DNA from: Schmidtea polychroa | Taxonomy: Eukaryota | Direction of reading: 5' to 3' | NCBI GenBank assembly: GCA_044892525.1 | Contig: CM097887.1 | Location: forward strand, 72,106,001 to 72,170,000 | Length of the DNA: 64,000 bases | Shown: one piece after another, positions 1 through 64,000 of the stretch | Layout: each line of letters starts with the position of its first letter | Numbering within the stretch: the first letter of the stretch is position 1 | The notes under the pieces: generated by a model | Told to the model about the DNA's origin: nothing | Seen by the model: the letters and a program-made list of their open reading frames with translations, nothing else | The model's database searches: none | Made by a program: the position numbers and the translations under genes

Positions 1-294
1 TGTTGAATAGTCCAACCGATCAGGAAGGAGGAAGATTGAGCTGTTGAATAGTGCCAGCCAGTCGTAAGATCAAGTTGTTGAATAGTCCAACCGATCAGGA
101 AGGAGGAAGATTGAGCTGTTGAATAGTGCCAGCCAGTCGTAAGATCGAGTTGTTGAATAGTCCAACCGATCAGGAAGGAGGAAGATTGAGCTGTTGAATA
201 GTGCCAGCCAGTCGTAAGATCGAGTTGCTGAATAGTCCAACCGATCAGAAGGAAGAAGATTGAGCTGTTGAATAGTGCCAGCCAGTCGTAAAGG
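1..294. repeat. Tandem array of about 4 x 75-bp units in the element leader, each unit dimeric (41+34 bp, both halves starting TGTTGAATAGT)
   Basis: Units start at 1, 76, 151 and 226 and are nearly identical; the array is cut by the window edge. Confidence 0.95.
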
Positions 295-1558
295 CCTAGA
301 AAAGCGAGAGATAGCAGTTAAGCTACAATGAGATAATATTTAAATTACTAGTGATATGGAATATTAAAGCTAGCTAGAACAAATTGAATGTAATTTTGAA
401 AATTCGAGTTTAGAGAGGAAATAAACGAGCTCGTGGAAAAGAAAATAAGATTATAATGAAAAAGGAAAGGGAAGAAGGAAACGAATTAAAGAGATAATAG
501 AAAATAAAGAATAGATGAAATGATGATAATGAGTAAAGAGGAAAGTAACTAACTAATTAAAGGGATCCCAGTGAAGTAGAGAAACTCTACGGAATTTTTT
601 TTTTGGGTAAACCGGGAAAATGTATTTTTACCGGTTCCAGAGTAGAACCGAGTGGGATAATAGTAAATACGAAAAGTAAAACAGCGACAACAGCGCAAAG
701 GAATAAGAAAACGAAGGGGGGTAATAAGCAGAGACTGACAACGACCTATTTTTACTATAATTGATAACGAATAGATAATTATTACGACTTTATAGATAAT
801 TGTTACTACCCCATATAGATAATTTAAAATCGACGAAAAATACGGGCTGATGGGATATTATAACCCGCAGAAAGGATTTCACAAAAAGATAGGGGAAGCA
901 CAAACAGAAACCTAAAAGGCGTCTGTTTTTGAATGTTGTAGAAAGAATGATGAAGTCGTGTAAGCAAATGCAACACGAGATCATTTTTTCATTTTAGATA
1001 TCAAGCCAATCCAGCCAACCAAGACAATCCAGAACCTGCACAAAAGGAATTCGAAGAAATCGACAATCAACCAAGGATAAATCCATCCAGAACCCGCACC
1101 GAGAGACACAGCAACCGGAAGACTCCAGAACGGAAGAAGATCTCAGTAGCAGATTCATACAGAATATTTATCGAAGGAAACACAATCAGAACCGAACGCG
1201 TCCAATTCAATAGCCACTAATTACCAAGAAGCGTAAGAAAGGAATCACGGATAAACCCAATCTTAGATCTTCTAGTAAGCCAGGAGACGTATTATTTTCA
1301 GGAGACGAATTACAACAACTCAAAAGAGGACGATCCATTAAACATCAAAGAGGAATATCACAAGGATCCAGAAGAACCAATCAAGTACCCATATTTGACC
1401 AAGAAAATCTCGGATATACCCCTAGTCGATCTCGAAGTAGAGAAAGTCTGTCCGATATCACTAATAGTGTAGCAACGTCAACCGAGGAATTATCAGCCCA
1501 AAGTTTAGTCACATCGTTAGACAATTTAAAAGAAACAGACGAACCTAGAACACCAATC

Positions 1559-4288
1559 ATGACGAATGTCGTAAAAACCGACGAGTATAAAGAGAAGTTC
1601 AGAGGAGAACCGTTCAACGGAAATGCAAACAAGCTAGCAACGTTCATAACTAATTTTGAAGTTTATATCACTGTGTGTGGATGGACACCCGAAGCAATTA
1701 GTAAAAGGATGCCGTTGTTTTTGTGCGATAGTGCATTAGAGGTATATTTAGAAGCTAAAGAGAGAGACACGAAATTAGAAAAGTGGGAAGATATTAAAAC
1801 ATTCCTGAAGAAAACCTTCGGAGCCAGTAAGCCAATCAACCAGGCGTTGGGCGAACTAGCAAATAGGAAACAAAGAGCAAACGAATCGATAACATTATAT
1901 GCCAGTGAATTGCGGAGATTAGCAAAGAAAGCAATGAATGGAAAATTACCCGAAGAAAATCTGATTGGTTATTTCATAGAGGGATTACGCCGAGAAGAAG
2001 TAAGAGCCTCAGTAGGTTGTCAAATGTGCAAAACATTAGAGGAAGCCATAGATTGGGCTACAAGATGCGAGCTCCACCTTCCAGCTCAAATGAATATTAT
2101 GCAAGAGGAGGGAAGGATAGCGACAGCAATAGCGAAAGCGGATAACGGAGATAACAACAATCAAGAACCGAAAATGAATCAATTTATACCAGGAGCGCAC
2201 CAAATTTTCAAACCACCACAAGGACGATCAAACGGGAATAATGGTAATCGTAACAACCCGAATAATGAGAACAATTTCAATAATCGGCGAAATATGAACG
2301 ATAACAAGCAGTGCCGAACATGCGGTAAACCAGGACACTGGGACAGAGATTGTTATAGAAATTCAAATTGTAATCGTTGCGGACGGCGTGGACATACCGA
2401 AAATGTATGCCAATTGCGAGGCTGTTTTAACTGTGGTCAGCCAGGTCACATCTCCAGAGATTGCCGAGAAAGGGGCCAACAACAACGACCACCACAGCGA
2501 AATAATAATTATATAGCGAATCCGCAACGACAAAGTAACCCTAACGAAGGAAAACAAATGAACGTTATGCAGGAAATTTCGCAGATGAAACAGATGATGC
2601 AACAAATGATGAGACCAAGACAAGAACCAGCACCACAACAAACCCAGAACATACGTATGATGAGGAGTACCGAAAATCTCAACAATTATGAAGTGCATCA
2701 ACATGTACAAGAATGGCAAAGGCTACAGGCCGAGGAAGAGAGGATAAAACAAGAACGCAACCAACAACGACAAGAACAACCATTGCGAATAAATATGATG
2801 AAGTTAGTAAAAGACCTGAAGAGCCAGTATTGCTACAATTACGGGAAAAGCCCAAGGGTAGTACCCATGACTGAACCAGAAAAGGTAAAAGAAATAACAA
2901 CGGAAATGAAAACAGAGAATTCAACCACGATCTTAAAAGGAAACCAGAGAACTCAGAAAATATTCTGGAAAAAGATAAAGGATAAAATCGAAAAAGAACA
3001 TAATAAAGCGAAAACCGAGACAGAAGATGAAAATAACAAGAGCGAGGAACAAACCAGTCAACTAAATCACCAAATGCTACAAGAATTAGAATCAGAAGAA
3101 ACAACAATATTCGAAAGAAAGAAACTAAAGAGAGTACCAAGGATGAGAAACTTGCAAATCAATATGATGAAAAGGACAAAAGATGTAGCATCGTCAGACG
3201 AGGAAGAAGATTATGTAAGTAGTTTGGGTGGAGAAATACTACAGCCGAATGAAATAAGCGAACCCCCAAAAGAGGAAATCAAAGAGGAAGAAAGCGGAAA
3301 CGAGATAACCAGTGAAAGTGAAGACGAAGATATCGAAATAAAGTTGAGAAAAGCAAGGGAGGAAGCGATAAAACAGGTAGCCGAAATACTCCCAGTAGTA
3401 GTGAGGAACCAAGAGTTCATCGACGTAATACCATTCAGGCGATTCGTGCAAAAAGTGATGAAATTGGAAAGAAACGAGAAAGATCTAATACCAAACGAGG
3501 AGAAATCAAGTATAAAAAATTATATGGAAAAAATGAAGCAGGCCGATACCACGCGGTATGTAATAAAAATTGGAACGAGTAGAGGACTTGAAAGAATGTG
3601 GATAAAAAATACAGTCACCGACGAACTTTTCGATTGGATACGAGAACATTTGGGAAGTTCGAGAAAGAAAGAATATCTGTATCAATACCAAGGAGAACAG
3701 ATCAAACCAGATATGCACTTAGTAGATGCACTAATATGGCCAGGAGAAACGCAAATACTGAAGTTGCATAAAGAAAAACAACCAGCCAACATTTACGATT
3801 GGGCTAAAGATGCCAAGGCAGAATATGATTTTAATATCAAATTGAAATTAGAACAAATAAAACAATGTACTCTGAGACGAAACCTGGATAAGCTGATCAA
3901 ACAAATTCAAGAACAAGTAGAAGACAACTGGGATTTACTCATCACCAGACGAGCCCCAGCCATGTACGAACTAATGAGCCGGTTGCGAGATACAGAAATG
4001 CTCCGAATGAGTGATTGGAGAACCATAAATTTGATCCACAAATATGGAAGGTTAAAAGAGACCCAGCCACAGAGGTTGGAAATAACCATATGGTTACCGA
4101 ACGAAGAAAAACGACGAATAAAAATGAGCAATCAGAGTACAGTGGATGACTTGGTATCAAAAATAAACCAAGAGATAACGGAAAAGGTACGTAGAGAAAA
4201 TAATATTACGAGCGGAGGACGACACCTCGTTAAGCGAAATGGGTATGTGGGACAATCATCAGATAATCAGGATAGTACCAATGGATGA
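1559..4288 (+). CDS. gag: Gag: capsid-like N-terminus, 3 CCHC zinc knuckles, Q/N-rich and acidic regions, C-terminal ubiquitin-like domains
   Basis: CRTCGKPGHWDRDC, CNRCGRRGHTENVC, CFNCGQPGHISRDC at about 2312-2464; retrotransposon capsid-like segment PFNGNANKLATFITNFE...LFLCDSALEVY; 909-aa ORF. Confidence 0.93.
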   Translation: MTNVVKTDEYKEKFRGEPFNGNANKLATFITNFEVYITVCGWTPEAISKRMPLFLCDSALEVYLEAKERDTKLEKWEDIKTFLKKTFGASKPINQALGELANRKQRANESITLYASELRRLAKKAMNGKLPEENLIGYFIEGLRREEVRASVGCQMCKTLEEAIDWATRCELHLPAQMNIMQEEGRIATAIAKADNGDNNNQEPKMNQFIPGAHQIFKPPQGRSNGNNGNRNNPNNENNFNNRRNMNDNKQCRTCGKPGHWDRDCYRNSNCNRCGRRGHTENVCQLRGCFNCGQPGHISRDCRERGQQQRPPQRNNNYIANPQRQSNPNEGKQMNVMQEISQMKQMMQQMMRPRQEPAPQQTQNIRMMRSTENLNNYEVHQHVQEWQRLQAEEERIKQERNQQRQEQPLRINMMKLVKDLKSQYCYNYGKSPRVVPMTEPEKVKEITTEMKTENSTTILKGNQRTQKIFWKKIKDKIEKEHNKAKTETEDENNKSEEQTSQLNHQMLQELESEETTIFERKKLKRVPRMRNLQINMMKRTKDVASSDEEEDYVSSLGGEILQPNEISEPPKEEIKEEESGNEITSESEDEDIEIKLRKAREEAIKQVAEILPVVVRNQEFIDVIPFRRFVQKVMKLERNEKDLIPNEEKSSIKNYMEKMKQADTTRYVIKIGTSRGLERMWIKNTVTDELFDWIREHLGSSRKKEYLYQYQGEQIKPDMHLVDALIWPGETQILKLHKEKQPANIYDWAKDAKAEYDFNIKLKLEQIKQCTLRRNLDKLIKQIQEQVEDNWDLLITRRAPAMYELMSRLRDTEMLRMSDWRTINLIHKYGRLKETQPQRLEITIWLPNEEKRRIKMSNQSTVDDLVSKINQEITEKVRRENNITSGGRHLVKRNGYVGQSSDNQDSTNG

Positions 4289-7200
4289 ATTCCGAACAAG
4301 AGATGTAACATATCAAAAAGAAATACGAGACCGGATGAAAACGTTATATCAAAAATCTACAGAAATAATTGAAATCCACCAACAATGGTTAAAAGAAAAA
4401 GAGCTACAAGGAAAAATCACGAAATTAAATACCAGATCTTGCAGACGAACCCCATGGGAAAGAGTGTGGAATGCGGAAAGTAAGGAATGGGAAATCCGGA
4501 AAGGAACCTTCGTAGAAACAGACATTGGTGAGACAGAAAGTGAATCGGAGGAAGAAGAAGAGGAACCTCCAGAATATGAAGAGGAAGCAAGGGAACAGAC
4601 ATCAGATGACGAAGGCGAGACGGATGTCACATCAGAAAGCGAAAATGAAGCGAGACATATTCATGCAATGAGGAAAAAGGAACGTGAATATGCTGATATG
4701 GACGGCGAGGAAGCGACGGAAGCAAGAGAACGAGAAGAGAAAGAAAGATATAAACAATTAGGCGATATTTTAGCAATGGGAGCGAAAAATCAAAAACGCC
4801 AAGTAGTAGCGTTGGCTAACATCATCTTAAAGACATCAGAGAACATCCACAATCTGAGAGGAATGGCAAAGGCAATAGAGGAATACCGGCAATATAATGA
4901 ATGGTATCCAGAACAGCTAGAACAAATTATTCGAAAATGGAGAAATCAGGAATGGGCACAAGACACCCAGGAGAGGTATCACATCCGAATCAAGTATCCG
5001 GACAAGAGCATCGAGGAACTAGAGGTGCATCCAACAACAAAAATTAGAGAATTAAAAAAGAAATTAGCATATGAAACTCCATTCCATCTGCAACTGTTCG
5101 GAAAATCACTAGACGATAATGCAGACGTCGGGATAACCCCCATGAGATTGGAAGAGACAAATGTATTAACAATGGCAGAAACGTTGGGAAAACCGTTAAA
5201 AAGGAAAAGTAAAATTATTAAACCAACACAAGGCAGTTTGAGTACTCCAAGTCCGAACAAAGCACCAAGTAAATCTAATGAAACTGAAGAAGTTGAAGAG
5301 ATAATCCTGGAAGATAGTGACGATGAACCAGGAGAAAGATCACCGCTATTAGTGAGATGGCCGACAGGAGCCGAAATGTGGACTAATAACCAGCCATCAA
5401 CGAGTTATCAACAACCAACGAAACTGAACATCAAAGAAATCATCGACAATACTACGGAAACCGAAACGGATGAACAATTCCAGAAGCAAAGAGAACCAAC
5501 GAAAGTAACACCAGAAAGGCAAACCGACAAAATAATAGACGAATGGAATGAGTGGCTAAGAAATAACGACAGCTCATTACCCAGAACGGATAACGAAAGA
5601 AATCCGAATTACGAAAATACCAGAGAAGCAGGAACGATGATGGAAAAACGGGCAAAAGGAAGACCCAAGAAACAAGGAGAAAAGTCTGAGTTCAAAACCA
5701 AAGAACAATTAAAGCAAGAACAAGGGCAAGTTCGATTAGAAAAATTGGATAAAATAGTATGGGATCTAAAGGAAGCCCAACCAACGATCGAAAGAGGAGA
5801 AAAATGGATACGAGAATTGTTAAAAGATATGTTAATAATAACAAACCCACAACTTAGACGTTTGTGGCAACGGAAAGTAGCCAGTACGGAAGCTAGACAA
5901 TTATGGCACACCATTTCGGGGATAATCCCAAAGTTAATCAAAGAGAAAACGAAAACCACCAAAACGGATTGGGACGAAACAAAGAGAGTGATTGAGCAGC
6001 TCACGACAAATGCAAATGATGACGAGCATCACCTAGTGGTAATCACTTATTTGATGTATAATTTGATGGGACTAGCTGCGAGGAAAATACCAAATAAACA
6101 GTTTGCAAATCATGTAGAAATGACCGTTTCAATCATAGAGAATACTATTGAACCACACATTATTCGTGCAGGAGGATGGAAAAGACTGATACAAGCGCCA
6201 CGGAAAAATGAGCAAGAAAGGTCGATGCAAGTTAGATTGAAAAAACTGTTAAATGAACTAGAATGGGAACTACCGATGAAAGATCCCGCAAGCAGAAAAG
6301 CATCAATAAATTCGTTAATGATGACTATGATGATATGGATGTTGTGCACAAGTGGAGCAACAGGTTTCACCATCTACGATTGTGATAATATGATAATGAG
6401 AGATAAATACTCATTGAGAGACATAGAAGAATGCAGACAAGCCTCACCCAACAAATTGGACATCGTGAGAACAAAAGTTACTTACCATGTATATCAAGAA
6501 TCAGATTTCATCAGAACGCAAGCAAGGGAATGCGTAGTATCAAAAAAGGTACTCGCATATTACTGTGGACAATATTCGTATTCGACTCTTATACTACCCG
6601 GTCTGGATAAGGAAATCGTATCAATACAACGAGAGGATTGTAAAGAGCTATTTAGAACCGGAGCGCTAAAAATGCATAACGGAGTGACAATTCACGGACA
6701 AACTGGAATGATTAAAACCGAAAGTGTTTACGTAGCCGGAAAAGTAAAATCATCAGATGGGTCATGTAACGGAGGTACGTATACGATCCGAGGCGAGGTA
6801 ATATCGGGAGTTGTAGTGATCGAGTCTTACACGGTCGAATTAAAAGAATACGAAGCGCAATTTGACGCAAATAATTACCAAATGAAGACCAACCCAGCGT
6901 GTAAAGCTACAGAAAACGTATGCAGGACAGGAGTATCAACTATAATCTATGAAGCTAATACCCAAAAATGCCGACTCCAACTGTTAAAAAGTGCTTTGTT
7001 CAATGAAGTAAAAGGAGAAATATATGAGAACGAGAACGACGAGGATGGAAACGACAGAGTGAGAATGCGAAATGGAAAACCAATGCCACCATCTCCCAGA
7101 GAAAAGAGACTTTCAACGCAGAAGACACCAACAGCATTAATCACAGACGATCCAGATCTAGGTATGAGGTTTATCAAAGAGAAAGAAACCACCAAATGTG

Positions 7201-10200
7201 ACAGTATAGTATATAAAACCAATTACGCAGGTATCTATATGTCGAGACAAATAATCGATAGAGCAGTGGGAAAGATAGCAACGGAGGACGTAAAACTATA
7301 CTTATATGCAAATAATAAAATGGATTTTCTATTTCATCGCGGACAAACGACCTTACAAAAAGTATATTACGATCTGATACAAAACGATTGTTCATTGAAT
7401 AAAGAAATATTGAAAACAAAGCTAGCTATTGCGATAACGCACCCAGATAACACGATGCCATCACTCCCATTACCAGATGGACACTTTGGTAGAATGGTAG
7501 GAGAAGTGATGTACACATACCAGTGTACCAAGACGTATGCACGAATGCCAGAAAAATCCATACTACCCGAAAAGAGATGTGCAAATGAATTAGAAATCCG
7601 TTATAAAGGACAAAATCGATTCGTCCAACCAGTCACTAGAATTATGAATCCAGTGGGTTTCTACCCAAATCTCTTTAACTGTTCTAATGCATACGGACCT
7701 TTATATGAAAGGCCCGATGGGAAATGGATGATGTTACCGGGAAAAACCATATCCGAGGAGCCCAAGAAATTTGGATTAATAGAACTCGCCACAGAGCTGG
7801 ATTTCAAACCTATAGACGTGTCAAACGGTGGTATGTATTCCCCAGAAGATCTAGAAACAGCACGACTTAACGTACTCTTCCCAGCCAGACGAGAATCCAT
7901 TCTGTCTAATATGGTTACAATAACTGGGGGCACAAATTATCAATCAGGCCCGAATTACGAGCTGCTATTATCGCCAGACCATTTTCAACAAGCTACGTCA
8001 AACATGATGAAAGCAATGTGGGGAAGATTCTTAGTTTTTGGACAAATGATGGCCGGGATATTAGGGATCATACTCATAATTCAGATAGTCAGAGTAATAC
8101 TAACACAAATGTTAGCTTGTTTCGATATATACAAGCGGGAAAAGAAAGTTAACTGGAAAATGATAGTAGGCTTCTTACCATTTTTAGCTAAAACCATGGT
8201 ATTACATGGTCACTCAAAAGACATTCATCGGATAAAGCGATTGATTAAAATATTAACAAAGATTAAAGGAACCGACGAAGAAGTAGGCAGACGATTCCGG
8301 AAAGTAATGTACGATGAAGCAACAAGACGACAATTGAAAAAGAATAAGCCAAAATTCTTGGACCGATTTAGAAGCCAATCATCTAACAGCGATAGTGACG
8401 ACGATGATAACGGGAACGATAAATGTCTTTATCCAAACAGAAACCCAAACGAAAAACCAATGGAAACGGCACCATATTGGGAAAAGGAAAAGACAAACAC
8501 CTGGATCGCCAATGGAAGCTATATACCACCGGATATCGTGGGACCACAAACAGCTTTGACCATGACACAAAATATGTATCCGCAATTACCGAGTCAACCC
8601 GGTATGCATTATATGCCAACACGACGTACCAAAAGTGTAGATCAAGCAGATGACGTAAGAACAATAGCAGCGATGAGTTTACCTGGAGGTCCAGCAGTAA
8701 CGGTTATGATTCAAATCAATGGTAAAGAAACCAATGCTATGATAGACACCGGAGCTAATGTATCAGCGATAGCGATTAATCAAATCCCCAGTAAACACTG
8801 GAAGGATATCGAATCAACAACAATTCACATCATAGCATGTAGTAAAGAAACAGTGGACGTGGTCGGAAGATGGTGGACTACATTGAGATACCAGGACAAC
8901 GAAATTGAAACGTATTTGGCAGTAATACCAAAACTTAGCGTACCATGCATAATCGGAACGGATTTGATGCCAGAATTGTTAAAAGAAGTCGTAATTGACT
9001 TAACAACCATGTGTTTAAAAGACAAAACCGGTAGAATATGCAAGATGAATTCAGTCATCAGATGTCCAGAAAAAATAATAGTACCAGCAAAATCACAGAT
9101 GATTTGTCAGATAAAAGTGGATACGGGTATGGAAGGAGAAGTTATCTTTGAACCAAGCAAGTCATTTGAAAAGCGACGAGAATTACCACTCGCAAGAGAA
9201 ATAATCACAATAAACCAAGAAGGAGTGATACCGCTCAACATCACGAATTTCGAAGAGGAAGACAAAATCATTTATGAGAACGAAAAATTGGGAAGATTGA
9301 CCCCAATGATGGACATAGAATTACCGAAAGTGACCAACGAGATGATCAAAGATGATGAATTATGGACAATAGATAGTATGTTGTTGACGAATGACGAAAA
9401 GAAAAAATTGCACCGATTGTTGGTAGAATATAAAGATATATTCGCCATCTCAGATTTAGACTTGGGTACCTGTGATGTTACCTTACATGCAATACCACTC
9501 ATAGACGAAACCCCAATTGCATTAAGACCATACAAGCTAGCAGAAATGCAAAAAGAAATAGCCGAAGCCGAAGTACAAAAGATGCTGGACGCAAAAGTAA
9601 TCGAACCAAGTTGCTCACCTTGGCAATTCCCAGTGGTCATGGTGAAAAAGAAAGATGGCACCCAACGATTCTGTATCGATTATCGGAAGTTAAACGCAGT
9701 GACCAAGAGAGATACCTATCCATTGCCGGACATCAATGAGATGTTATTGATGTTGCAAGGGGCAGCATATTTTACTTCTTTAGATCTAAAAAGTGGATAC
9801 TGGCAGATTAAAGTCAAAGATGAGGACAAAGAGAAAACAGCTTTCACATTGGGACGAGATCTATATCAATTCAGGAAAATGCCATTTGGACTGACCAACG
9901 CACCAGCATCATTTCAACGGTGTATGAACTTTGTCACCCATGGAATCAAACAATGTATGGTATATATTGATGATTTACTAATCTATTCAGCGACATTTGA
10001 ACAACATCTGGAAGATATCCGAAACGTATTTATTAGATTAAGACAGTGGAAACTCAAACTCAAACCATCAAAATGCGATTGGGCAAAGGAAAAAGTCACG
10101 TTTTTAGGACACATAGTGTCAGCTAAAGGAAAGGAGCCAGATCCAAGAAACATTGAGAAAATAAAAACATGTCCAGCACCGAAAACTGTCACCCAAGTTC

Positions 10201-13200
10201 AGGAATTTCTAGGATTATGCGGATACTATCGCAAATTTATCAAAAATTATGCAGGAATTGCAAAACCAATCCAGGAATTAGTAAAGAAGGATATTTCGTT
10301 CATTTGGGAAAAAGAACAACAACAGGCGTTCGAAACGCTGAGAGATAAACTAATCGAAGCACCTATCCTCGTACACCCAGATTTTAAGAAGCCATTTCTA
10401 TTGGCAACGGATGCAAGCGGGTACGCGGCAGGCGCGATTCTGGGACAATTAGACGATGAGGGAAAAGAGAGAGTAATCGGGTATTACAGTCGAACATTCA
10501 AAAAGCACGAAAAGAACTATTCGGTAACAGAACGAGAAGCATTGGCTATAATACAAGCTATCAAACACTTCCGATATTTACTATGGGGACATGAGATATG
10601 CATAACCACAGATCATCAACCATTAGTGTGGTTAGGGCAACATAAAGAAGCGTCCAGTAGACTGATGCGATGGGCCATGCAATTGCAAGAATACTCCCCA
10701 TTTATAAAATTCAAAGCGGGAAGAGCAAATGCCAACGCCGATTGTATGTCAAGATTTATTTTCCCAGATTTGGTGGATTCAGAAATGCAACGCATATGCT
10801 TAATAGTAGCGGAAGATTTGGATTTCTGTCAATTACGAAAGGACCAACAAGAGGACGCGGAATTAAAACAAATTATCGATTATGTAAAAACCGGAAAGAC
10901 AGAGGTATATGCGAAAGACCAAAAATTAAAAGAACATATGGATAAACACCGACACCGATATATTATAGAGAAAGATTGGTTGCTGATAATGGATGGGGAA
11001 AAACGATTAATGTGTATACCGGAAAACCGACGAAAAGAGTTACTAACGCAATATCACGATGGGAGATTGGGAGGACATATGTCATCGAAAAAGACGTTAG
11101 CAAGAATGAAACAGAAATATTTTTGGCCTACGTTAACTGAAGATGTAACCGAATGGGTAAAAAATTGTCTAACTTGTGCAACCAGGAAGAATACTGGATC
11201 GAAATGGAAAGCACCTTTAACGCCAATGCCAGTACCAATAGAACCAATGACAATGATATCCATGGACGTAGTTGGTCCACTACCAGAGTCAGATAAAGGA
11301 AACGTTTACATTCTAGTGATCACAGACTTTCTTACGAAATTTCCAGAAGCATTCGCGATGCCAGACCAAAAAGCTAAAACAATCGCAAAAATTTTGGTAG
11401 AAGAGATATGTTGCCGATATGGAACACCAAAACAAATCTTAACCGATCAGGGAACTAATTTTATGAGTGAGATAATGAGCGAAGTAACAAATTACTTCAA
11501 AATAGCAAAACTAAGAACATCTCCATACCACCCTCAAACCAATGGGATGACGGAAAGATTTAATGGAACACTTATACAAATGTTATCAAACTACGTTGAC
11601 CGTCACCAACGAGATTGGGACGAATATATAAACCTATGTCTTATGGCGTACAGAATGTCGATTCACGCATCAACGAAAATGAGCCCATTCAAATTAATGT
11701 ACGGAAGAGAATGTAACATGCCAATGGACCTGGAATACCAACCACCGATATCGCAGTATATGGAGATCGATGATTATGTTACGAAATTCAAGGAAAGAAT
11801 GCAAGAAATTTGGGAAACTGCGGGATTAAATATCAAGTTCTACCAGGAAAGTTATAAAGATTTACACGATCGAAAGAAAAACGTGAAGCAACATACGTTC
11901 CAAACAGGTGATTGGGTAATGATAGAAACCCCGGAATTAATTCCAGGAACCACAAAAAAGTTACAACGCAACGGAAAAGGACCATATGAGATCTTATTCG
12001 TAGGCGAAACTAATGTAAGAGTGAAATTGGTAAATAACCCCTTTACCAGACCAATATACGTAAACGTGGCACGATGCAAATCAATTCCAAAAACAGCCAC
12101 TAGTCAACCAGAAGGCCGTACATTAACCACACGTTCGCAAACCTACCGAATGAACATGATGCAACAACTCGCAGAACCGATCACTGGACGATTAGGTATC
12201 CAACCATCAGAAGCGGAAAAGATTGTAAAAGAGGTAAAAATTAAAATACCTGGATGGGCAAAAGATCGATTAGATTTCGAAATATTAGGAGGATTATTGA
12301 CGATGATCGAGAACTATGCAAATAGAGAAAGGACACACCCATTATTGCGAGTAGTCAAAAGCCAATGGCCAATATTATTTACAATAACAGATCATTACGG
12401 AGACACACCATTACACAAACTCATGAAAGTAGGTAACAACGAGCAAATACTAGAAACAATAGAAGCATTTCACGACTGCAAGCGATCAACAGAACAAACA
12501 AACAACCAAGGTTACACACCATTAATGATAGCCGCAAACAGAGGCAAAACAAAAGACATTATAACCGCATTACTCGATACCGGATCGAAAATAACTACAC
12601 AAGACCACGAGCGGAAAAACGCTCTACATCATGCTATCGGAGGGAGAAGTACCGAGGCGTTCACGTCATTGATGGAACTACTATCATATGAGGACAATCG
12701 GGAAGTTGGAAACATGTATGATGGATTGTTAACAGCGATCAAAGAAAAACTGACGACAATTACCGGAATATTAATTACATGGAGAAATCCAATTCGAAAC
12801 GATTATATGATCAACGTAAACGAAGCGTTCACGAGAGGAGAGAACACGCTGATGAGAGAAGCTATGAAAGGACATCATTTATTCGAAATCCCGAATCAAT
12901 TACTAGAACGAGGGATAAAATTCACAAATCACAAAGACGAACAGTTAACAAAAAAGCGAATCGACACATTCGAAAAATCACTATTTCAATTTACTAACCA
13001 AGTACGAAATAAATATTGGGAAACGGTAAGTGTGTTATATATGATGGACACGATGAATAACATCCGCGAGAATTACATGGATATTATCCAAATACTTACA
13101 GCAGAGGAACGAATCAATAATCCAAACGGAAAGAAAACGAAAATAAGGTATGAGAAATCCAGGGAATCAAAGTCAACAACGAACCAAACGGTCACAAACA

Positions 13201-15368
13201 ACGTCATCGAAACCAAATCAATGAGTATAGATCAAGAGGCAATAATACGCAAAGCAAAAGAAGTGTTCTTTGAGGAAATGCTAGAGCTGCCAGACGAAAT
13301 AATATTGTCCAAAATAATAAAAGCCGTACACACATACGCAAGAGATCAAACCACGGGTTTAGATATCGGGAAAATCAAAACCTTCTTGCCTCGAGCATTT
13401 ACGATGGTAACAAAGGATTCCAGAACACCCCTACAACAAGCAATACTAGCAGCGAAAGAAAATAGAGCAATAACGATCGTGAGAATCCTTGGAGAGATGG
13501 GCGAGGAAACCAACACGAAAAATGAACAAGGTGAAACCGCCATGATGTATGCAGCTATAACGAAAATACACCCAAAAACACTCCACATCCTACATCAATC
13601 AGGATCGAAACTAGACGAAAAGTCCAATGAAGGAAATTCCACCTTGGACTGGGCAACCATACAGCCAAACTTAGAAATGATCAGATTTATTTGCAAAAAT
13701 GCGACAAAAGAAGAAGTTGAAAATATGTGCAAAAACACATCTCAGTTTCAATGGAATACGGTACGGAAAAATCTAGAAGCAATGAAATTATTATTGACCT
13801 GGAGAGTACCACAAAATAATAAATATGCGATAAATGTAAACGAATTCTACGAAAACGGAGAAAATGCGATGGTAAAGAATACCCTAACTAAGGGGGGGAC
13901 GCCTAAAATTATTTTAATAGTATTAAATAGAGAAGACCTAAAATTCACGCAAAATCAGAACGAGCAACAACGAATTGGGAAACATCGTCGTATGCAATTG
14001 AGAGAGTTAGTTAAAGAATGGGATAGAAAGAGACATGCTGCAACGGGTAGAAAAGAGTTTGAATTCGAAGCAAAATTAGCAAGAAACAGAGTGCTAACAG
14101 CATATCGCAGATTATTGAACGATATAAATGTCGAGGACGACATTTTAAATGACAGCGGGGGAGATAAACACGATGACAATGATGGAAAAGGCCGGAAAGA
14201 GGATAAAGGGAAAAGAGAACCGGAAGAGGATAAACCGGAAAACAAGGATTCGGATACGAAAAGAGAGGGAAACAGCCCGGGAACTAAGACCAAAGAGGAG
14301 GAAAAACCGAATAATGGAAAACAGAGGGTATGCCTACCTTTCATTAACAAAGAAATAGAGACAAATATGATATTAATGATAATTATGCTTACCATGATAG
14401 AGTTCGTAACAGCTCATGGAGGGACGAGGACGATAAAAGAAACCAAAGAAGCGGAGAATCAAGATAGCAAAGAGGATGAACTAAAGCAAGAAAAGAAAAA
14501 GCAAGCACAAGAGCAGCAGTGGGATTTAAAGGAAGAATGGGACTTAAAGGAAAGGTGCATACTAGGAAGATGCATGTCTAGAGCGTATCAGAAACTAGTA
14601 CTGATAAATGAGGACACAGAACCAATAACAGAAGTAAGAATACAAGAAGCATACCGAAATCGAGACGGGAAGAGAATAACGAACGTCAAAGGAAAAGAGG
14701 TACACCTAGGAAAAGGTGGTGAAGTAGTAATAACGCAGATCCAACCTAGAAAAGAGCACAAAGTCTGTATTTCAAGATTAGGACCAGGCGAGAGATGCCA
14801 TCAATATGTGACGCAGCAGCAGCCGCCGAAAGAATACACGGTTTGTATCTGGAGAAACGAATCAAAAAGAGAATGCCGACGATACCCGGGGAAAAGAGGA
14901 AAGAAAAGGAAAAACCACGACGAAAAGGACGAAGGAGGAAAGCACAAGAAAACCGGCGAGGAAGCTCAGGACAACTATGTTTCGGAGGAAGAGATGGAAA
15001 AAATACAAAAGATGGCAAAGGAGGGTATGAACGAGGAAATAGCAAGAATACGGGAAATGATGAAAGGAAATGGCAAAAGAGGAAACGAGAAAGGCATAGA
15101 AGCGATATCAACATTAACGAACAAGGAGAAACCAGAGAATATAAGCGTGAAGCAGATGATGTGGATCAGTGGGATAATAATAACAGGGGCATTCCTAATC
15201 ATAACGGGGGGAACAATAAAAATAATTAAGGATAAACGACATCGCGGAGAACTAGAAATGACCCGAATCAGAAACTTCCAACATCGAGTGAAACGACCAA
15301 GTGATATCAAACAAGGACAGTGGGTGGAGGCCTGGAACGTTCAGCGCCCTCCAAACTCACGTATATAG
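4239..15368 (+). CDS. pol: 3709-aa polyprotein: UBL, Bcl-2-like, Env-like glycoprotein, aspartic protease, RT, RNase H, integrase, ankyrin repeats, membrane-anchored C-terminal segment (frame open from 4179)
   Basis: Uninterrupted ORF; MIDTGANVS (about 8740), YIDD (about 9962), TDASGYAAGAIL (about 10408), HDGRLGGH...C..C, DVVGPLP, TDQGTNF, GMTERFN, GPY (about 11980). Confidence 0.95.
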   Translation: MGMWDNHQIIRIVPMDEFRTRDVTYQKEIRDRMKTLYQKSTEIIEIHQQWLKEKELQGKITKLNTRSCRRTPWERVWNAESKEWEIRKGTFVETDIGETESESEEEEEEPPEYEEEAREQTSDDEGETDVTSESENEARHIHAMRKKEREYADMDGEEATEAREREEKERYKQLGDILAMGAKNQKRQVVALANIILKTSENIHNLRGMAKAIEEYRQYNEWYPEQLEQIIRKWRNQEWAQDTQERYHIRIKYPDKSIEELEVHPTTKIRELKKKLAYETPFHLQLFGKSLDDNADVGITPMRLEETNVLTMAETLGKPLKRKSKIIKPTQGSLSTPSPNKAPSKSNETEEVEEIILEDSDDEPGERSPLLVRWPTGAEMWTNNQPSTSYQQPTKLNIKEIIDNTTETETDEQFQKQREPTKVTPERQTDKIIDEWNEWLRNNDSSLPRTDNERNPNYENTREAGTMMEKRAKGRPKKQGEKSEFKTKEQLKQEQGQVRLEKLDKIVWDLKEAQPTIERGEKWIRELLKDMLIITNPQLRRLWQRKVASTEARQLWHTISGIIPKLIKEKTKTTKTDWDETKRVIEQLTTNANDDEHHLVVITYLMYNLMGLAARKIPNKQFANHVEMTVSIIENTIEPHIIRAGGWKRLIQAPRKNEQERSMQVRLKKLLNELEWELPMKDPASRKASINSLMMTMMIWMLCTSGATGFTIYDCDNMIMRDKYSLRDIEECRQASPNKLDIVRTKVTYHVYQESDFIRTQARECVVSKKVLAYYCGQYSYSTLILPGLDKEIVSIQREDCKELFRTGALKMHNGVTIHGQTGMIKTESVYVAGKVKSSDGSCNGGTYTIRGEVISGVVVIESYTVELKEYEAQFDANNYQMKTNPACKATENVCRTGVSTIIYEANTQKCRLQLLKSALFNEVKGEIYENENDEDGNDRVRMRNGKPMPPSPREKRLSTQKTPTALITDDPDLGMRFIKEKETTKCDSIVYKTNYAGIYMSRQIIDRAVGKIATEDVKLYLYANNKMDFLFHRGQTTLQKVYYDLIQNDCSLNKEILKTKLAIAITHPDNTMPSLPLPDGHFGRMVGEVMYTYQCTKTYARMPEKSILPEKRCANELEIRYKGQNRFVQPVTRIMNPVGFYPNLFNCSNAYGPLYERPDGKWMMLPGKTISEEPKKFGLIELATELDFKPIDVSNGGMYSPEDLETARLNVLFPARRESILSNMVTITGGTNYQSGPNYELLLSPDHFQQATSNMMKAMWGRFLVFGQMMAGILGIILIIQIVRVILTQMLACFDIYKREKKVNWKMIVGFLPFLAKTMVLHGHSKDIHRIKRLIKILTKIKGTDEEVGRRFRKVMYDEATRRQLKKNKPKFLDRFRSQSSNSDSDDDDNGNDKCLYPNRNPNEKPMETAPYWEKEKTNTWIANGSYIPPDIVGPQTALTMTQNMYPQLPSQPGMHYMPTRRTKSVDQADDVRTIAAMSLPGGPAVTVMIQINGKETNAMIDTGANVSAIAINQIPSKHWKDIESTTIHIIACSKETVDVVGRWWTTLRYQDNEIETYLAVIPKLSVPCIIGTDLMPELLKEVVIDLTTMCLKDKTGRICKMNSVIRCPEKIIVPAKSQMICQIKVDTGMEGEVIFEPSKSFEKRRELPLAREIITINQEGVIPLNITNFEEEDKIIYENEKLGRLTPMMDIELPKVTNEMIKDDELWTIDSMLLTNDEKKKLHRLLVEYKDIFAISDLDLGTCDVTLHAIPLIDETPIALRPYKLAEMQKEIAEAEVQKMLDAKVIEPSCSPWQFPVVMVKKKDGTQRFCIDYRKLNAVTKRDTYPLPDINEMLLMLQGAAYFTSLDLKSGYWQIKVKDEDKEKTAFTLGRDLYQFRKMPFGLTNAPASFQRCMNFVTHGIKQCMVYIDDLLIYSATFEQHLEDIRNVFIRLRQWKLKLKPSKCDWAKEKVTFLGHIVSAKGKEPDPRNIEKIKTCPAPKTVTQVQEFLGLCGYYRKFIKNYAGIAKPIQELVKKDISFIWEKEQQQAFETLRDKLIEAPILVHPDFKKPFLLATDASGYAAGAILGQLDDEGKERVIGYYSRTFKKHEKNYSVTEREALAIIQAIKHFRYLLWGHEICITTDHQPLVWLGQHKEASSRLMRWAMQLQEYSPFIKFKAGRANANADCMSRFIFPDLVDSEMQRICLIVAEDLDFCQLRKDQQEDAELKQIIDYVKTGKTEVYAKDQKLKEHMDKHRHRYIIEKDWLLIMDGEKRLMCIPENRRKELLTQYHDGRLGGHMSSKKTLARMKQKYFWPTLTEDVTEWVKNCLTCATRKNTGSKWKAPLTPMPVPIEPMTMISMDVVGPLPESDKGNVYILVITDFLTKFPEAFAMPDQKAKTIAKILVEEICCRYGTPKQILTDQGTNFMSEIMSEVTNYFKIAKLRTSPYHPQTNGMTERFNGTLIQMLSNYVDRHQRDWDEYINLCLMAYRMSIHASTKMSPFKLMYGRECNMPMDLEYQPPISQYMEIDDYVTKFKERMQEIWETAGLNIKFYQESYKDLHDRKKNVKQHTFQTGDWVMIETPELIPGTTKKLQRNGKGPYEILFVGETNVRVKLVNNPFTRPIYVNVARCKSIPKTATSQPEGRTLTTRSQTYRMNMMQQLAEPITGRLGIQPSEAEKIVKEVKIKIPGWAKDRLDFEILGGLLTMIENYANRERTHPLLRVVKSQWPILFTITDHYGDTPLHKLMKVGNNEQILETIEAFHDCKRSTEQTNNQGYTPLMIAANRGKTKDIITALLDTGSKITTQDHERKNALHHAIGGRSTEAFTSLMELLSYEDNREVGNMYDGLLTAIKEKLTTITGILITWRNPIRNDYMINVNEAFTRGENTLMREAMKGHHLFEIPNQLLERGIKFTNHKDEQLTKKRIDTFEKSLFQFTNQVRNKYWETVSVLYMMDTMNNIRENYMDIIQILTAEERINNPNGKKTKIRYEKSRESKSTTNQTVTNNVIETKSMSIDQEAIIRKAKEVFFEEMLELPDEIILSKIIKAVHTYARDQTTGLDIGKIKTFLPRAFTMVTKDSRTPLQQAILAAKENRAITIVRILGEMGEETNTKNEQGETAMMYAAITKIHPKTLHILHQSGSKLDEKSNEGNSTLDWATIQPNLEMIRFICKNATKEEVENMCKNTSQFQWNTVRKNLEAMKLLLTWRVPQNNKYAINVNEFYENGENAMVKNTLTKGGTPKIILIVLNREDLKFTQNQNEQQRIGKHRRMQLRELVKEWDRKRHAATGRKEFEFEAKLARNRVLTAYRRLLNDINVEDDILNDSGGDKHDDNDGKGRKEDKGKREPEEDKPENKDSDTKREGNSPGTKTKEEEKPNNGKQRVCLPFINKEIETNMILMIIMLTMIEFVTAHGGTRTIKETKEAENQDSKEDELKQEKKKQAQEQQWDLKEEWDLKERCILGRCMSRAYQKLVLINEDTEPITEVRIQEAYRNRDGKRITNVKGKEVHLGKGGEVVITQIQPRKEHKVCISRLGPGERCHQYVTQQQPPKEYTVCIWRNESKRECRRYPGKRGKKRKNHDEKDEGGKHKKTGEEAQDNYVSEEEMEKIQKMAKEGMNEEIARIREMMKGNGKRGNEKGIEAISTLTNKEKPENISVKQMMWISGIIITGAFLIITGGTIKIIKDKRHRGELEMTRIRNFQHRVKRPSDIKQGQWVEAWNVQRPPNSRI
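5780..6195 (+). other. Bcl-2-like helical domain within the polyprotein
   Basis: BH2-like ending IENTIEPHIIRAGGWKRLI preceded by a hydrophobic central helix HHLVVITYLMYNLMGL; canonical BH1 NWGR absent. Confidence 0.55.
6303..8110 (+). other. env: Env-like fusion glycoprotein domain of chuvirus/Monjiviricetes type within the polyprotein
   Basis: Internal signal peptide SLMMTMMIWMLCTSGATG then FTIYDC; motifs YSLRDIEEC, YQESDF...AREC...YYCGQYSY, GSCNGG, NDCSLNKEIL, GEVMYTYQC, CANELEI...FVQPVTRI; REKR at 7098-7109; TM FLVFGQMMAGILGIILIIQIV at about 8028-8100. Confidence 0.82.
8700..9020 (+). other. Retropepsin (aspartic protease) domain
   Basis: IQINGKETNAMIDTGANVSAI ... CIIGTDLM. Confidence 0.92.
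9480..10760 (+). other. Reverse transcriptase and RNase H domains (Gypsy type)
   Basis: SPWQFPVVMVKKKDG, YIDD, FLGH, FLLATDAS, YSVTEREALA, TDHQPL, NANADCMSR. Confidence 0.97.
11000..12080 (+). other. Integrase: HHCC zinc domain, DDE core, GPY/F module
   Basis: HDGRLGGH..KT...YFWP...CLTC; ISMDVVGPLP; ILTDQGTNF; PQTNGMTERFN; GKGPYEI. Confidence 0.96.
12380..13900 (+). other. Two ankyrin-repeat modules fused C-terminal to the integrase
   Basis: GDTPLH, GYTPLMIAA, KNALHHA (12390-12680) and RTPLQQA, GETAMMYAA, GNSTLDWA (13417-13700). Confidence 0.88.
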
Positions 15369-15528
15369 AAAGGAATATGACTGTATATAATTGTAAAAAG
15401 TAAGTATATCTTATGTATATAACAGTACTATATCTTTATATAAGCGCGGTATCAATATTATACAATAACGGGAATCATAAAATAAAATTAAATTTACATA
15501 AGAGTTGAAAAGTGTATATAAATTAGGA

Positions 15529-15888
15529 ATGGATCAAGGAAATAACGAAATGAACCACAATACAGTAACTGAAGAATTATGGAAGCAACAATGTGCCGTA
15601 TTAGCACAATTAGTGTCCAATTTGCAAGAACAAGGATTGACGATGCACAGAAACCTGATCGAGAGTATGAACAGAGGATTTAGTTATTTGAAGATAATTG
15701 AAGACCAGAGGTTAAAAATCGAACAAATGCAAAGAGAGATAGAGAGGATAACCCAATATAGCCGTCGACAGGAAATTGAAATAGACCGAATGAGGGAGGA
15801 AGCAGAACAGACAGAAATAGAAGACTGGTCGGAATGGCTAATGAATAGAGAGGAGAGCGGGCACGAAGCCGACTCTTCCGAACCCTAA
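15529..15888 (+). CDS. Accessory coiled-coil ORF of unknown function (ATG 15529; the ORF track start at 15505 is a TTG)
   Basis: Co-oriented with the element, same A-rich bias, heptad-like E/Q/R-rich sequence. Confidence 0.7.
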   Translation: MDQGNNEMNHNTVTEELWKQQCAVLAQLVSNLQEQGLTMHRNLIESMNRGFSYLKIIEDQRLKIEQMQREIERITQYSRRQEIEIDRMREEAEQTEIEDWSEWLMNREESGHEADSSEP

Positions 15889-15973
15889 ACCAAACCTAGC
15901 TTAAAATGTAAATAATTGTAAATAAAATATCGAACCTGTATCGATAAGAACTATTTGTACATATAATTATAGA

Positions 15974-17362
15974 ATGGATAAACGACAAAGAGAAGAGTTC
16001 AGAGAGATTGTCGAGCAAGTCCGAAAATCTACAACGATCAGAATACACAAACATGTTATGTGCGGAATATGTGAAAAGTTGTTAAAGGAACCTCACCAAA
16101 CGCAATGTGGATGCAGAGTATGTAAAGAATGTATCAGTGAAGCAATAAAGAATAGACCACAGAGGTGCCCGGTGTGTAAAGAGACACTAATATCGAGTTT
16201 AGAAGACACTAACGAGGATAAAGCCGCAGTGAAAGACATGTTAAACACCAACCTGGGATGCAAAAATGCCCCATGCGAATGGAAAGGAGTAATATGGAAG
16301 GTAGTACAACATATGGGAGAATGTATGTACAGAATTGGCCAGTGTGAAAGGTGCCATAAAACCATTCGAGCAAGCGAAGAAAAAGAACATCAAAGGCAGT
16401 GTGAAGAGAGATTGGAAAGATGTGAACACTGTGGAGAAATAGATACGTGGATAAATCTCACCCTCAAACATCACAATGTCCAAGAGGAGAGAGTATGTGC
16501 GGAGTTCGGTGGGGAATGCCCAAACGGATGTAACCAAGGGGAAATAATAAAGGTGGCACAGCATCTAAGGGAATGCGAAAAGAAAAGAATGACATGTGTA
16601 CTAGGTAGATGGGGTTGTCAGAAATTACTACACCGAGGTGAGTTACCACATCATTTAGTAGAAAATGCTTCAACTCACGCAGAAATGTGGTCGACTGCGT
16701 TACAAGAAAGCGAAGAGAAAGTAAAACAAATGGAGATAGAGATAACATCGTTGAAAGTGTTAGTCAAAGAACTACTAGAAGAAAGGGAAGCGTTCGAAGA
16801 AGCCCGAGCAAACATAAAGATGCAAATAAACCGAACAGAAATTAGTAATAATCAGGCCAAGGAGCTACATCAGAAAATACGGGAAATAAATCTAAATGAG
16901 ATAACCCCAACAGCACCCTACATATGGAAAATAACGGGAGTAAAAGAAAGAATACGAAAAGCAAAAACCGGAGAAGAGACAAGAATAACAAGTCCTACAT
17001 TCCATTCTTGGAAAAATGGGTACAAAATGAAAATGAAGATATATCCCAACGGGGACGGAACCGGATTAGATACGCACTTTTCGATTTTCTTTCTGTTATG
17101 TAAAGGAGAATACGACGAAATATTAGAATGGCCGTTCCAGGCAAAAATCGATATTACCCTGATGAACAACCAAAGTATACATGAGCAAAGCTTCAAAACA
17201 ACGGGGAATCAAATAGCTTACCAGAGGCCCCTCAACGAAGAAGGATCAGCAACAGGAGCACCCACGTTCATCTCACAACAAAGAGTAGAAGATATGGCGA
17301 GAAATGATACCATATATATCAAGATGACCGTGAGGAAAGAGGAGAAGGGTAGAACGGAGTAA
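15974..17362 (+). CDS. TRAF-like protein: RING, TRAF zinc fingers, coiled coil, MATH domain; intronless
   Basis: CGICEKLLKEPHQTQCGCRVCKEC...CPVC; CKNAPCEWKG...HMGEC; CPNGC...HLREC; MATH: YIWKI...SPTF...GYKMKMKIYPNGDG...HFSIFF...GEYDEILEWPF...DTIYIKMTV. Confidence 0.93.
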   Translation: MDKRQREEFREIVEQVRKSTTIRIHKHVMCGICEKLLKEPHQTQCGCRVCKECISEAIKNRPQRCPVCKETLISSLEDTNEDKAAVKDMLNTNLGCKNAPCEWKGVIWKVVQHMGECMYRIGQCERCHKTIRASEEKEHQRQCEERLERCEHCGEIDTWINLTLKHHNVQEERVCAEFGGECPNGCNQGEIIKVAQHLRECEKKRMTCVLGRWGCQKLLHRGELPHHLVENASTHAEMWSTALQESEEKVKQMEIEITSLKVLVKELLEEREAFEEARANIKMQINRTEISNNQAKELHQKIREINLNEITPTAPYIWKITGVKERIRKAKTGEETRITSPTFHSWKNGYKMKMKIYPNGDGTGLDTHFSIFFLLCKGEYDEILEWPFQAKIDITLMNNQSIHEQSFKTTGNQIAYQRPLNEEGSATGAPTFISQQRVEDMARNDTIYIKMTVRKEEKGRTE

Positions 17363-17500
17363 CCAATCGAATAATGTTGTATATAATAATCTGTATATAT
17401 CGGTGTATATAACCAATAAAATATTATATAATAATAGTATGAAAACCCTAAATACGAAAACCCAAAAATGATGCGAAAATTTCCCAAGAAACAGTAAATA

Positions 17501-18610
17501 ATGAATAAATTCCTTTTCATAATAAAAAGATTAATCGATGTCTATGATTTAGAGATGACACAAGAGAAAATAACCGAAACTGCGATAGCCCCAACCAATG
17601 TCAACAAGACACAAATTCCCCGAGAACATAATAAAAAATGGAACAAAGTAATGTTCCAACTAACTAATCTCACCCGAAATCACATCGAAGAAACTAGAGA
17701 AGATGAGAATAGTCAATACCAATGGTTAATACACAACTTAAGAGCGGAAGCAGAAGCATGCAAAAGAGCATCAAAATGGGCGTCACTAGAAAATACCCGC
17801 CAAGAAGCACACAGCCACTACTTAAAGCAGCTAGTGCAGGAAGCGAGAAAAAGACTTACCGATGAGAACACCAAGCGCGAAGCGGAAAAACAAATAGAAG
17901 ACAGGAAAATGATGCACTTAGTGGCAGAAGCGAGAAAATGGAAAAGACAAAACAGAGAAATGAAAAAAGAGATGAAAGAATTGCCCATGAGACTCGGATA
18001 TGAAAGCGAACAAGGTAAATGGGAGGAGAATTTAATAATAAAGGAAGAATTGAAAAGGTTGAGAAAGGTCGCCGCCCGAAGCCAAACCTGGCAAACAAAG
18101 GCTATGGAGTTTGAGCGACATTTGGCAATGAAGTGCGACATAAGAGAGCACGAGAATGCCGCAATGGAAGAGATGATAACCCAACAAGCGGGACGGGTTG
18201 TGGAATTAGTAAATCAGGTAGAAGAGATGAAAAGAGACCTTAATGGATTACAAGGATCGCTGGAACAAAGAAACATGGTCCTAGCGGGAAAAAATAGAAA
18301 ATTAGAAAACGAAAGGAAAATGTACACCGAAAATATTAAAAACTTAGAAATAGAAATTGAAAAATGGAAGGGCGACGAGAAAATCAAGGCCCTAGACAAA
18401 CAGATAGAGGCGAAAGACGAAGAGACAAGGTATCTCACCTATCTGCTCGACGAGGAATTGAACATCACTCGAGCTCTAAGAGACGAAATTAATGAATTGA
18501 GAGCTCAAATCCCCCAATATTACCTACCATACGACCCTATTGCGATACAGTTACATCCCGCGGTCGATAGTGATGAAGGTTATGTAGGCCAGGAGGAAAC
18601 CTTCGTATAA
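17501..18610 (+). CDS. Accessory long coiled-coil ORF of unknown function (alternative start 17555)
   Basis: 369-aa E/K/R-rich ORF, co-oriented, no recognised domain. Confidence 0.75.
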   Translation: MNKFLFIIKRLIDVYDLEMTQEKITETAIAPTNVNKTQIPREHNKKWNKVMFQLTNLTRNHIEETREDENSQYQWLIHNLRAEAEACKRASKWASLENTRQEAHSHYLKQLVQEARKRLTDENTKREAEKQIEDRKMMHLVAEARKWKRQNREMKKEMKELPMRLGYESEQGKWEENLIIKEELKRLRKVAARSQTWQTKAMEFERHLAMKCDIREHENAAMEEMITQQAGRVVELVNQVEEMKRDLNGLQGSLEQRNMVLAGKNRKLENERKMYTENIKNLEIEIEKWKGDEKIKALDKQIEAKDEETRYLTYLLDEELNITRALRDEINELRAQIPQYYLPYDPIAIQLHPAVDSDEGYVGQEETFV

Positions 18611-18785
18611 GGGTGGATGAAAAGATGAAAAACTAAAAACCGGGACGTATATCCCAAACAAAAAAAAAAAAAATTAAAGTATTGTAAAAGTATTCAAGGG
18701 ACTGTAACCCAAACTATTAAATTTTATATCAATGTATACGTATAAGTCGCACTATAGCGCACCATTAACTGTACATATTATAGAT

Positions 18786-19484
18786 ATGAAAATCGAGGAA
18801 ATGATAGAAATTATGAGCGACGTAGAAGAGGGAGAGATTGAGGCAGAAACAACAGAAACACAAACGCTAAAGGCCGAGTTACGGGAAGAGAAATACGAAA
18901 ACGGGAGATTAATAAACAAATACCTAGAGGACCGGAAAATGATAAAGGTGTTAAAGAAAGAGTGCGAAGCGTTGGGGGAAATAAAAAGAGAAACGGAAGA
19001 GGAAAATGAATGGCTACACGAACAAAGGAAGCGAGGGAAAAACTGGGAAAAGATAGCGGAAGAACTATGGAAAGAGAGGGCAAGCTTCAAAGCAAAGGAG
19101 GTAATCCAAGACTACTGGAAAACTGAGGCGAAGGAGCGCCAAACAGCTATAAATAAATTAAAACGACAACTAGAAGAAAACCAACGGGAAAGTAAAGAAA
19201 TGAGGAAGTGGGTCCGCAAATATAGAGAAATAGAAAGAAAACATCAACAACAAAATTACCTGCAAGAAAACGAACAAGATCTCCTACAAATCGAGCTAAA
19301 AAGAAACCTTGAAAAGAAAAGGGAAGAAATTAGACGCTTGGAAAAAGAAATTAGACATCTAAAGAGAGAAGCCCGTGAAAAAGACCGACAATTGGAAATG
19401 CTGCCCGAGTTAAGACACAGGGTAATTAAAGCAGAGTCCACCTTGATGAGAATCAGCGAAAATAATCCAAATCAGAACCATTAA
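18786..19484 (+). CDS. Accessory coiled-coil ORF of unknown function (ATG 18786 preferred; ORF open from 18732)
   Basis: E/K/R-rich heptads; TAG acceptor 2 nt upstream of ATG 18786. Confidence 0.75.
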   Translation: MKIEEMIEIMSDVEEGEIEAETTETQTLKAELREEKYENGRLINKYLEDRKMIKVLKKECEALGEIKRETEEENEWLHEQRKRGKNWEKIAEELWKERASFKAKEVIQDYWKTEAKERQTAINKLKRQLEENQRESKEMRKWVRKYREIERKHQQQNYLQENEQDLLQIELKRNLEKKREEIRRLEKEIRHLKREAREKDRQLEMLPELRHRVIKAESTLMRISENNPNQNH

Positions 19485-19524
19485 ATTAAGGGTCATTAAA
19501 ACCAATTGTAAATAAACATAATGA

Positions 19525-20193
19525 ATGTATAATAGTATCATGCGAGGCGAGATGATGATAACAATGATGGTATTGATGATTCTGATGGAGAACAAACAAT
19601 TAAACGCCCAACCGAAAATCGTACGAGATTACCGCAATCAAAATCAAGAACCTAAACAAGAATCCGGCAAATGCACATACCCTATGACCGTAAAAACCCA
19701 TATCATCCAAACCATTCAATCAACCCGATCCCACATCAACAACATCCAAACAATGTGTAAAAAGAACCCCATTTGTAAAATGATAAACAAACAAATCTTC
19801 GAACAAAGCCAACAGATCGACCAGTTGGAACAACAAATGCAACAAGAGGATTTTGAAAATCTTGTAGAAAAGCCAAAAACACCTCCCGAGATCAATGACA
19901 CCCATTATCTCATATATGTGGTGATCGCAGAGACCCTCCTCCTATGTCTACCAATATTCATGAAAATTTACGAAATTCGAAATAGATGTAGAGTCTCGAC
20001 ATCAATAAGAGTAACCTCGAACCAAAATCCTCAAGAAGTGCCCCTGACAAATCTTAACCCAACCCCATTCCGACCTCGAACCCCGAGTAATCAACCAATC
20101 CAGCCGAAATCTAATAGTCAGACCTATCTCAACATCAATACCCAAACCAACCAACAGCCGCCAGCAGAAGCATCAATGGTTAACAGTTCATAA
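19525..20193 (+). CDS. Accessory predicted type I membrane protein
   Basis: Hydrophobic N-terminus MMITMMVLMILME...LNA, helical ectodomain with 3 Cys, TM YLIYVVIAETLLLCLPIFM, P/N/Q-rich tail. Confidence 0.7.
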   Translation: MYNSIMRGEMMITMMVLMILMENKQLNAQPKIVRDYRNQNQEPKQESGKCTYPMTVKTHIIQTIQSTRSHINNIQTMCKKNPICKMINKQIFEQSQQIDQLEQQMQQEDFENLVEKPKTPPEINDTHYLIYVVIAETLLLCLPIFMKIYEIRNRCRVSTSIRVTSNQNPQEVPLTNLNPTPFRPRTPSNQPIQPKSNSQTYLNINTQTNQQPPAEASMVNSS

Positions 20194-20299
20194 ACTCTAA
20201 CTCAAACATTTGTGTTATTATAGGTGGAAACTTTTATTGTATGTACAAACTATCACCTTAAGTGATACTTGCTTGATCTTGCTTTGACCTAGATCTTAC

Positions 20300-20340
20300 A
20301 ATAAAAATTTTATCATTGTTGTATAATTTTCGTGTTCGTG

Positions 20341-20374
<34 letters not shown>
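20300..20374 (+). terminator. Poly(A) signal with GT-rich downstream element and a 29-nt T tract
   Basis: AATAAA at 20300-20305, then TTGTTGT...TTCGTGTTCGTGTT, then a T run at 20346-20374. Confidence 0.55.
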
Positions 20375-20775
20375 GAATGAATGAATTAAGTTAATTATGC
20401 AATTGCGGGACGCAATTTTGATGGGTCCCCGAGTGATTTGTTGGGCTGAGTCGAAAATTTAATCGTTGAAAAATAGGAAAGTAGGGAAGTAGAACATTAA
20501 GAAAAATAATAATAAAATAAATAAAATCAGAAATAAAATAGAATAAGATATAAGGAAAATAATAATTAAGACATAAGAATTAAAACAAAAAATAAAATTA
20601 AGAAAAGATTAAAATAGAACAAGTTGACAAATAAATAAAGAGGAATTCAAGAAATAATAAGGAAATTAAGGAAATAAATAGAAAAACATATTAAAAATAA
20701 AGAAAATAAGGAAAAAACAACCTAAAAACAAGAAAATTATATTAAATTAATAGAAATAAGCGGTACTCAACTCTG

Positions 20776-20904
20776 ATTGGTCCGCACAAATAAGAATTTG
20801 ATATATATACAACTACCAAAAACATTAAATTTACTGTTAACCCCGAGCATTTCATAGGTAAGAAAAATGTTTACTGTTACTGTTAACCCCGAGCATTTCA
20901 TAGG
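20776..20904 (+). promoter_or_regulatory. Promoter-like cluster: reverse CCAAT, TATA-like run and a 28-bp direct repeat
   Basis: ATTGG at 20776, TATATATA at 20802, TTACTGTTAACCCCGAGCATTTCATAGG at 20831-20858 and 20877-20904. Confidence 0.35.
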
Positions 20905-22978
20905 ATCGACACTACTGGCCAAGCAACCGTCATTCAGAAAACTCCACGACTATTCAAAACCAGTTCAGAGACCGAAATACCATTCATCACAATAATCGAC
21001 ATCCAACGGACCACCATTCAAACTATTTGGAACGAACAACATTGAATTTTGACTCAGCCTAAACAATAGTAAGGGGTATTTCATTTGTTTATAGATTTAT
21101 TTAAGTATTTGTAAAGCTAATAGTAATGGTAAATATTAACGATTAAACATTTTGGTTAACTCTCTTCATTTGATTCTTCATTTTAATAACTTTAACGTAT
21201 TGATGTAATTTGTATTATTTAAGTATTTCAGAATTAATAAAATATTTTTATCCAGATGTCCGTATTTTATTTGAATTAAAGATTTTATGAATTTTCATTT
21301 AACGAGTAACGTGGAGTTGAGCTACTCCATGTCATGGTATGAGGTGCCTTCGGGAGCTCAGCCGGTGGACATGGAGTATTTCAATCACGCAGCTAGATTG
21401 GGCCGAAATGTGAAGGCTTCTTCACGGGTCCTATCGCTGAAGATGCGACTAAATTATCACAAGGGGTCATGGTTAAAAGAATCGCTGGCAGACAATGATT
21501 TTCACAGAGATAGTCGTACGAATGAAGGGATTTTCAAGGATTTACACAGTGACTGAGGGCGTCGCATTCCTTTTTCTTTCGTCAAGTCGTTTTCGTAAAT
21601 CTTACCCCTATTGAAAAAGGAGATCCAGACAACGATTTAGTGAACTTCGTCAAAAATAACGACATCTCATAGTACGCTTCATCTGGAAACATGGTTTCAT
21701 CAAGTTAATTGCGACAACGTCTATTTGCCGGACTCAGTAGAACTAATTTCGTATGAAATTCCGTTATCATAGACCCAATGTCATCTAGCCTGTCCAGATT
21801 GTATGTCAGGTTACGAAAGTATCCTAAAAACTTTAACTAACTCGAAACTAGAAAAATGCGAGATTCTACGAAAACCTCTCTAATATTATAATCAGAAAGT
21901 TTTTATAGACTTAGCTATTTAAAAATTATAAACGGTAAAATATCACCAAATTTAATTAATAACATTTATCTCTACAATAAGAGCCAGGTCTTCACTGTAT
22001 ACATCCAAATTATTGAACCTGAGAGAAAATTTCGAATGGCTAAGGGCAGGTTTCATCGAGACGGCATTACATCTGAATAGGAAAATCCGAGTAGAATGAC
22101 GAGAGTAGTAATATGCTTCAGTATTTGGTAGCATTATTCCCTCGACGATCACTGAAAAGATCCAATAAATTTCCAAACGATGGTGATCATTCACACAAGT
22201 TGATAAGGGTAAAATTCCGCGATGAGAACTGACGGCAGCATAAATCATGATTCAAATAAATCACTGTGCAGAGAAAATCATATGACAGCAGGATCGATGA
22301 AATCACCGTGAAAATGGCATACACTAAGTGAGTGAGATAAGATAGTAGCCATACACGAATCTATGTGGTGAGAGCACAGAATATCAGACTAGCATACATA
22401 ATAGTCGCGACACGTGACATTCACAATAGGTCGATAATGTAATCAACTAGTTGACAGTAGTATCCGTAAATTTGGACATGTGTTATGACCGATGAGATAT
22501 CCCATTAGGGTGTTCAAGTAATGGCCGATGTAAACTCATCACATATTCTCAGACAAATGGTAGACAATATAGATAATCACATTCACTACCGAATTAAAAG
22601 TGCACTTCCAATAACAAATTTCGAATCCAAAAATATGTTGGGAATAGCGATAGTAACTTGTTTTTAATAAATTTAAATAGATAATTTATAGCAAGGTTTA
22701 GTCGCGTACTATAATGTCCCTCTACTAAAGCGTTATTATATTATTTCACCAATATTATATTTACACCCTATTAATTATTACGCCCCTCATGTATACAGTT
22801 AGATCAATAGAGAGTCAAAGTTAATAGCATGCGTCAAACCGATGGCATTTGGTTAAATAAACTGTTTCAACAAATAAGATCCGTGGTAAAACCGGATTGT
22901 AGAATAAGTTTTCCTTCTTTTCGTCAGTCAAGCATCCACGAATGGCCGTGGGTCGTATCTAATTTATTCTAAAATCGT

Positions 22979-23767
22979 ATGTTCTACATTTCATTAGTAT
23001 TATTTATAGCGAGCATGCTACCAACCACTAAATCAGCATTACGGCCGTGCTTCTCGTGCGCGGATAAGAATACGGTGATAAAGGACCTACAAACTCAGAT
23101 TGGACGTTACAAGAGGAAGATAGACGAGCTGGAGGGGACATGGTTTAGTCCCGCTCGGATGAAAGAGATCCAAAAGAAGCTCGATCGTAGCGAGCATTGC
23201 CGGGACGCGCTAATATCTGAGAGCCGGGCCCAAAGAAGTCTAATCAGAGAACAATCCGAGGCACTGCATAAGGTTTACGTGCAGGCGGCTACAACCCGAA
23301 AAATAGTGCAAATTCCCATCCGAGAGGCCGATGACATCTTTCCGCCTCATCACAACCTTTCCTCGAATCCATCTCCACCGTTCAAGAGACCGTGCCGAGA
23401 CTGCGTCGAAACCGAATTGTCCCCCAAGCGACCAGATGTTGTCATCACGGGTACCAGTAAGCCCCCCACTGCTAGTCCATCCGTATCAGTCACCCTTCTG
23501 CAAGTGGCATCTTCAAGTAAACCCAAGCGCAAACAACTCTCTCGTGCAGAGCGCAAGAAGAGACAGCGCGAGCGCGCTACTGCAAAGCCAAACATCCCAT
23601 CAATAGAGGACTCAACCAACGGTGGCAACTCTCACGTGTCCATCGACCTAACAACGGGACCCTCAGCGCGAATCATATCAGCCGCTGGCGTAAGGTGGGA
23701 AGAGAACGCTTCCGAGTTTTTTAACCTCGACGAATTATTCGCCGACACTGAATGGGAGAAACAATAA
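22979..23767 (+). CDS. 262-aa orphan ORF (N-terminal CxxC plus coiled coil, basic RKKRQRER patch, acidic C-terminus) in the candidate 3' LTR region
   Basis: Long ORF, noticeably more GC-rich than its flanks, followed by AATAAA at 23891. Confidence 0.55.
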   Translation: MFYISLVLFIASMLPTTKSALRPCFSCADKNTVIKDLQTQIGRYKRKIDELEGTWFSPARMKEIQKKLDRSEHCRDALISESRAQRSLIREQSEALHKVYVQAATTRKIVQIPIREADDIFPPHHNLSSNPSPPFKRPCRDCVETELSPKRPDVVITGTSKPPTASPSVSVTLLQVASSSKPKRKQLSRAERKKRQRERATAKPNIPSIEDSTNGGNSHVSIDLTTGPSARIISAAGVRWEENASEFFNLDELFADTEWEKQ

Positions 23768-24499
23768 AATCCCAGTGGCGGTCAGGATGAGGAACAAGGA
23801 TCCGATCTATGTTGATTATGATGTTTTCTCTTCTTTCGACAAACGTTAGTAAAGTGTACAGCTGAATCCTTGTGTCATAACATTGAAATTAATAAATCTT
23901 GTTGTCTTACACGTCTTCGTTCATGAATAATTAGACTTTAATTAAGTGGGTCGAGTAGAGAACCCGCAAGATCTAGTGAGAAATTCCCAATTTGCATTCA
24001 GCGAATCCCGATAAGCGGTTGTGTAAGGAAATGGACGTAAGCCCTTCTATCGGCAGTCGTGAATGGGAAGTCGAGGCCTCAGCAAGGAGTAGTTTTAAGG
24101 CAGAAGCTCACCTGCTTGCTGGCGTCTCGCCTGCATAGTGCAGTACCAACGTGAAGTGATTCACGGGCACTATGTTGGAAGAAAGTTATGTGGGGTTTCA
24201 CTCCAGGTTGACAAATCGGTGGCACCTTTTATTCGAGATGGACAATCAACCCTTAGACCCGTCAACATGGTAGAGTGGTCAGCCGAGGTGTAACCCCAAC
24301 AAAAGTTACAAGTCAAACCATAGATCTTTGGATAATTTTTGTTCATCGTTTCATGTCAAAGAATAATAAATCAAAATATGGAACTGCCGAAAAGAAGGAA
24401 TATGATATTCTATTTAATCGAGCTCTTTAAAAGATTAACACAATTCAAATGTTTACTAGCCAAAGTGTTGAACAATTATCCAATGTTTCAAATTCAATC

Positions 24500-24550
24500 A
24501 TGGCTCAATCTCAAGTTATTGGACACGTTAAATGGTTTAACAAAGAATGG
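24500..24550 (+). pseudogene. Cold-shock-domain N-terminal fragment
   Basis: MAQSQVIGHVKWFNKE matches the CSD G-x-VKWFN strand; the following GYGFI (RNP1) motif is absent. Confidence 0.45.
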
Positions 24551-26335
24551 TTGAACCAATGTTACGATGACTTCACAGATGAAATGATAACAGTTGTGTG
24601 TAACGTTTTGTGTAATAAAGAAACTCGTCTGATTTGTCTTAGACGAAAACAGATCGTATTGATTTCTTGTCATCAAATTTGCACGACGTTAGTGCCTTAT
24701 TTAATTTCAAAATAAAATCTGAAATTGACTTTGCTTTTTCTTGCTTATTGGAAAAGAAATTGTTGCGTTCCAAAATAATTATTTTTTCATTTGGTTAAAT
24801 ATATTTTCTGATTGGCTGTTTGATTTCTAAATATGTTGAAGTTTCTATTGGTTTGGGAAGGGAGGAGTGTTCTGATTTTTCAGATATTCTTGATTCCGCG
24901 TGTTGCCAAGAATTTATCTGTTATACCATGTTATAAACTCGTCTTTCAAGTTTCTTGATCTGCATAGAGCTTAAAACCACTGAAATCGACTTTCATTGAT
25001 TAAAATCAAAAATTCTCCGAAAATATTTACAAAAAAAATTGACAAATCAAAAAAACAAGAATTTATTGAAAATCAACAAAAATATATAAAACGCATTTAT
25101 AAAAATTATCAATTGAAATGAAGAATTTTCATAAATCTGATTAATTGTATACTTCGATTGGACACAAGCCTGAGCTATTCCAGATTTTATAATTATGTGA
25201 CACACATTCCTGTTCTAATTTTAATTTATTTAATAAAAAAATATTTATCAATGAAATACTCTGAATAATTTTCACTCCGCTGTCAAGTGAAAAAGAAATG
25301 GATCTTGTATCCATTGATAAGCCGGATAAGTTGGCAGATTTCAGTGCAAAATTAACCTGAAAATCAAATGCAAAAACATTGATTAAGAAATATCAAATAA
25401 TAATAATTTCGTTAATCTATTTATGTAAATTTATAAAGTCATCAATAAATTTAAATAATAATAAATAAATCGAATACTAAATTGACAAATAAATCAAAAG
25501 AATAACAATTTATTGATTCACTTTATGCGTTTCTTATTTCAATTATACTATTTAATAGAAAACGATAGTTTCTAAGTCGATAATTGAAAAAATTGGAAAA
25601 TAATCAATAAAAATTTGCAAGTGTTGAAAATTTATTACATCTGTGTGAATTGTAATAATACAAATCAATAAAATTATAGTATTATAAAAATTAAATTTAA
25701 TATAGTAATTGAAAGTGGTAGAAAAAATAACATGAACACATAAAGAGCATATAAAAAGAAAATGCATGTAAACTTTCGATATGTGGAAATATTGCATGGA
25801 ATAGTAGCATTTTTAATTTGTACTTTATGAAGAAACTATGACATAAATTTAAAATCTAATGCCAAAAACTCAATTCAATTTTACTACTCTAGAATTGTCA
25901 AGAAAATAGAAAAAATATTAAATGATGAAGACAAATTTCATTTAAACAGTTTTAATGAATACTAAAATGTTAATTTAGCTATAATTTACAAATTTGAAGA
26001 GATATACTTAAAAAATAAAAAATAAAGAAAGCATAAAAGCACTATTTTGTGGAAATTCACAAACTTTGCCTAAAATGCATTAATAATATTAAAATATGTG
26101 ATGAATAATATATAAACATCAAGAAATCCGTGAGTTTTAATTGTTTGTTATTAATAAGACTTAATAAAATTTATATTTATTCAATTTAATAAATTTAACT
26201 TACATATTTTTTAAAAACATTGCATTAAAATCCATGTAGAAAATTAGAGAATATAAAATGTGAAATTTCCAAAATTTGATAAATAATTTGTAAGTAATAA
26301 TTACTCATTTTTTGGATAAGCTTTGCTAACATGAA

Positions 26336-26337
<2 letters not shown>

Positions 26338-26390
<53 letters not shown>
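26338..26390. repeat. (TA)n microsatellite
   Basis: Perfect TA run. Confidence 0.98.
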
Positions 26391-26391
<1 letters not shown>

Positions 26392-29300
26392 TTATATATT
26401 TTGCAGCACGGTGTATAATAGAAAATAATGGTTTCTTGATAACAGCATAAATTAAATGTTAGATATATAATAAATGATAAGATAAGACAAGTTTTATTAT
26501 ATTAATAATTTAGATTATGAAATATGTGCTTTCAATCTATTTCAGTACTTAGACAAAATGTTCAATATTTGCTTCTGTTTTCTTTAAAATTCATTTTCTG
26601 TATTCTCAATGGTGCATATTTTAAAAAAAAGCATATTTTAAATAAAAACCCGAAATTCAAATTTTTTGAAAGTTTTCAAAATATCTTTAAAGCAATTTAA
26701 AACCTTAGACTTCAATATTTATTTTCATTCAGTGACATTTTGAAACTTTTGATTTCTAACTAATTTTTTAATTTTTTGATTTTAATTCCACTTTTTAAAA
26801 ACCTTGAAATTTACTAATCCAATTATTTTCAACAATTTTTAAATATTGTTAATTATCAGATTCCATGAAAGAATCCAAGTATTCAAACAAAGTCAGCAAA
26901 CAATTAATTGTGATGATCACTGGATACTTGGTGAGAATTGCCTCTTTAAGTCGAAGATTTTTTGATCATTGTAAATATCTATGATTTTTAATGATTTCTT
27001 TTCTTTGGCTGACTGCTTAAGATATTTCGGGCATTTATTTTAAATTTCTTATATCATTCAAATCAGATTTATAAATAATGAATGCAAAAATTAATTTTAG
27101 AAAAAATATAAGCAACCATTTAATAACCCGGTTATGTTCGGAAGTAGGTTAAAAATGATTATTTTATAATCGAAGATTTTAATATATAATAAAACATGCT
27201 TATAAGGTATTATAGATTCACATAGTATACGTTTAAACATTAGTGTTTAGTAAAAGTCAAAATTCATGAAAGTTTAATATAGTTGAATATAAAATTTAAA
27301 ATAATACATTAATAACCTAAATTATTTTTTCTAAAATTTGTGATAATTTTTTTTAATTGAAAATACCATTTTGAAGTGTAACCAAAATTTATCCATTTGT
27401 ACTACACTTGGATATACACATATTTCCTAGTTAATACCACGTTGTCAACTAATCTGTCAATTAGCTTGATTGGTTTATGTCCCTGACTAAAATTTGATAA
27501 CTTCAATGTATTGATGATATGTGATTTTCACTTTTAATTTAGAATTTTGGCATTAAATTCAGTTTACTGAAAATTAGTTCAAATGTAAATTGATTCAAAT
27601 TGTTTAATATGCGAAGTGCTCTGATATTCAATCGCTAAGACTTAAAAACGTTTAGATGAGAAGTAATTTAAGAGTAAAGAATTACGGAATTTATATTTTG
27701 TAGAATAATTTAATTTTATATTGTTTAAAATTTCAAAAAAATAAATATTATAATTAAAAATATTTCATATCGTATTTTCCGGGCTATAAGTCGCACTTAA
27801 CATGAAAAGGGAAAAATTTTGAATATGGTATTTAAGAATATCAACATTTTATCATTATTAATATCGAATTAACCCTCAATTCTCTAAACCATGTCTATGG
27901 GGCTAGTATGCAATATTTCAGGCTCTGGTTCCGGCCGCAATCCAAAAAATTTTAAAACTTCAAATACAATAACAGGATCTTTTTTTGCTATTTTGCAAAA
28001 AAATATTATTGAATTTTAATAATTGTTATAAGTTCTTATAACTTTTTTCAATTTTCACCTCTGATTTCTTTTCAATTGACATTACATTTATTAGAAAATT
28101 AGAAAAAGTCAGTGCCGAAAATTCGTGAATATCAAGAATATCTTTATTGATTCATAGTCAAATTTTTATTAAATATAATTTCATTTTCATTTTCATTTTC
28201 ATTTTAGTTTTTAGATCAGCGATCAATATAAAAAATATTGATATAGTCTAAAATCTAAAAAGAAACAAAACGAATTTGTACTAAGGAATAATATTACTTT
28301 AGTAAGTCAGTGTTCAGTGATACTCCATTTAACCGAATAAATTCTGATAATTATTTCGGCTAAATTATATTTTTATTTTAAAAAATTTCACTTTTCATTG
28401 ATATTTTCAAATAGAAATGTGATCAATTTTGAAATTGAGAATTACTTGCTTGTCTTACTACTTTGTAATCTTTATTTACAGATTTGTAGGTGTCGATATG
28501 CTGCCTTTGTAAAGGTCACTTAAAATTAGATGTCTTTAATTATAGGAATTTAAGTTTCACGAAGCCTGTAGATTAAGTAAAACTCATGTTTATTATTACT
28601 ATTGATAGAGGTCCTTATAAAAATCCACATTATCAAAAAGTGATTGGTCTTGGCATTATTAACTTTATAAATTATGATTAATATTATTTAAATAACAATG
28701 AATGCTGCGGGCATAAGCGAGTTCAATCTAGCGGAAATACAATGGTACCACTAAGTATGGAGTTATCTGGTGTTATATTCAAATGCGAGCACTTCTGCGG
28801 TAATCTTGATAATCAAAATCGAACAATCAACATAAATATTGAAAAAGACTTTGAACCTTAAGATAACTTTAGAGTAATTTAATAATTGCTGGGTTTCCAG
28901 CAGTAGCAGAAAATATGGTACTTGAATCATTTGAAATCGATAAAAACAATTGGTAAAGAGAGACTATATAAGGCATTAAAAAGTCCATTGCAGGGACTTG
29001 TATCTGAAACCTTATTCATCAACGAGTACAACTTTTCAATCAAGATTGAGCTTTAAACCACTTTTGTAACTCCTTTCGTCTATCAGTAAAAGCTTTCATT
29101 TTTTGTTCATCATTTGATCTTTTTTATTTATTTTGATTTCATTGATCTTTTGTCAGAATGAAAGTAAATGAAATATACTTTCATTTAATTTGTGTTTTTT
29201 AATTAAATAATTATAATGTTAATCGACAATTAATCAATTATATGTTTATTTGTATTTATCAATTACAACAAGTTTGAAATTATTACTAATATTTATCATT

Positions 29301-29745
29301 AATATTTTGCTATAGTTCAACTCTTTACTCTGCTATTCATTTTACTTATACACAAAGGTAGAAATATCAATTTTAGATTAAAATGCAAGTATCAAAGATT
29401 GAATTGAGGTTATACATTCTTAAGATATCTATAAAAGTGTTGGAAATGAGTTAGACATTTGTAAAAAGAGGGGAAAAGATTGAGAAATAGGACATTACAT
29501 CAACATATAAGATCTACGTAATTAAAAAGTAATTATAAAAAAAACCCTGAATTATAAATTTGTGTATAAAAATATATTGAAATACGGGTTTTAAAGGAGT
29601 CTCAAAATTTGTGAAATCGTATTTAAAGGAAGGTTTAATAACTTTGTTGACAAGTGACGATGGGATACAATGAAAATCTGTCAAAATCGCCCGATTTCAT
29701 TTATTAATGCACCTTTAAAATAACCTAACACTTTAATCCCTAACA

Positions 29746-30071
29746 CAGTGGTTCTCAATTAACATAAAAGCGCGGAACACCATTCACATGATTCTTTTAT
29801 GTGGAACACTGACAAAAAATACTTGCCCACAATGAGTGACCAATAACAAATTACTATAAATGCCTTCTTATAAGCAAAGAAAATACCACGCGCAACAATA
29901 ACAAGCAATAAAAACACTTTTATATTTGTATATTTATATATCTGTGTAACGGCTTTCTTATTGAATCATCTTATAAAAAAATTAATTGAGGTTTTTGATT
30001 ATATGTATCTTAAATGCAAATTTAAAGATAAAATGTCATTTTTTTCGCGGAACACGGGTTGAGAACCACTG
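29746..30071. mobile_element. hAT-type MITE
   Basis: TIR CAGTGGTTCTCAA / TTGAGAACCACTG; perfect 8-bp TSD CCCTAACA. Confidence 0.92.
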
Positions 30072-30488
30072 CCCTAACATATAGCATTGGCGTCGGGGGA
30101 CTCTGTATTATCTATTATACAGTATTTAAAATGTATAATTCAAAATACTTGAACATATGCATTCGACTGGACGCAAAATTTATCAACAAAAGACGGTTGT
30201 GTTTGGTCAATTTGAAACCTCAAAGTACCCATTAACGTTGCTTCATTCTTTTTCAAAATTGAACCTGGAAATATTAATAATAGTTATAACCACAAAATTT
30301 ACATATCAAATCTTATAATTCCAAAAATTAATTCTATATAATAATTAACCCTACAATGCCATATCCAACACAAGCCACGTCTAAGGTAACTTTATGGTAA
30401 GTATAAGTGTATAAAATCATCAAAAATTTGAGTTGTGTCATATTAAATACATATATGATGTTGATATTTCATAAATTAGAAAAAATTC

Positions 30489-31098
30489 GGCTATTGTGTA
30501 GAACAAGGTTTCTCAAAGTGTGCTCCGCGGATCCCATAATCAAATTTGAAATAAAAATTATAAATTTAAATCACCTAAAAATTAAATTATTTTTTCATAT
30601 ATGAAATTAATTTGTTGTTTTAAAATATTCAGATTTACTTAATTTTAACTATATAACTGTTAACTCAATATAGTGCGCTACGCCTACTAGATAACCAACA
30701 ATACAGTGAGTAAGTTATGCCAGGGTTTCTCAAAATGTGCTCCACGAAGCCCTGGGGATCCGCGAGCTAACTCAAAGGGTTCCACAGCTCAAAAAGTTTG
30801 AGAACCACTGGTGTAGAACTACCCTAGACTTTTTAAAAATAAATTAATAAATTAATATTTGTAAAACCCCAAATGAATTTGCTTGATCTCAGTGTAATTT
30901 TGGAAGATAATGAAAAAACAATCCAGTTTTTTATGCATAAAAATTTTATCAAATCTATACAGCTGTGTTCATATAGTTCCAAAGAAATGAGATTTATTTG
31001 GCGTTGCCAGGTTCAAAATAGAAAAGAAAAACACGATATAATATTAATTTACTAATTCATTTTTTAAAAAGTCTATGGTAGTGTTCTACACAATAGCC
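30489..31098 (+). mobile_element. Merlin (IS1595/ISXO2-like) non-autonomous element with a transposase N-terminal remnant (30873-31055)
   Basis: About 55-bp imperfect TIR starting GGCTATTGTGTAGAAC; 8-bp TSD AAAAATTC; MNLLDLSVILEDNEKTIQF...C...M...WRC remnant. Confidence 0.8.
30504..30810. mobile_element. hAT-type MITE inserted in the left TIR of the Merlin element
   Basis: CAAGGTTTCTCAAA ... TTTGAGAACCACTG; 8-bp TSD GTGTAGAA; a second left-end-like sequence at 30721. Confidence 0.88.
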
Positions 31099-34000
31099 AA
31101 AAATTCACTTTATCGAATCTATTTAATTTATATTTTATAGCAAAGTTTTATTTCTTTCAAAAATAAAAATGGTACACTGTAGTCATATATTTAAAATCAA
31201 AATTATTTGGTATGAAAGAGAAATTTTATTTCCACAATTTAATGTTTGCGGCCAAATCAATTAAAATACTTTTAAATTTGGATTCCAACCAACATCAATT
31301 AACATTTCTACATGTTTAGCAGTTTATTAATCATTTGTGTTTTTCTATTTACACAAACGACATTTTGCATTATATTATATTTCCCTTGGTAAAATATGTA
31401 AGAAATCTCATGAAATTCTCATTGATTTTGAAATATTTGGAGACAATTTAGCTGGAAATATTATAATAGTCAACGAATGTTAATACTGGATAACCGTGAT
31501 AAAATAATAAAACAACGGGAAATATGTACTTTGGGAGTGGTATTGATGATGGTTGAAGTACATCTGAAAAAATAGACAATTATGTTAAAAAATTGACATT
31601 ACCGAAAGTAACGATGTACCGGCAGAAAGAATAAGTTTTACAGAAACGCCAAATATTATGAAACCACATTTTATTCAAATATTGTAGAATGAAATGAGTT
31701 GTTCAATGTATTTTTCAAACATAAATGATTGGAAAATCATTAAAAACAAATAATTATGCAAAAAAGTATTTTATCAATAAAGTCCTTAATTTTTTTCTTT
31801 TTATTCACCTTTGATCTCATTTTGTAGTATTTTAACATTACGTTATTAAATAACACCTAGAAAAGAAAAATTTTGAAAAAAATGAAATATTTCATTTTAG
31901 TTATTACCAAAATGAGAATAGTGCTAGTCCCAAAACTAATAATCTTGATCAACTAAAGAATCCAATTATATTTATTTCAAAAATAATTAGATAATGTTAT
32001 TGAAACAGAATGAGATTATACAAGTTTCCTTTTAGCTGAGAAATTTATGAAAATAAAATTTAACTCAACTGGTACGGTTCAAATTAAAAAATGTACTTTT
32101 ATATTATTATAAAAATACAATGTTTCTTAACAAAATAATTATTTCTAAAAGCAAAAATAATGCGGATTGCCTTTAAGTGGAGTTTGGACAAATCCATGTG
32201 TATCAACTTATTACTTTATGAACAGTAATTCTAGTGGTAAGGAAATATGTGTAATCAATGCTTCTTTTCTGGGTTTTCTAAAAAATGCACTAATTTAATT
32301 TATTTTTAAGTTTGTCATTGAGTATGACTCAAAACCAATAAACAAACTTCAAATTTATAAAACACTTGGTCAAATTACAAAGAAGCGCTAGCAAGATGGA
32401 GCGTAGAAAAGTGCATAGCAGTATCTTCAAGGAAAAATTAAATGTAAAATGCACGAAATGCGAAGTATGACTTGGCCAACTTGGATATATGTTACCCATA
32501 AATTTTGTATATTGGCCATCAAGATTTATTTTTATAAATTATATTACAAATTCAATGTATATTCAAGAATAATATAAATTTAAAATAGCAATATACTGTA
32601 AGATAAATTTGAGATCAATAACATGTACGTGGTGCGTTCAATCAGCATACCCCCATAAAAATAGTATTAACAATATTTTAGTGAAATCATAATATATTAA
32701 CGATGGTTATAAAATATAGTCTGTTTTAAAATTCACCTCTAATCGCGTGGGAGCACACTTTCAATTTATTTGTAAAATCATGTTAAGTAATTTTCAAGCA
32801 TCGAAGTGTGATTAAATTTATTTTGAGGGGTGATAGCAGTTAACAAATATAGAAACAGTTGCAGAAAACTTATGGCAATTTTTGTTCCTCTCGTACCACA
32901 ATCTACGATTGGATTAGCCACGGTCGTCAGTCAGTGTTTGATGATAAGAAAATTGGTCGTCCTTGTAAAATTTCTGACCAGAAAAGGCATGAAGATTTGC
33001 AAATTTTGAAAGAAGAACTCCGAATCACTATCTCGTAGTGATTGAATATGAGTACCGGAGGTATGTATGACATCCTGAATATGACGCAAGGAAATCGGCA
33101 TTCATGAAGACAATACTACCAATAAACCTCATTTTTGACAGTGATTGAGAAAATAGATTTTTTCCTTTAGATAATCCTCCCAAGAGTCCCAAATTCTACT
33201 ATTCAGACACATGTAGAAACATTTATGAGGGAAAATATATCAAAATGTTGCAGATTTGCAACAGAATTTGGAACTTTTCTTAAAATATCAAAGCCCACTT
33301 TTCTTCCAAAATTCCTTTTAGGAACTCTTGCATCGCTAGAGGAAGTGTGTGAACCGCAATGAGTTTTATATTGGAAAAAGTTAAATCCATCTTTAAATTT
33401 CTCAGCAAAAATCTTGAAACCAACAATATATATTTAATCAAAGGATTTATAAATAACAAGTTTTTAATTTTTCACAAAAACCGCCAACTCCAATTATTAA
33501 AACAAAAAGATATCTAACTGAAAATAAGGCCTATATACCTTTGTCGTTCTTATGTTAAAACATACCGTTCCTGTTGGTATCCTTTAACACATAGTCCGGG
33601 TACTTATTAAATGCACCACATACATGATTTGAGTTTATGTTTTTCCATATACAACTTTTTCTTTAACTCATGTTCTCTTTAACATTAACAGTTTAACTTT
33701 ACTCAAATAAATACATACGTAAGCCATTTCTACAGTGTATATGAAATGAAATATTTCGACAAAAAATATGTTTATTTATTACGAAATTTAACAAATCCTC
33801 CTTTCTCTCTCTTCCACTCTAATTGAATCTTTCTTTCCGATTTCTATTAACTGTTTGTTTTAAAAATTAAATTTAAATTAAAATTTAATTTTACAATAAT
33901 TTTTATTTTAATTTTGTTTCAATTATTTTATTTTTTGAAATCTATCAGAGCGAACTTCAAGAAAACGAAAAGATTCAATTAGAAAAGAGAAAAATTTGTA

Positions 34001-35968
34001 ATTTAAGTAGAAATATTTTGCTTGCCTTTGAATTTATTTGAATTATTGTTAATATTTTCTAAATTATTTTATTTCATAAATTTAAAAAACAAAATATTTC
34101 CAAAGGTCAATGCTCGAAAATTCCTGTTTAACACAACCTAAATATATTTTAATAGTTTATAAGAAATAAATCTATGGAATTTTTCTTTTCTGTAGAAAAT
34201 TTGTCAATTCATCAAATATTGTAGAAATATATTTTTCGATATATTTATCAAATGAAATTGAAATTACCAACCAATATGCCACACCATAATATGGCGATTT
34301 TGTTCTAGGACAAGAATTTTTCCTTGACTGACATTGCATTTACTTGCATCACAAATTGGATGCCGGTTTGGAAATGGAAAAATTACTTCCAATTTTGAAA
34401 ATTCAATAGATTTAATTTTCTCACCAATTAAAAAAACATTTGGATTTAATCTTAATTTAAATATCACGTTTGAGGTGCTTTCTGAAGAAGTTGACATGTC
34501 TTCTAACTATACCATTAATGAAAAATTATTAAGAAATATATATGAAAATTTGCAATTATGATTAATTGTCTATTTATATCACAGATTTCTGTGTTATAGT
34601 TTATGGATGAAACATTTAATCATAAATTAATTAGACATTACTTTAGATAAAATCACCACAAACGCATATACAAACATCGTGAAACTATTTTTACACAGTT
34701 TGACTAAATATCACATTTTAAATGAAATATTTTTAAAATTTCTTAGCGGGTAGAATCAAATTTTCAATTAGGTCTGAATGGTCGGTTAGTTAGAGTTTGG
34801 GCATCCATGTGTTAAGGCAGTGGCTCTCGAATTCTTAAGGACCTCCTTAATCGACACTACAGAAAATTTAAAAGACCTTTTTAAAATTTAAAAGACCTTG
34901 AAAGGATTAATATAAAAATATTTCATTGGATTTTGCGACTACCTATTCGCAGCAAAAAATGTGTGCTCTATTCGAAAAAGATTCCTTAAAATACGTACTG
35001 AGACAATAACAATTAAACTGTACGGTCAGTAACTGCAAATGCTTAAGACTATATGGCTAATTGAAACGAAAGAGGTAACATTAAAGAATACAGGCATGCT
35101 CATTATATATTAAAAAATAACGTTAAATTTATTTTTGAATGTTCATTATAGCTAATAATAATTTATAAATTATACAGAGGTAAAAAAGAATGGATAATAA
35201 ATATTAATTTGAGTTTAAAATTAAAAATCGAGTTTTTATTTTTCTGTAAAATAATACTCTATTATATGATAATCAGGTTGATTTTGAAGAAAAGTAAAAT
35301 AATCGAATAAAGAATTTTGCACGCAACATTAAAATATCGATAAATTAAAATTCAATAAATAAGGTGTAACCTGATATGAGCAAATTATCGGAGGCTCCGG
35401 ACATTTCAAGGACGTGACAAAAGGAATAGAAACAGTTTCAAATTCAGATTCATTAGAATATTGCATAATTTTGTAAGACATTAAAGTATATGAATCGGAC
35501 CATGGTTTAATTTTGATAGAGAATGAGGAAGATAGTTTATTGAAATCATTATTGGATATAAGTGAATTAGAAGGAGCTATAGACTGCAATCGGCGATTTA
35601 AAACATTTGAATCAACACTGGTATATTTTCTTGAAGCCGATTGAACAAGTGAATTTTCGTTAGCAAGAAAAATAGGACTGTTTGGGGAATTGTCATCCAT
35701 TTTTTCGGATAAATCTCTACTAGGTTTTCTGCTAAGCATTGATAAAGTCGCTGGTGTTTGATAACTGCAAGATAAACTGCTTGGGTGCAGCAACATATCA
35801 GTTAAGACAGCTCTAAATTTCAACACATTTGCTGAGTATTATGTCATATATATATGATTAATTTTTCCATTGAATTTATTAAAAAGAGAGTTTGAAGACT
35901 ATAAATCAGTAATATATCGATGTTTGTTGATACTCACGAATTTTCGGCACTGCCTTTTTCAAGTGAAT

Positions 35969-35970
<2 letters not shown>

Positions 35971-36033
<63 letters not shown>
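35971..36033. repeat. (AT)n microsatellite
   Basis: Perfect AT run. Confidence 0.98.
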
Positions 36034-36036
<3 letters not shown>

Positions 36037-36285
36037 GATAATTCTTATAATTGGAAAACCTTGATTATTAGAACCTAATTCTGAAATCCCAATATTTCGT
36101 ATTACCGAGGTTTTACTGTATAAATATTTTTTATCAATATAATAGACAAATTTGTAACCTTAAATTAATTTTAAATTAAAAAAGCATTTGTTAAAATTTA
36201 TTATATTTATAATATATTTACAGTGTAGTCTCAACTTACAACATGTTTATAGATAATTTTAAATAATTTTAATTCATTCAATTAA

Positions 36286-36488
36286 CCTTCCTAAGGCCGG
36301 CTCAAATTTCTTACATGGAAGACCACTTGGAGTAAATTTATACCCAAATACTTTTTCCCTGTTTAAAGGTTTAAATAATCACACTAGGAATAACTAAAGA
36401 GTGATTGCAATAGGTTCTACATTTAACAAGAATATTCAAAAAAATATGATGCTGTGGTACACAATTACCCCACCTGACTGTAGGAAGG
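36286..36488. mobile_element. piggyBac-type MITE
   Basis: TTAA|CCTTCCTA ... TAGGAAGG|TTAA. Confidence 0.75.
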
Positions 36489-39049
36489 TTAAATAAAGAT
36501 TGTTTCCTAGCCGTTTAATTTAAGCATTGTTTATTAGAGGATTTCAAATCATGGTAAGATTATGTTCGGATTTAGTTTATTCATTGAAATATCAAGGATA
36601 CAATACCGCATATCATACATCTCGTAGCCACGTCTTGAGCACTGTCGAGTGAAGAGGTGGATTATTATTAAATAGTACAATAAGGAGCATGATTGGTTTG
36701 TATGCAGAGGATAGCGTGTTTGTATGTATCTATATAACTATAAATATACATCTATAAAATTACTACCTATCGATAAATTTACATCCATAACGAATGGAAT
36801 TATTAATCTAAAATATTGAAAAACAAGTAGGCTAAACAGTATCGGTTCTGTAACTTGAAATCTCAAATGAATTCTTATCTACAAAATTATAATCTATTTC
36901 GATTGAAAAAGTTATAAATGTCGTAAAAATTGTCTGTCGCTCTGTCATTAGATTTCATAATCTTCAACAACTTGTAATCAATTTTCAACAATAATGAAAG
37001 ATTTTTATCAGAACTAATAACTATTTAAATTATTTTTTACAATAAATAATTCCATATTGCGTTCATTCAAGTAATAAATGCTTTCAAACTGAAAATTATT
37101 AGAACTTAATCCCTTACCCGTGAATTATTTTTAAATATATATTTTCCTACATTGTCAAATTAATTTGGGAAATTGGAAATTGATTAATGAGAAGGCTAAA
37201 GGGAGTTTGCAATTTCTTGTTTATTTTTACCGTATTCAATCACCAACTGACAAATAAAAGTACATCATCAATTATACGGGCACGACAGTGACTGAATGGA
37301 TAGAAAATCATGATTATTGCAGTACAAATAGTTTTGTTACGGGAAGATTAAACGAATAATCTCGAATTTTACAAATAAATGTTTTTTAACCATTCTATAA
37401 AATACAAAATTCTGATGACATTAATCTTTTAATAGTCGCCAATTTGACATTGTTTGAAAAATGATTTATTAATTCATAATAATTCATCGCTAGTATCAGA
37501 ATTAAGAACGATAGCAATACAGTTAGAATAATCTTTTATTATACATTATAAAATTGTTATTGATAAATATATTTTTGTGGTGTATAAAATTAAGAAAAAC
37601 AAGGGAATCTTTTGTAACTGATCTTAATATAATCTAGCATCTATTTTTCTTAGTAAAAAGTGAAATACAAACTACTTGAACATTTGGAAAATGTTTTGAA
37701 AATGCTAGTAATATAGAAATTTAAAAAGTCAATAAAAAGTACGATTATTTAATTAAAATTCTTTGCGAAGAGACTTAATTATTTAAATTATGATAGCGAA
37801 ACCGATAAAACATGTATCAGGAGGATCTTGCTTGGCTAGATTAGGATTGTTTGATATAAATAAAAGCAAATTTTGATAGTTTTTTTAATAATTCTGCATT
37901 TCCTTACATATATCAATAATTTAAATTTATAAGTAAAATTTTAGAATCTAAATTAGAAATTTAATTATTTGATGTCCAAAATTGATTATATACTTCATCA
38001 TACATTATAAAGTAATTCATATTTATAAAATTGAGTATAATTTTTATAATTTTTATTATATTTTAATTTTCTCAATATCTAATTTACATTAACCTAATTT
38101 TTAAATCACAATTTTTAAACAAATACATTTTTTGAAAATATAATCAAAAAATCCAACAATAAGAATTATACATCAAATAATGGTCGAACTAATAAATTAT
38201 ACTGAGGAAAAAAAGAATGGTTAATAAATATTAATTTAAATAATCTGAGTTTAAGATTAAAATTTGCATAATGTTAAAAAATTAATTATCTTTTTAATGT
38301 TTAGAATTTGAATTTATAGAAATTCGCATAGTAATTTAATGGTCATCGTCAGTGTTGCTCTACCTGACCGGGTGTCCAGGCGAAACCCAAAAATGACCGT
38401 GTTGTATCTGAATTAATCTGCAACTTCAATTTGTCGTCAAATAAATAATTTTTTTGTCACAAGATATTTTAAATCGGATTAACTATATTAATTTATTTCG
38501 CGGTAAATTTAAAATCATTTCAAATTTACCGCGAAATTATTGTAGGTATTAACACATCTCTTCTTCTTGATTTTGTTCTATACAGCGCGTTTTGTTTTTG
38601 TTTCGATTAGTCTAAAACGAAAAGAACGAAAAAAGAAATTGACAATTGTGGCCGCAAATACTGATTAAAGAAGAATATCCTGTACTGAGGAAGTAAATGG
38701 AATTTCTATTCAACATTCCCTCCAGTAATTCCTTTGTCGAACGAATTTTTTCAGTAATGGGTTCATTGTGATGGGATAAAAGGAACCGCCTGATCATGTT
38801 AAAGCCGAATTATTAATTTGTAACAATTTAAAAATAAAATGCGACAAATTTCGGGCTATGGCAGCAGGAAATAAAAAGCTTTTAGAAGCAGCACGGAGCA
38901 ATATAAAATACAGTTTTAAAAATAAAAAATAAAATTTACATTGTCTTTACAAAAAATTTTCCTGTTTTTTAAGAAGCAACCCATTTTGTATGTTATTTAA
39001 TTATAATAATAAAATCTTATTTTCCTGTTCCAAAAAAAAATTTTTTACT

Positions 39050-39850
39050 CAAATTCCGGGTCAAAGATTTTCCAAAGCTGGCAACATTGGCCATCGTTAT
39101 CATTTTACAGAATATTTGTTACTGGGTATGAGAGGTACAACACCACGAAATCGAAGATTGTTCTTTAAATATTCAAGCTTCGACAAGTAAATAAAATTAA
39201 GTTAAATCTGGTTTAGCACTTTATGGTTGTATGTCTAATTTAAGCCACCAAAAAATCATTCTATAATACGTATGAGATACAAAGAAGTCTTAGTAAAGAA
39301 TTTGTGTGAGTAAGTAACATTTCGAATAATTGGACTCCAGCTATCAGTAGTTTTTATTCATGGAAACTATATAAAGAGGATGCTCAGGAAATAGTACTAT
39401 CAGCATAACTAAGCCAAAAGTTATAATAATTACAAAAAAAATAATAGAGGTGTCGATAAGGTTGATGCAAGTTCTTATCGTATTACGAGAAAATATTGTA
39501 AATGAAGGTGAAAACTTTCTTGTGGAGATTAAGAGACAACCAGAAAAGAAAACAAAGCATTTGTCACATTTTAGGTTTGTCCGGTAAATTGCGAAATAAC
39601 TTGGAGTGCCTTAAAACTCAGGAAGACGATTACCATCGAATAAAGAAAAAGGCTTAATGACTTAATGAGTTACAAATATTACACCACTGTGAAAACATAA
39701 AAAGAAGAAAGTGTTTGGTATACTCCACTCGAAAATTTAAGATAGGAACATGTAAAACTATTTACTAAAGTGGAAAAAGTCCCTCTAAAACTAGGCATAA
39801 TAGTAGAGAAGGTTTTAAAAGGTGTTTTATTTCAGAAATCATGACATATA
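39050..39850 (+). pseudogene. Decayed piggyBac transposase C-terminal remnant
   Basis: Fragments GMRGTTPRNR (cf. GTxRxNR), GVDKVD...SYRITRK (cf. GGVDxxDQ...Y...RK) and a degenerate Cys-rich tail; multiple stops. Confidence 0.5.
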
Positions 39851-40786
39851 CGAAATTTAAAAAAGACGCAAATATATTGAAACTAACCAAAATACAAAAA
39901 CAAAAAAAAACCTGCATATATTAAGAATTGTACAAAGAAATTGTGTTATTGAATATTGTTTTTCTCAGTTTGGTCGAGTATGCAATGAACACATCGCGTA
40001 TATAATTACTGTTGTACATTAGTCTGTACGTCACTAATCAGTATATATTAATAAAACTTTTTTTATTTTTATTTATCGTTATTCTAGTTATATAATATCA
40101 GTAATCTGTTATAATATAATAATAAATTGTTTATATTTAAATTTTGAAAACCAAAATATCATTTGTTAAAAAATTTTAAATTACTTTGAGAAAAATTTGT
40201 TACTTGGAATAGATTTCATTGTAAACTCAATTTCACCCATTGGATCAAAATTTGAAGTTGAGATAATTATTTCTCCAATAATATCAATATCATATTTTAA
40301 TTGGCCACTTTTAGTCTCATGCTAAAGATATTTAAGACGTATATAATCACTGTAGAATGATTGTGAAACTAAAACAAATCCAGATAAAATCGAAAAAAAT
40401 TAAAATAATCTAATTGCTTGACAAATAAATGTAAAATTAAAATATTATTGGACTGATTTATTAGTTAAATAGCGGGAATTTATTTTTAAAATATGAACCG
40501 AAACGCGTAGGAAAAGTAAGGTTACTACTCTATTTTCGATATATTTGTATATTAAAATTATCATTTAACCCTTCAACTACTCTGGTCATCATATGATATT
40601 CTGAATTTTCTAACCCCGAAACCTCTGGACATCATATGATGCCCAGTGTGTTTTGGTAAGGGAAAATATGAAAATAATTATGAAACGACCTTGTAAATTT
40701 TTTTCATGGTGTGTTTTGATACAGGTCGCCCCATTTAACGAGTTCTAAAACATAGATTGCTATAAAATCGAATTGTTAAGTGATTA

Positions 40787-40967
40787 NNNNNNNNNNNNNN
40801 NNNNNNNNNNNNNNNNNNNNNNNNNNNNNNNNNNNNNNNNNNNNNNNNNNNNNNNNNNNNNNNNNNNNNNNNNNNNNNNNNNNNNNNNNNNNNNNNNNNN
40901 NNNNNNNNNNNNNNNNNNNNNNNNNNNNNNNNNNNNNNNNNNNNNNNNNNNNNNNNNNNNNNNNNNN
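40787..40967. other. Assembly gap
   Basis: Run of N. Confidence 1.
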
Positions 40968-41330
40968 AGTATTCAATAAACATTCCACTGCTTAATATCA
41001 CAATGAAAGATAAGTCTACAAATTTACAAAGTAAAGATCAAAGTAATATTTCGATTGGATTACGAAATAAAGAAAGGCACGTTTACATGAAACCTGATTT
41101 ATCCCAGGTGATAACTGTAAGTAGTGATGTTCTTGAAATGATAACAGTTGTGTTGGATTATGTTTAAAAAGTCGTCAATAAATACATTTTTGGAATACCT
41201 CTTCTGAGTATTTGTGTTAGACAGAATCATTCTGGTAGCAGAACTTGGTACTGGCTAGCCAGCCAGAACAAGGTAATAGATAATTGTTATATGTACTTTT
41301 TGTATTTTTGTATAACAATAAAAATGTGAA

Positions 41331-41531
41331 ATGACAACTGATATGAGTAAAATCGAATTTGAAACAAGTGAAGGGATTTATGATTACGGGTTTGGAAAGT
41401 TATCAGTTATTCAAGCTAGAGCTATAAATCAAATTGTTAAAGGTCGTGATGTAATTGCTCGAGCAGAATCCGGTACTGGTGCAACTTCATTAATCGCGAT
41501 ATTCTCATTGCAATTAACTGATCTTCATTGA
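41331..41531 (+). pseudogene. EIF4A3: eIF4A3-like DEAD-box helicase N-terminal pseudogene fragment
   Basis: [11 protein letters not shown] / [36 protein letters not shown] matches eIF4AIII, with a deletion of about 19 aa, Walker A GKT changed to GAT, and an early stop. Confidence 0.75.
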
Positions 41532-41809
41532 ATCCAAAAATTAATGTGCAGAATGTAGTGAATACTGGTATTTTAAATGTTTTTAAATAATTAATAAAAT
41601 TTTTTAAATTATTAAATTAAATTTTGAAGGTTTAAAATTTTTAAAAATAATATATTAATTTAATTATAAATTTTAAAAATAATTAAATATTTTTATTAAA
41701 AAAAGTTTTTATAAAATTAATAAATTTGTTTAAAATCCATAATTTACATAGTCATTATATCCCAACTGATGATGACAGGAAAACTGTCGAAAAATATCGT
41801 GTAAAGAAT

Positions 41810-41938
41810 NNNNNNNNNNNNNNNNNNNNNNNNNNNNNNNNNNNNNNNNNNNNNNNNNNNNNNNNNNNNNNNNNNNNNNNNNNNNNNNNNNNNNNNNNNN
41901 NNNNNNNNNNNNNNNNNNNNNNNNNNNNNNNNNNNNNN
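41810..41938. other. Assembly gap
   Basis: Run of N. Confidence 1.
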
Positions 41939-44900
41939 CCATTGCGACATGTTGAGTGTGATCAGTACAATTTAGGTATATTTTAGGAGAGCTGAATCAT
42001 TTTACAGTCGATTTTTTGATGTTTTTGAGGTATTTGATGTTATTGTAGTCTATGTTTTATAAATCGATATATTAGGGGTGCGCCGTTTTGATGATACAAT
42101 TTTTCCTTTATATTTAAAAAATGATTTCCTGAAATAGTGAATAATTTTAATTACTTTTAAATTTTTAAAAACTATTATGATTGTAAACGAAGATTCCAGT
42201 GATTTTACAATAGATTATTCATCTGAAAAATATGTAGATGTATGGGAAAAAACAATTGGCAATGGAGATCAACAAGATGATGTTGATTATTGCACATTGT
42301 TTGAAGAACTAAAGAACTTAGAATAGGATAATATTTTAGTCTGTTATTTTTTTGCTTATGTGGGATTAAAAAATGTTTTTAAATGCCGCAGTTAAAGGGT
42401 TAAATATTTCATTAGTTACACATTTCCTTTAAAACACTATATTATACAGAAAATAAATTACAAATAAAAAATAAAGTACTCTCAACTGGTGAATTATGAG
42501 TTTATGTCGCGTCTGTGTGCGTTTTTTTGCTTTTGACATTGGATTGAGTTGTATGCGCACACAGACGCGATCAGTGTAATATTTTAGAATTTTGTAACTT
42601 GTGAGTTTTTTATTAAATGGAATTGAATTGATTTGTTTTTTAGAATTTTTAATTGCTCGAATTTGTTTTTTAAAAAGGATTTGTTGTTTAAATATTGTGA
42701 GTTTCGGTAAAGTTTGAAAATAAAGATTTTTTGTTGATTGGTTTAATTAATTTCAAAATGGAAAATGATATTATAATTGTATGGAGTTTATAATTGTTTT
42801 TTCTAAAAGTTACATTTGTATAATGAATGATGAACAATCATAAAATAGTGATTCAAATAATGAGAAAATGAAGAATAAATGAAAAATTTCGCAAAGTACA
42901 AAAAAACAACAAACATAATTCTTGGATAAATTGATATCAAAATTTTGTCAAGTGTTAACTAAAAAGGTACTGAAAATATACTTTTTTGTAAATGTATATT
43001 TGGAGATTGGAATTAAAACTGATATCGTATTACTAATCCTAATCATAAAATTAAATCCAAAAGAATGTATTCGTTGTGGATTATTTTTCTTAAAATACTA
43101 ATAGTAGTTTCGGCAGTAAATTCTAAAATTGTTTAATATTTTCATCATATTTTTATATTTTCCTAGTTCTTGACTAATTGTCAAATGTACTGTGTTTGAA
43201 TTTTGATAGTCATAAGTGAGTAGAGAACATGTAAGATTTAAAGTAGCAAATTTAAGAGTTTTCTTTAATAAATATAAACGGACAATGATTATTTAACCAG
43301 ATTCAACTTCAAATATATTCATTAACGCGCTCCCATTAACATCTTCATTTATATCTCTTTAATTCACTCTTTTAATTAATTTTAATTCAAATTAAATTAT
43401 TTAATATATAAATCTTTTGCCTAAATTTTTGCTAAATTTAGGAACAATATTATTTATTTTATGAAATAAAATTTTGAGATTTTATTTTGTTATTAATATA
43501 AGGGACTTACAAATTTTGCATAAATGAAATTTGCTGTTTAATTTTATTTGGTAGTAATGATGATTTTAATTTTAGCACTATTTACCATGTTTAAAATAGA
43601 CACAAAATCATTTAATTTTCAATCAATAGTGTATAAAAATAAATGAGAAAATGAAATATACTGAAAAATTATTAATTTTGGAATAGTAATTTAATTGGAA
43701 AAATACAATTTGTCGTTTTATACCTGAAAGCCATGTACCACTTCCTTTATGGTTATTTTTAGTTCTTTATTTTTGTTTGTAAGATTTGGCAGCTGATTTA
43801 TTGATAAAACGGATTTCTAGAAAATGAAAAATAACTCTATAACCATTCCATTGCAAAATTTTAAAAATTGTTTTTTATTAAAAGATGTATTTAATAGATA
43901 TATGTGAGCTCCTACGCAAAATCAAATATCACAGAAGACTGATCTATCCTAAAAAGAGGATTGAATGTCAATTATTAAAGTGGGGAAAGTTAATATTTAT
44001 TTAACTTGAATTTGTGAAATATGAAGAATTTATATAGGAAATGAAAAATATAATAAGTCAAGGAACACGAGGAAAATATTTGGAATTTAGATAAATAGAA
44101 ATTACCCAAAACAGAATTTGAAAGGAAAGAGTTGAATTTCAGCAGAAGAGACAGGAGAATGTATAATTATTGATATAGAAATTGAGACAAATTTCCTAGA
44201 CTATATAGATAATAACATTTCCAGTCATTTTTTAACGAAGACGTGAATTTTAAGTTGAACTTTGGCAAATAATGAAAATTTTAAAATTTTTTACTTTTTC
44301 TCAGTAGTTTTGTGTGTGGAAACAAAACCTCATTGTTCATTTAGTTATTTAAGAATTGATGAATTTCCAGTGAAAAAATATATAAACAGAATTTAATTCT
44401 CATGAAAACTCAAACAAAAATATATTTAATCCATAGGTTTTATTTTGTAAATTATGACACGCACAAATTTATTAAACATTCATATTCAATAAAGTTTAAA
44501 TATTGTGGCTTAATCAATATAATTGAATTTGAGAACTTGTATTGGATGTCATTCACCAAAACATAAATTTTAAGGTTGAGATACATTTAAACGGGTTTGA
44601 CGTGGATAAATTTATTCCCCTCAACAGATTATTTCTCCACATTATAAATTTAAAATTTAAGAGAAATTCAATTGCTATGGAAACTCCAAATTGATGATAA
44701 AATATCGGAATTGTTCTATTGATAAACCATCTTGCATTACCCTTAAATTCGATTTCTTTAAATGTATCATGAAAATGAGTTTTGTGATTGTTTAAAATTT
44801 TATTGAATTAAAATTTTATTATTTTCAAATTATATATGAATATTGTGACTTGATCAATTTCACTAAATTTGAGAACTTCTATTAGAATTCATTTTCTATT

Positions 44901-45166
44901 AATAGTTTTGATTAAAATTATCTTTCATTTATCATTCGAATTTTCAATTATTTCTTTTCATTAAATAGGTTTCATTGAATATTATATAGAAAATGTTCAA
45001 CAAACCTTGTCTTGTCTTTACACACGTAATAAAAATCTTAAAATTCATATTTATTAAAATAATTATATTTAATTACAAATCTTATTAATACTAAAAGCTG
45101 CCCATGTGGCTTAAATAAACTATTTAATTTACTAGGAGCCCACATTTCAGTTTTTAAAAATACCTA

Positions 45167-45485
45167 CCATCTTCCCCCGTAAAAACTCCCCAGGGGAACG
45201 AAAAAAACCAAAACTTTGAAAATGAAAGTGAAAATCTCAAATAAACCTCTATTCGAATAAAAACCTTTGGAGTTTTAACCGAATGTTATTTTTTCATTTT
45301 TTTAGTAAACATTTTTTTGGTTTGTTTGGTTTGGTTTTTATTTGGTTGCATTGCGCCATCTACATTTGAAATTATTTAGTCACTGAACTGAATATTTATA
45401 AAATGAGATTAATTTATTCAAATAAAGCCCTTAGTAGGTGTCCTATTCGTTTATACCCACTAGGGGTTTTTACGGGGGAAGACTG
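45167..45485. mobile_element. Tc1/mariner-type MITE
   Basis: TA|CCATCTTCCCCCGTAAAAAC ... GTTTTTACGGGGGAAGACTG|TA. Confidence 0.8.
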
Positions 45486-46163
45486 TAACCTAATTTTCTG
45501 AATATCATTCATAATTATAAAACCTTTAGTTTCTTGATGAAATATAATTACCGAAAAACAGAATAAATTATTGATTATAAAAAAATTAACGAACTTCTAG
45601 AGATGGAAACGCTATTGATTTGATTATATTGTCTGAGTTTTTGAAAAACTCAACAAAATTAGAATTAGAAGTAACCGGATTTCCGTAGGGACACATAATT
45701 TTAATGAAATAATAAAATTCCATAATCAAATCAGTCATCTGAAAAAAATAGATTTGGTCAATAATTGGGAGAAATTGTCGATGCGGTGGAATTCACAATT
45801 TTGTGACTAGAGAAAACAGGTGGTAATGGGGTTGTTGTATCAGGCGACAAAAAAATTACTTCAAAAAATGTCTTGATACCTGTATTTGGGAAATTTTCGG
45901 GGTTAGAAAATTTAAAAATTAAAATTAACAAGGAATAATTTGGCATAGAAAAATGCAGTTATTTGATCCTAGGTATGCAATTATTTAGAACGCCGCCGGT
46001 AATTCGTCATATAATAAGCGGTAAATTTATTTTTTATACTGACTGAAATTTTTTGAAAACTTAATTTATTATTACAAGTTTCTATATAGCTTTCTCTATA
46101 TATAATTCAACTTTTGTGATCGGCTTTCAAACAGATTTCCTTTTTTCAATCGACTTGTGTATC

Positions 46164-46830
46164 TTATGTATTAAGCTTAGAAAGATAATCATTGAATAAA
46201 TTGTTTGTCATTAGAATAATACTCGATTCCATAATTTTTAAATCTTCATCTGTAAAGCATCGAAGGCTTTTCAATTTTCCAAATAGCATGGGCAGCAATT
46301 TTTCACTTGTAGTGGAACATGCTAATACGATTGTAATACGATCTTTTGCATTTTTACAGCCTAAATATTTATCTCCTGTGTTTGAATCAAGGTAGGATCG
46401 GAACAATAAATGAAAGAAATATTCTGTTTCGACTATATTAAAAATGTTTTCATTCTCATATCCTTCTAAAATCACATTTAAACATTGATTTCCAGATTAT
46501 TGTTCAAGTCTCATTGGCCAAAAGTTGAATACTTCTTTATATTATTACGTTTTTCCGTTTTTGTAGCAATAATTCAGACGCTACAAATTTTGGTTTATCA
46601 ATAGTGAGCTGGCTCGCTATTTCCAATGCTTTTTGCTGTAGAACATAAACAATCTTCATAATATGCTACTATCACTTTATTTATTATATATTTTCTGAAA
46701 GATCTAAGACTTTTAATACCTCTAACTCACATGCAACCTCTCTAATGTTCAAATTCTTGTCTAGTAACGTTATTATCTTGAACTTCTTATTTAGGTCGAT
46801 AGATTTTCATGTTCGTTTCTCGTTGATTTC
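46164..46830 (-). pseudogene. pogo/Tigger (CENP-B-like DDE) transposase remnant
   Basis: GCKNAKDRITIVLACSTTSEKLLPMLFGKLKSLRCF resembles the DDE_1 motif GxKxxKDRLTV...EKLxPLxIGK...PRCF. Confidence 0.7.
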
Positions 46831-46947
46831 ATGTTTCATTTAAATTAACGAAAATAGAAAAAATTATTAATAATTAAAAATAAAAAATTATAAGATTAAA
46901 AGTTAAAAACTTGAAATATTTTGTATAAATCATTTTTGTAATTTTAA

Positions 46948-47180
46948 CCCTTAAATGCATGATTTTTCCTTTTTTAATACTATAAATTGACACAGATAAA
47001 TAATTAAGCATAGATAAAGGGAAAAATAAAGAAAAAAATATTTATTTTCCAAAAAGTATATTTTTATAAAAAAATCTTACTGATGTAGATCTACATCAGT
47101 ATGCATTACAGTTAATATTAATAATGTAGCCTAAGTACTGTGCTATTGGATGTATAAATACATCATCATGCATTTAAGGG
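46948..47180. mobile_element. piggyBac-type MITE
   Basis: TTAA|CCCTTAAATGCATGAT ... ATCATGCATTTAAGGG|TTAA. Confidence 0.9.
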
Positions 47181-47320
47181 TTAACAAATTTTTAAAGTGT
47201 GCCATATAAGTTTGTACTTTATATGGAGCGATTTTCATGTGTAAATCTGCAATAGTGTCAAAAATGCTTTTAAAATGTACCATAAATAGAGATGTGCTAT
47301 TATTGAAGTGTACTATATAC

Positions 47321-47573
47321 CAGGGGAGGCCAACCTGTGGCTCGCAAGCCGCGTGCGGCTCTTTGAAGGTTTATTTGCGGCTCCTGATAAATGTACTTGA
47401 TTCACTTTTTATTTTTCTACTATATTTAAGAATTATTGTCGTTGAGTATGTGTCTCAAACTGTCTTTTAAATTACTCATGACAAATATAAAGAATAAATG
47501 CAACGTTGTAATAAATTTTATGTTCGTCCAAGCTAAAAAAGATATGACTCATCGAGAAACTTGGCCACCCCTG
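47321..47573. mobile_element. hAT/Charlie-type MITE
   Basis: CAGGGGAGGCCAA ... TTGGCCACCCCTG; TSD not conserved. Confidence 0.7.
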
Positions 47574-48672
47574 CTTTAATGTATATTATATTTATAAATA
47601 ATTTTTAAAAATTAAATTGATATTGATATAACAAATTGATTTAATAAATTATATTTGAAAATTAATAACACTATTTTAGATAATTAGGAAGTTAATTAAA
47701 ATTAATCTGACTCTTCTGAACGTATTACAAAAGGGTTAAGTTCAAGTATATAAGATGTCTCGAAAAGTGTATTTAAGTTTGTAATGTATAGTTATATTTC
47801 ATTTTTTTAACAAGGTTTTGTAACGTTTGGTAATTTGGTTTGGCGCGTGTCGCGTTTTAAAAAGATTAAAAGAAACTATATAGCGATAATTTACTATGGC
47901 TAATAAAAAAATTGATTACAAATAAAATTTTTAATAACGAAAATAAATTAAAAATTAAAAAAACTTAACAAGCTAAACGCCCAGAAACAACTAGCTATAA
48001 AGAAGTTAGAATTTATCTAAAACACAAATTATTGAAATCGTTCAAATTCTCAAATCTTTGTCTAACCAATATCAGTACTTGTACGGACAATTCCTTCAAA
48101 CTAGTTCTATTATTAGAAACGGATTAACATTTATTCACTGTCTAGTTTCCGAAAACCTTTATATTCTACAGAGATTTTGCAGTTGAAACACAAAGTATTT
48201 GTTTAATTTTTATGTTAATAAAAGTTTAAATATTGTCATTACAATTATACTTTAATCGTCGATTTTACATACAAACACCCTAGCTGTCCCGAGACAGTTC
48301 ATTTACTTGTGACTCGGCTGGGTACTACAATTCTCTACATCAATACTATAATAATACACAATTCCTATTTTACTTAAATATAGACTACAATATATCCCCA
48401 CTATTTAACATAAATAGAACTTAACAACCTAACAAAGTCTATTGGACGAATCGTTCTAAGGTGAGTGAACAATCCTTTAATCAATCCGCCCACTGATTTT
48501 CTTGAGACATTTGGCACACTTTAATAAAATATTGCCGTTACTAGACATACAAACTGAATGCGCATTCAAAGTGTGAATATTCAAATGGTTTGTGTTGTTT
48601 GTCTAAAAAATGGGTAACAAGACATGACATTCTGATATACACCATGAAAAGTTATTATTGTTGGGTTACAGG

Positions 48673-49030
48673 TAGGGTTGTTAATATCGGTTTTTCGAGC
48701 AATCCGATTATCGTTTGTATAAATCCGATTTTAAACCGATTATCGTTTGCACTTTGCATAACCAAAGCTACTTACATTATTACTATTCACGCACGTGTAT
48801 AGTATAATTAGTTTTATTCAAAGTTTATACCTCACACAAGAAGTATATGAACTGACTGTTTATGTAAAAAGTTAAAGCATATAAGTAAATTTGTTTTCAA
48901 TTTCTTCGGTAATTTTCCCTGTATATAGTATATACCGAAACAAAACCGATTATCGTTTTGTGAAATAAAGAAACTGATAATCGTTTTCAAAATCGAAAAT
49001 CGGATTTCCGATTTTCGTTTAACAACCCTA
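48673..49030. mobile_element. hAT-type MITE
   Basis: TAGGGTTGTTAA ... TTAACAACCCTA; perfect 8-bp TSD GTTACAGG; multiple subterminal CCGAT/ATCGG repeats. Confidence 0.9.
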
Positions 49031-49099
49031 GTTACAGGTAGACCACATTTTAGATTTTCGAGCTGTTTCCAGCGTAATCCAGAATAAAATGATGATATA

Positions 49100-50520
49100 C
49101 CGCTTGTTACCCGTTGAGTGAACAACGTTGGTACTGTATCAATTGGGTAAGTACCAGCGAAAAGTGAGCATACCTCGGTATACTTTAATCGGAAAGTACT
49201 CGAGCGGGTTCACGGACTGCCGGTAGAAGGTCTATGTTCGACTTTAATTTATGTCCGTGCTGTACTAATCATCTTCCTCGTGATACTACTCTACCCATTC
49301 TCACCTTCACATTCTCACTTTACAAGACATGACCGGATTTATTTATATGAAATGAAAATTACACACACACACTCCACTATAAAAATAGGCCCTTGGCCGC
49401 AATTAATCGCTTGCACATCTTGAGCCGAGCCTGTTCGGCTTTACTTGGTCGTTTCTTTCTCCGCGCAGTGGTCCGTTCCTTAGCTATCTCTACCTCCACT
49501 GGCCGAATTTGTTGGGCTACCCCTTGATCGATATGGTTTTGGCTTATGTGTTTCTAATTGGCGGACCTGGAGTCTGAGAGCTTTTAACTCTACTTAATCT
49601 TGGGCGCTCTTGAGCTGCAGTTGTTGGATCACCTTCAGGTATTTGTTAATTTCTGTGGGACTGAACTAGGTGCCTTCGAGTTTCCGGCACCGTACCTTGA
49701 GCTTGATGATCCGGAGTTGTTGACCCCGTTTTGGACCGCTTCTCTATCGGCCCTCAATTTTTCCATTAGTTTCAACACTGAATGAAAAGAAAATGATAGA
49801 ATCTAAATTTCTTTCAAGCCGGTATGAGTAATTCTGGAATTACTGGCGTTTTATCCCCATTACCCCACCTGATTGCCATCATATGTTTTAACGATTCTAT
49901 TATTACCCTTCGTAAAATTATTAATTCATGGTTCTTCATAATTCCACCCGATTCTTCTCTCCACTCCGTATTTGGTTTATACAAAAGTTCACCATCCGTA
50001 TTTTCAATAATGCCGGCTTTAATATCCAATTCCACACATTGTAACCGAGCGATTGCGTGATTGACGTCGTTAACGGCTGGATCCAGGCTCGGTTCTCTTT
50101 TACACACGACATTCCTCGTTTCCTGAGGATCTGGAATGCATAGCTCTTCTTGGTTAGCGGTCTGGTTCAATTCGGAATACGGCGTTCCGCGTCCGAATTC
50201 TGTTCCACGGCCACTCTCGCTGAGGGATTGTGGTTGTGTTTCCTAGTGGAGTCTGCTAGTGGCTAGTTTTCTCCTTGTTCGAGCTGGGCTTCACGATATC
50301 GACCCGCAGAGGATGGGCCAGCTTCAGCATTTATATTGTGTAGATCTGATTTCGACATTAGGTTGCAACGAAAACATCACTGATAAGTTACTGATCGGGT
50401 TATATATAGTGGGTAGCTGTATCGGTGTGCGGCCGTGGTAGCCGGTCTTTGGTAATCCTCTTTACTATCGATTTCCGTTGTTATGAATATCTGTCTACAG
50501 GTTAGTGCAGCCCACTGTCG
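49100..50520 (-). mobile_element. GC-richer LTR-like retroelement remnant with a short orphan ORF (49814-50170)
   Basis: Composition shift; TATAAATAAA on the - strand near 49330; candidate GTAACA terminus at about 49105; shares a 20-bp core with 55044. No pol motifs. Confidence 0.35.
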
Positions 50521-53500
50521 TGAACGTGTTAATTAATAGATATGAAATGTAAAAACTAAAAAATACATACACAATCCAATTGTCAAATATTTATCAAAGA
50601 ATATACAAATTCATTTGTTTTATCATAAATTATAAGCATATATTAATAAAATTCCAAATATAAATTATTTATAATTTTAATTAATGTTTGTTTAAATATT
50701 TAAATTATTCAGACAATATTGCAAATTATCACTGTATTTAAATCAGTGGAAATTTATTCAGATTTTAATATAAATTAATTGAAATTTCAAAATAAATACG
50801 CTTTTTATACTAATACTGAAAGCTTAATCAAATTATAAACAATACATTTATACAGAAATAAATAACCTTTGATTTTGGATTTTTCTTAATAATATTCAGA
50901 AAATATGATGTCATAACTGATATAAAATCAACACTTGTGCCAAATTGATATCTTAGATTGAAAATTGAATTACCTGACAATATAATAAAAAATGTACTAA
51001 CTTGAAATTAGTCTTCAGAGATTGTTTCAATGAATTATATATTAATCCACCAAAAACAAAATTATTCTAAGTAATTAATATAGTATGTGCGCTTAAAGTT
51101 ATATCTCATACTTTTTTCATTATAATGCAAGGCGTTAACATTTCAAAATCGGTTTTAACTGTATAGACTGGATCGTATAAAATATCTTTAATCGAGTATT
51201 CATCGAAATTCTATTAAAAATATAATTTACTAAGATTAGTTAATATATATTACAGCATAACTGTTTTCATTTACTGTATTTAAAACGCATTGGTACCATT
51301 CATTGAAATTTTTCAATGGAACAGAACTAGGATTTTCAGTACATTTAATTTTATTTATGTTATCGAATGATCTATAATTAAATTTAACATACACAAATAT
51401 TTAAATAATAGTACTTATAACAAAATGGCTGTAAATCAGTATTGTCGGCATCACCAGAACGAATAATAAATAAACATAGGAAAGACATTGAATATATAGA
51501 TTAAGTTAAAGTATTATTTTTAATTAAATTAAAATTTCAAAAAATTCCTCATTTTAAACAAGATAAAATTAAATTATGATTTCAATATAATTAACTTATT
51601 GTTAAAATGAAATATAATCATTGAAATAAATATAATTAAATAGTACTTTGAAAGTTTTCAAGTTAATATGATGGATTGAATAAAAAATTTTAACTGAATA
51701 AAATAATATTGTAATTGAGGGGTGCAAATTTTTCTTATATTTCCTTTTGATCAAAACTTTGACTTTGTAAAGTTTTTTTTATCCGATTATTCTTTTAGGC
51801 TGTGTTTCGAGTTAACTTAATATTAAGTTGGTGAATATAATGGATTACGAAAGGTGTAAGTTGTTGTCTGACTTTCTAGTATTTTGCATTGAACGCTATG
51901 CGGCTCCTAAACACCAACATAGTCTATATATGCGACATAATCATCCTATTGATACTTTGATTCTGTATATTTTATTGCGGATAATGATCAAATAAATTGG
52001 TCGGAAGATCTACAAATCATGTGCTTTAACGAAATGGTCAATTGATCTTGTCTCTCAGTTTTGCTTAACGCACATTTGCCTCTTAGAAACGCCAACACCA
52101 TAATAATAATAATAAGACTAGTAATGACTGACTTTGTAACTAACGACTGTCTCATGTCTGGACTCTCACTTCTGGTCAATCGTGGTGATTAATAGTAACC
52201 CGCCTCAGACCTGTTATGAAGTAATCACATCATTTATTATGTCATTCATCATCAACATAATTGCTTATTTTAGTTATTATAAAATTTCGGAAACTGACAA
52301 AGTTCGACTAATAATGGCATGGAGAATGGTGAAGATTTTTCCATTTTGAAAAATTTTTGGAAATACTCAAAAATTCAATCAAATTGATAATTTTAAAATA
52401 TTGGAAATTGTCGAATGGAATGATGATGATAACAATTCAATTAATGAAGAAAAACTATTGGATTTTGTAGAAGAAAACCTCTGAGTTTTCTTTAGAAGAA
52501 ATGAATAATTTTTTAATTTATAACAATCATCTATCTTCAACGACAATTTCATGGTTTCTGAATAGTCATTTAATATCAATTAAACAAATAAGATCATCTG
52601 TTGCTGAAAGAAATTGTATTTTGGAAATGAGAATGAAATATGCAACGCGTTTCTTAGAATCACTAAGAGATGGGAAGGAACGAAAAAAAGGAAAGATTAT
52701 ATGCAACCAAACTAGCTAACAGAGGTTGACATGCCTCTGGTCATAGGCGTCAATGGGTCAAATTATCATAAATTAATAGCAGGGTTCTACAAAAGGGTTA
52801 CCCATCAAAATTTTAAATATGAAATGTTTTAATTGAATGAAACTGGATATTGTTTCATTCAAATAATATAATTGAACATTTTCCACAATACAGCCCATTC
52901 CTCAACCCAATTTAAAGTATGTTTAGTAAGATAAAATTAAGCATTCGAAAGACCATATCAAGAGCTAGTGGATTCAATTCCATGTCCTTCTAATGCTGAT
53001 TTTATTTCCACAAAGATGCACTAGATAGTGACCTGAGGAAAGAATTTAACAACTTGCTTTGTTCATTGTTATTGATTTTATCCGAATTGTTTAAAAAATT
53101 TTAATGGTAATTAATTTGTTTTTTAAATAATAAATATTTCCACAAATATAATAAATAATTTTTCTGATATGTAAAGCTAATAATTAAATGGCTGAAATCC
53201 GCGTGATTTGTCAAAGCTTATAATGTAAATATAAAAAAAGTGGGATTTGATGTATATAAAGGTCTCTTCCATGTAACATTAACAGAACTAGCAACGACTT
53301 AAATTGTATATATTTCTATATATTATTATATTTTAAAGTAAGAGTTTGGTATACAATTTTGACGATGTTATCGGTCAATTTGTATCGATTAGAAAATTAA
53401 TTTACCATAGAACTACAGACTAGCCTTTAAATAAATGGTCCATTGTCATTAAATTATTGTAGCGTGTTTACATCTAACATAAGAAATATTTAATTTCTTG

Positions 53501-53916
53501 ATTCATAAAATTAATTTGTCTATGCTTTATAATTATTAAATTCATGAATGAAACAAAACCCCAGTACTATTTCAGTGGTATCAAAACACTGAGCTTACAT
53601 CGATTTGATTCAAAACAAACTACATGGTTTCGCGTGAAGACTGAAATTTCAAACAAATTCAGTTATTAAATAAATGTTTTTCAAGAACATAGATTAATTA
53701 TTTAATTTGCGCATTGAAATGAATTTAAAATAATTGTTTCAACACATTAATCCCAAAAAATATCCCAGTAACATTTAAAAATGAATAACTAAATAAGCAC
53801 ACTTTCACAGATGTCAAATCAATCCACATTTCTTTAAATGAATATAATTTTCTAAATGACAAATAGTTGATCTTTTATTGCAATATATATTAAAAATAAA
53901 GATATTAAATTTATTT

Positions 53917-54606
53917 TTATATCATTTCCTTTATTTCGACCACGGCTTTAGAGTTGACGCGTTGGACTGTTTCATTAATAAGAACTTCATTAACAGCCTG
54001 GGTTTCTTCAACATCCATTTCTTCAAGTTCTTCTTCCTCTTCACACTCTTGAGCTATAATAAATAGCTTAGATATAAATAGTTAAGAATATTTTTTTACC
54101 ATGGGGAGCTATAATTAGATGCATTTTGTTTTTAACTAAATCGAGATCTCTCTCTTTGCGTTTCTCGGTTCCGACAGCTAGTCGATTCATTATATGGTGA
54201 TCTTTCTTTTTCTGTACCATTTGTAAAATCTCAGGCAACATTTTTACTAGAGGAATATTGATTGAAGTAACAAAATTAAAATAAGATTTTTATAATTACA
54301 TGTATTTGTCATTAACTCTTTATCGTATTTTTTCATAAATATTCTTCGCTTTTCAAAGACTTCATTAATTTGAGTTGAAAGTTCTTTTTGCTTTGAAATT
54401 CTTGAGGCTTTAGTCCATTTTGTTCTAACAGGATTCTTTTTTTTCATAAAAGCCAATCTACATTTTTTGCGACAAAATCTAAAACTCTAAAACAAAATTA
54501 TTTTAATTTAAAAAAATATTGATACCCTTGAGTCATTTCTAATAAAAACAGTTCCTTTACCAGGATACACATTTGTAGAACAGAAATTGCATTTTTCAAT
54601 CCGCAT
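53917..54606 (-). CDS. RSL24D1: Ribosome biogenesis protein RLP24 / RSL24D1; 4 exons (54606-54526, 54486-54300, 54246-54100, 54053-53917), 183 aa
   Basis: [27 protein letters not shown]|SFRFCRKKC...[12 protein letters not shown]...KEL...FEKRR...IMNRL...HLIIAPH; three GT-AG introns of 39, 53 and 46 nt that keep the frame (552 nt total). Confidence 0.93.
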
Positions 54607-57600
54607 AGCTAGAAATTAAATAAAGTAATATTTAAACAATTTTTATTAATGTCGTGTTTTAAAAATGTGTGTAAAAATTATAATTAATAAAAATAAAAAT
54701 GTTGAAATAAATTATACTATAAATAGTTATTTTATAGCAATTATTCATGATTATTCATTATAAAATTCATTATTCATAATTCATTATACTATTAAAAAAT
54801 ACAATTTAAAATATGCTTATTAAATTTTTTAAAGTTCAATACGTTTTCGATATTTCTCGTAAAATGCATAAATGCATAAATATATAAATATATTCTATTT
54901 AAAAAACATTTACCTTTAATTTAATCCTAATATTAAATGAATTCTGTGTGGTTGTGCCCTTTAGAATACCAAAATTCCAACTCGTGATTGGTACTATGGA
55001 CTAGGAATAAATTTCGATTGAAGAATGCTCGTGAAAAGTGAGCACTCGAGCGGGTTCACGGACCATCGTTAGAAGGTAATTTTCCATTTTTTTCAGGTTC
55101 CATATGCTGGGTTTTACTCTCCCTAAATTCTAGTTCTTACATAAATAAATAAAAAGAAACTTCTTTCGAAATTTTTATTTCTTTGAAAATTTACACAAAA
55201 CAAATAAAATAAAATTCACTTTTGCAGTAAATCCATCAACTATTTGTGGTCTAATTTTGTATATGCCAGTGCGTGCTATGTTTGAATGCCGCTAATTTAG
55301 CCTACTAGTGTTTGACGGACCTATTTCAATTTTCAACTTGGCCGCCCTTAGGCTTCTAAGAATATAATTCTAATTTAACTTGACCCAATTGTGTTAGCCA
55401 TAAGGTGCTAATTACACATTTTTAATATCTTATACATTCAAAGTCAACCATCAAAATAATTAACTTATTGGTTTTCCAAAATTTATTAGTTTTAATTTAT
55501 TTTGGCAATAAGATATAAAAACATCCATATTCAGGTAAGCTTGGGTTATCAAATCAAAGATCAATATTTCAGAATATTGTAATCTGGGATAATGGAATTC
55601 AAAGATTCAATTATAATGTCAATAATTGACACTGGAATAATACAAAAAACGATAAAATTAAATTTACAAATAAAAATAAAAATATAAATATAAAAATAAA
55701 ATTAACTCAATAATTGTCAATTAAATACAAAACAAGATAAGTTGTCAAAATGATTATTGAGATAATTACATGAGACATAAATAGAGCATGGTAATAATGG
55801 TGAAATTAATAACAGCAGTTGCCAAAAAGTTTGGGAGAGAGATAAATGATAATTGTCAAGAGAGTGATTTGAATCGTAAAGATTTATACCTGACCTGCCA
55901 GCCAATATTCAAGACTAAATAATTTAACATTTTGTTAAAACTCAAATCGCATTAGACTAAGATTTATTAGTAATTGCATTAGAAAGTAGGAAAACATATT
56001 TTGCTTCCACGCACTGGGCGTTTGCATATGTCCTTCACAATTTGACGACAGCCTCCCTGGTTAATGCTCAGCGTCTTGCATCTCTAGCCACAATGTGTGA
56101 ATTTCTTCACACACTGAGATCAACATTAATTATAATGCTTCATGGTACAACTATGAATGTCCCTAGTCGGATCATAGATCTCCCATTATTAAATTGACAC
56201 TAAGTAGAAACACGACGAAGATTCAAATATTTATTTATTCACATTACATTTTATCTGGTAGGTCAAATCCTGTCAAAACGCAACTCGAATGACCTGTAAT
56301 GCAAGCTTCCTTACGCGTACGTCGTCGGGCGTGTTCTCGTTTTACGGGCTTGCAACGCCTTGCTAGCCGATAGGTTGTGATTACTATTCCCGTAACTCGC
56401 TGACTTTGATTATCCACGGGAAAGTTTCTGCTAAGGCTGATGTTTGAATCTGACTAGCTATTTATTGATTCACAATGCCCTGGTTAATCCGGGTTTCTAA
56501 CTGTCAGACTTTGATCCTGAATGCGCATATTACCTGGGGGAAGATCGTCATGACAAAGGGGACGATCTATGGGAACTTAGAAAAGAAAACGGAAGTAAAA
56601 AGAAATAAAAAATGAGAAAGATAAATCAAAGAAAAAAAACAAACAAGGAATTAAAACAAAGGTCATTGTTAATTAAGAAGTACAAATGAAGGTAGAATTT
56701 CAAATTCCAGAAAAACAAAATATGGAAAAGCCGTATCTTGACAGCTTTTCAAAGATAGCAGAATATCCGGGAGAAGGCGGTTTAACAAAAAAAATGGAAA
56801 AGGGAAAAATATCTCGACATCTGTCAGAGATAATGCTGACGTAGCGGGGAACACAGTGGAAATTGAAAATGGGAAAACAAAATCTGTCTCCAGTGCCACA
56901 AGTAAAACAAACTATATAAAGGGAAATTGGTGGACCCAAATTGAGACAAATTTGGAAGACGAAATAGAAACAAAAATTTAGACGATAAGTTAGACAGAGT
57001 CGGACGAAACGTTATAGGAAAAACAATTTGTGGAGAATAATTATAAAGAAAGCAATTGTGAATAATAATTGTTAGAGAAGAATTAAAGAAAAGAATTGAA
57101 AAATTAAACGAAAAGAAGTTACTTGAGTATTCGAATAAATCTGTGAAGGTCAAAGAAAACAACCAACCCAAAGTCCCAGTTGATAAACCAATCAGTAATT
57201 AGTGATCTTTCAATCCGTTGTTATACACAGTATGAATTCTGTCAGTATCAATTCTGGCTCGTAATTCTATAATTTTACGAGACTGTTATCTTATGGTAAT
57301 CTTTGGATTGAGCTTTCTCTAGAGCTTCGATCCTTTGGTGAAGCCTTCATATAAGTACCGATTGGAACCAGATTCCTTTTATTCTCATACACTTTCTTAC
57401 CAGCGACTCGGCTCCCTCGGTCTGACGAGACGCTTTCGTTGCATAAAGCGCCACGTCTTGGCGGAACTTCTCCATCGGATCCACTTTGAACAATTTTATT
57501 TAAAATGTAAGCATAGAATATGCATGACAATGCTACTGTTATTTATAATGGTAATAAAACTGATTTATTTGACCTCATTTATAATAATCATTATCTCCTT

Positions 57601-58149
57601 AAAGCCAAAATAAAGATCATCTACCTTAAATTATTTCCGTTTATTAAAGGTTTTATCATCTTATGATTTGATTATTGAATATTTAGTTATTAATTTATTA
57701 TTCAAAAGAAAATTGAGTTAAATTATAGATGAGACGACATACTAAACAACTATAAAGTTAAAATTCTAGATTCAAACGAATTTTATTCTATGAAATAAAA
57801 ATAGGTAGATACAATGATTTCGTCACATTTCTTCTAAAATCTTTGAAAAGTTCACCAAATTTATCAACTCCCCATCGCCCGGCATTCTGTTTGGCATTTG
57901 CTTCACTTTTCCGATTATTTCCCACAATCTGAATGTCTAAAAATAAAATCGTGAATTATTATATATCGAACTACAGAAATGGGTATCATGGTAGATTCTT
58001 AGTAACTCTGCTATGTGAAACTAGATTGTATATTCGAATTCAATGAAGAAGAAAGTAAAATTAAGTGCAAATTTTGTACCGAAGCGAAAGTAGATGGAGA
58101 TTTTTTAATTGGGAAAAAGTGGGATGATTATTTGAAACGTCATCTAAAT

Positions 58150-59848
58150 CAGCTATGTCCAACCTACGGCCCGCGGGCCGCATGCGGCCCATTCAATAAT
58201 TTTGTGCGGCCCGTTTTGATTAATATTTATTGTAATGAAATATCAAATATAAATTTTTTATAGACCTTTTTATTTGTCACTGTTTTTTACACCTTGAGAA
58301 TTTATGTGCGCAAGTATTTGATATGAACCATGTGATGTCAGTCGTTATTAAAATAGTTAACGCAATAAAAAATAATTCCTTGAAACATCGTCAGTTTCAA
58401 GATTACCTTCAAGAACTAGAATCTGAGTACAGTGATTTGCTTTTTTATGCGAAAATTCGCTGGTTAAGTCGTGGGAAATGTTTAGAAAGATTTTGGAATT
58501 TGAGAGAAGAGATTGGAATTTTAATGAATGAAAATGACCAAAATGTTCCTGAATTATATGATGAGCAGTGGCTTTTGGATTTATGTTTCCTTACAGATAT
58601 TACTATGAAATTAAACGAACTGAATAGGCAGCTTCAAGGTGAAAACAAGTTGATCACAGACTGTTATGGAAATATAAAAGCATTCATAACAAAACTGAAA
58701 CTTTATGAAAGTCAATTAAAATCAAAAAATTCTGTCCACTTTCCATTATTACATATATTTAATTCTGACAAAAAAGATTTTTCTAAATATGCACAAGAAA
58801 TTACCAATTTACTACAAGAATTTCAGGAGAGATTTCCATATTTAAAGAAATATGAGAATATATTTAATATTTTCCTATGTCCATTTGACATTGTTGTGGA
58901 ATCAGCTCCAACAAATTTGCAAATGGAGTTAATAGATCTCCAGTCATCTTCTGAATTAAAATATATGTTTGAAGCCAATGATGAAGTTCAGTTTTATAAA
59001 AAATACATATGCAATGATAAATTTCCTAATCTAAGAAAACTAGCGATAAGCGTTACAGCTGCAATGGGGACCACGTATCTTTGCGAATCTTTTTTTTCAA
59101 AATTAAAGATTGTTAAATGTAAAAGTCGTAATAGATTAACTGATGAAAATTTAAAAAACCAATTACGATGTGCAACTTCGAAAATACCTGTGGACATAAA
59201 AAAATTATCTGAAAAAATTGAAAAACAAGTTTCACATTAAGTAATATGTATGTATATGTAAAACATGGAATAATCCTATTACACACTGTTTAATTAAAAA
59301 CAAACTGTTTTAATTAAAATACACTGTTTAAATATTTAACCAAATTATTTATTTAAAATAAAAATGCCGCGAATCCAAAATATAACAAAACTTACGGAAT
59401 TAATATACAACGATGAAGAGCTAATTGCAACCAGATTTAAATCCGACAGTCTTTATGATGACTTGAAAAAATCCAAACTTGAAGTATTAGAATTTGTGGC
59501 TAGCTTAGGACTTATTAAAAATACCATGGATTGTGAAATGTGCAATGCACACATGAAGTTAGTAAAAGCGAAAAGGCTAGTTGATGGTTATGTGTGGAGC
59601 TGCACACTCCCATGCCGAAAATCAACTTCTGTGCGATTTATAATTTGTATTATAATTTGCAATAAATATTAAAACAGTTTGTTTTAAATAAAACAGTTTG
59701 TTTTTAATTAAACAGTTTATAATAGGATTATGCCGTAAAACATAATTTAGTTTGTATAAATTTTTTATAATAAATAAATACGTGTGGCCCACATTATATT
59801 TTAATTTTTTATTTTGGCCCAGTAACCAATTTCGGTTGGACACCACTG
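58150..59848 (+). mobile_element. Internally deleted hAT (Charlie/SPIN-like) element with the C-terminal half of its transposase (58323-59240)
   Basis: CAGCTATGTCCAACC ... GGTTGGACACCACTG; 8-bp TSD ATCTAAAT; IRWLSRGKCL, FLTDI, TYLCESFFSKLK...RNRLTDENL. Confidence 0.9.
59267..59734 (+). mobile_element. Merlin (ISXO2-like) non-autonomous element with the transposase N-terminal zinc-ribbon ORF (59364-59672)
   Basis: TIR GGAATAATCCTATTA / TAATAGGATTATGCC; 9-bp TSD GTAAAACAT; LGLIKNTMDCEMCNAHMKL...DGYVWSC..PC. Confidence 0.88.
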
Positions 59849-61336
59849 ATCTAAATCACAAAACACACATTGAAGCGGTTGAAATTCTTACAGCTCGTAA
59901 ATGTGGTGGATTAGTTCGACTGATTACTGAGACTCCTAAAGACCGTGAGGTACGAATAGAAAATGCTGAAAGACAAAAGGCAAATCCAAAAATGGTTAAA
60001 GTTTTAATTGACAACGTAATTTTGGCAATAAAATTGAACACTTCAATGAATTCTGCGCAGGAAATAAATAACCACGTATCAAAATATGTTGAAATTCCTG
60101 AAAGTTGGCGCAGCAAAAATTATGCCTTTGAATTCGTGGAATGCATAAACCAAGTAGTTTAGAATGAAGATTTCGAGGCTATTAGAAAATCACAATATCA
60201 TTGCTTAATAATTGATGAGAGCCCGGATATTTCTGTTAATAAAATGCTCATAATTTACAAAAGAATTCAGAACAAACTTTAATTAGAAAACCTCTTTGCA
60301 CCTATAATTCAGTTAAGTGCTTGTGACTCTTTATCAATTGTGGCAGCTATCAAAAAATTCTACTCTGATTTTAAGTTGGATATGGCTAAAATGGTAATGA
60401 TGACATCGGACGGAGCTGCGGTTATGCTGAGTGGCTATAATGGAGTAGCAAAGATACTACAACAAGATATTCCATATTTATCAGCTCAGCATTGTGTGGC
60501 TCACAGAGAAAACCTTGGAATTGACGATGCTTGGAGGGGAATACTTTTAATGAAAACTAGAGACTTTATTAAGAACGGTGTTCAGTATATCATCTGTGAA
60601 AAAAGGCAAATTTCAAGATTTAGCTGCAGTAATGGAATGCGATGTTTTGAATTTTAGACCTCTCAATGAGGTAAGGTGGCTTTCGCGGCACTTTGTAGTG
60701 ATTCCATTTTTTCGAAATTATGATGTTTTGATTGAGTATTGCAAAGGTGAAGTTGAAAATTCAAATGATTCAATCTCTAAATATTGTGTTAACGTTCTTA
60801 CTAATTCTTTGAACCGATTAGCTTTAATAGTGCTAAATGATGTTTTAACTGAATTAGCTAAAATGAGCAAATTTTTTCAAAAAAGAGTGCTTTCTCCTAT
60901 GGAATCTCATCAATACGTAAAATCCATTATTAAAAGGATTCGAAGCCAGTATCTTGGAGAAACAATTTTTTGGAGCGAAGAAGAAATAAAACTTCTCAAC
61001 ACAAGCGATAATACCGTTGAAATTGTTGAATTTATCACAAAGAGTGCAGATTTCCAGAAGAAGAAATAAAAGACTGGGCTGCATTTGATCACATATGAAT
61101 CGCAAACAGCAACAACTTTAATTTTGCAAACCAAAACTTACTGAATCTTCTTAACAAATACTCGAAAATTATTCCAAATTATAGTGAAGAAGTGAAGAAG
61201 CAAATTTTAAGCCAATATTCGAATTTTAAATTTTTATACCAAACAAAATTTCACTCTAACGTCGTAAGCAGTTTCGCGGATATGGTAGACCTTGCCAACA
61301 AGGAGGAGGAGTTTCAAGAGCTTTTCTCTTTAATAG

Positions 61337-62835
61337 AAAAAAAAAATCAAATTTTATTTTAATAAATTCCAACTGGCCATAAGGCCGAAGGGGGGAACTT
61401 CCCACCACTTAATTTTTCCTGTTTCTTAATACTTCAAATCTTTTATTGCTAGAGTTGGAAACTCCCGCAATTGGACGTTGGTTGTTGTTCTCCGGTAAGC
61501 ATCATACGGGCAATAGAAGCTAACCATGGCCAAGCATAATCACGCTCGGCCATGGCCCGCATATCAGCACCGGACATTCATTCGTAGGTTAGGAGAGGCT
61601 TTCTTGTTTTCACAATCGCAGTCTCTGTCTGATGAGTTAATTATCTGCCAGAGCCTAGTAGTCCGAGCAGATTCTGTTGTTTAGGAGAGGCTTTCCCGTC
61701 TTAGCAGTCATAGCCTCTGTCTGGCGAGTTTAGTTCTGATATCATTCGGCTAGATCCAAGTGTAGTCCGATTCATCCGCTTTCGCATATGTTGAACTAGC
61801 ATATTGAAGTAGTCCGAGCTGGTTTGGATTAGGAGAGGCTTTCAGGTATAGCTAGAAGTTTTCGGAGTAGAAAGACTCCATTTATTGGAGTTTAATGCCG
61901 TTTTTTCTTCTTCTTTTTATTTTGTTTCTTATTTAGGTTTCTTGGTGCATCATTGGTTAGTTCTTCACAGTTAACATTTTTCCTTATTTGCATATATTCA
62001 TGCATGACTTGGAGCATTTTTGGGTCGGTTTGGATATTATTGAGTAACCTTTGCAGGAGTTTACTACCATCTTCGCTGCAGTGGTTGTCTATTAGGCTAT
62101 CGTCATTCCGGTTGGAGAGTGATGGTATATTTATGGATTCAGAGAGTGTGGGTATCATATTTACGGATTCTGCAATAGTTGGAAAGTCAGAGTAGGATTC
62201 ATAGTAGAATTCTGGATTAATTGGACAGTCTTTCATATTAACGGATTCTGCTATAATTTGAGAGTCTTTAGAATTTCGGAAGTCATCATAATAGGATTCA
62301 GTAATATTTGGGAATTTATCATAATAAGATTCAGTAGTATTTGGGACGTCATTATCATATGATTTATCAGTAGCTGGTAGTTCGGAGTTTGGCGAATTCA
62401 TTGAGTTAGTAAGCATGGATATTTGGTGTAAATGTTCAGGCTTTAGAGGTTCGGATAGGTCTGGATAGGTTGAGATGATCAAGTTTATAATATTATTGAT
62501 ATTGGCGTATTTTTCATTGTTTGGATTAGTAGTTGATTCAAAGTTGGTGGTATTGGAGCCGGAATTTTTATAAGTTGATTCATTGGTATCGCTGCTTTGA
62601 TTAAAGATTTCTTGGTTAGTGATTGATTTTTTTGGAATTGGGCTAGAGTAGTGGGGTCTTGGTAGGTTTATATATATATAAGTTTTCGGCTTCCATATTT
62701 TGACGGTTGGTTTTGGTTGAGCATATTGAGGTTTGTTCGTGGGGAGTCTTATCATCGGTAGTCGTCTGAAGGCCGACGAGCTGCGTATAATTTTTTCGTC
62801 CTCCGAAGGAGGACGAAAAAAATTTTTTGCGTTGT
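61337..62835 (-). mobile_element. Unclassified 1.5-kb insertion with a 287-aa orphan ORF (62755 to 61892), a terminal 14-bp hairpin and internal direct repeats; no TSD
   Basis: Splits the outer transposase codons TTA ATA GA|C ATC GGA; hairpin at 62791-62821; TAGGAGAGGCTTTC three times; A10 at the left end. Confidence 0.65.
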
Positions 62836-64000
62836 CATCGGATCTTTCAAGCATATTGCGAGCGTGGGTTTAGTCAAATGAATGCCATTAAAACAAAGGC
62901 CAGAAACAGATTGGAGACATTTCATTTGGACCATCTCATGCGTATCAAATTATTTTTAAGGCCTGGAGACGAAATTGATGTACAAAGTTTTCAATTTTTG
63001 GAAAAATAATAAAGATCGACGTGGTAATTAAACTAAAATGGAATTTGTTTTTCTAATAATAAAAAAATTCTTATAAAAATAAAAGTCTTAATTTACCAAA
63101 ACAAAATTTTCTCTTGCGCCCAATGTGGTTACTTTTCAAAATATGGGCACATAACGTTATTTTTTCGCGCAGCCCAAAAAAATAAGAGGAACGTTACTTA
63201 CAACTATTTATTCTCTGATCAGCAGTTTCTCTTCGAAACCTCGTCTCCCGCGACCTCTTCCATTTATTCGGTATCAATATTAGCCAAATATTTCTTCGCG
63301 AACCTATTTATCCGCGCTTCTCCTTCTTTTCCTCAAATAATATGTAATCCTATTGTTTCTATTATGTAAACTCCGATCTCGTTCCATTTTTCACAAGCGG
63401 GAGATTTTGCGGGTAAACGAAATATAAAGTCTTGCCAACCGGCTTCACTCGTAGTAGATCTCTATAGGCCTTGGTATCCGTGCATTCATGACCTGTGCTT
63501 TTATTGTGTATACATGATTAAATGAAAATAAAATAATAAAAAACTCTAATCGCACAATTGTGGAAAACTTAAATTCGAAAAGAAATATCAATAAATAAAA
63601 TAAATCTGTCTGTTATCAAGTCATTGTCACTTTGAAAATATAATCATTCCGCATCGGCATTGTTTCTTTAAAGTGGTTTGTTTTTTCCTTGAAAATCTCT
63701 TATAATTTATTTTACGAGTTTCACCTTGTCCTGCACATCAAAGAAATTTTTCTATTTCCTAATATTTATAAATCTGTAGATACCATCATATTATCATTCT
63801 CCAGGATCTTTCTAACTATGAATCATACATCGATTCTAGTTTTCTTTGAGAGTTGATGGATTTCATAATTGTTTGAGGGTTAGGGTTATAGACTTTTATT
63901 TGTCAATCAGAGTTCTCTGCTTTATTAATTTTTTGCTTTTTGCTTCTTTAGTCTTGAGTTTTTCGTGTTTTTGTATCTGGGTTGAAATACCCATTTAAAC

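Follow-up and report, generated by a model that had tools for sequence, protein, structure and literature searches.

The co-oriented open reading frames (ORFs) at the start of the window, i.e. the whole analysed stretch of 64,000 nucleotides of Schmidtea polychroa (contig CM097887.1), raise the question whether they belong to a simple transposon or to a virus-like agent. The initial annotation placed a giant, intact Gypsy element at 1..24310 and credited it with a fusogen and candidate modulators of apoptosis and NF-kB. The locus very probably belongs to an autonomous, env-bearing Ty3/Gypsy family of the Burro type, still active or active until very recently; this copy would have inserted very recently and is already damaged.

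The contig, read upstream of the window, reveals a Ty3/Gypsy element with a total length of 30,023 bp, most of which the window covers. The LTR pair, target-site duplication (TSD) and PBS located by this extension bear out the giant Gypsy element; its 3' edge (24301) lies near the annotated one, but its 5' edge precedes the window by 5,722 bp. An upstream block of 3,863 bp is identical to the 3' LTR (0 mismatches, 0 gaps; Table 1), and the PBS of 18 nt, 7 bases past the 5' LTR, is complementary to the 3' end of the genome's tRNA-Pro(TGG) plus CCA. The identical LTRs, the TSD and the PBS speak for a recent, integrase-type insertion of such an element. The leader contains a RING ORF and a 75-bp tandem array. 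All long ORFs between 1559 and 20193 are located on the A-rich + strand (42% A). The order PR-RT-RH-IN with catalytic motifs, the TG...CA LTR pair, the TSD and the PBS place the element in Ty3/Gypsy (Metaviridae). A polypurine tract is a usual, not strictly defining, feature of these LTR retrotransposons. Within 400 nt before the 3' LTR every run of purines is shorter than 8, which leaves plus-strand priming unexplained; the 30 nt directly 5' of the 3' LTR are the same in 14/14 siblings.

Table 1. Features of the element in the window (positions of the window; aa, amino acids; TM, transmembrane helix).
Feature	Position	Strand	Basis or remark
75-bp tandem array, terminal part, in 5' leader	1..291	+	array starts some 450 bp before the window
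Polyprotein, N-terminal part: Gag capsid, three CCHC knuckles, Q/E-rich coiled region, UBL domains	1559..4288	+	Pfam; early end by private frameshift
Ubiquitin-like domain 1	3545..3787	+	profile; most divergent in UBL profile
Polyprotein remainder, 3,729-codon frame	4179..15368	+	joined to Gag in siblings (about 4,617 aa)
Ubiquitin-like domain nearest Bcl-2	4965..5186	+	profile
Bcl-2-fold domain; BH2-like GGW retained, BH1 NWGR position replaced	5790..6200	+	profile, structure model
Probable internal signal peptide of Env	6432..6488	+	inference; below hydropathy cut-off in this copy
Env: fusion-glycoprotein ectodomain (PF24664), TM 8025-8129	6489..8129	+	Pfam, hydropathy
Aspartic protease, DTG motif	8703..8978	+	Pfam
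Conserved spacer at Burro's dUTPase-like position	9036..9320	+	65% to family E
Reverse transcriptase (YIDD) and RNase H	9642..10694	+	Pfam
Integrase zinc-binding and core domains	11016..11534	+	Pfam
Ankyrin block 1	12270..12950	+	Pfam, PDB
Second ankyrin block, related to the first	13380..13850	+	Pfam; a single block in sister family E
Predicted second type-I membrane protein: hydrophobic leader 14361-14423, ectodomain, TM 15153-15227, short tail	14361..15368	+	hydropathy
Accessory ORF, 119 aa, charged	15529..15888	+	homologue in family E
Full TRAF (RING, zinc fingers, coiled coil, MATH), 462 aa, intronless	15974..17362	+	Pfam, PDB
Accessory ORF, 369 aa, charged/coiled-coil-like	17501..18610	+	homologue in family E
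Accessory ORF, 250 aa, charged/coiled-coil-like	18732..19484	+	weak homologue in family E
Accessory ORF, 222 aa, hydrophobic N-terminus, one TM	19525..20193	+	
3' LTR, 3,863 bp, TG...CA	20439..24301	+	identical to 5' LTR upstream of the window
ORF inside LTR, 250 aa, omega 0.15	23015..23767	+	no known family
Target-site duplication, 4 bp	24302..24305	.	flank comparison

Pfam confirms Gag, zinc knuckles, fusion glycoprotein, protease, RT, RNase H, integrase and ankyrin, and with PDB matches supports the annotated Gag/Pol, fusion glycoprotein, ankyrin and full TRAF. The ORFs had been described as nearly undisrupted and co-oriented; the shared strand stands, but intactness does not. Owing to a short deletion near position 4,200, the polyprotein of this copy falls into two overlapping frames. 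This deletion occurs in 0 of 29 sibling loci, 25 of which are open over the whole 3.7-kb locus. The frameshift is a lesion of the window copy, and "intact" fits the family, not this copy. A programmed Gag/Pol frameshift is ruled out, as the break is private to this copy. Fifteen siblings were taken from 27 sibling matches ranked by similarity to the window, a choice that favours young intact copies. The polyprotein is one stop-free frame in 12 of them (4,617 aa in the one measured); the other three comprise one frameshifted, one apparently internally deleted and one 5'-truncated copy. The spacer between protease and RT has no dUTPase match by Pfam, PDB or a dUTPase profile.

The suggestion of IkB-like ankyrins acting on NF-kB gained no support: no IkB is found among the best 60 of 167 PDB matches of the ankyrin blocks. 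According to the relevant passages of PMC13563047, planarian NF-kB homologues are highly diverged, RNAi of the best candidate had no effect on the tested immune readout, and TRAF induction depends on TBK1 with no clear immune NF-kB. Our Rel-domain search of the genome gave 0 matches; its controls also gave 0, hence it is uninformative.

The proposed Bcl-2-like and ubiquitin-like (UBL) domains gain support from profiles, the former also from a structure model. As a single sequence, the Bcl-2-like domain is undetected by Pfam and phmmer (best Atlas value 0.79). A genome search with Pfam Bcl-2 leads to other env-bearing Gypsy families, the domains of which are alignable with that of the window. 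A profile of five such element-borne domains, with no host Bcl-2 included, finds Bcl-2/Bcl-xL in all of its best 60 matches (best E 3e-4). In a structure search with the predicted model of the window's domain (pLDDT 60), Bcl-2-family folds occupy ranks 1-12 (Z 11.1-9.2; top match Z 11.1, rmsd 2.7, 121 aligned) and viral Bcl-2 proteins (KSHV, canarypox, A179L, BHRF1) share the fold at Z 8.7-9.7, although matches of helical folds with Z below 13 may be generic. The Bcl-2 assignment is made because the profile and structural tests agree. In the alignment the BH1 motif NWGR is replaced in all five families, A (that of the window) to E. Having lost this motif, the domain may serve as adaptor or decoy instead of trapping BH3 in the classic manner. 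It differs from the Bcl-2/IAP proteins of large DNA viruses in lying within a retroelement polyprotein and in having no NWGR. A six-sequence UBL profile matches ubiquitin, NEDD8 and ISG15, with single domains at E about 1e-4. The UBL-Bcl-2 region has 0 matches among 1.84 billion representatives.

Env is a Monjiviricetes-type fusion glycoprotein (Pfam, E 8e-71) with 0 matches in PDB by sequence. Its gB-type (HSV/gB errantivirus) class is assigned by sequence, from PF24664, a TM and a by-eye match to Smed_errantivirus_5. The position of its probable signal peptide exceeds the hydropathy cut-off in families B, C, P0001 and P0003. Near the C-terminus of the polyprotein, the arrangement of leader, ectodomain and TM is common to families B, C, E and P0001-P0003, with family D possessing the leader only; the ectodomains are barely alignable between families. 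The ectodomain of family C (Atlas 0.93, low recognition; model pLDDT 41) possesses a middle domain at Z 6.4-7.9, mostly to FN3 rows. It has moderate support as FN3-like, a fold examined in family C only. The C-terminal protein is possibly a second surface protein with an attachment role.

Downstream of the polyprotein, the TRAF ORF possesses RING and MATH by Pfam and PDB matches over its RING/zinc-finger and MATH parts. It is full length in 15/15 siblings, all of which also carry the remaining four downstream ORFs. The MATH tree points to no donor: the TRAFs of the window and of family E group with the host locus L153 at 82/84 support only. The host genome also contains many intronless TRAF genes. 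The RING ORF of the leader, located upstream of gag (168 codons stop to stop; PF13920), has cIAP2 as its best PDB match (E 2e-10) and is homologous to the RING half of a BIR-RING gene in family E; Pfam finds no BIR domain in the element's ORFs. It was detected in 13/15 siblings, the misses being the truncated copy and one with its leader outside the searched stretch. TRAF and cIAP are a known signalling E3 pair. The element has seven small accessory ORFs. The ORF inside the LTR shows no internal stop in 148 of its best-scoring 150 matches. It has no homologue in the protein collection and weak, sub-threshold Pfam matches only.

The family is numerous and young. With at most 1 mismatch, at least 81 LTR-PBS junctions, hence at least 81 copies, and at least 167 LTR ends are present in the genome, both lower bounds, from which few solo LTRs are expected among close copies. 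The LTR pairs of 14 siblings (three covered only in part) differ by 0 mismatches in nine, one in four, and two plus a gap in one. Divergence between copies reaches 0.2-1.7% (median 1.2%) as against near-identical LTR pairs within copies, a contrast that would point to parallel replication of several source lineages.

Selection was estimated from 15 copies (the window and 14 siblings) against the non-coding mutation spectrum. Omega is lowest in Env (0.04) and Pol (0.09), followed by Gag and Bcl-2 (both 0.13), the LTR ORF (0.15), the C-terminal membrane protein (0.17), the UBL regions (0.21-0.31), the ankyrins (0.25), TRAF (0.35) and RING (0.36, P=0.05), with the small ORFs at 0.21-0.42; P values are optimistic, the copies being related and not independent. 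Shifted-frame controls range from 0.76 to 5.8 (TRAF frame controls 0.76-0.79). All cargo is family-wide and, judged from these substitution patterns, under purifying selection, weaker on TRAF, RING and small ORFs; it is thus not absent from other copies.

No region is under tighter constraint than the Env ectodomain (4 amino-acid-changing vs 32 silent variants), which would fit a virus-like life cycle. A tentative but credible alternative is an intracellular retrotransposon whose Env and membrane anchors serve at internal membranes, where particles would bud or assemble, and which never passes from cell to cell; the family assignment would be unchanged. An Env in frame with Gag and Pol ties the three to a 1:1:1 ratio, which is not the case in most infectious retroviruses, and infection may be dispensable where stem cells produce the germline, as in planarians. 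The passages of PMC13524379 on such elements likewise describe env-mediated transmission as unknown for most of them. Against an intracellular-only cycle stand the constraint on the ectodomain and the retention of Env in all eight related polyproteins compared.

We consider it unlikely that the cargo consists of structural or processing modules of the element (spacers, scaffolds, solubility tags) and not of host-pathway modulators. Such modules would suit a Bcl-2 domain lacking NWGR in all five families, the persistence of UBL, Env and Pol in P0001-P0003 with no Pfam match to Bcl-2 or ankyrin, and the shifts of cargo between polyprotein and separate ORFs across families. TRAF and IAP/RING, however, are stand-alone full genes, intact across copies, and the RING has its best PDB match in cIAP2. 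Host genes or collapsed repeats lying by chance or misassembly beside an ordinary Gypsy element are a negligible prospect, despite the many intronless TRAF genes of the host, and are refuted by cargo that keeps its order, inside the LTR pair, throughout the siblings examined, by separate flanks and own 4-bp duplications in 12/12 scorable siblings and, as regards assembly, by copies that differ from each other.

We return to the virus-like reading. Signal peptidase and the element's protease would cut the polyprotein, in which candidate processing sites were noted, into Gag, UBL and Bcl-2 pieces, the Env fusogen, Pol enzymes, ankyrin blocks and the second membrane protein. Env would, somewhat more probably than otherwise, pass particles from cell to cell within the worm. 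The chances are about even that the TRAF, cIAP-type RING, UBL and Bcl-2-fold proteins weaken a response of the producing cell (stress, immune or death) that works through ubiquitin. Rather improbable is the full version: live enveloped planarian viruses whose single polyprotein supplies two entry glycoproteins (a fusogen of gB type and, for attachment, a C-terminal type-I membrane protein, FN3-like in a sister family), Gag held at the membrane by Env's internal signal peptide, an LTR-encoded regulator, and a captured TRAF-cIAP-Bcl-2 set keeping producers alive.

The domain architecture is in large part already described, one of the outcomes that the initial annotation named as refuting. As described in the sections of PMC6431247 on these elements, Burro1/GYPSM1 and Burro2-4 of Schmidtea mediterranea go back to Jurka 2007 and Grohme et al. 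2018. Burro/GYPSM1 exceeds 30 kb and possesses a 4,873-aa ORF with Gag, CCHC knuckles, MATH, Ubi/SUMO-like, BCL2 and an in-frame env before the protease, besides dUTPase-like, ankyrin and BIR domains; Arkhipova and Yushenova 2019 (PMC6431247) hypothesized that Burros are integrated proviruses meddling with apoptosis and ubiquitination. Compared by published description and not by sequence, the present element may equal one of Burro2-4. It shares with Burro1-4/GYPSM1 a length of about 30 kb, multi-kb LTRs, a giant ORF with Gag, three CCHC knuckles, UBL and BCL2-like domains, env in frame before the protease, RT-RH-IN, ankyrin after integrase, TRAF/MATH and accessory ORFs. In contrast to Burro/GYPSM1, its polyprotein is shorter (about 4,617 aa), lacks the internal MATH and contains two ankyrin blocks; a full TRAF gene is located downstream and, with no Pfam BIR, a cIAP-type RING ORF upstream of gag. 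The Burro-like element of Dugesia (Girardia) tigrina, as outlined in PMC6431247, likewise has ORF1 without MATH and TRAF/MATH in a separate accessory ORF, but this ORF lies upstream, and ORF1 (5,140 aa) has two knuckles as against three here.

Family E of the same genome possesses the published Burro layout (4,791-aa ORF, MATH inside, BIR-RING gene). Its identity to family A amounts to 90-93% in RT, 82% in IN, 56% in Env and 36% in Bcl-2. The proposed RT/IN phylogeny groups both families (100/100 in the RT and Env trees, 85/93 in RH-IN; midpoint-rooted, small taxon set). The link to the Burro clade is indirect, through this sister family, since it is E that has the published layout. By layout and sister family the element is Burro-type, and both its kind and the provirus idea are already published.

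The relevant parts of PMC13524379 list Smed_errantivirus_1-6 of S. mediterranea, six elements of GAG-ENV-POL order whose Env is gB-type. Closest by eye to the window's Env is Smed_errantivirus_5, of the same GAG-ENV-POL order (72/133 residues identical over the stretch counted); an Env identity of about 54% makes the family distinct from it. Families B, C, D and E resemble Smed_3, _2, _1 and _6, respectively, again by eye. The supplement rows of PMC13524379 for Smed_errantivirus_5 and _6 list neither cargo nor tRNA type. Within the portions of the literature searched, no description of Burro cargo beyond PMC6431247 was found; Burro is named once in the accessible text of PMC11410931. The second membrane protein, the LTR ORF, the BIR-less cIAP-type RING and the missing polypurine tract are apparently unreported, although the Burro2-4 maps of Grohme et al. 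2018 may already show them.

The surprise is therefore modest, element kind and apoptosis/ubiquitination idea being in print. What is added is copy-level evidence that every cargo gene, including the LTR ORF, is under selection in a very young, largely intact family. The question of 2019, whether Burros are viruses and what their cargo does, is now testable by RNAi, proteomics and microscopy in planarians, a suited group. A TRAF expansion in planarians is reported in the pertinent section of PMC6109357; caution is advised, as many TRAF and Bcl-2 domain matches in the genome are mobile-element-borne. BURRO1 transcripts, according to the part of PMC8532177 concerned, are up in the intestine upon smedwi-2 RNAi.

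Bcl-2 matches of Pfam in genome G000 originate in many cases from family B, an env-Gypsy family of smaller size (loci L063/L064/L076 and L065/L066). Family B forms units of ~12.5 kb in head-to-tail arrays, and each comprises an ORF of ~3,050 aa in the order Gag-UBL-Bcl-2-Env-Pol, besides a second ORF. Polinton/Maverick-like elements, encoding PolB, an A32-type ATPase and an integrase, likewise possess their own Bcl-2 gene (L070:5705-6160, L067, L068 and L071), so that in this genome Bcl-2 is borne by two groups of mobile elements that are not related to each other.

Family E is the sister family of the window element's family (for its domains see the table), and many rows in the TRAF-domain search of G000 belong to it. 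The related polyproteins P0001-P0003 are giant Gag-UBL-Env-Pol proteins of 3,771-4,029 aa, with several protease-like domains and a membrane protein at the C-terminus; the Pfam search returned neither a Bcl-2 nor an ankyrin match in these three. In the polyprotein frames of the window element (window 1559-15368) a hydrophobic motif is repeated at many domain borders, with 10 of 11 regular-expression matches being plausible, and these are candidate protease sites.

The 30 nt preceding the 3' LTR (window 20409-20438) lack a polypurine tract and are identical in 14 of 14 siblings (further copies of the family). The five letters 5' of the 3' LTR equal the five letters 3' of the 5' LTR. The LTR start (window 20439-20460) recurs, inverted and imperfectly, ~630 bp into the LTR, at ~21045-21066; this second copy differs by at most 3-4 edits in 12 of the 14 siblings, is weaker in the other two, and may be the remnant of a shorter LTR. 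For tRNA-Pro, the primer type of the element, genes with the anticodon TGG form a tandem array spaced at 475 bp (G000:C1:130.90-130.95 Mb), and the tRNA 3'-end pattern has 2,186 matches across the whole genome.

The 250-aa ORF inside the LTR has 6,992 first-look candidates genome-wide, far exceeding the number of LTRs of the family. Two homologues, at L072 and L081, lie in contexts different from the window element's LTR.

Features of related loci and of the distal part of the window
Feature	Position	Strand	Remarks
Family E	L143-L147		MATH domain within polyprotein; full TRAF downstream; BIR-RING IAP gene
LTR ORF homologue	L072:84-554	-	74% over 160 aa
LTR ORF homologue	L081:7006-7086	-	52% over 27 aa; adjoining family C (env-Gypsy)
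hAT-type transposase fragments	window 58239-61069		decayed
Inverted repeat pair	window 59267-59365 and 59636-59734		99 bp
Low-complexity ORF	window 61892-62869	-	325 aa; short internal repeats; no match in Pfam search

Finally, two different copies (L107/L110 and L115/L118) have an 8-nt left flank and a 6-nt right flank in common, which suggests that both entered a repeat at the same site.

Follow-up and report, generated by a model that had tools for sequence, protein, structure and literature searches.

A 30.0-kb Ty3/gypsy LTR retrotransposon of the planarian Schmidtea polychroa encodes a polyprotein in which the segment ahead of the Env signal peptide is very probably a member of the Bcl-2 family in descent and in fold, as judged from profile matches and a predicted model. 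The reading that we favour, and to which a probability of about 0.5 is given, is that this degenerate domain would be tethered at the endoplasmic reticulum (ER) and would aid the survival of the host cell. Published work on the planarian Burro elements already mentions a BCL2-like motif ahead of env, so the finding is not new and will not surprise a specialist; what is added here is evidence for a real domain under constraint, with fold-level support, strong conservation, occurrence in several distant element families and exact motif losses.

The element and its polyprotein

The window, a stretch of 64,000 nucleotides of contig CM097887.1 (assembly GCA_044892525.1), holds the element from its 5' leader to its 3' LTR (Table 1). 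The element is laid out like the Burro elements, with which it was compared through published descriptions, and measures 30,023 bp from outer LTR end to outer LTR end. Its 5' LTR lies upstream of the window (locus L085:4279-8141) and is 100% identical to the 3' LTR across 3,863 bp, the flanking target duplication is 4 bp long (AAAG), and the insertion is recent. The stretch directly 3' of the 5' LTR (L085:8142-8168) resembles a primer binding site of the tRNA-Pro type. A 264-codon ORF (window 22973-23767; no family over cut-off) is located in the LTR and is consequently present twice per element. Outside the element, ORFs at 58239-59240 and 60554-61069 resemble DNA-transposase fragments by eye.

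Table 1. Features of the retrotransposon within the window (positions counted from the first nucleotide of the window)
Feature	Position	Strand	Remarks
5'-leader 75-bp tandem repeats	1..291	+	run on upstream beyond the window
Gag ORF	1214..4288	+	Pfam Retrotrans_gag, three CCHC knuckles
Polyprotein remainder, 3,729 aa	4179..15368	+	ubiquitin-like, Bcl-2-like, Env, PR, RT, RNase H, integrase, ankyrin repeats, C-terminal membrane segment
Ubiquitin-like segment preceding the Bcl-2-like domain	4977..5180	+	PF00240 E 0.0037, below cut-off
Bcl-2-like domain (very probable)	5790..6197	+	profile and fold-model evidence; model residues ~21-157 superpose on Bak 25-184
First helix, BH4 position	5796..5843	+	structural alignment; sequence profiles align the BH4 helix unreliably
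BH1 position (DEHH replaces NWGR) and core hydrophobic helix	6015..6080	+	alignment with host-like Bcl-2 ORFs
BH2-like motif EPHIIRAGGW, EPHIIRAGGWKRLI	6150..6191	+	in frame in ORF 4179-15368
Internal Env signal peptide	6303..6365	+	same segment before xYDC/xFDC start in 22/22 rows
Env, Monjiviricetes-type fusion glycoprotein	6366..8090	+	PF24664 E 1.5e-72; TM 8016-8090
Protease, RT, RNase H, integrase (Ty3/gypsy order)	8703..11534	+	Pfam
Ankyrin repeats, two groups	12438..13688	+	PF12796 E 7e-20
Accessory TRAF-like ORF (RING, MATH)	15926..17362	+	PF21355 E 2.4e-27
Three more accessory ORFs, 370/258/222 aa	17498..20193	+	no family over cut-off
3' LTR	20439..24301	+	3,863 bp, TG...CA ends

In the window copy, Gag and the rest of the polyprotein occupy two overlapping frames, with the break within 4179-4288. 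A survey of the same genome gave 742 candidate copies, 150 of which were scored; 67 of these have open frames of at least 4,700 codons (exactly 4,732 codons in 59), so the usual form of the family is a single polyprotein running from Gag to the ankyrin repeats. The sequence of the Bcl-2-like domain is identical in 44 of the scored copies, at least 94% alike in all 150, and interrupted by a stop in three. Toward the C-terminus of the polyprotein (14355-15230), there are a second signal-like segment, a Cys-containing stretch and a TM-like segment; no Pfam match with an E-value below 0.07 was obtained there, and the region may encode another membrane protein.

A 168-codon ORF, placed after the 5' LTR and ahead of gag at roughly 1.0-1.5 kb before the window starts (L085:8463-8969, + strand), has an IAP-type RING at its end (PF13920, E 3.7e-11; best PDB matches the RINGs of cIAP2 and cIAP1) and no BIR. 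Across 104 aa it is 29% identical to the end of an ORF of 393 codons that includes a BIR and is carried by another, multi-copy repeat family (L087-L092; 150 of 309 BIR candidates scored), one locus of which (L089) has on the same strand TRAF-like and coiled-coil-like ORFs that by eye resemble the accessory block of the window element.

Probable kinship of the domain with the Bcl-2 family

The original prediction had pointed to a BH2-like ending, EPHIIRAGGWKRLI, within a retrotransposon polyprotein, and this ending does lie in frame in the 3,729-codon ORF. The GGW and the spacing of BH2 (W-x4-GGW) are retained, the first Trp being His in the window domain and Trp in the sister family, a second Burro-like family of the same genome (L061-L073, L075, L076, L052) in which a better-preserved Bcl-2 domain, with GVNRDK at BH1 and Trp at BH2, precedes a homologous Env. 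The hydrophobic helix LVVITYLMYNLMGLAA (6033-6080) spans 46 to 31 residues upstream of the first Gly of GGW; its start, together with the BH1 loop, agrees with the hydrophobic helix placed 45-55 residues earlier in the prediction. A His stands 47 residues before GGW, where a gap-free alignment has the NWGR Arg in three host-like ORFs and Lys in the sister family. The register of BH1 may be off by one or two residues, and in every register the stretch is devoid of Trp, Gly and Arg; the NWGR letters are lost in the window domain. None of the eight Burro rows keeps NWGR, and the loss is most complete in the window. The BH3 and BH4 regions are covered by the structural alignment, while sequence alignment there is not confident.

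On the domain alone, the Pfam Bcl-2 profile (PF00452) gives E-values of 0.025-0.034 (15.1-15.6 bits), under the curated cut-off of 31.4 bits, and a ribosomal L17 profile scores about as well. At the same position in the sister family, PF00452 matches with E ~1e-6 (29.1-29.8 bits), and two copies, L052 and L061, pass the cut-off (33.3 and 32.2 bits). A profile built from seven stand-alone Bcl-2-family ORFs of the same genome, six host-like and one Polinton-borne, gives the domain 14.0 bits, a score reached by none of 2,000 shuffles, and when the polyprotein is cut into 165 tiles, the five that score best all overlap the domain. The matched profile region corresponds to helix 4-8 of the family. 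With a profile made of Burro rows only, the first match is Bcl-xL (E 1e-4), so the profile search that had been proposed came out in favour of kinship in this form, and short of the threshold for the domain's own Pfam match. The predicted model is all-helical, as anticipated, with eight helices, at a low-confidence pLDDT of 58. BHRF1 and Bak rank first when the folds are compared from this low-confidence model, whereas Foldseek returned no match at E <= 0.001 for it; the ESM Atlas search gave no Bcl-2 lead. Profile and fold matches, and DEHH in the place of NWGR, support the call of a domain of the Bcl-2 family in which BH1 is degenerate.

The domain was likely captured from an animal host. 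In a tree, the eight Burro domains cluster together (94/96) on long branches, which would fit one capture. Among 17 relatives sharing the Gag-Env-Pol layout, the domain is missing in 10, and on a poorly resolved Env tree of 22 rows the presence of Bcl-2 requires four changes, which would be compatible with losses or recombination. One relative with Env-PR-RT-IN (P0008) carries the label of a Flavobacteriaceae MAG protein and is likely host contamination. Bcl-2-like genes that stand alone also occur in the genome, one lacking introns and the other apparently split by them (L053-L058; L046-L051, L059, L060; flanks L077-L084); the dispersed repeats in which they lie have integrase and A32-like ATPase ORFs, so these genes are likely Polinton-borne. 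Seven nearly identical copies of a Bcl-xL-like host gene (E 4e-20 to Bcl-xL) lie within 0.9 Mb on a single contig (C4; L031-L037).

Conservation of the domain

The domain is conserved as strongly as RT. Against a subfamily copy (L074), its 154 codons show 77 silent and 14 replacement differences, and identity is 94% in the domain, 94% in RT, and 85% in both Gag and the upstream linker. In comparison with P0154, which is more distant, identity is 58% for the N-terminal two-thirds of the domain, 59% for the capsid and 31-46% for the flanks. Omega is 0.01-0.06 in every measurable region of the polyprotein, so low values are not confined to the domain; in the sister family it is 0.13 for the domain, with Env tighter (0.03) and the linker looser (0.27).

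The Env signal peptide and the question of the anchor

The Bcl-2-like domain has no TM segment or tail anchor of its own, and the next hydrophobic segment is the Env signal peptide, which was correctly expected directly after it. The hydrophobic core of the signal lies 46 residues after the BH2 Trp, and the signal is weakly hydrophobic in the window (best 19-residue Kyte-Doolittle mean 1.23); cleavage is inferred before FTIYDC. The 22 rows compared were those among 150 matches that had sequence upstream of the Env start, and the short hydrophobic segment precedes the xYDC/xFDC start in the eight with Bcl-2, in 10 polyproteins without it and in four free glycoproteins, where it is N-terminal in all four. 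Because it is present with and without the domain, the segment is a signal peptide that belongs to Env and does not depend on Bcl-2. Env starts 48-78 residues past GGW in the Bcl-2-bearing rows, and no separate anchor is found in them, which counts in favour of a tether.

Signal peptides of the Env type direct proteins to the ER and not to mitochondria, and when such a signal is internal and cleaved, the chain upstream stays cytosolic, hanging from the ER membrane. This topology makes a tether of the domain plausible, at the ER and possibly short-lived. The proposal that the domain is anchored by the Env signal can therefore be kept as an ER tether, while the idea that the signal mimics the Bcl-2 tail anchor is weakened by its occurrence in 10 of 10 relatives without Bcl-2.

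Proposed role and competing explanations

The chain from Gag through Bcl-2 would be made in the cytosol, the internal signal would start translocation of Env into the ER, and signal peptidase would cleave before FTIYDC; the Bcl-2 piece, now the final cytosolic domain, would then remain attached to what is left of the signal, and whether it stays anchored there we regard as evenly balanced. Held at the ER, it might restrain pro-apoptotic Bcl-2 proteins or death by ER stress, beside the products of the IAP-type RING and TRAF-like ORFs. A putative survival role is slightly better than an even bet, and classic binding of BH3 in the groove is predicted to be rather unlikely in the window family. 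In divergent poxviral Bcl-2 proteins BH1 is lost and an Arg contact is kept (PMC8310162), and deerpox DPV022, without recognisable BH motifs, binds Bak, Bax and Bim (PMC11209288), so the loss of NWGR lowers the chance of BH3 binding and does not abolish it.

An unlikely explanation, although the best placed of the competing ones, holds that the Bcl-2 fold has lost its groove and serves as a signalling scaffold, working in innate-immune or ubiquitin signalling, and not on Bax/Bak, alongside the TRAF-like, RING and ankyrin products. Poxviral proteins of the A52/N1 type are Bcl-2 folds turned into such scaffolds, and N1 (rank 35) and A52 (rank 45) figure in the fold list, but the groove-bearing BHRF1, Bak and Bcl-xL outrank them in that low-confidence comparison. 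The disappearance of the BH1 letters from all eight Burro rows, most fully in the window, would suit a scaffold, as would the fact that the element also has TRAF-like, IAP-type RING, ankyrin and ubiquitin-like parts; against this, Lys in the sister family and Arg in P0154 stand at or beside the BH1 Arg position. It is less probable still that the Bcl-2-derived domain is structural, a leader in the cytosol, attached to the Env signal, that would link Gag to the Env membrane in assembly and have no part in cell death: its constant position, after the Gag region and before the Env signal, and its capsid- and RT-like conservation would agree with this, yet 10 of 17 relatives build the same Gag-Env-Pol layout without it. 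A chance GGW in a helical linker, for which the sub-threshold Pfam score, the similar L17 score and the Foldseek and ESM Atlas results could be cited, is largely refuted and very improbable given the shuffles, the positional homologues at E 1e-6, the gap-free 47-residue spacing from BH1 to BH2, and the first rank of Bcl-2 proteins in profile and fold searches alike.

Starting from the favoured ER-tethered survival domain, a wider and doubtful conjecture would be that Burro swapped the Bcl-2 tail anchor for the Env signal, yielding one ER-anchored Bcl-2 per Env, and that with the IAP-type RING and TRAF ORFs this would form an anti-death kit against the stress of making Env, which may protect planarian stem cells as the Burro1 IAP reportedly does; in the window family the kit would operate in the absence of the BH1 Arg.

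Relation to known systems

Burro elements have been described as longer than 30 kb and as encoding a polyprotein of 4,873 aa in which env lies between BCL2 and PR and a ubiquitin-like motif precedes BCL-2; the BCL2-like motif is recorded there for Burro-2, -3 and -4, with reference to Grohme 2018, and interference with apoptosis is put forward as a proposal only (Arkhipova and Yushenova 2019, PMC6431247). Large size and expression under PIWI loss are reported in three further papers (PMC8532177, PMC11410931, PMC13238120). The window element shares with Burro/GYPSM1 a length of ~30 kb, one polyprotein of 4.7-5.1k aa, a Gag with three CCHC knuckles, the order ubiquitin-like, BCL2-like, env, PR-RT-RH-IN, the ankyrins and MATH/TRAF, the last being a downstream accessory ORF here, but within ORF1 in GYPSM1 and upstream in the D. 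tigrina element. The published dUTPase-like segment between PR and RT was called by HHpred; no Pfam match at E <= 5 was obtained in 9030-9329. No BIR was found in the 11 Pfam-searched segments or in the upstream ORF, the IAP-type RING ORF upstream of gag being BIR-less, and BIR may not be universal among Burro elements.

In common with cellular Bcl-2 proteins (Bcl-xL, Bax, Bak), the window domain has the helix 4-8 profile match, the BH1-BH2 spacing, EPxIxxxGGW and a predicted eight-helix bundle; it differs in its sub-cut-off Pfam score, the absence of NWGR, the His at the first Trp of BH2, the lack of its own anchor and its place inside a polyprotein. Divergent viral Bcl-2 proteins (BHRF1, A179L, M11L, DPV022, F1L and the published adintovirus Bcl2, PMC8502044) are likewise cargo of virus-like elements with eroded BH motifs, and top the fold matches. 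They are, however, stand-alone genes of DNA viruses, often with a C-terminal anchor of their own, whereas the window domain is fused into a reverse-transcribing element and has no BH1 Arg. The literature searches brought up no experiment on the Burro Bcl-2 domain or on anchoring by a signal peptide, although the primary Burro papers or their supplements may hold one.

Significance

The Burro1 BIR-RING protein (B-IAP) is reported, in a paper citing Lee et al. 2026 Dev Cell, to guard stem cells (PMC13465017). B-IAP and the window domain are both anti-death-type cargo on a Burro element, but B-IAP reportedly acts on caspases and has been tested functionally, whereas the role of the Bcl-2-like domain is proposed from sequence. 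If the domain does block cell death, it would count as a second gene against cell death on a highly abundant planarian retroelement, extending the reported mutualism of Burro1 and its IAP, and it would represent a Bcl-2 protein anchored by way of a borrowed viral signal peptide.

Follow-up and report, generated by a model that had tools for sequence, protein, structure and literature searches.

Splice-acceptor-like signals before the accessory genes of a Burro-type giant retroelement of Schmidtea polychroa, and a possible operon on host spliced-leader machinery

An acceptor-like signal that, by chance and conservation tests, is real lies in the spacers of the accessory gene array of a giant LTR retrotransposon of Schmidtea polychroa, and each accessory gene probably receives its own mRNA through splicing. 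The window, meaning the whole 64,000-nucleotide stretch analysed (contig CM097887.1, positions 72,106,001 to 72,170,000, forward strand), contains the array. We tentatively put at just under an even chance a scheme in two tiers, in which the LTR leader would serve the proximal genes and gag-pol and the distal array would be cut at poly(A) sites and capped by host spliced-leader (SL) trans-splicing. A sequence-only reading had proposed a polycistron processed by SL trans-splicing or alternative cis-splicing. At the DNA level, acceptors before every ORF and hexamers at a set distance agree with processing by splicing, but the donor at 15400 to which it pointed is not a general feature.

The element is a young Burro-type Ty3/gypsy giant LTR retrotransposon of 30.0 kb, within the Burro range of about 30 kb or more with long LTRs. 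Its two LTRs are identical (3,863 bp each) and the target duplication is 4 bp. The Pfam order is gag, env, PR, RT, RNase H, IN, so that env precedes the protease as in Burro, and Pfam also finds the ankyrin and MATH/TRAF domains that, with accessory ORFs, characterize the group. The BIR (IAP) accessory gene of Burro1 proper is absent from the window element and present in a sister family. BCL2-like and dUTPase-like motifs gave no Pfam match in the polyprotein; some of the motifs in the Burro review came from HHpred (PMC6431247). In the window copy the polyprotein is split into two frames, 1559-4288 and 4239-15368, by a short deletion near 4190-4200; three other copies have extra bases at this site, and the frame is open throughout in both of the two checked. 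The gag leader is free of ATG over 550-659 nt in 16/16 parsed copies, and the sister family has the same layout. The features of the array and its upstream region are as follows.

981-997, + strand: strong 3' splice-site-like signal ahead of gag (from sequence), then 561 nt without ATG
1559-15368, + strand: gag and env-PR-RT-RNaseH-IN-ankyrin polyprotein region (Pfam)
15369-15528, + strand: spacer 1, with TGTAHATA at 15382, GTAAGT at 15400 (family-specific), AATAAA at 15481-15486 and AG at 15525-15526
15529-15888, + strand: accessory ORF, 119 aa, no Pfam match, 32% identity to its sister-family counterpart
15889-15973, + strand: spacer 2, with TGTAHATA at 15907 and 15917, AATAAA at 15921-15926 and AG at 15971-15972
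15974-17362, + strand: TRAF-like accessory ORF (RING and MATH, by Pfam), 462 aa
17363-17554, + strand: spacer 3, with three TGTAHATA from 17378, AATAAA at 17415, 17504 and 17521, and AG at 17551-17552
17555-18610, + strand: accessory ORF, 351 aa, no family assigned, 33% identity to one sister-family ORF
18611-18785, + strand: spacer 4, with ATTAAA at 18716-18721, TGTAHATA at 18770 and AG at 18782-18783
18786-19484, + strand: accessory ORF, 232 aa, 25% identity to one sister-family ORF
19485-19539, + strand: spacer 5, 55 nt, with TGTAAATAAA at 19507-19516 and AG at 19534-19535
19540-20193, + strand: last accessory ORF, 217 aa, with a hydrophobic N-terminus and a later hydrophobic stretch (by eye)
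20300-20345, + strand: terminal AATAAA, then a U-rich stretch (T fraction 0.55, against 0.28-0.42 after internal hexamers)

The TRAF-like ORF has 92 scored copies in the host genome at 95-100% identity, and a protein search with the 351-aa ORF returned no homologue at E<=0.001. Two upstream in-frame ATGs, at 17501 and 18732, were dismissed as start codons because a frameshift or a stop affects them in other copies. The upstream ATG at 19525 is in frame throughout the subfamilies seen and is a possible alternative start of the last accessory ORF.

A YAG trinucleotide lies 0-5 nt ahead of the ATG in 14/15 accessory ORFs of the window family and the sister family (P 1e-6, with a choice of two ATGs allowed), against a background fraction of 0.17-0.18 among the full sets of 561 and 738 ATGs that the two elements contain; the spacers of the two families cannot be aligned, and their orthologous ORFs are not fully independent. 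The 15 ORFs are those at the five array sites, the upstream RING gene, the LTR gene and 8 ORFs of the sister family. Where the ORF begins at its first in-frame ATG (n=10), YAG is found at 0-3 nt in 9/10 (P 4e-8). The five window sites alone give P ~1e-3, with two candidate ATGs allowed for three of them. At each of the five the AG is retained in 20/20 divergent copies, with TAG/CAG swaps at three sites, and a further subfamily retains it in 5/5; at the first site 17/20 copies have AAG one base later instead of TAG. Spacer 3 has two AGs, the first of which is kept in subfamily L194, and the YAG of spacer 5 persists in subfamilies with no more than 56-64% DNA identity in the ORF that follows. 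The ATG of the LTR gene has a pyrimidine-rich YAG 5-9 nt upstream in the 14 distinct contexts listed. The claim that an AG acceptor stands just ahead of each ATG was thus upheld above chance; the motifs quoted in the sequence-only reading were all found where it placed them, and the predicted first exonic bases (15527, 15973, 17553, 18784 and 19536) agree with it.

The same reading placed a poly(A)-like hexamer before each ORF and called for comparison with shuffled spacers. In number the hexamer is unremarkable: the five spacers hold 6 AATAAA against 5.4 expected, 457/1,000 shuffles reach 6, and the ORFs are not depleted of it. Its position is another matter, since AATAAA ends 39-49 nt ahead of the AG in 7/11 internal spacers and 0/1,500 shuffles reach 7 under the same best-window scan. 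A related subfamily shows this spacing in 3/5 spacers. In spacer 3 the positioned copy is the one at 17504, absent from the earlier account together with the stop-proximal TGTAHATA and the cis-spliced LTR leader (20833-21074). The exceptions are 62 nt (the ATTAAA of spacer 4, at whose distance L055 and L194 have AATAAA) and 19 nt (spacer 5) in the window, and 66 and 52 nt in the first spacer of the sister family, whose third spacer has none. TGTAHATA lies 14-23 nt past 9/11 internal stops and 0/6 terminal stops, and occurs 18 times against 1.2, on the sense strand only. The candidate donor GTAAAT in TGTAAATA was rejected, as TGTATATA and TGTACATA substitute for TGTAAATA and position +5 is never G.

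Could all these be chance features of A+T-rich spacers, with the ORFs translated from one RNA by re-initiation, or untranslated? The hexamer count would fit, as would the retrocopy searches of the host genome, each a weak test with a single subfamily motif: the leader-exon end followed by a non-G gave one match, a mutated donor; the first acceptor with an altered upstream base gave 0; and spacer 2 followed by poly(A) gave 0. Retrocopies of leader-spliced distal mRNAs are not expected in any case, since such RNAs would lack the primer site. Three short copies carry deletions or insertions of LTR pieces, none at GT-AG. Set against the acceptor statistics, the restriction of swaps to TAG/CAG, the positioned hexamer and the strand-specific TGTAHATA, this explanation is highly improbable.

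The LTR provides a second body of evidence.

20439-24301, + strand: 3' LTR, 3,863 bp, identical to the 5' LTR upstream of the window (L011:4279-8141)
20776-20809, + strand: predicted LTR promoter, with a reverse CCAAT box at 20776 and a TATA box at 20802, start at ~20833
20833-20903, + strand: predicted 25-nt leader exon (20833-20857) and 46-nt GT-AG intron (20858-20903)
20904-21074, + strand: predicted second leader exon, 165 nt, without ATG (20904-21068), and second donor GTAAGG at 21069
23001-23767, + strand: LTR gene, YAG ending at 23009, ATG at 23015, 250 aa (from sequence)

The layout of two boxes and donor occurs at 833 places in the host genome, with 1 in the control. The 3' end of the mini-intron is a copy of the 25-nt leader exon in 27/30 LTR loci and 17/18 leader (LTR) types, whereas the cross-type control gives 2/240, and exact intron-less LTRs are present in the host genome. 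We infer that the exon copy is a DNA trace of cis-splicing in packaged RNA. Slippage was rejected as the source of the duplication: exon 2 does not begin with the middle piece, and AG/GT marks the exact end of the shared tract. GTAAG precedes the first ATG in 14/17 LTR types, and in the sister family a GTRAG donor follows the TATA box in 4/4 LTRs; the major donor near the start site is thus conserved. An Rfam search of 21000-24400, in the LTR region, gave no match. Of 20 regions retrieved upstream of LTRs of diverse types, only 1 held an array, which leaves most leader types without a link to arrays.

In the two-tier scheme, cis-splicing would join the LTR leader to gag-pol and the proximal genes, with the second donor pairing with proximal acceptors and the mini-intron being spliced out of packaged RNA and restored at first-strand transfer. 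The gag acceptor would use up the second donor and leave no conserved cis donor for the distal acceptors. SL addition is reported to need merely an acceptor without an upstream donor (PMC8629364), so that the distal acceptors, with the donor spent, would be open to it. The long RNA would be cut in the spacers, at each positioned hexamer, and the next YAG would receive a leader, presumably the host SL, releasing five distal genes as an operon; genomic RNA would be the fraction that escapes every cut and splice site. Poly(A) cleavage falls 10-30 nt past the hexamer (PMC5068929), which with the 39-49 nt spacing would leave about 10-40 nt before the AG. SL genes are reported in Schmidtea planarians (PMC10899757), and in flatworm operon candidates, chosen by a 300-bp rule, strong prevention of cis-splicing is reported (PMC12582326). 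The array's same-strand genes, with spacers of 55-192 nt, lie inside that rule, and each downstream start codon has an acceptor upstream. Also in favour are the YAG at 14/15 ORFs and its retention, the positioned hexamer, the absence of its spacing at 5/6 proximal acceptors, and the scarcity of GTAAG within accessory ORFs of the two families (0 against 3.4 and 1 against 4.7; one of seven motifs tried). Distal acceptors (n=11) are poorer in pyrimidines than proximal ones (n=6; P 0.008), which together with the TGTAHATA distribution suggests that they are different classes. Because the downstream piece would be re-capped, internal poly(A) sites would cost no RNA.

The points against SL addition are several. 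Only one splicing event has left a trace in DNA, the cis-splicing of the LTR leader, and the second donor, also conserved, lies upstream in cis. Trans-spliced introns of S. mansoni have stronger acceptors (PMC5832876), and the distal acceptors here are weaker. UUNYAG, the consensus of parasitic-flatworm SL sites, fits 2/5 window acceptors. Flatworm SLs end in AUG, which at the 11 distal acceptors would be in frame at 3, form a uORF of 1-2 codons at 5 and start an out-of-frame overlap at 3 (8, 17 and 39 codons); with chance put roughly at one half, the 8/11 harmless cases are no clear excess. The positioned hexamer is missing in 4/11 spacers, AATAAA is not avoided in ORFs, and tight packing of two independent signals could equally give the fixed spacing. 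An SL-supplied gag start codon at TAG 1210-1212 was rejected, its phase being lost in one of three sister copies. At the host UQCRB gene, looked at as an operon comparison, no downstream partner was evident within 1.5 kb.

A close rival, which we hold possible at less than an even chance, is long-range alternative cis-splicing, for which the LTR leader supplies a concrete donor. All genes, the distal ones included, would receive the two-exon leader from the second donor of the 5' LTR, across 20.6-24.6 kb, and the mRNAs would end at spacer hexamers or jointly at the strong terminal site at 20300. The exon copy and intron-less LTRs, the conserved donors of both families and the chance-level hexamer count all fit. 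The AUG-free second exon suits the change of acceptor offset, 1 or 2 nt depending on the subfamily, and also the ATG-free gag leader, in which the AUG of an SL would create a uORF of 21-106 codons. Foamy viruses offer a precedent, since their major donor lies within R and precedes the poly(A) signal (PMC3694450). However, the DNA trace is limited to the 46-nt intron; to reach the weaker distal acceptors, the donor would need to pass over three proximal ones that are stronger; every internal cut would waste the RNA downstream; the sister-family leader has a conserved ATG in 4/4 LTRs; and most leader types lack a link to arrays.

Alternatively, internal promoters might be used, as in foamy viruses (PMC12789967), with a local donor (15400 or 13026) feeding the acceptors, or every spacer might be a small promoter. 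The GTAAGT at 15400, to which the sequence-only reading had drawn attention, is retained in 20/20 copies and also in L194, and CCAAT-TATA-like pairs occur at 13015 and 17363. The first spacer of the sister element, however, is without GTAAG, and none of that element's 5 CCAAT-TATA pairs is at a matching place. A 55-nt spacer has no room for a promoter, and a cap site cannot lie as close as 0-5 nt before an ATG, where the AGs are found. Internal promoters are unlikely. Another family with env, whose LTRs measure 1.06 kb, offers no comparison, since past pol its plus strand has no ORF of at least 100 aa.

LTR elements usually have few genes, as one RNA doubles as genome and message. The fuller picture to which the two-tier scheme leads, and which we rate somewhat short of even, is of a retrovirus-like element that may run a five- to six-gene operon on host SL machinery, with its own spacer grammar (stop, TGTAHATA, AATAAA, ~45 nt, YAG, ATG) by which captured genes (TRAF, IAP) would be added as cassettes, and with an LTR intron that would survive reverse transcription by having the 25-nt leader exon continually copied into its 3' end. 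An SL-resolved array would explain the growth of Burro to 30 kb and the expression of captured regulators of apoptosis and ubiquitin, among them one that reportedly aids planarian stem cells (PMC13465017, citing Lee et al. 2026), and would link the size of the element to a trait of its host. If cis-splicing is used instead, a retroelement would contain a 25-kb, eight-acceptor leader system. Either way, the LTR exon copy would be a DNA-only readout of start site and splicing in packaged RNA and show how a retroelement can retain an intron. No account of an element of this kind processing one long RNA in operon fashion was found in the literature, although Lee et al. 2026 (Dev Cell, Burro1) and the 2018 genome paper may cover transcripts; the available text of the Burro review says nothing on accessory ORF expression (PMC6431247).

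Burro elements, the giant Ty3/gypsy LTR retroelements of planarians, share with the window element a length of ~30 kb with LTRs, gag CCHC knuckles, an env fusion protein between gag and protease, ankyrins, MATH/TRAF and accessory ORFs (PMC6431247). The sister family in the same genome has, as Burro does, a BIR-RING gene and a MATH domain in the polyprotein, whereas the window family has no BIR gene and keeps MATH in an accessory ORF only. Flatworm and nematode SL operons likewise have same-strand genes <300 bp apart and a poly(A) signal shortly ahead of an AG near the next start (PMC12582326; PMC8629364), with a median gap in S. mansoni of 99 bp against the 10-40 nt predicted here. The element differs from them in that its acceptors are poorer in pyrimidines and its five to six genes, to which SL addition is conjectural, lie within a retroelement whose replication requires uncut RNA. 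Complex retroviruses, above all the foamy viruses, share a major donor sited within R, ahead of both the primer site and the poly(A) signal of the LTR, along with accessory genes after pol and another between LTR and gag (PMC3694450; PMC12789967). Unlike them, the element has a two-exon leader, an intron end that copies exon 1, genes that do not overlap and mostly have a positioned hexamer, and a donor-acceptor distance of 20-25 kb. The adenovirus major late unit has a multi-exon AUG-free leader, many acceptors beside start codons and internal poly(A) sites shortly before the next acceptor. The element resembles it in layout on all three counts, but adenovirus is a DNA virus with no need of a full-length RNA.

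The accessory ORFs belong to a Burro-type Ty3/gypsy element with a total length of 30.0 kb, flanked by a 4-bp target duplication. Its 5' LTR, upstream of the window at L011:4279-8141 (L011 being the upstream flank in the host genome, G000), is identical along 3,863 bp to 20439-24301, and the element is a recent insertion. Close copies are numerous in G000 (376 candidates, 40 scored, 99-100%), and an additional ORF lies inside the LTR.

Features of the element (window coordinates unless marked L011)
L011:8484-8969: RING ORF between LTR and gag
1559-4288: gag with zinc knuckles (Pfam)
4239-15368: viral fusion protein, protease, RT, RNase H, integrase and ankyrins, in that order (Pfam)
15974-17362: ORF with RING and MATH domains (Pfam)
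20776: reverse CCAAT box in the LTR
20802: TATA box in the LTR
20858: GTAAG donor in the LTR

In the window copy a short deletion within 4190-4290 splits the gag and pol frames, which are one continuous frame in two other copies. Tandem 75-bp units (window 1-291 and L011:9549-10000) lie between the RING gene and gag, their number differing among elements. A primer-binding-like site 7 nt past the LTR (L011:8149-8166), presumably resembling the 3' end of tRNA-Pro, is partly repeated in the LTR hairpin. Two shortened copies (L157-L159 and L160-L162) carry an LTR end piece and the primer site at an internal breakpoint, as is typical of aberrant reverse transcription. Elsewhere in the window, a hAT-family transposase fragment (58323-59240) adjoins an inverted repeat (59267-59734) and bears no relation to the spacers.

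A sister family, located via its BIR gene, served as the comparison for chance. It has the gene order of the window element plus one IAP gene, and the accessory proteins of the two families are 25-33% identical where alignable, which the last ORF is not. The spacers are not alignable in DNA; only pol, a short gag piece, a purine tract and a non-coding block at 747-841 are. This block, 76% identical and 150-250 nt 5' of the gag acceptor, is a candidate packaging or splicing signal. The RING ORF upstream of gag shares 29% identity with the sister-family IAP (L066:5003-6178) over the C-terminal RING portion of the latter, which suggests that RING gene and IAP cassette have a common origin. A second family with env in the polyprotein (L063-L066, G000:C3:85.55-85.57 Mb) has LTRs of 1.06 kb, an ORF of 3,319 aa and no plus-strand ORF of at least 100 aa in the 5.4 kb after pol.

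The motifs quoted in the sequence-only reading are all present at the positions it gives, and its AG just before each accessory ATG is borne out: across the window and sister families 14 of 15 accessory ATGs have a YAG, the candidate acceptor, at 0-5 nt, the remaining one having AAG. Among the ten ORFs that offer no choice of ATG, nine have YAG 0-3 nt upstream (background 0.11-0.12, P 4e-8), though such P values overstate independence because the families have common ancestry. AG is preserved at all five sites in 20 divergent copies, with TAG and CAG exchanged at three; at the first site AAG lies one base downstream in 17 of the 20, and in two LTR types both the leader exon and the intron likewise end in AAG. 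GTAAG, one among seven motifs tried, is rare inside the accessory ORFs and not in gag-pol, as would be expected behind active acceptors. In host UQCRB (L163:1363-1420) some 50 nt that resemble an intron end 5 nt 5' of the ATG, so an AG beside the start codon occurs in a host gene too.

The poly(A)-like hexamers noted in the spacers stand out by position and not by number. AATAAA occurs 6 times against 5.4 in shuffled spacers, and the element's ORFs do not avoid hexamers; in 7 of the 11 internal spacers a copy ends 39-49 nt ahead of the AG, a result that 0 of 1,500 shuffles match under the same best-window scan. Measured from the stop codon, the spacing falls short of significance (94 of 1,500 shuffles). 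A related subfamily keeps the hexamer-AG spacing in 3 of 5 spacers, and in spacer 4 ATTAAA and AATAAA interchange at equal distance from the AG. A U-rich stretch follows the terminal hexamer and none of the internal ones.

The 11 spacers hold 18 copies of TGTAHATA, a motif absent from the earlier reading (1.2 expected; 0 of 1,000 shuffles). It is confined to the sense strand, with a single case of G at position 5, and is missing from the window's ORFs. In 9 of the 11 internal spacers it starts 14-23 nt past the stop codon, as in 0 of 20,000 random placements (the distance range being picked post hoc), and it follows none of six terminal ORFs. The motif fits the Pumilio consensus and also contains the CFIm word UGUA. 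It may back poly(A) sites with no downstream element, or guard long 3' UTRs. For UGUA, no enrichment is reported at the poly(A) sites of planarians (PMC5068929).

The CCAAT-TATA-donor layout of the LTR occurs at 833 places in G000 (control, 1). A 46-nt GT-AG stretch closes with a repeat of the 25 nt preceding the donor, and in the first 30 of the 833 places this exon copy (at most 2 mismatches) is found at 27 loci, or 17 of 18 leader types; 16 types differ at a mean of 11.6 of 24 positions, and cross-type matches number 2 of 240. The copied tract starts about 30 nt past the TATA box, has hypervariable bases just 5' and stops exactly at AG/GT; some LTRs lack the GT-AG stretch exactly. The 25-mer would be a capped first exon, and splicing would remove the 46-nt intron from the 5' end of packaged RNA; strong-stop DNA would then anneal to the exon copy in the 3' LTR, the intron being regained at strand transfer with its 3' end rewritten from the exon. 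An ATG-free second exon and then GTAAG follow in 14 of 17 LTR types. Sister-family LTRs show no exon duplication; all four have a GTRAG donor past the TATA box, with an ATG in that leader. The element's 3' flank is found at 2 of 30 LTRs with the CCAAT-TATA-donor layout and the array in 1 of 20 upstream regions; many LTRs of this layout are probably solo. In several LTR types (L043-type, e.g. L083; window 20904-20909) GT, often GTAAAT, recurs right after the mini-intron, so splicing would remake a donor as in recursive splicing. An LTR island (21297-21453), 85-91% identical among subfamilies with unalignable flanks, folds into a long hairpin (z -4.2) that has no match in Rfam; the sister-family LTR shows a similar one.

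A pyrimidine-rich acceptor at 997 precedes 561 nt free of ATG (as in 65 of 1,000 shuffles); this region is ATG-free in 16 of 16 parsed copies, and in the sister family an acceptor precedes 500 such nucleotides (0 of 1,000 shuffles). With an SL ending in AUG, a uORF 21-106 codons long would arise here, and the gag acceptor therefore suits the AUG-free LTR leader of the window family. The 115 codons ahead of the first gag ATG (1213-1558) form an open frame in 15 of 16 copies, and the changes among copies are mostly synonymous, 27 of 42 falling at third positions. Gag thus probably has an N-terminal extension starting at a non-AUG codon. In the sister family the open frame at this place spans 103-112 codons.

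For the five distal sites, SL trans-splicing is the tentatively favored reading. In its favor, the distal acceptors depart from the proximal ones in pyrimidine content (P 0.008), hexamer spacing and stop-proximal motif. The second LTR donor would be spent at gag, leaving distal acceptors unpaired for SL addition; an unpaired acceptor is the stated condition for it (PMC8629364). The spacers are short enough for the rule used to define flatworm operons, and little cis-splicing is reported at such sites (PMC12582326). Internal cuts would be free of cost if the RNA downstream is re-capped. Alternatively, cis-splicing from the element's own LTR leader is a serious, somewhat less probable explanation. 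Cis-splicing is the sole kind that leaves a trace in the DNA, a conserved donor is available, and an SL AUG would match the reading frame at just 3 of the 11 distal sites; a donor in R has precedent in foamy viruses (PMC3694450), and acceptors of trans-spliced introns in S. mansoni are stronger, not weaker (PMC5832876). Both processes may act at the same sites. Retrocopy searches were blank or uninformative. That internal promoters serve the distal ORFs instead is improbable, and that the signals are due to chance is very improbable.

The element agrees with the Burro elements of planarians (PMC6431247), which, with their accessory ORFs, are already known. Titles and abstract openings on Burro, SL-resolved LTR-element arrays and LTR introns via strand transfer leave these signals undescribed, though the 2026 Burro1 and 2018 genome papers could already map transcripts. 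For the layout of the element's expression, adenovirus offers a parallel.
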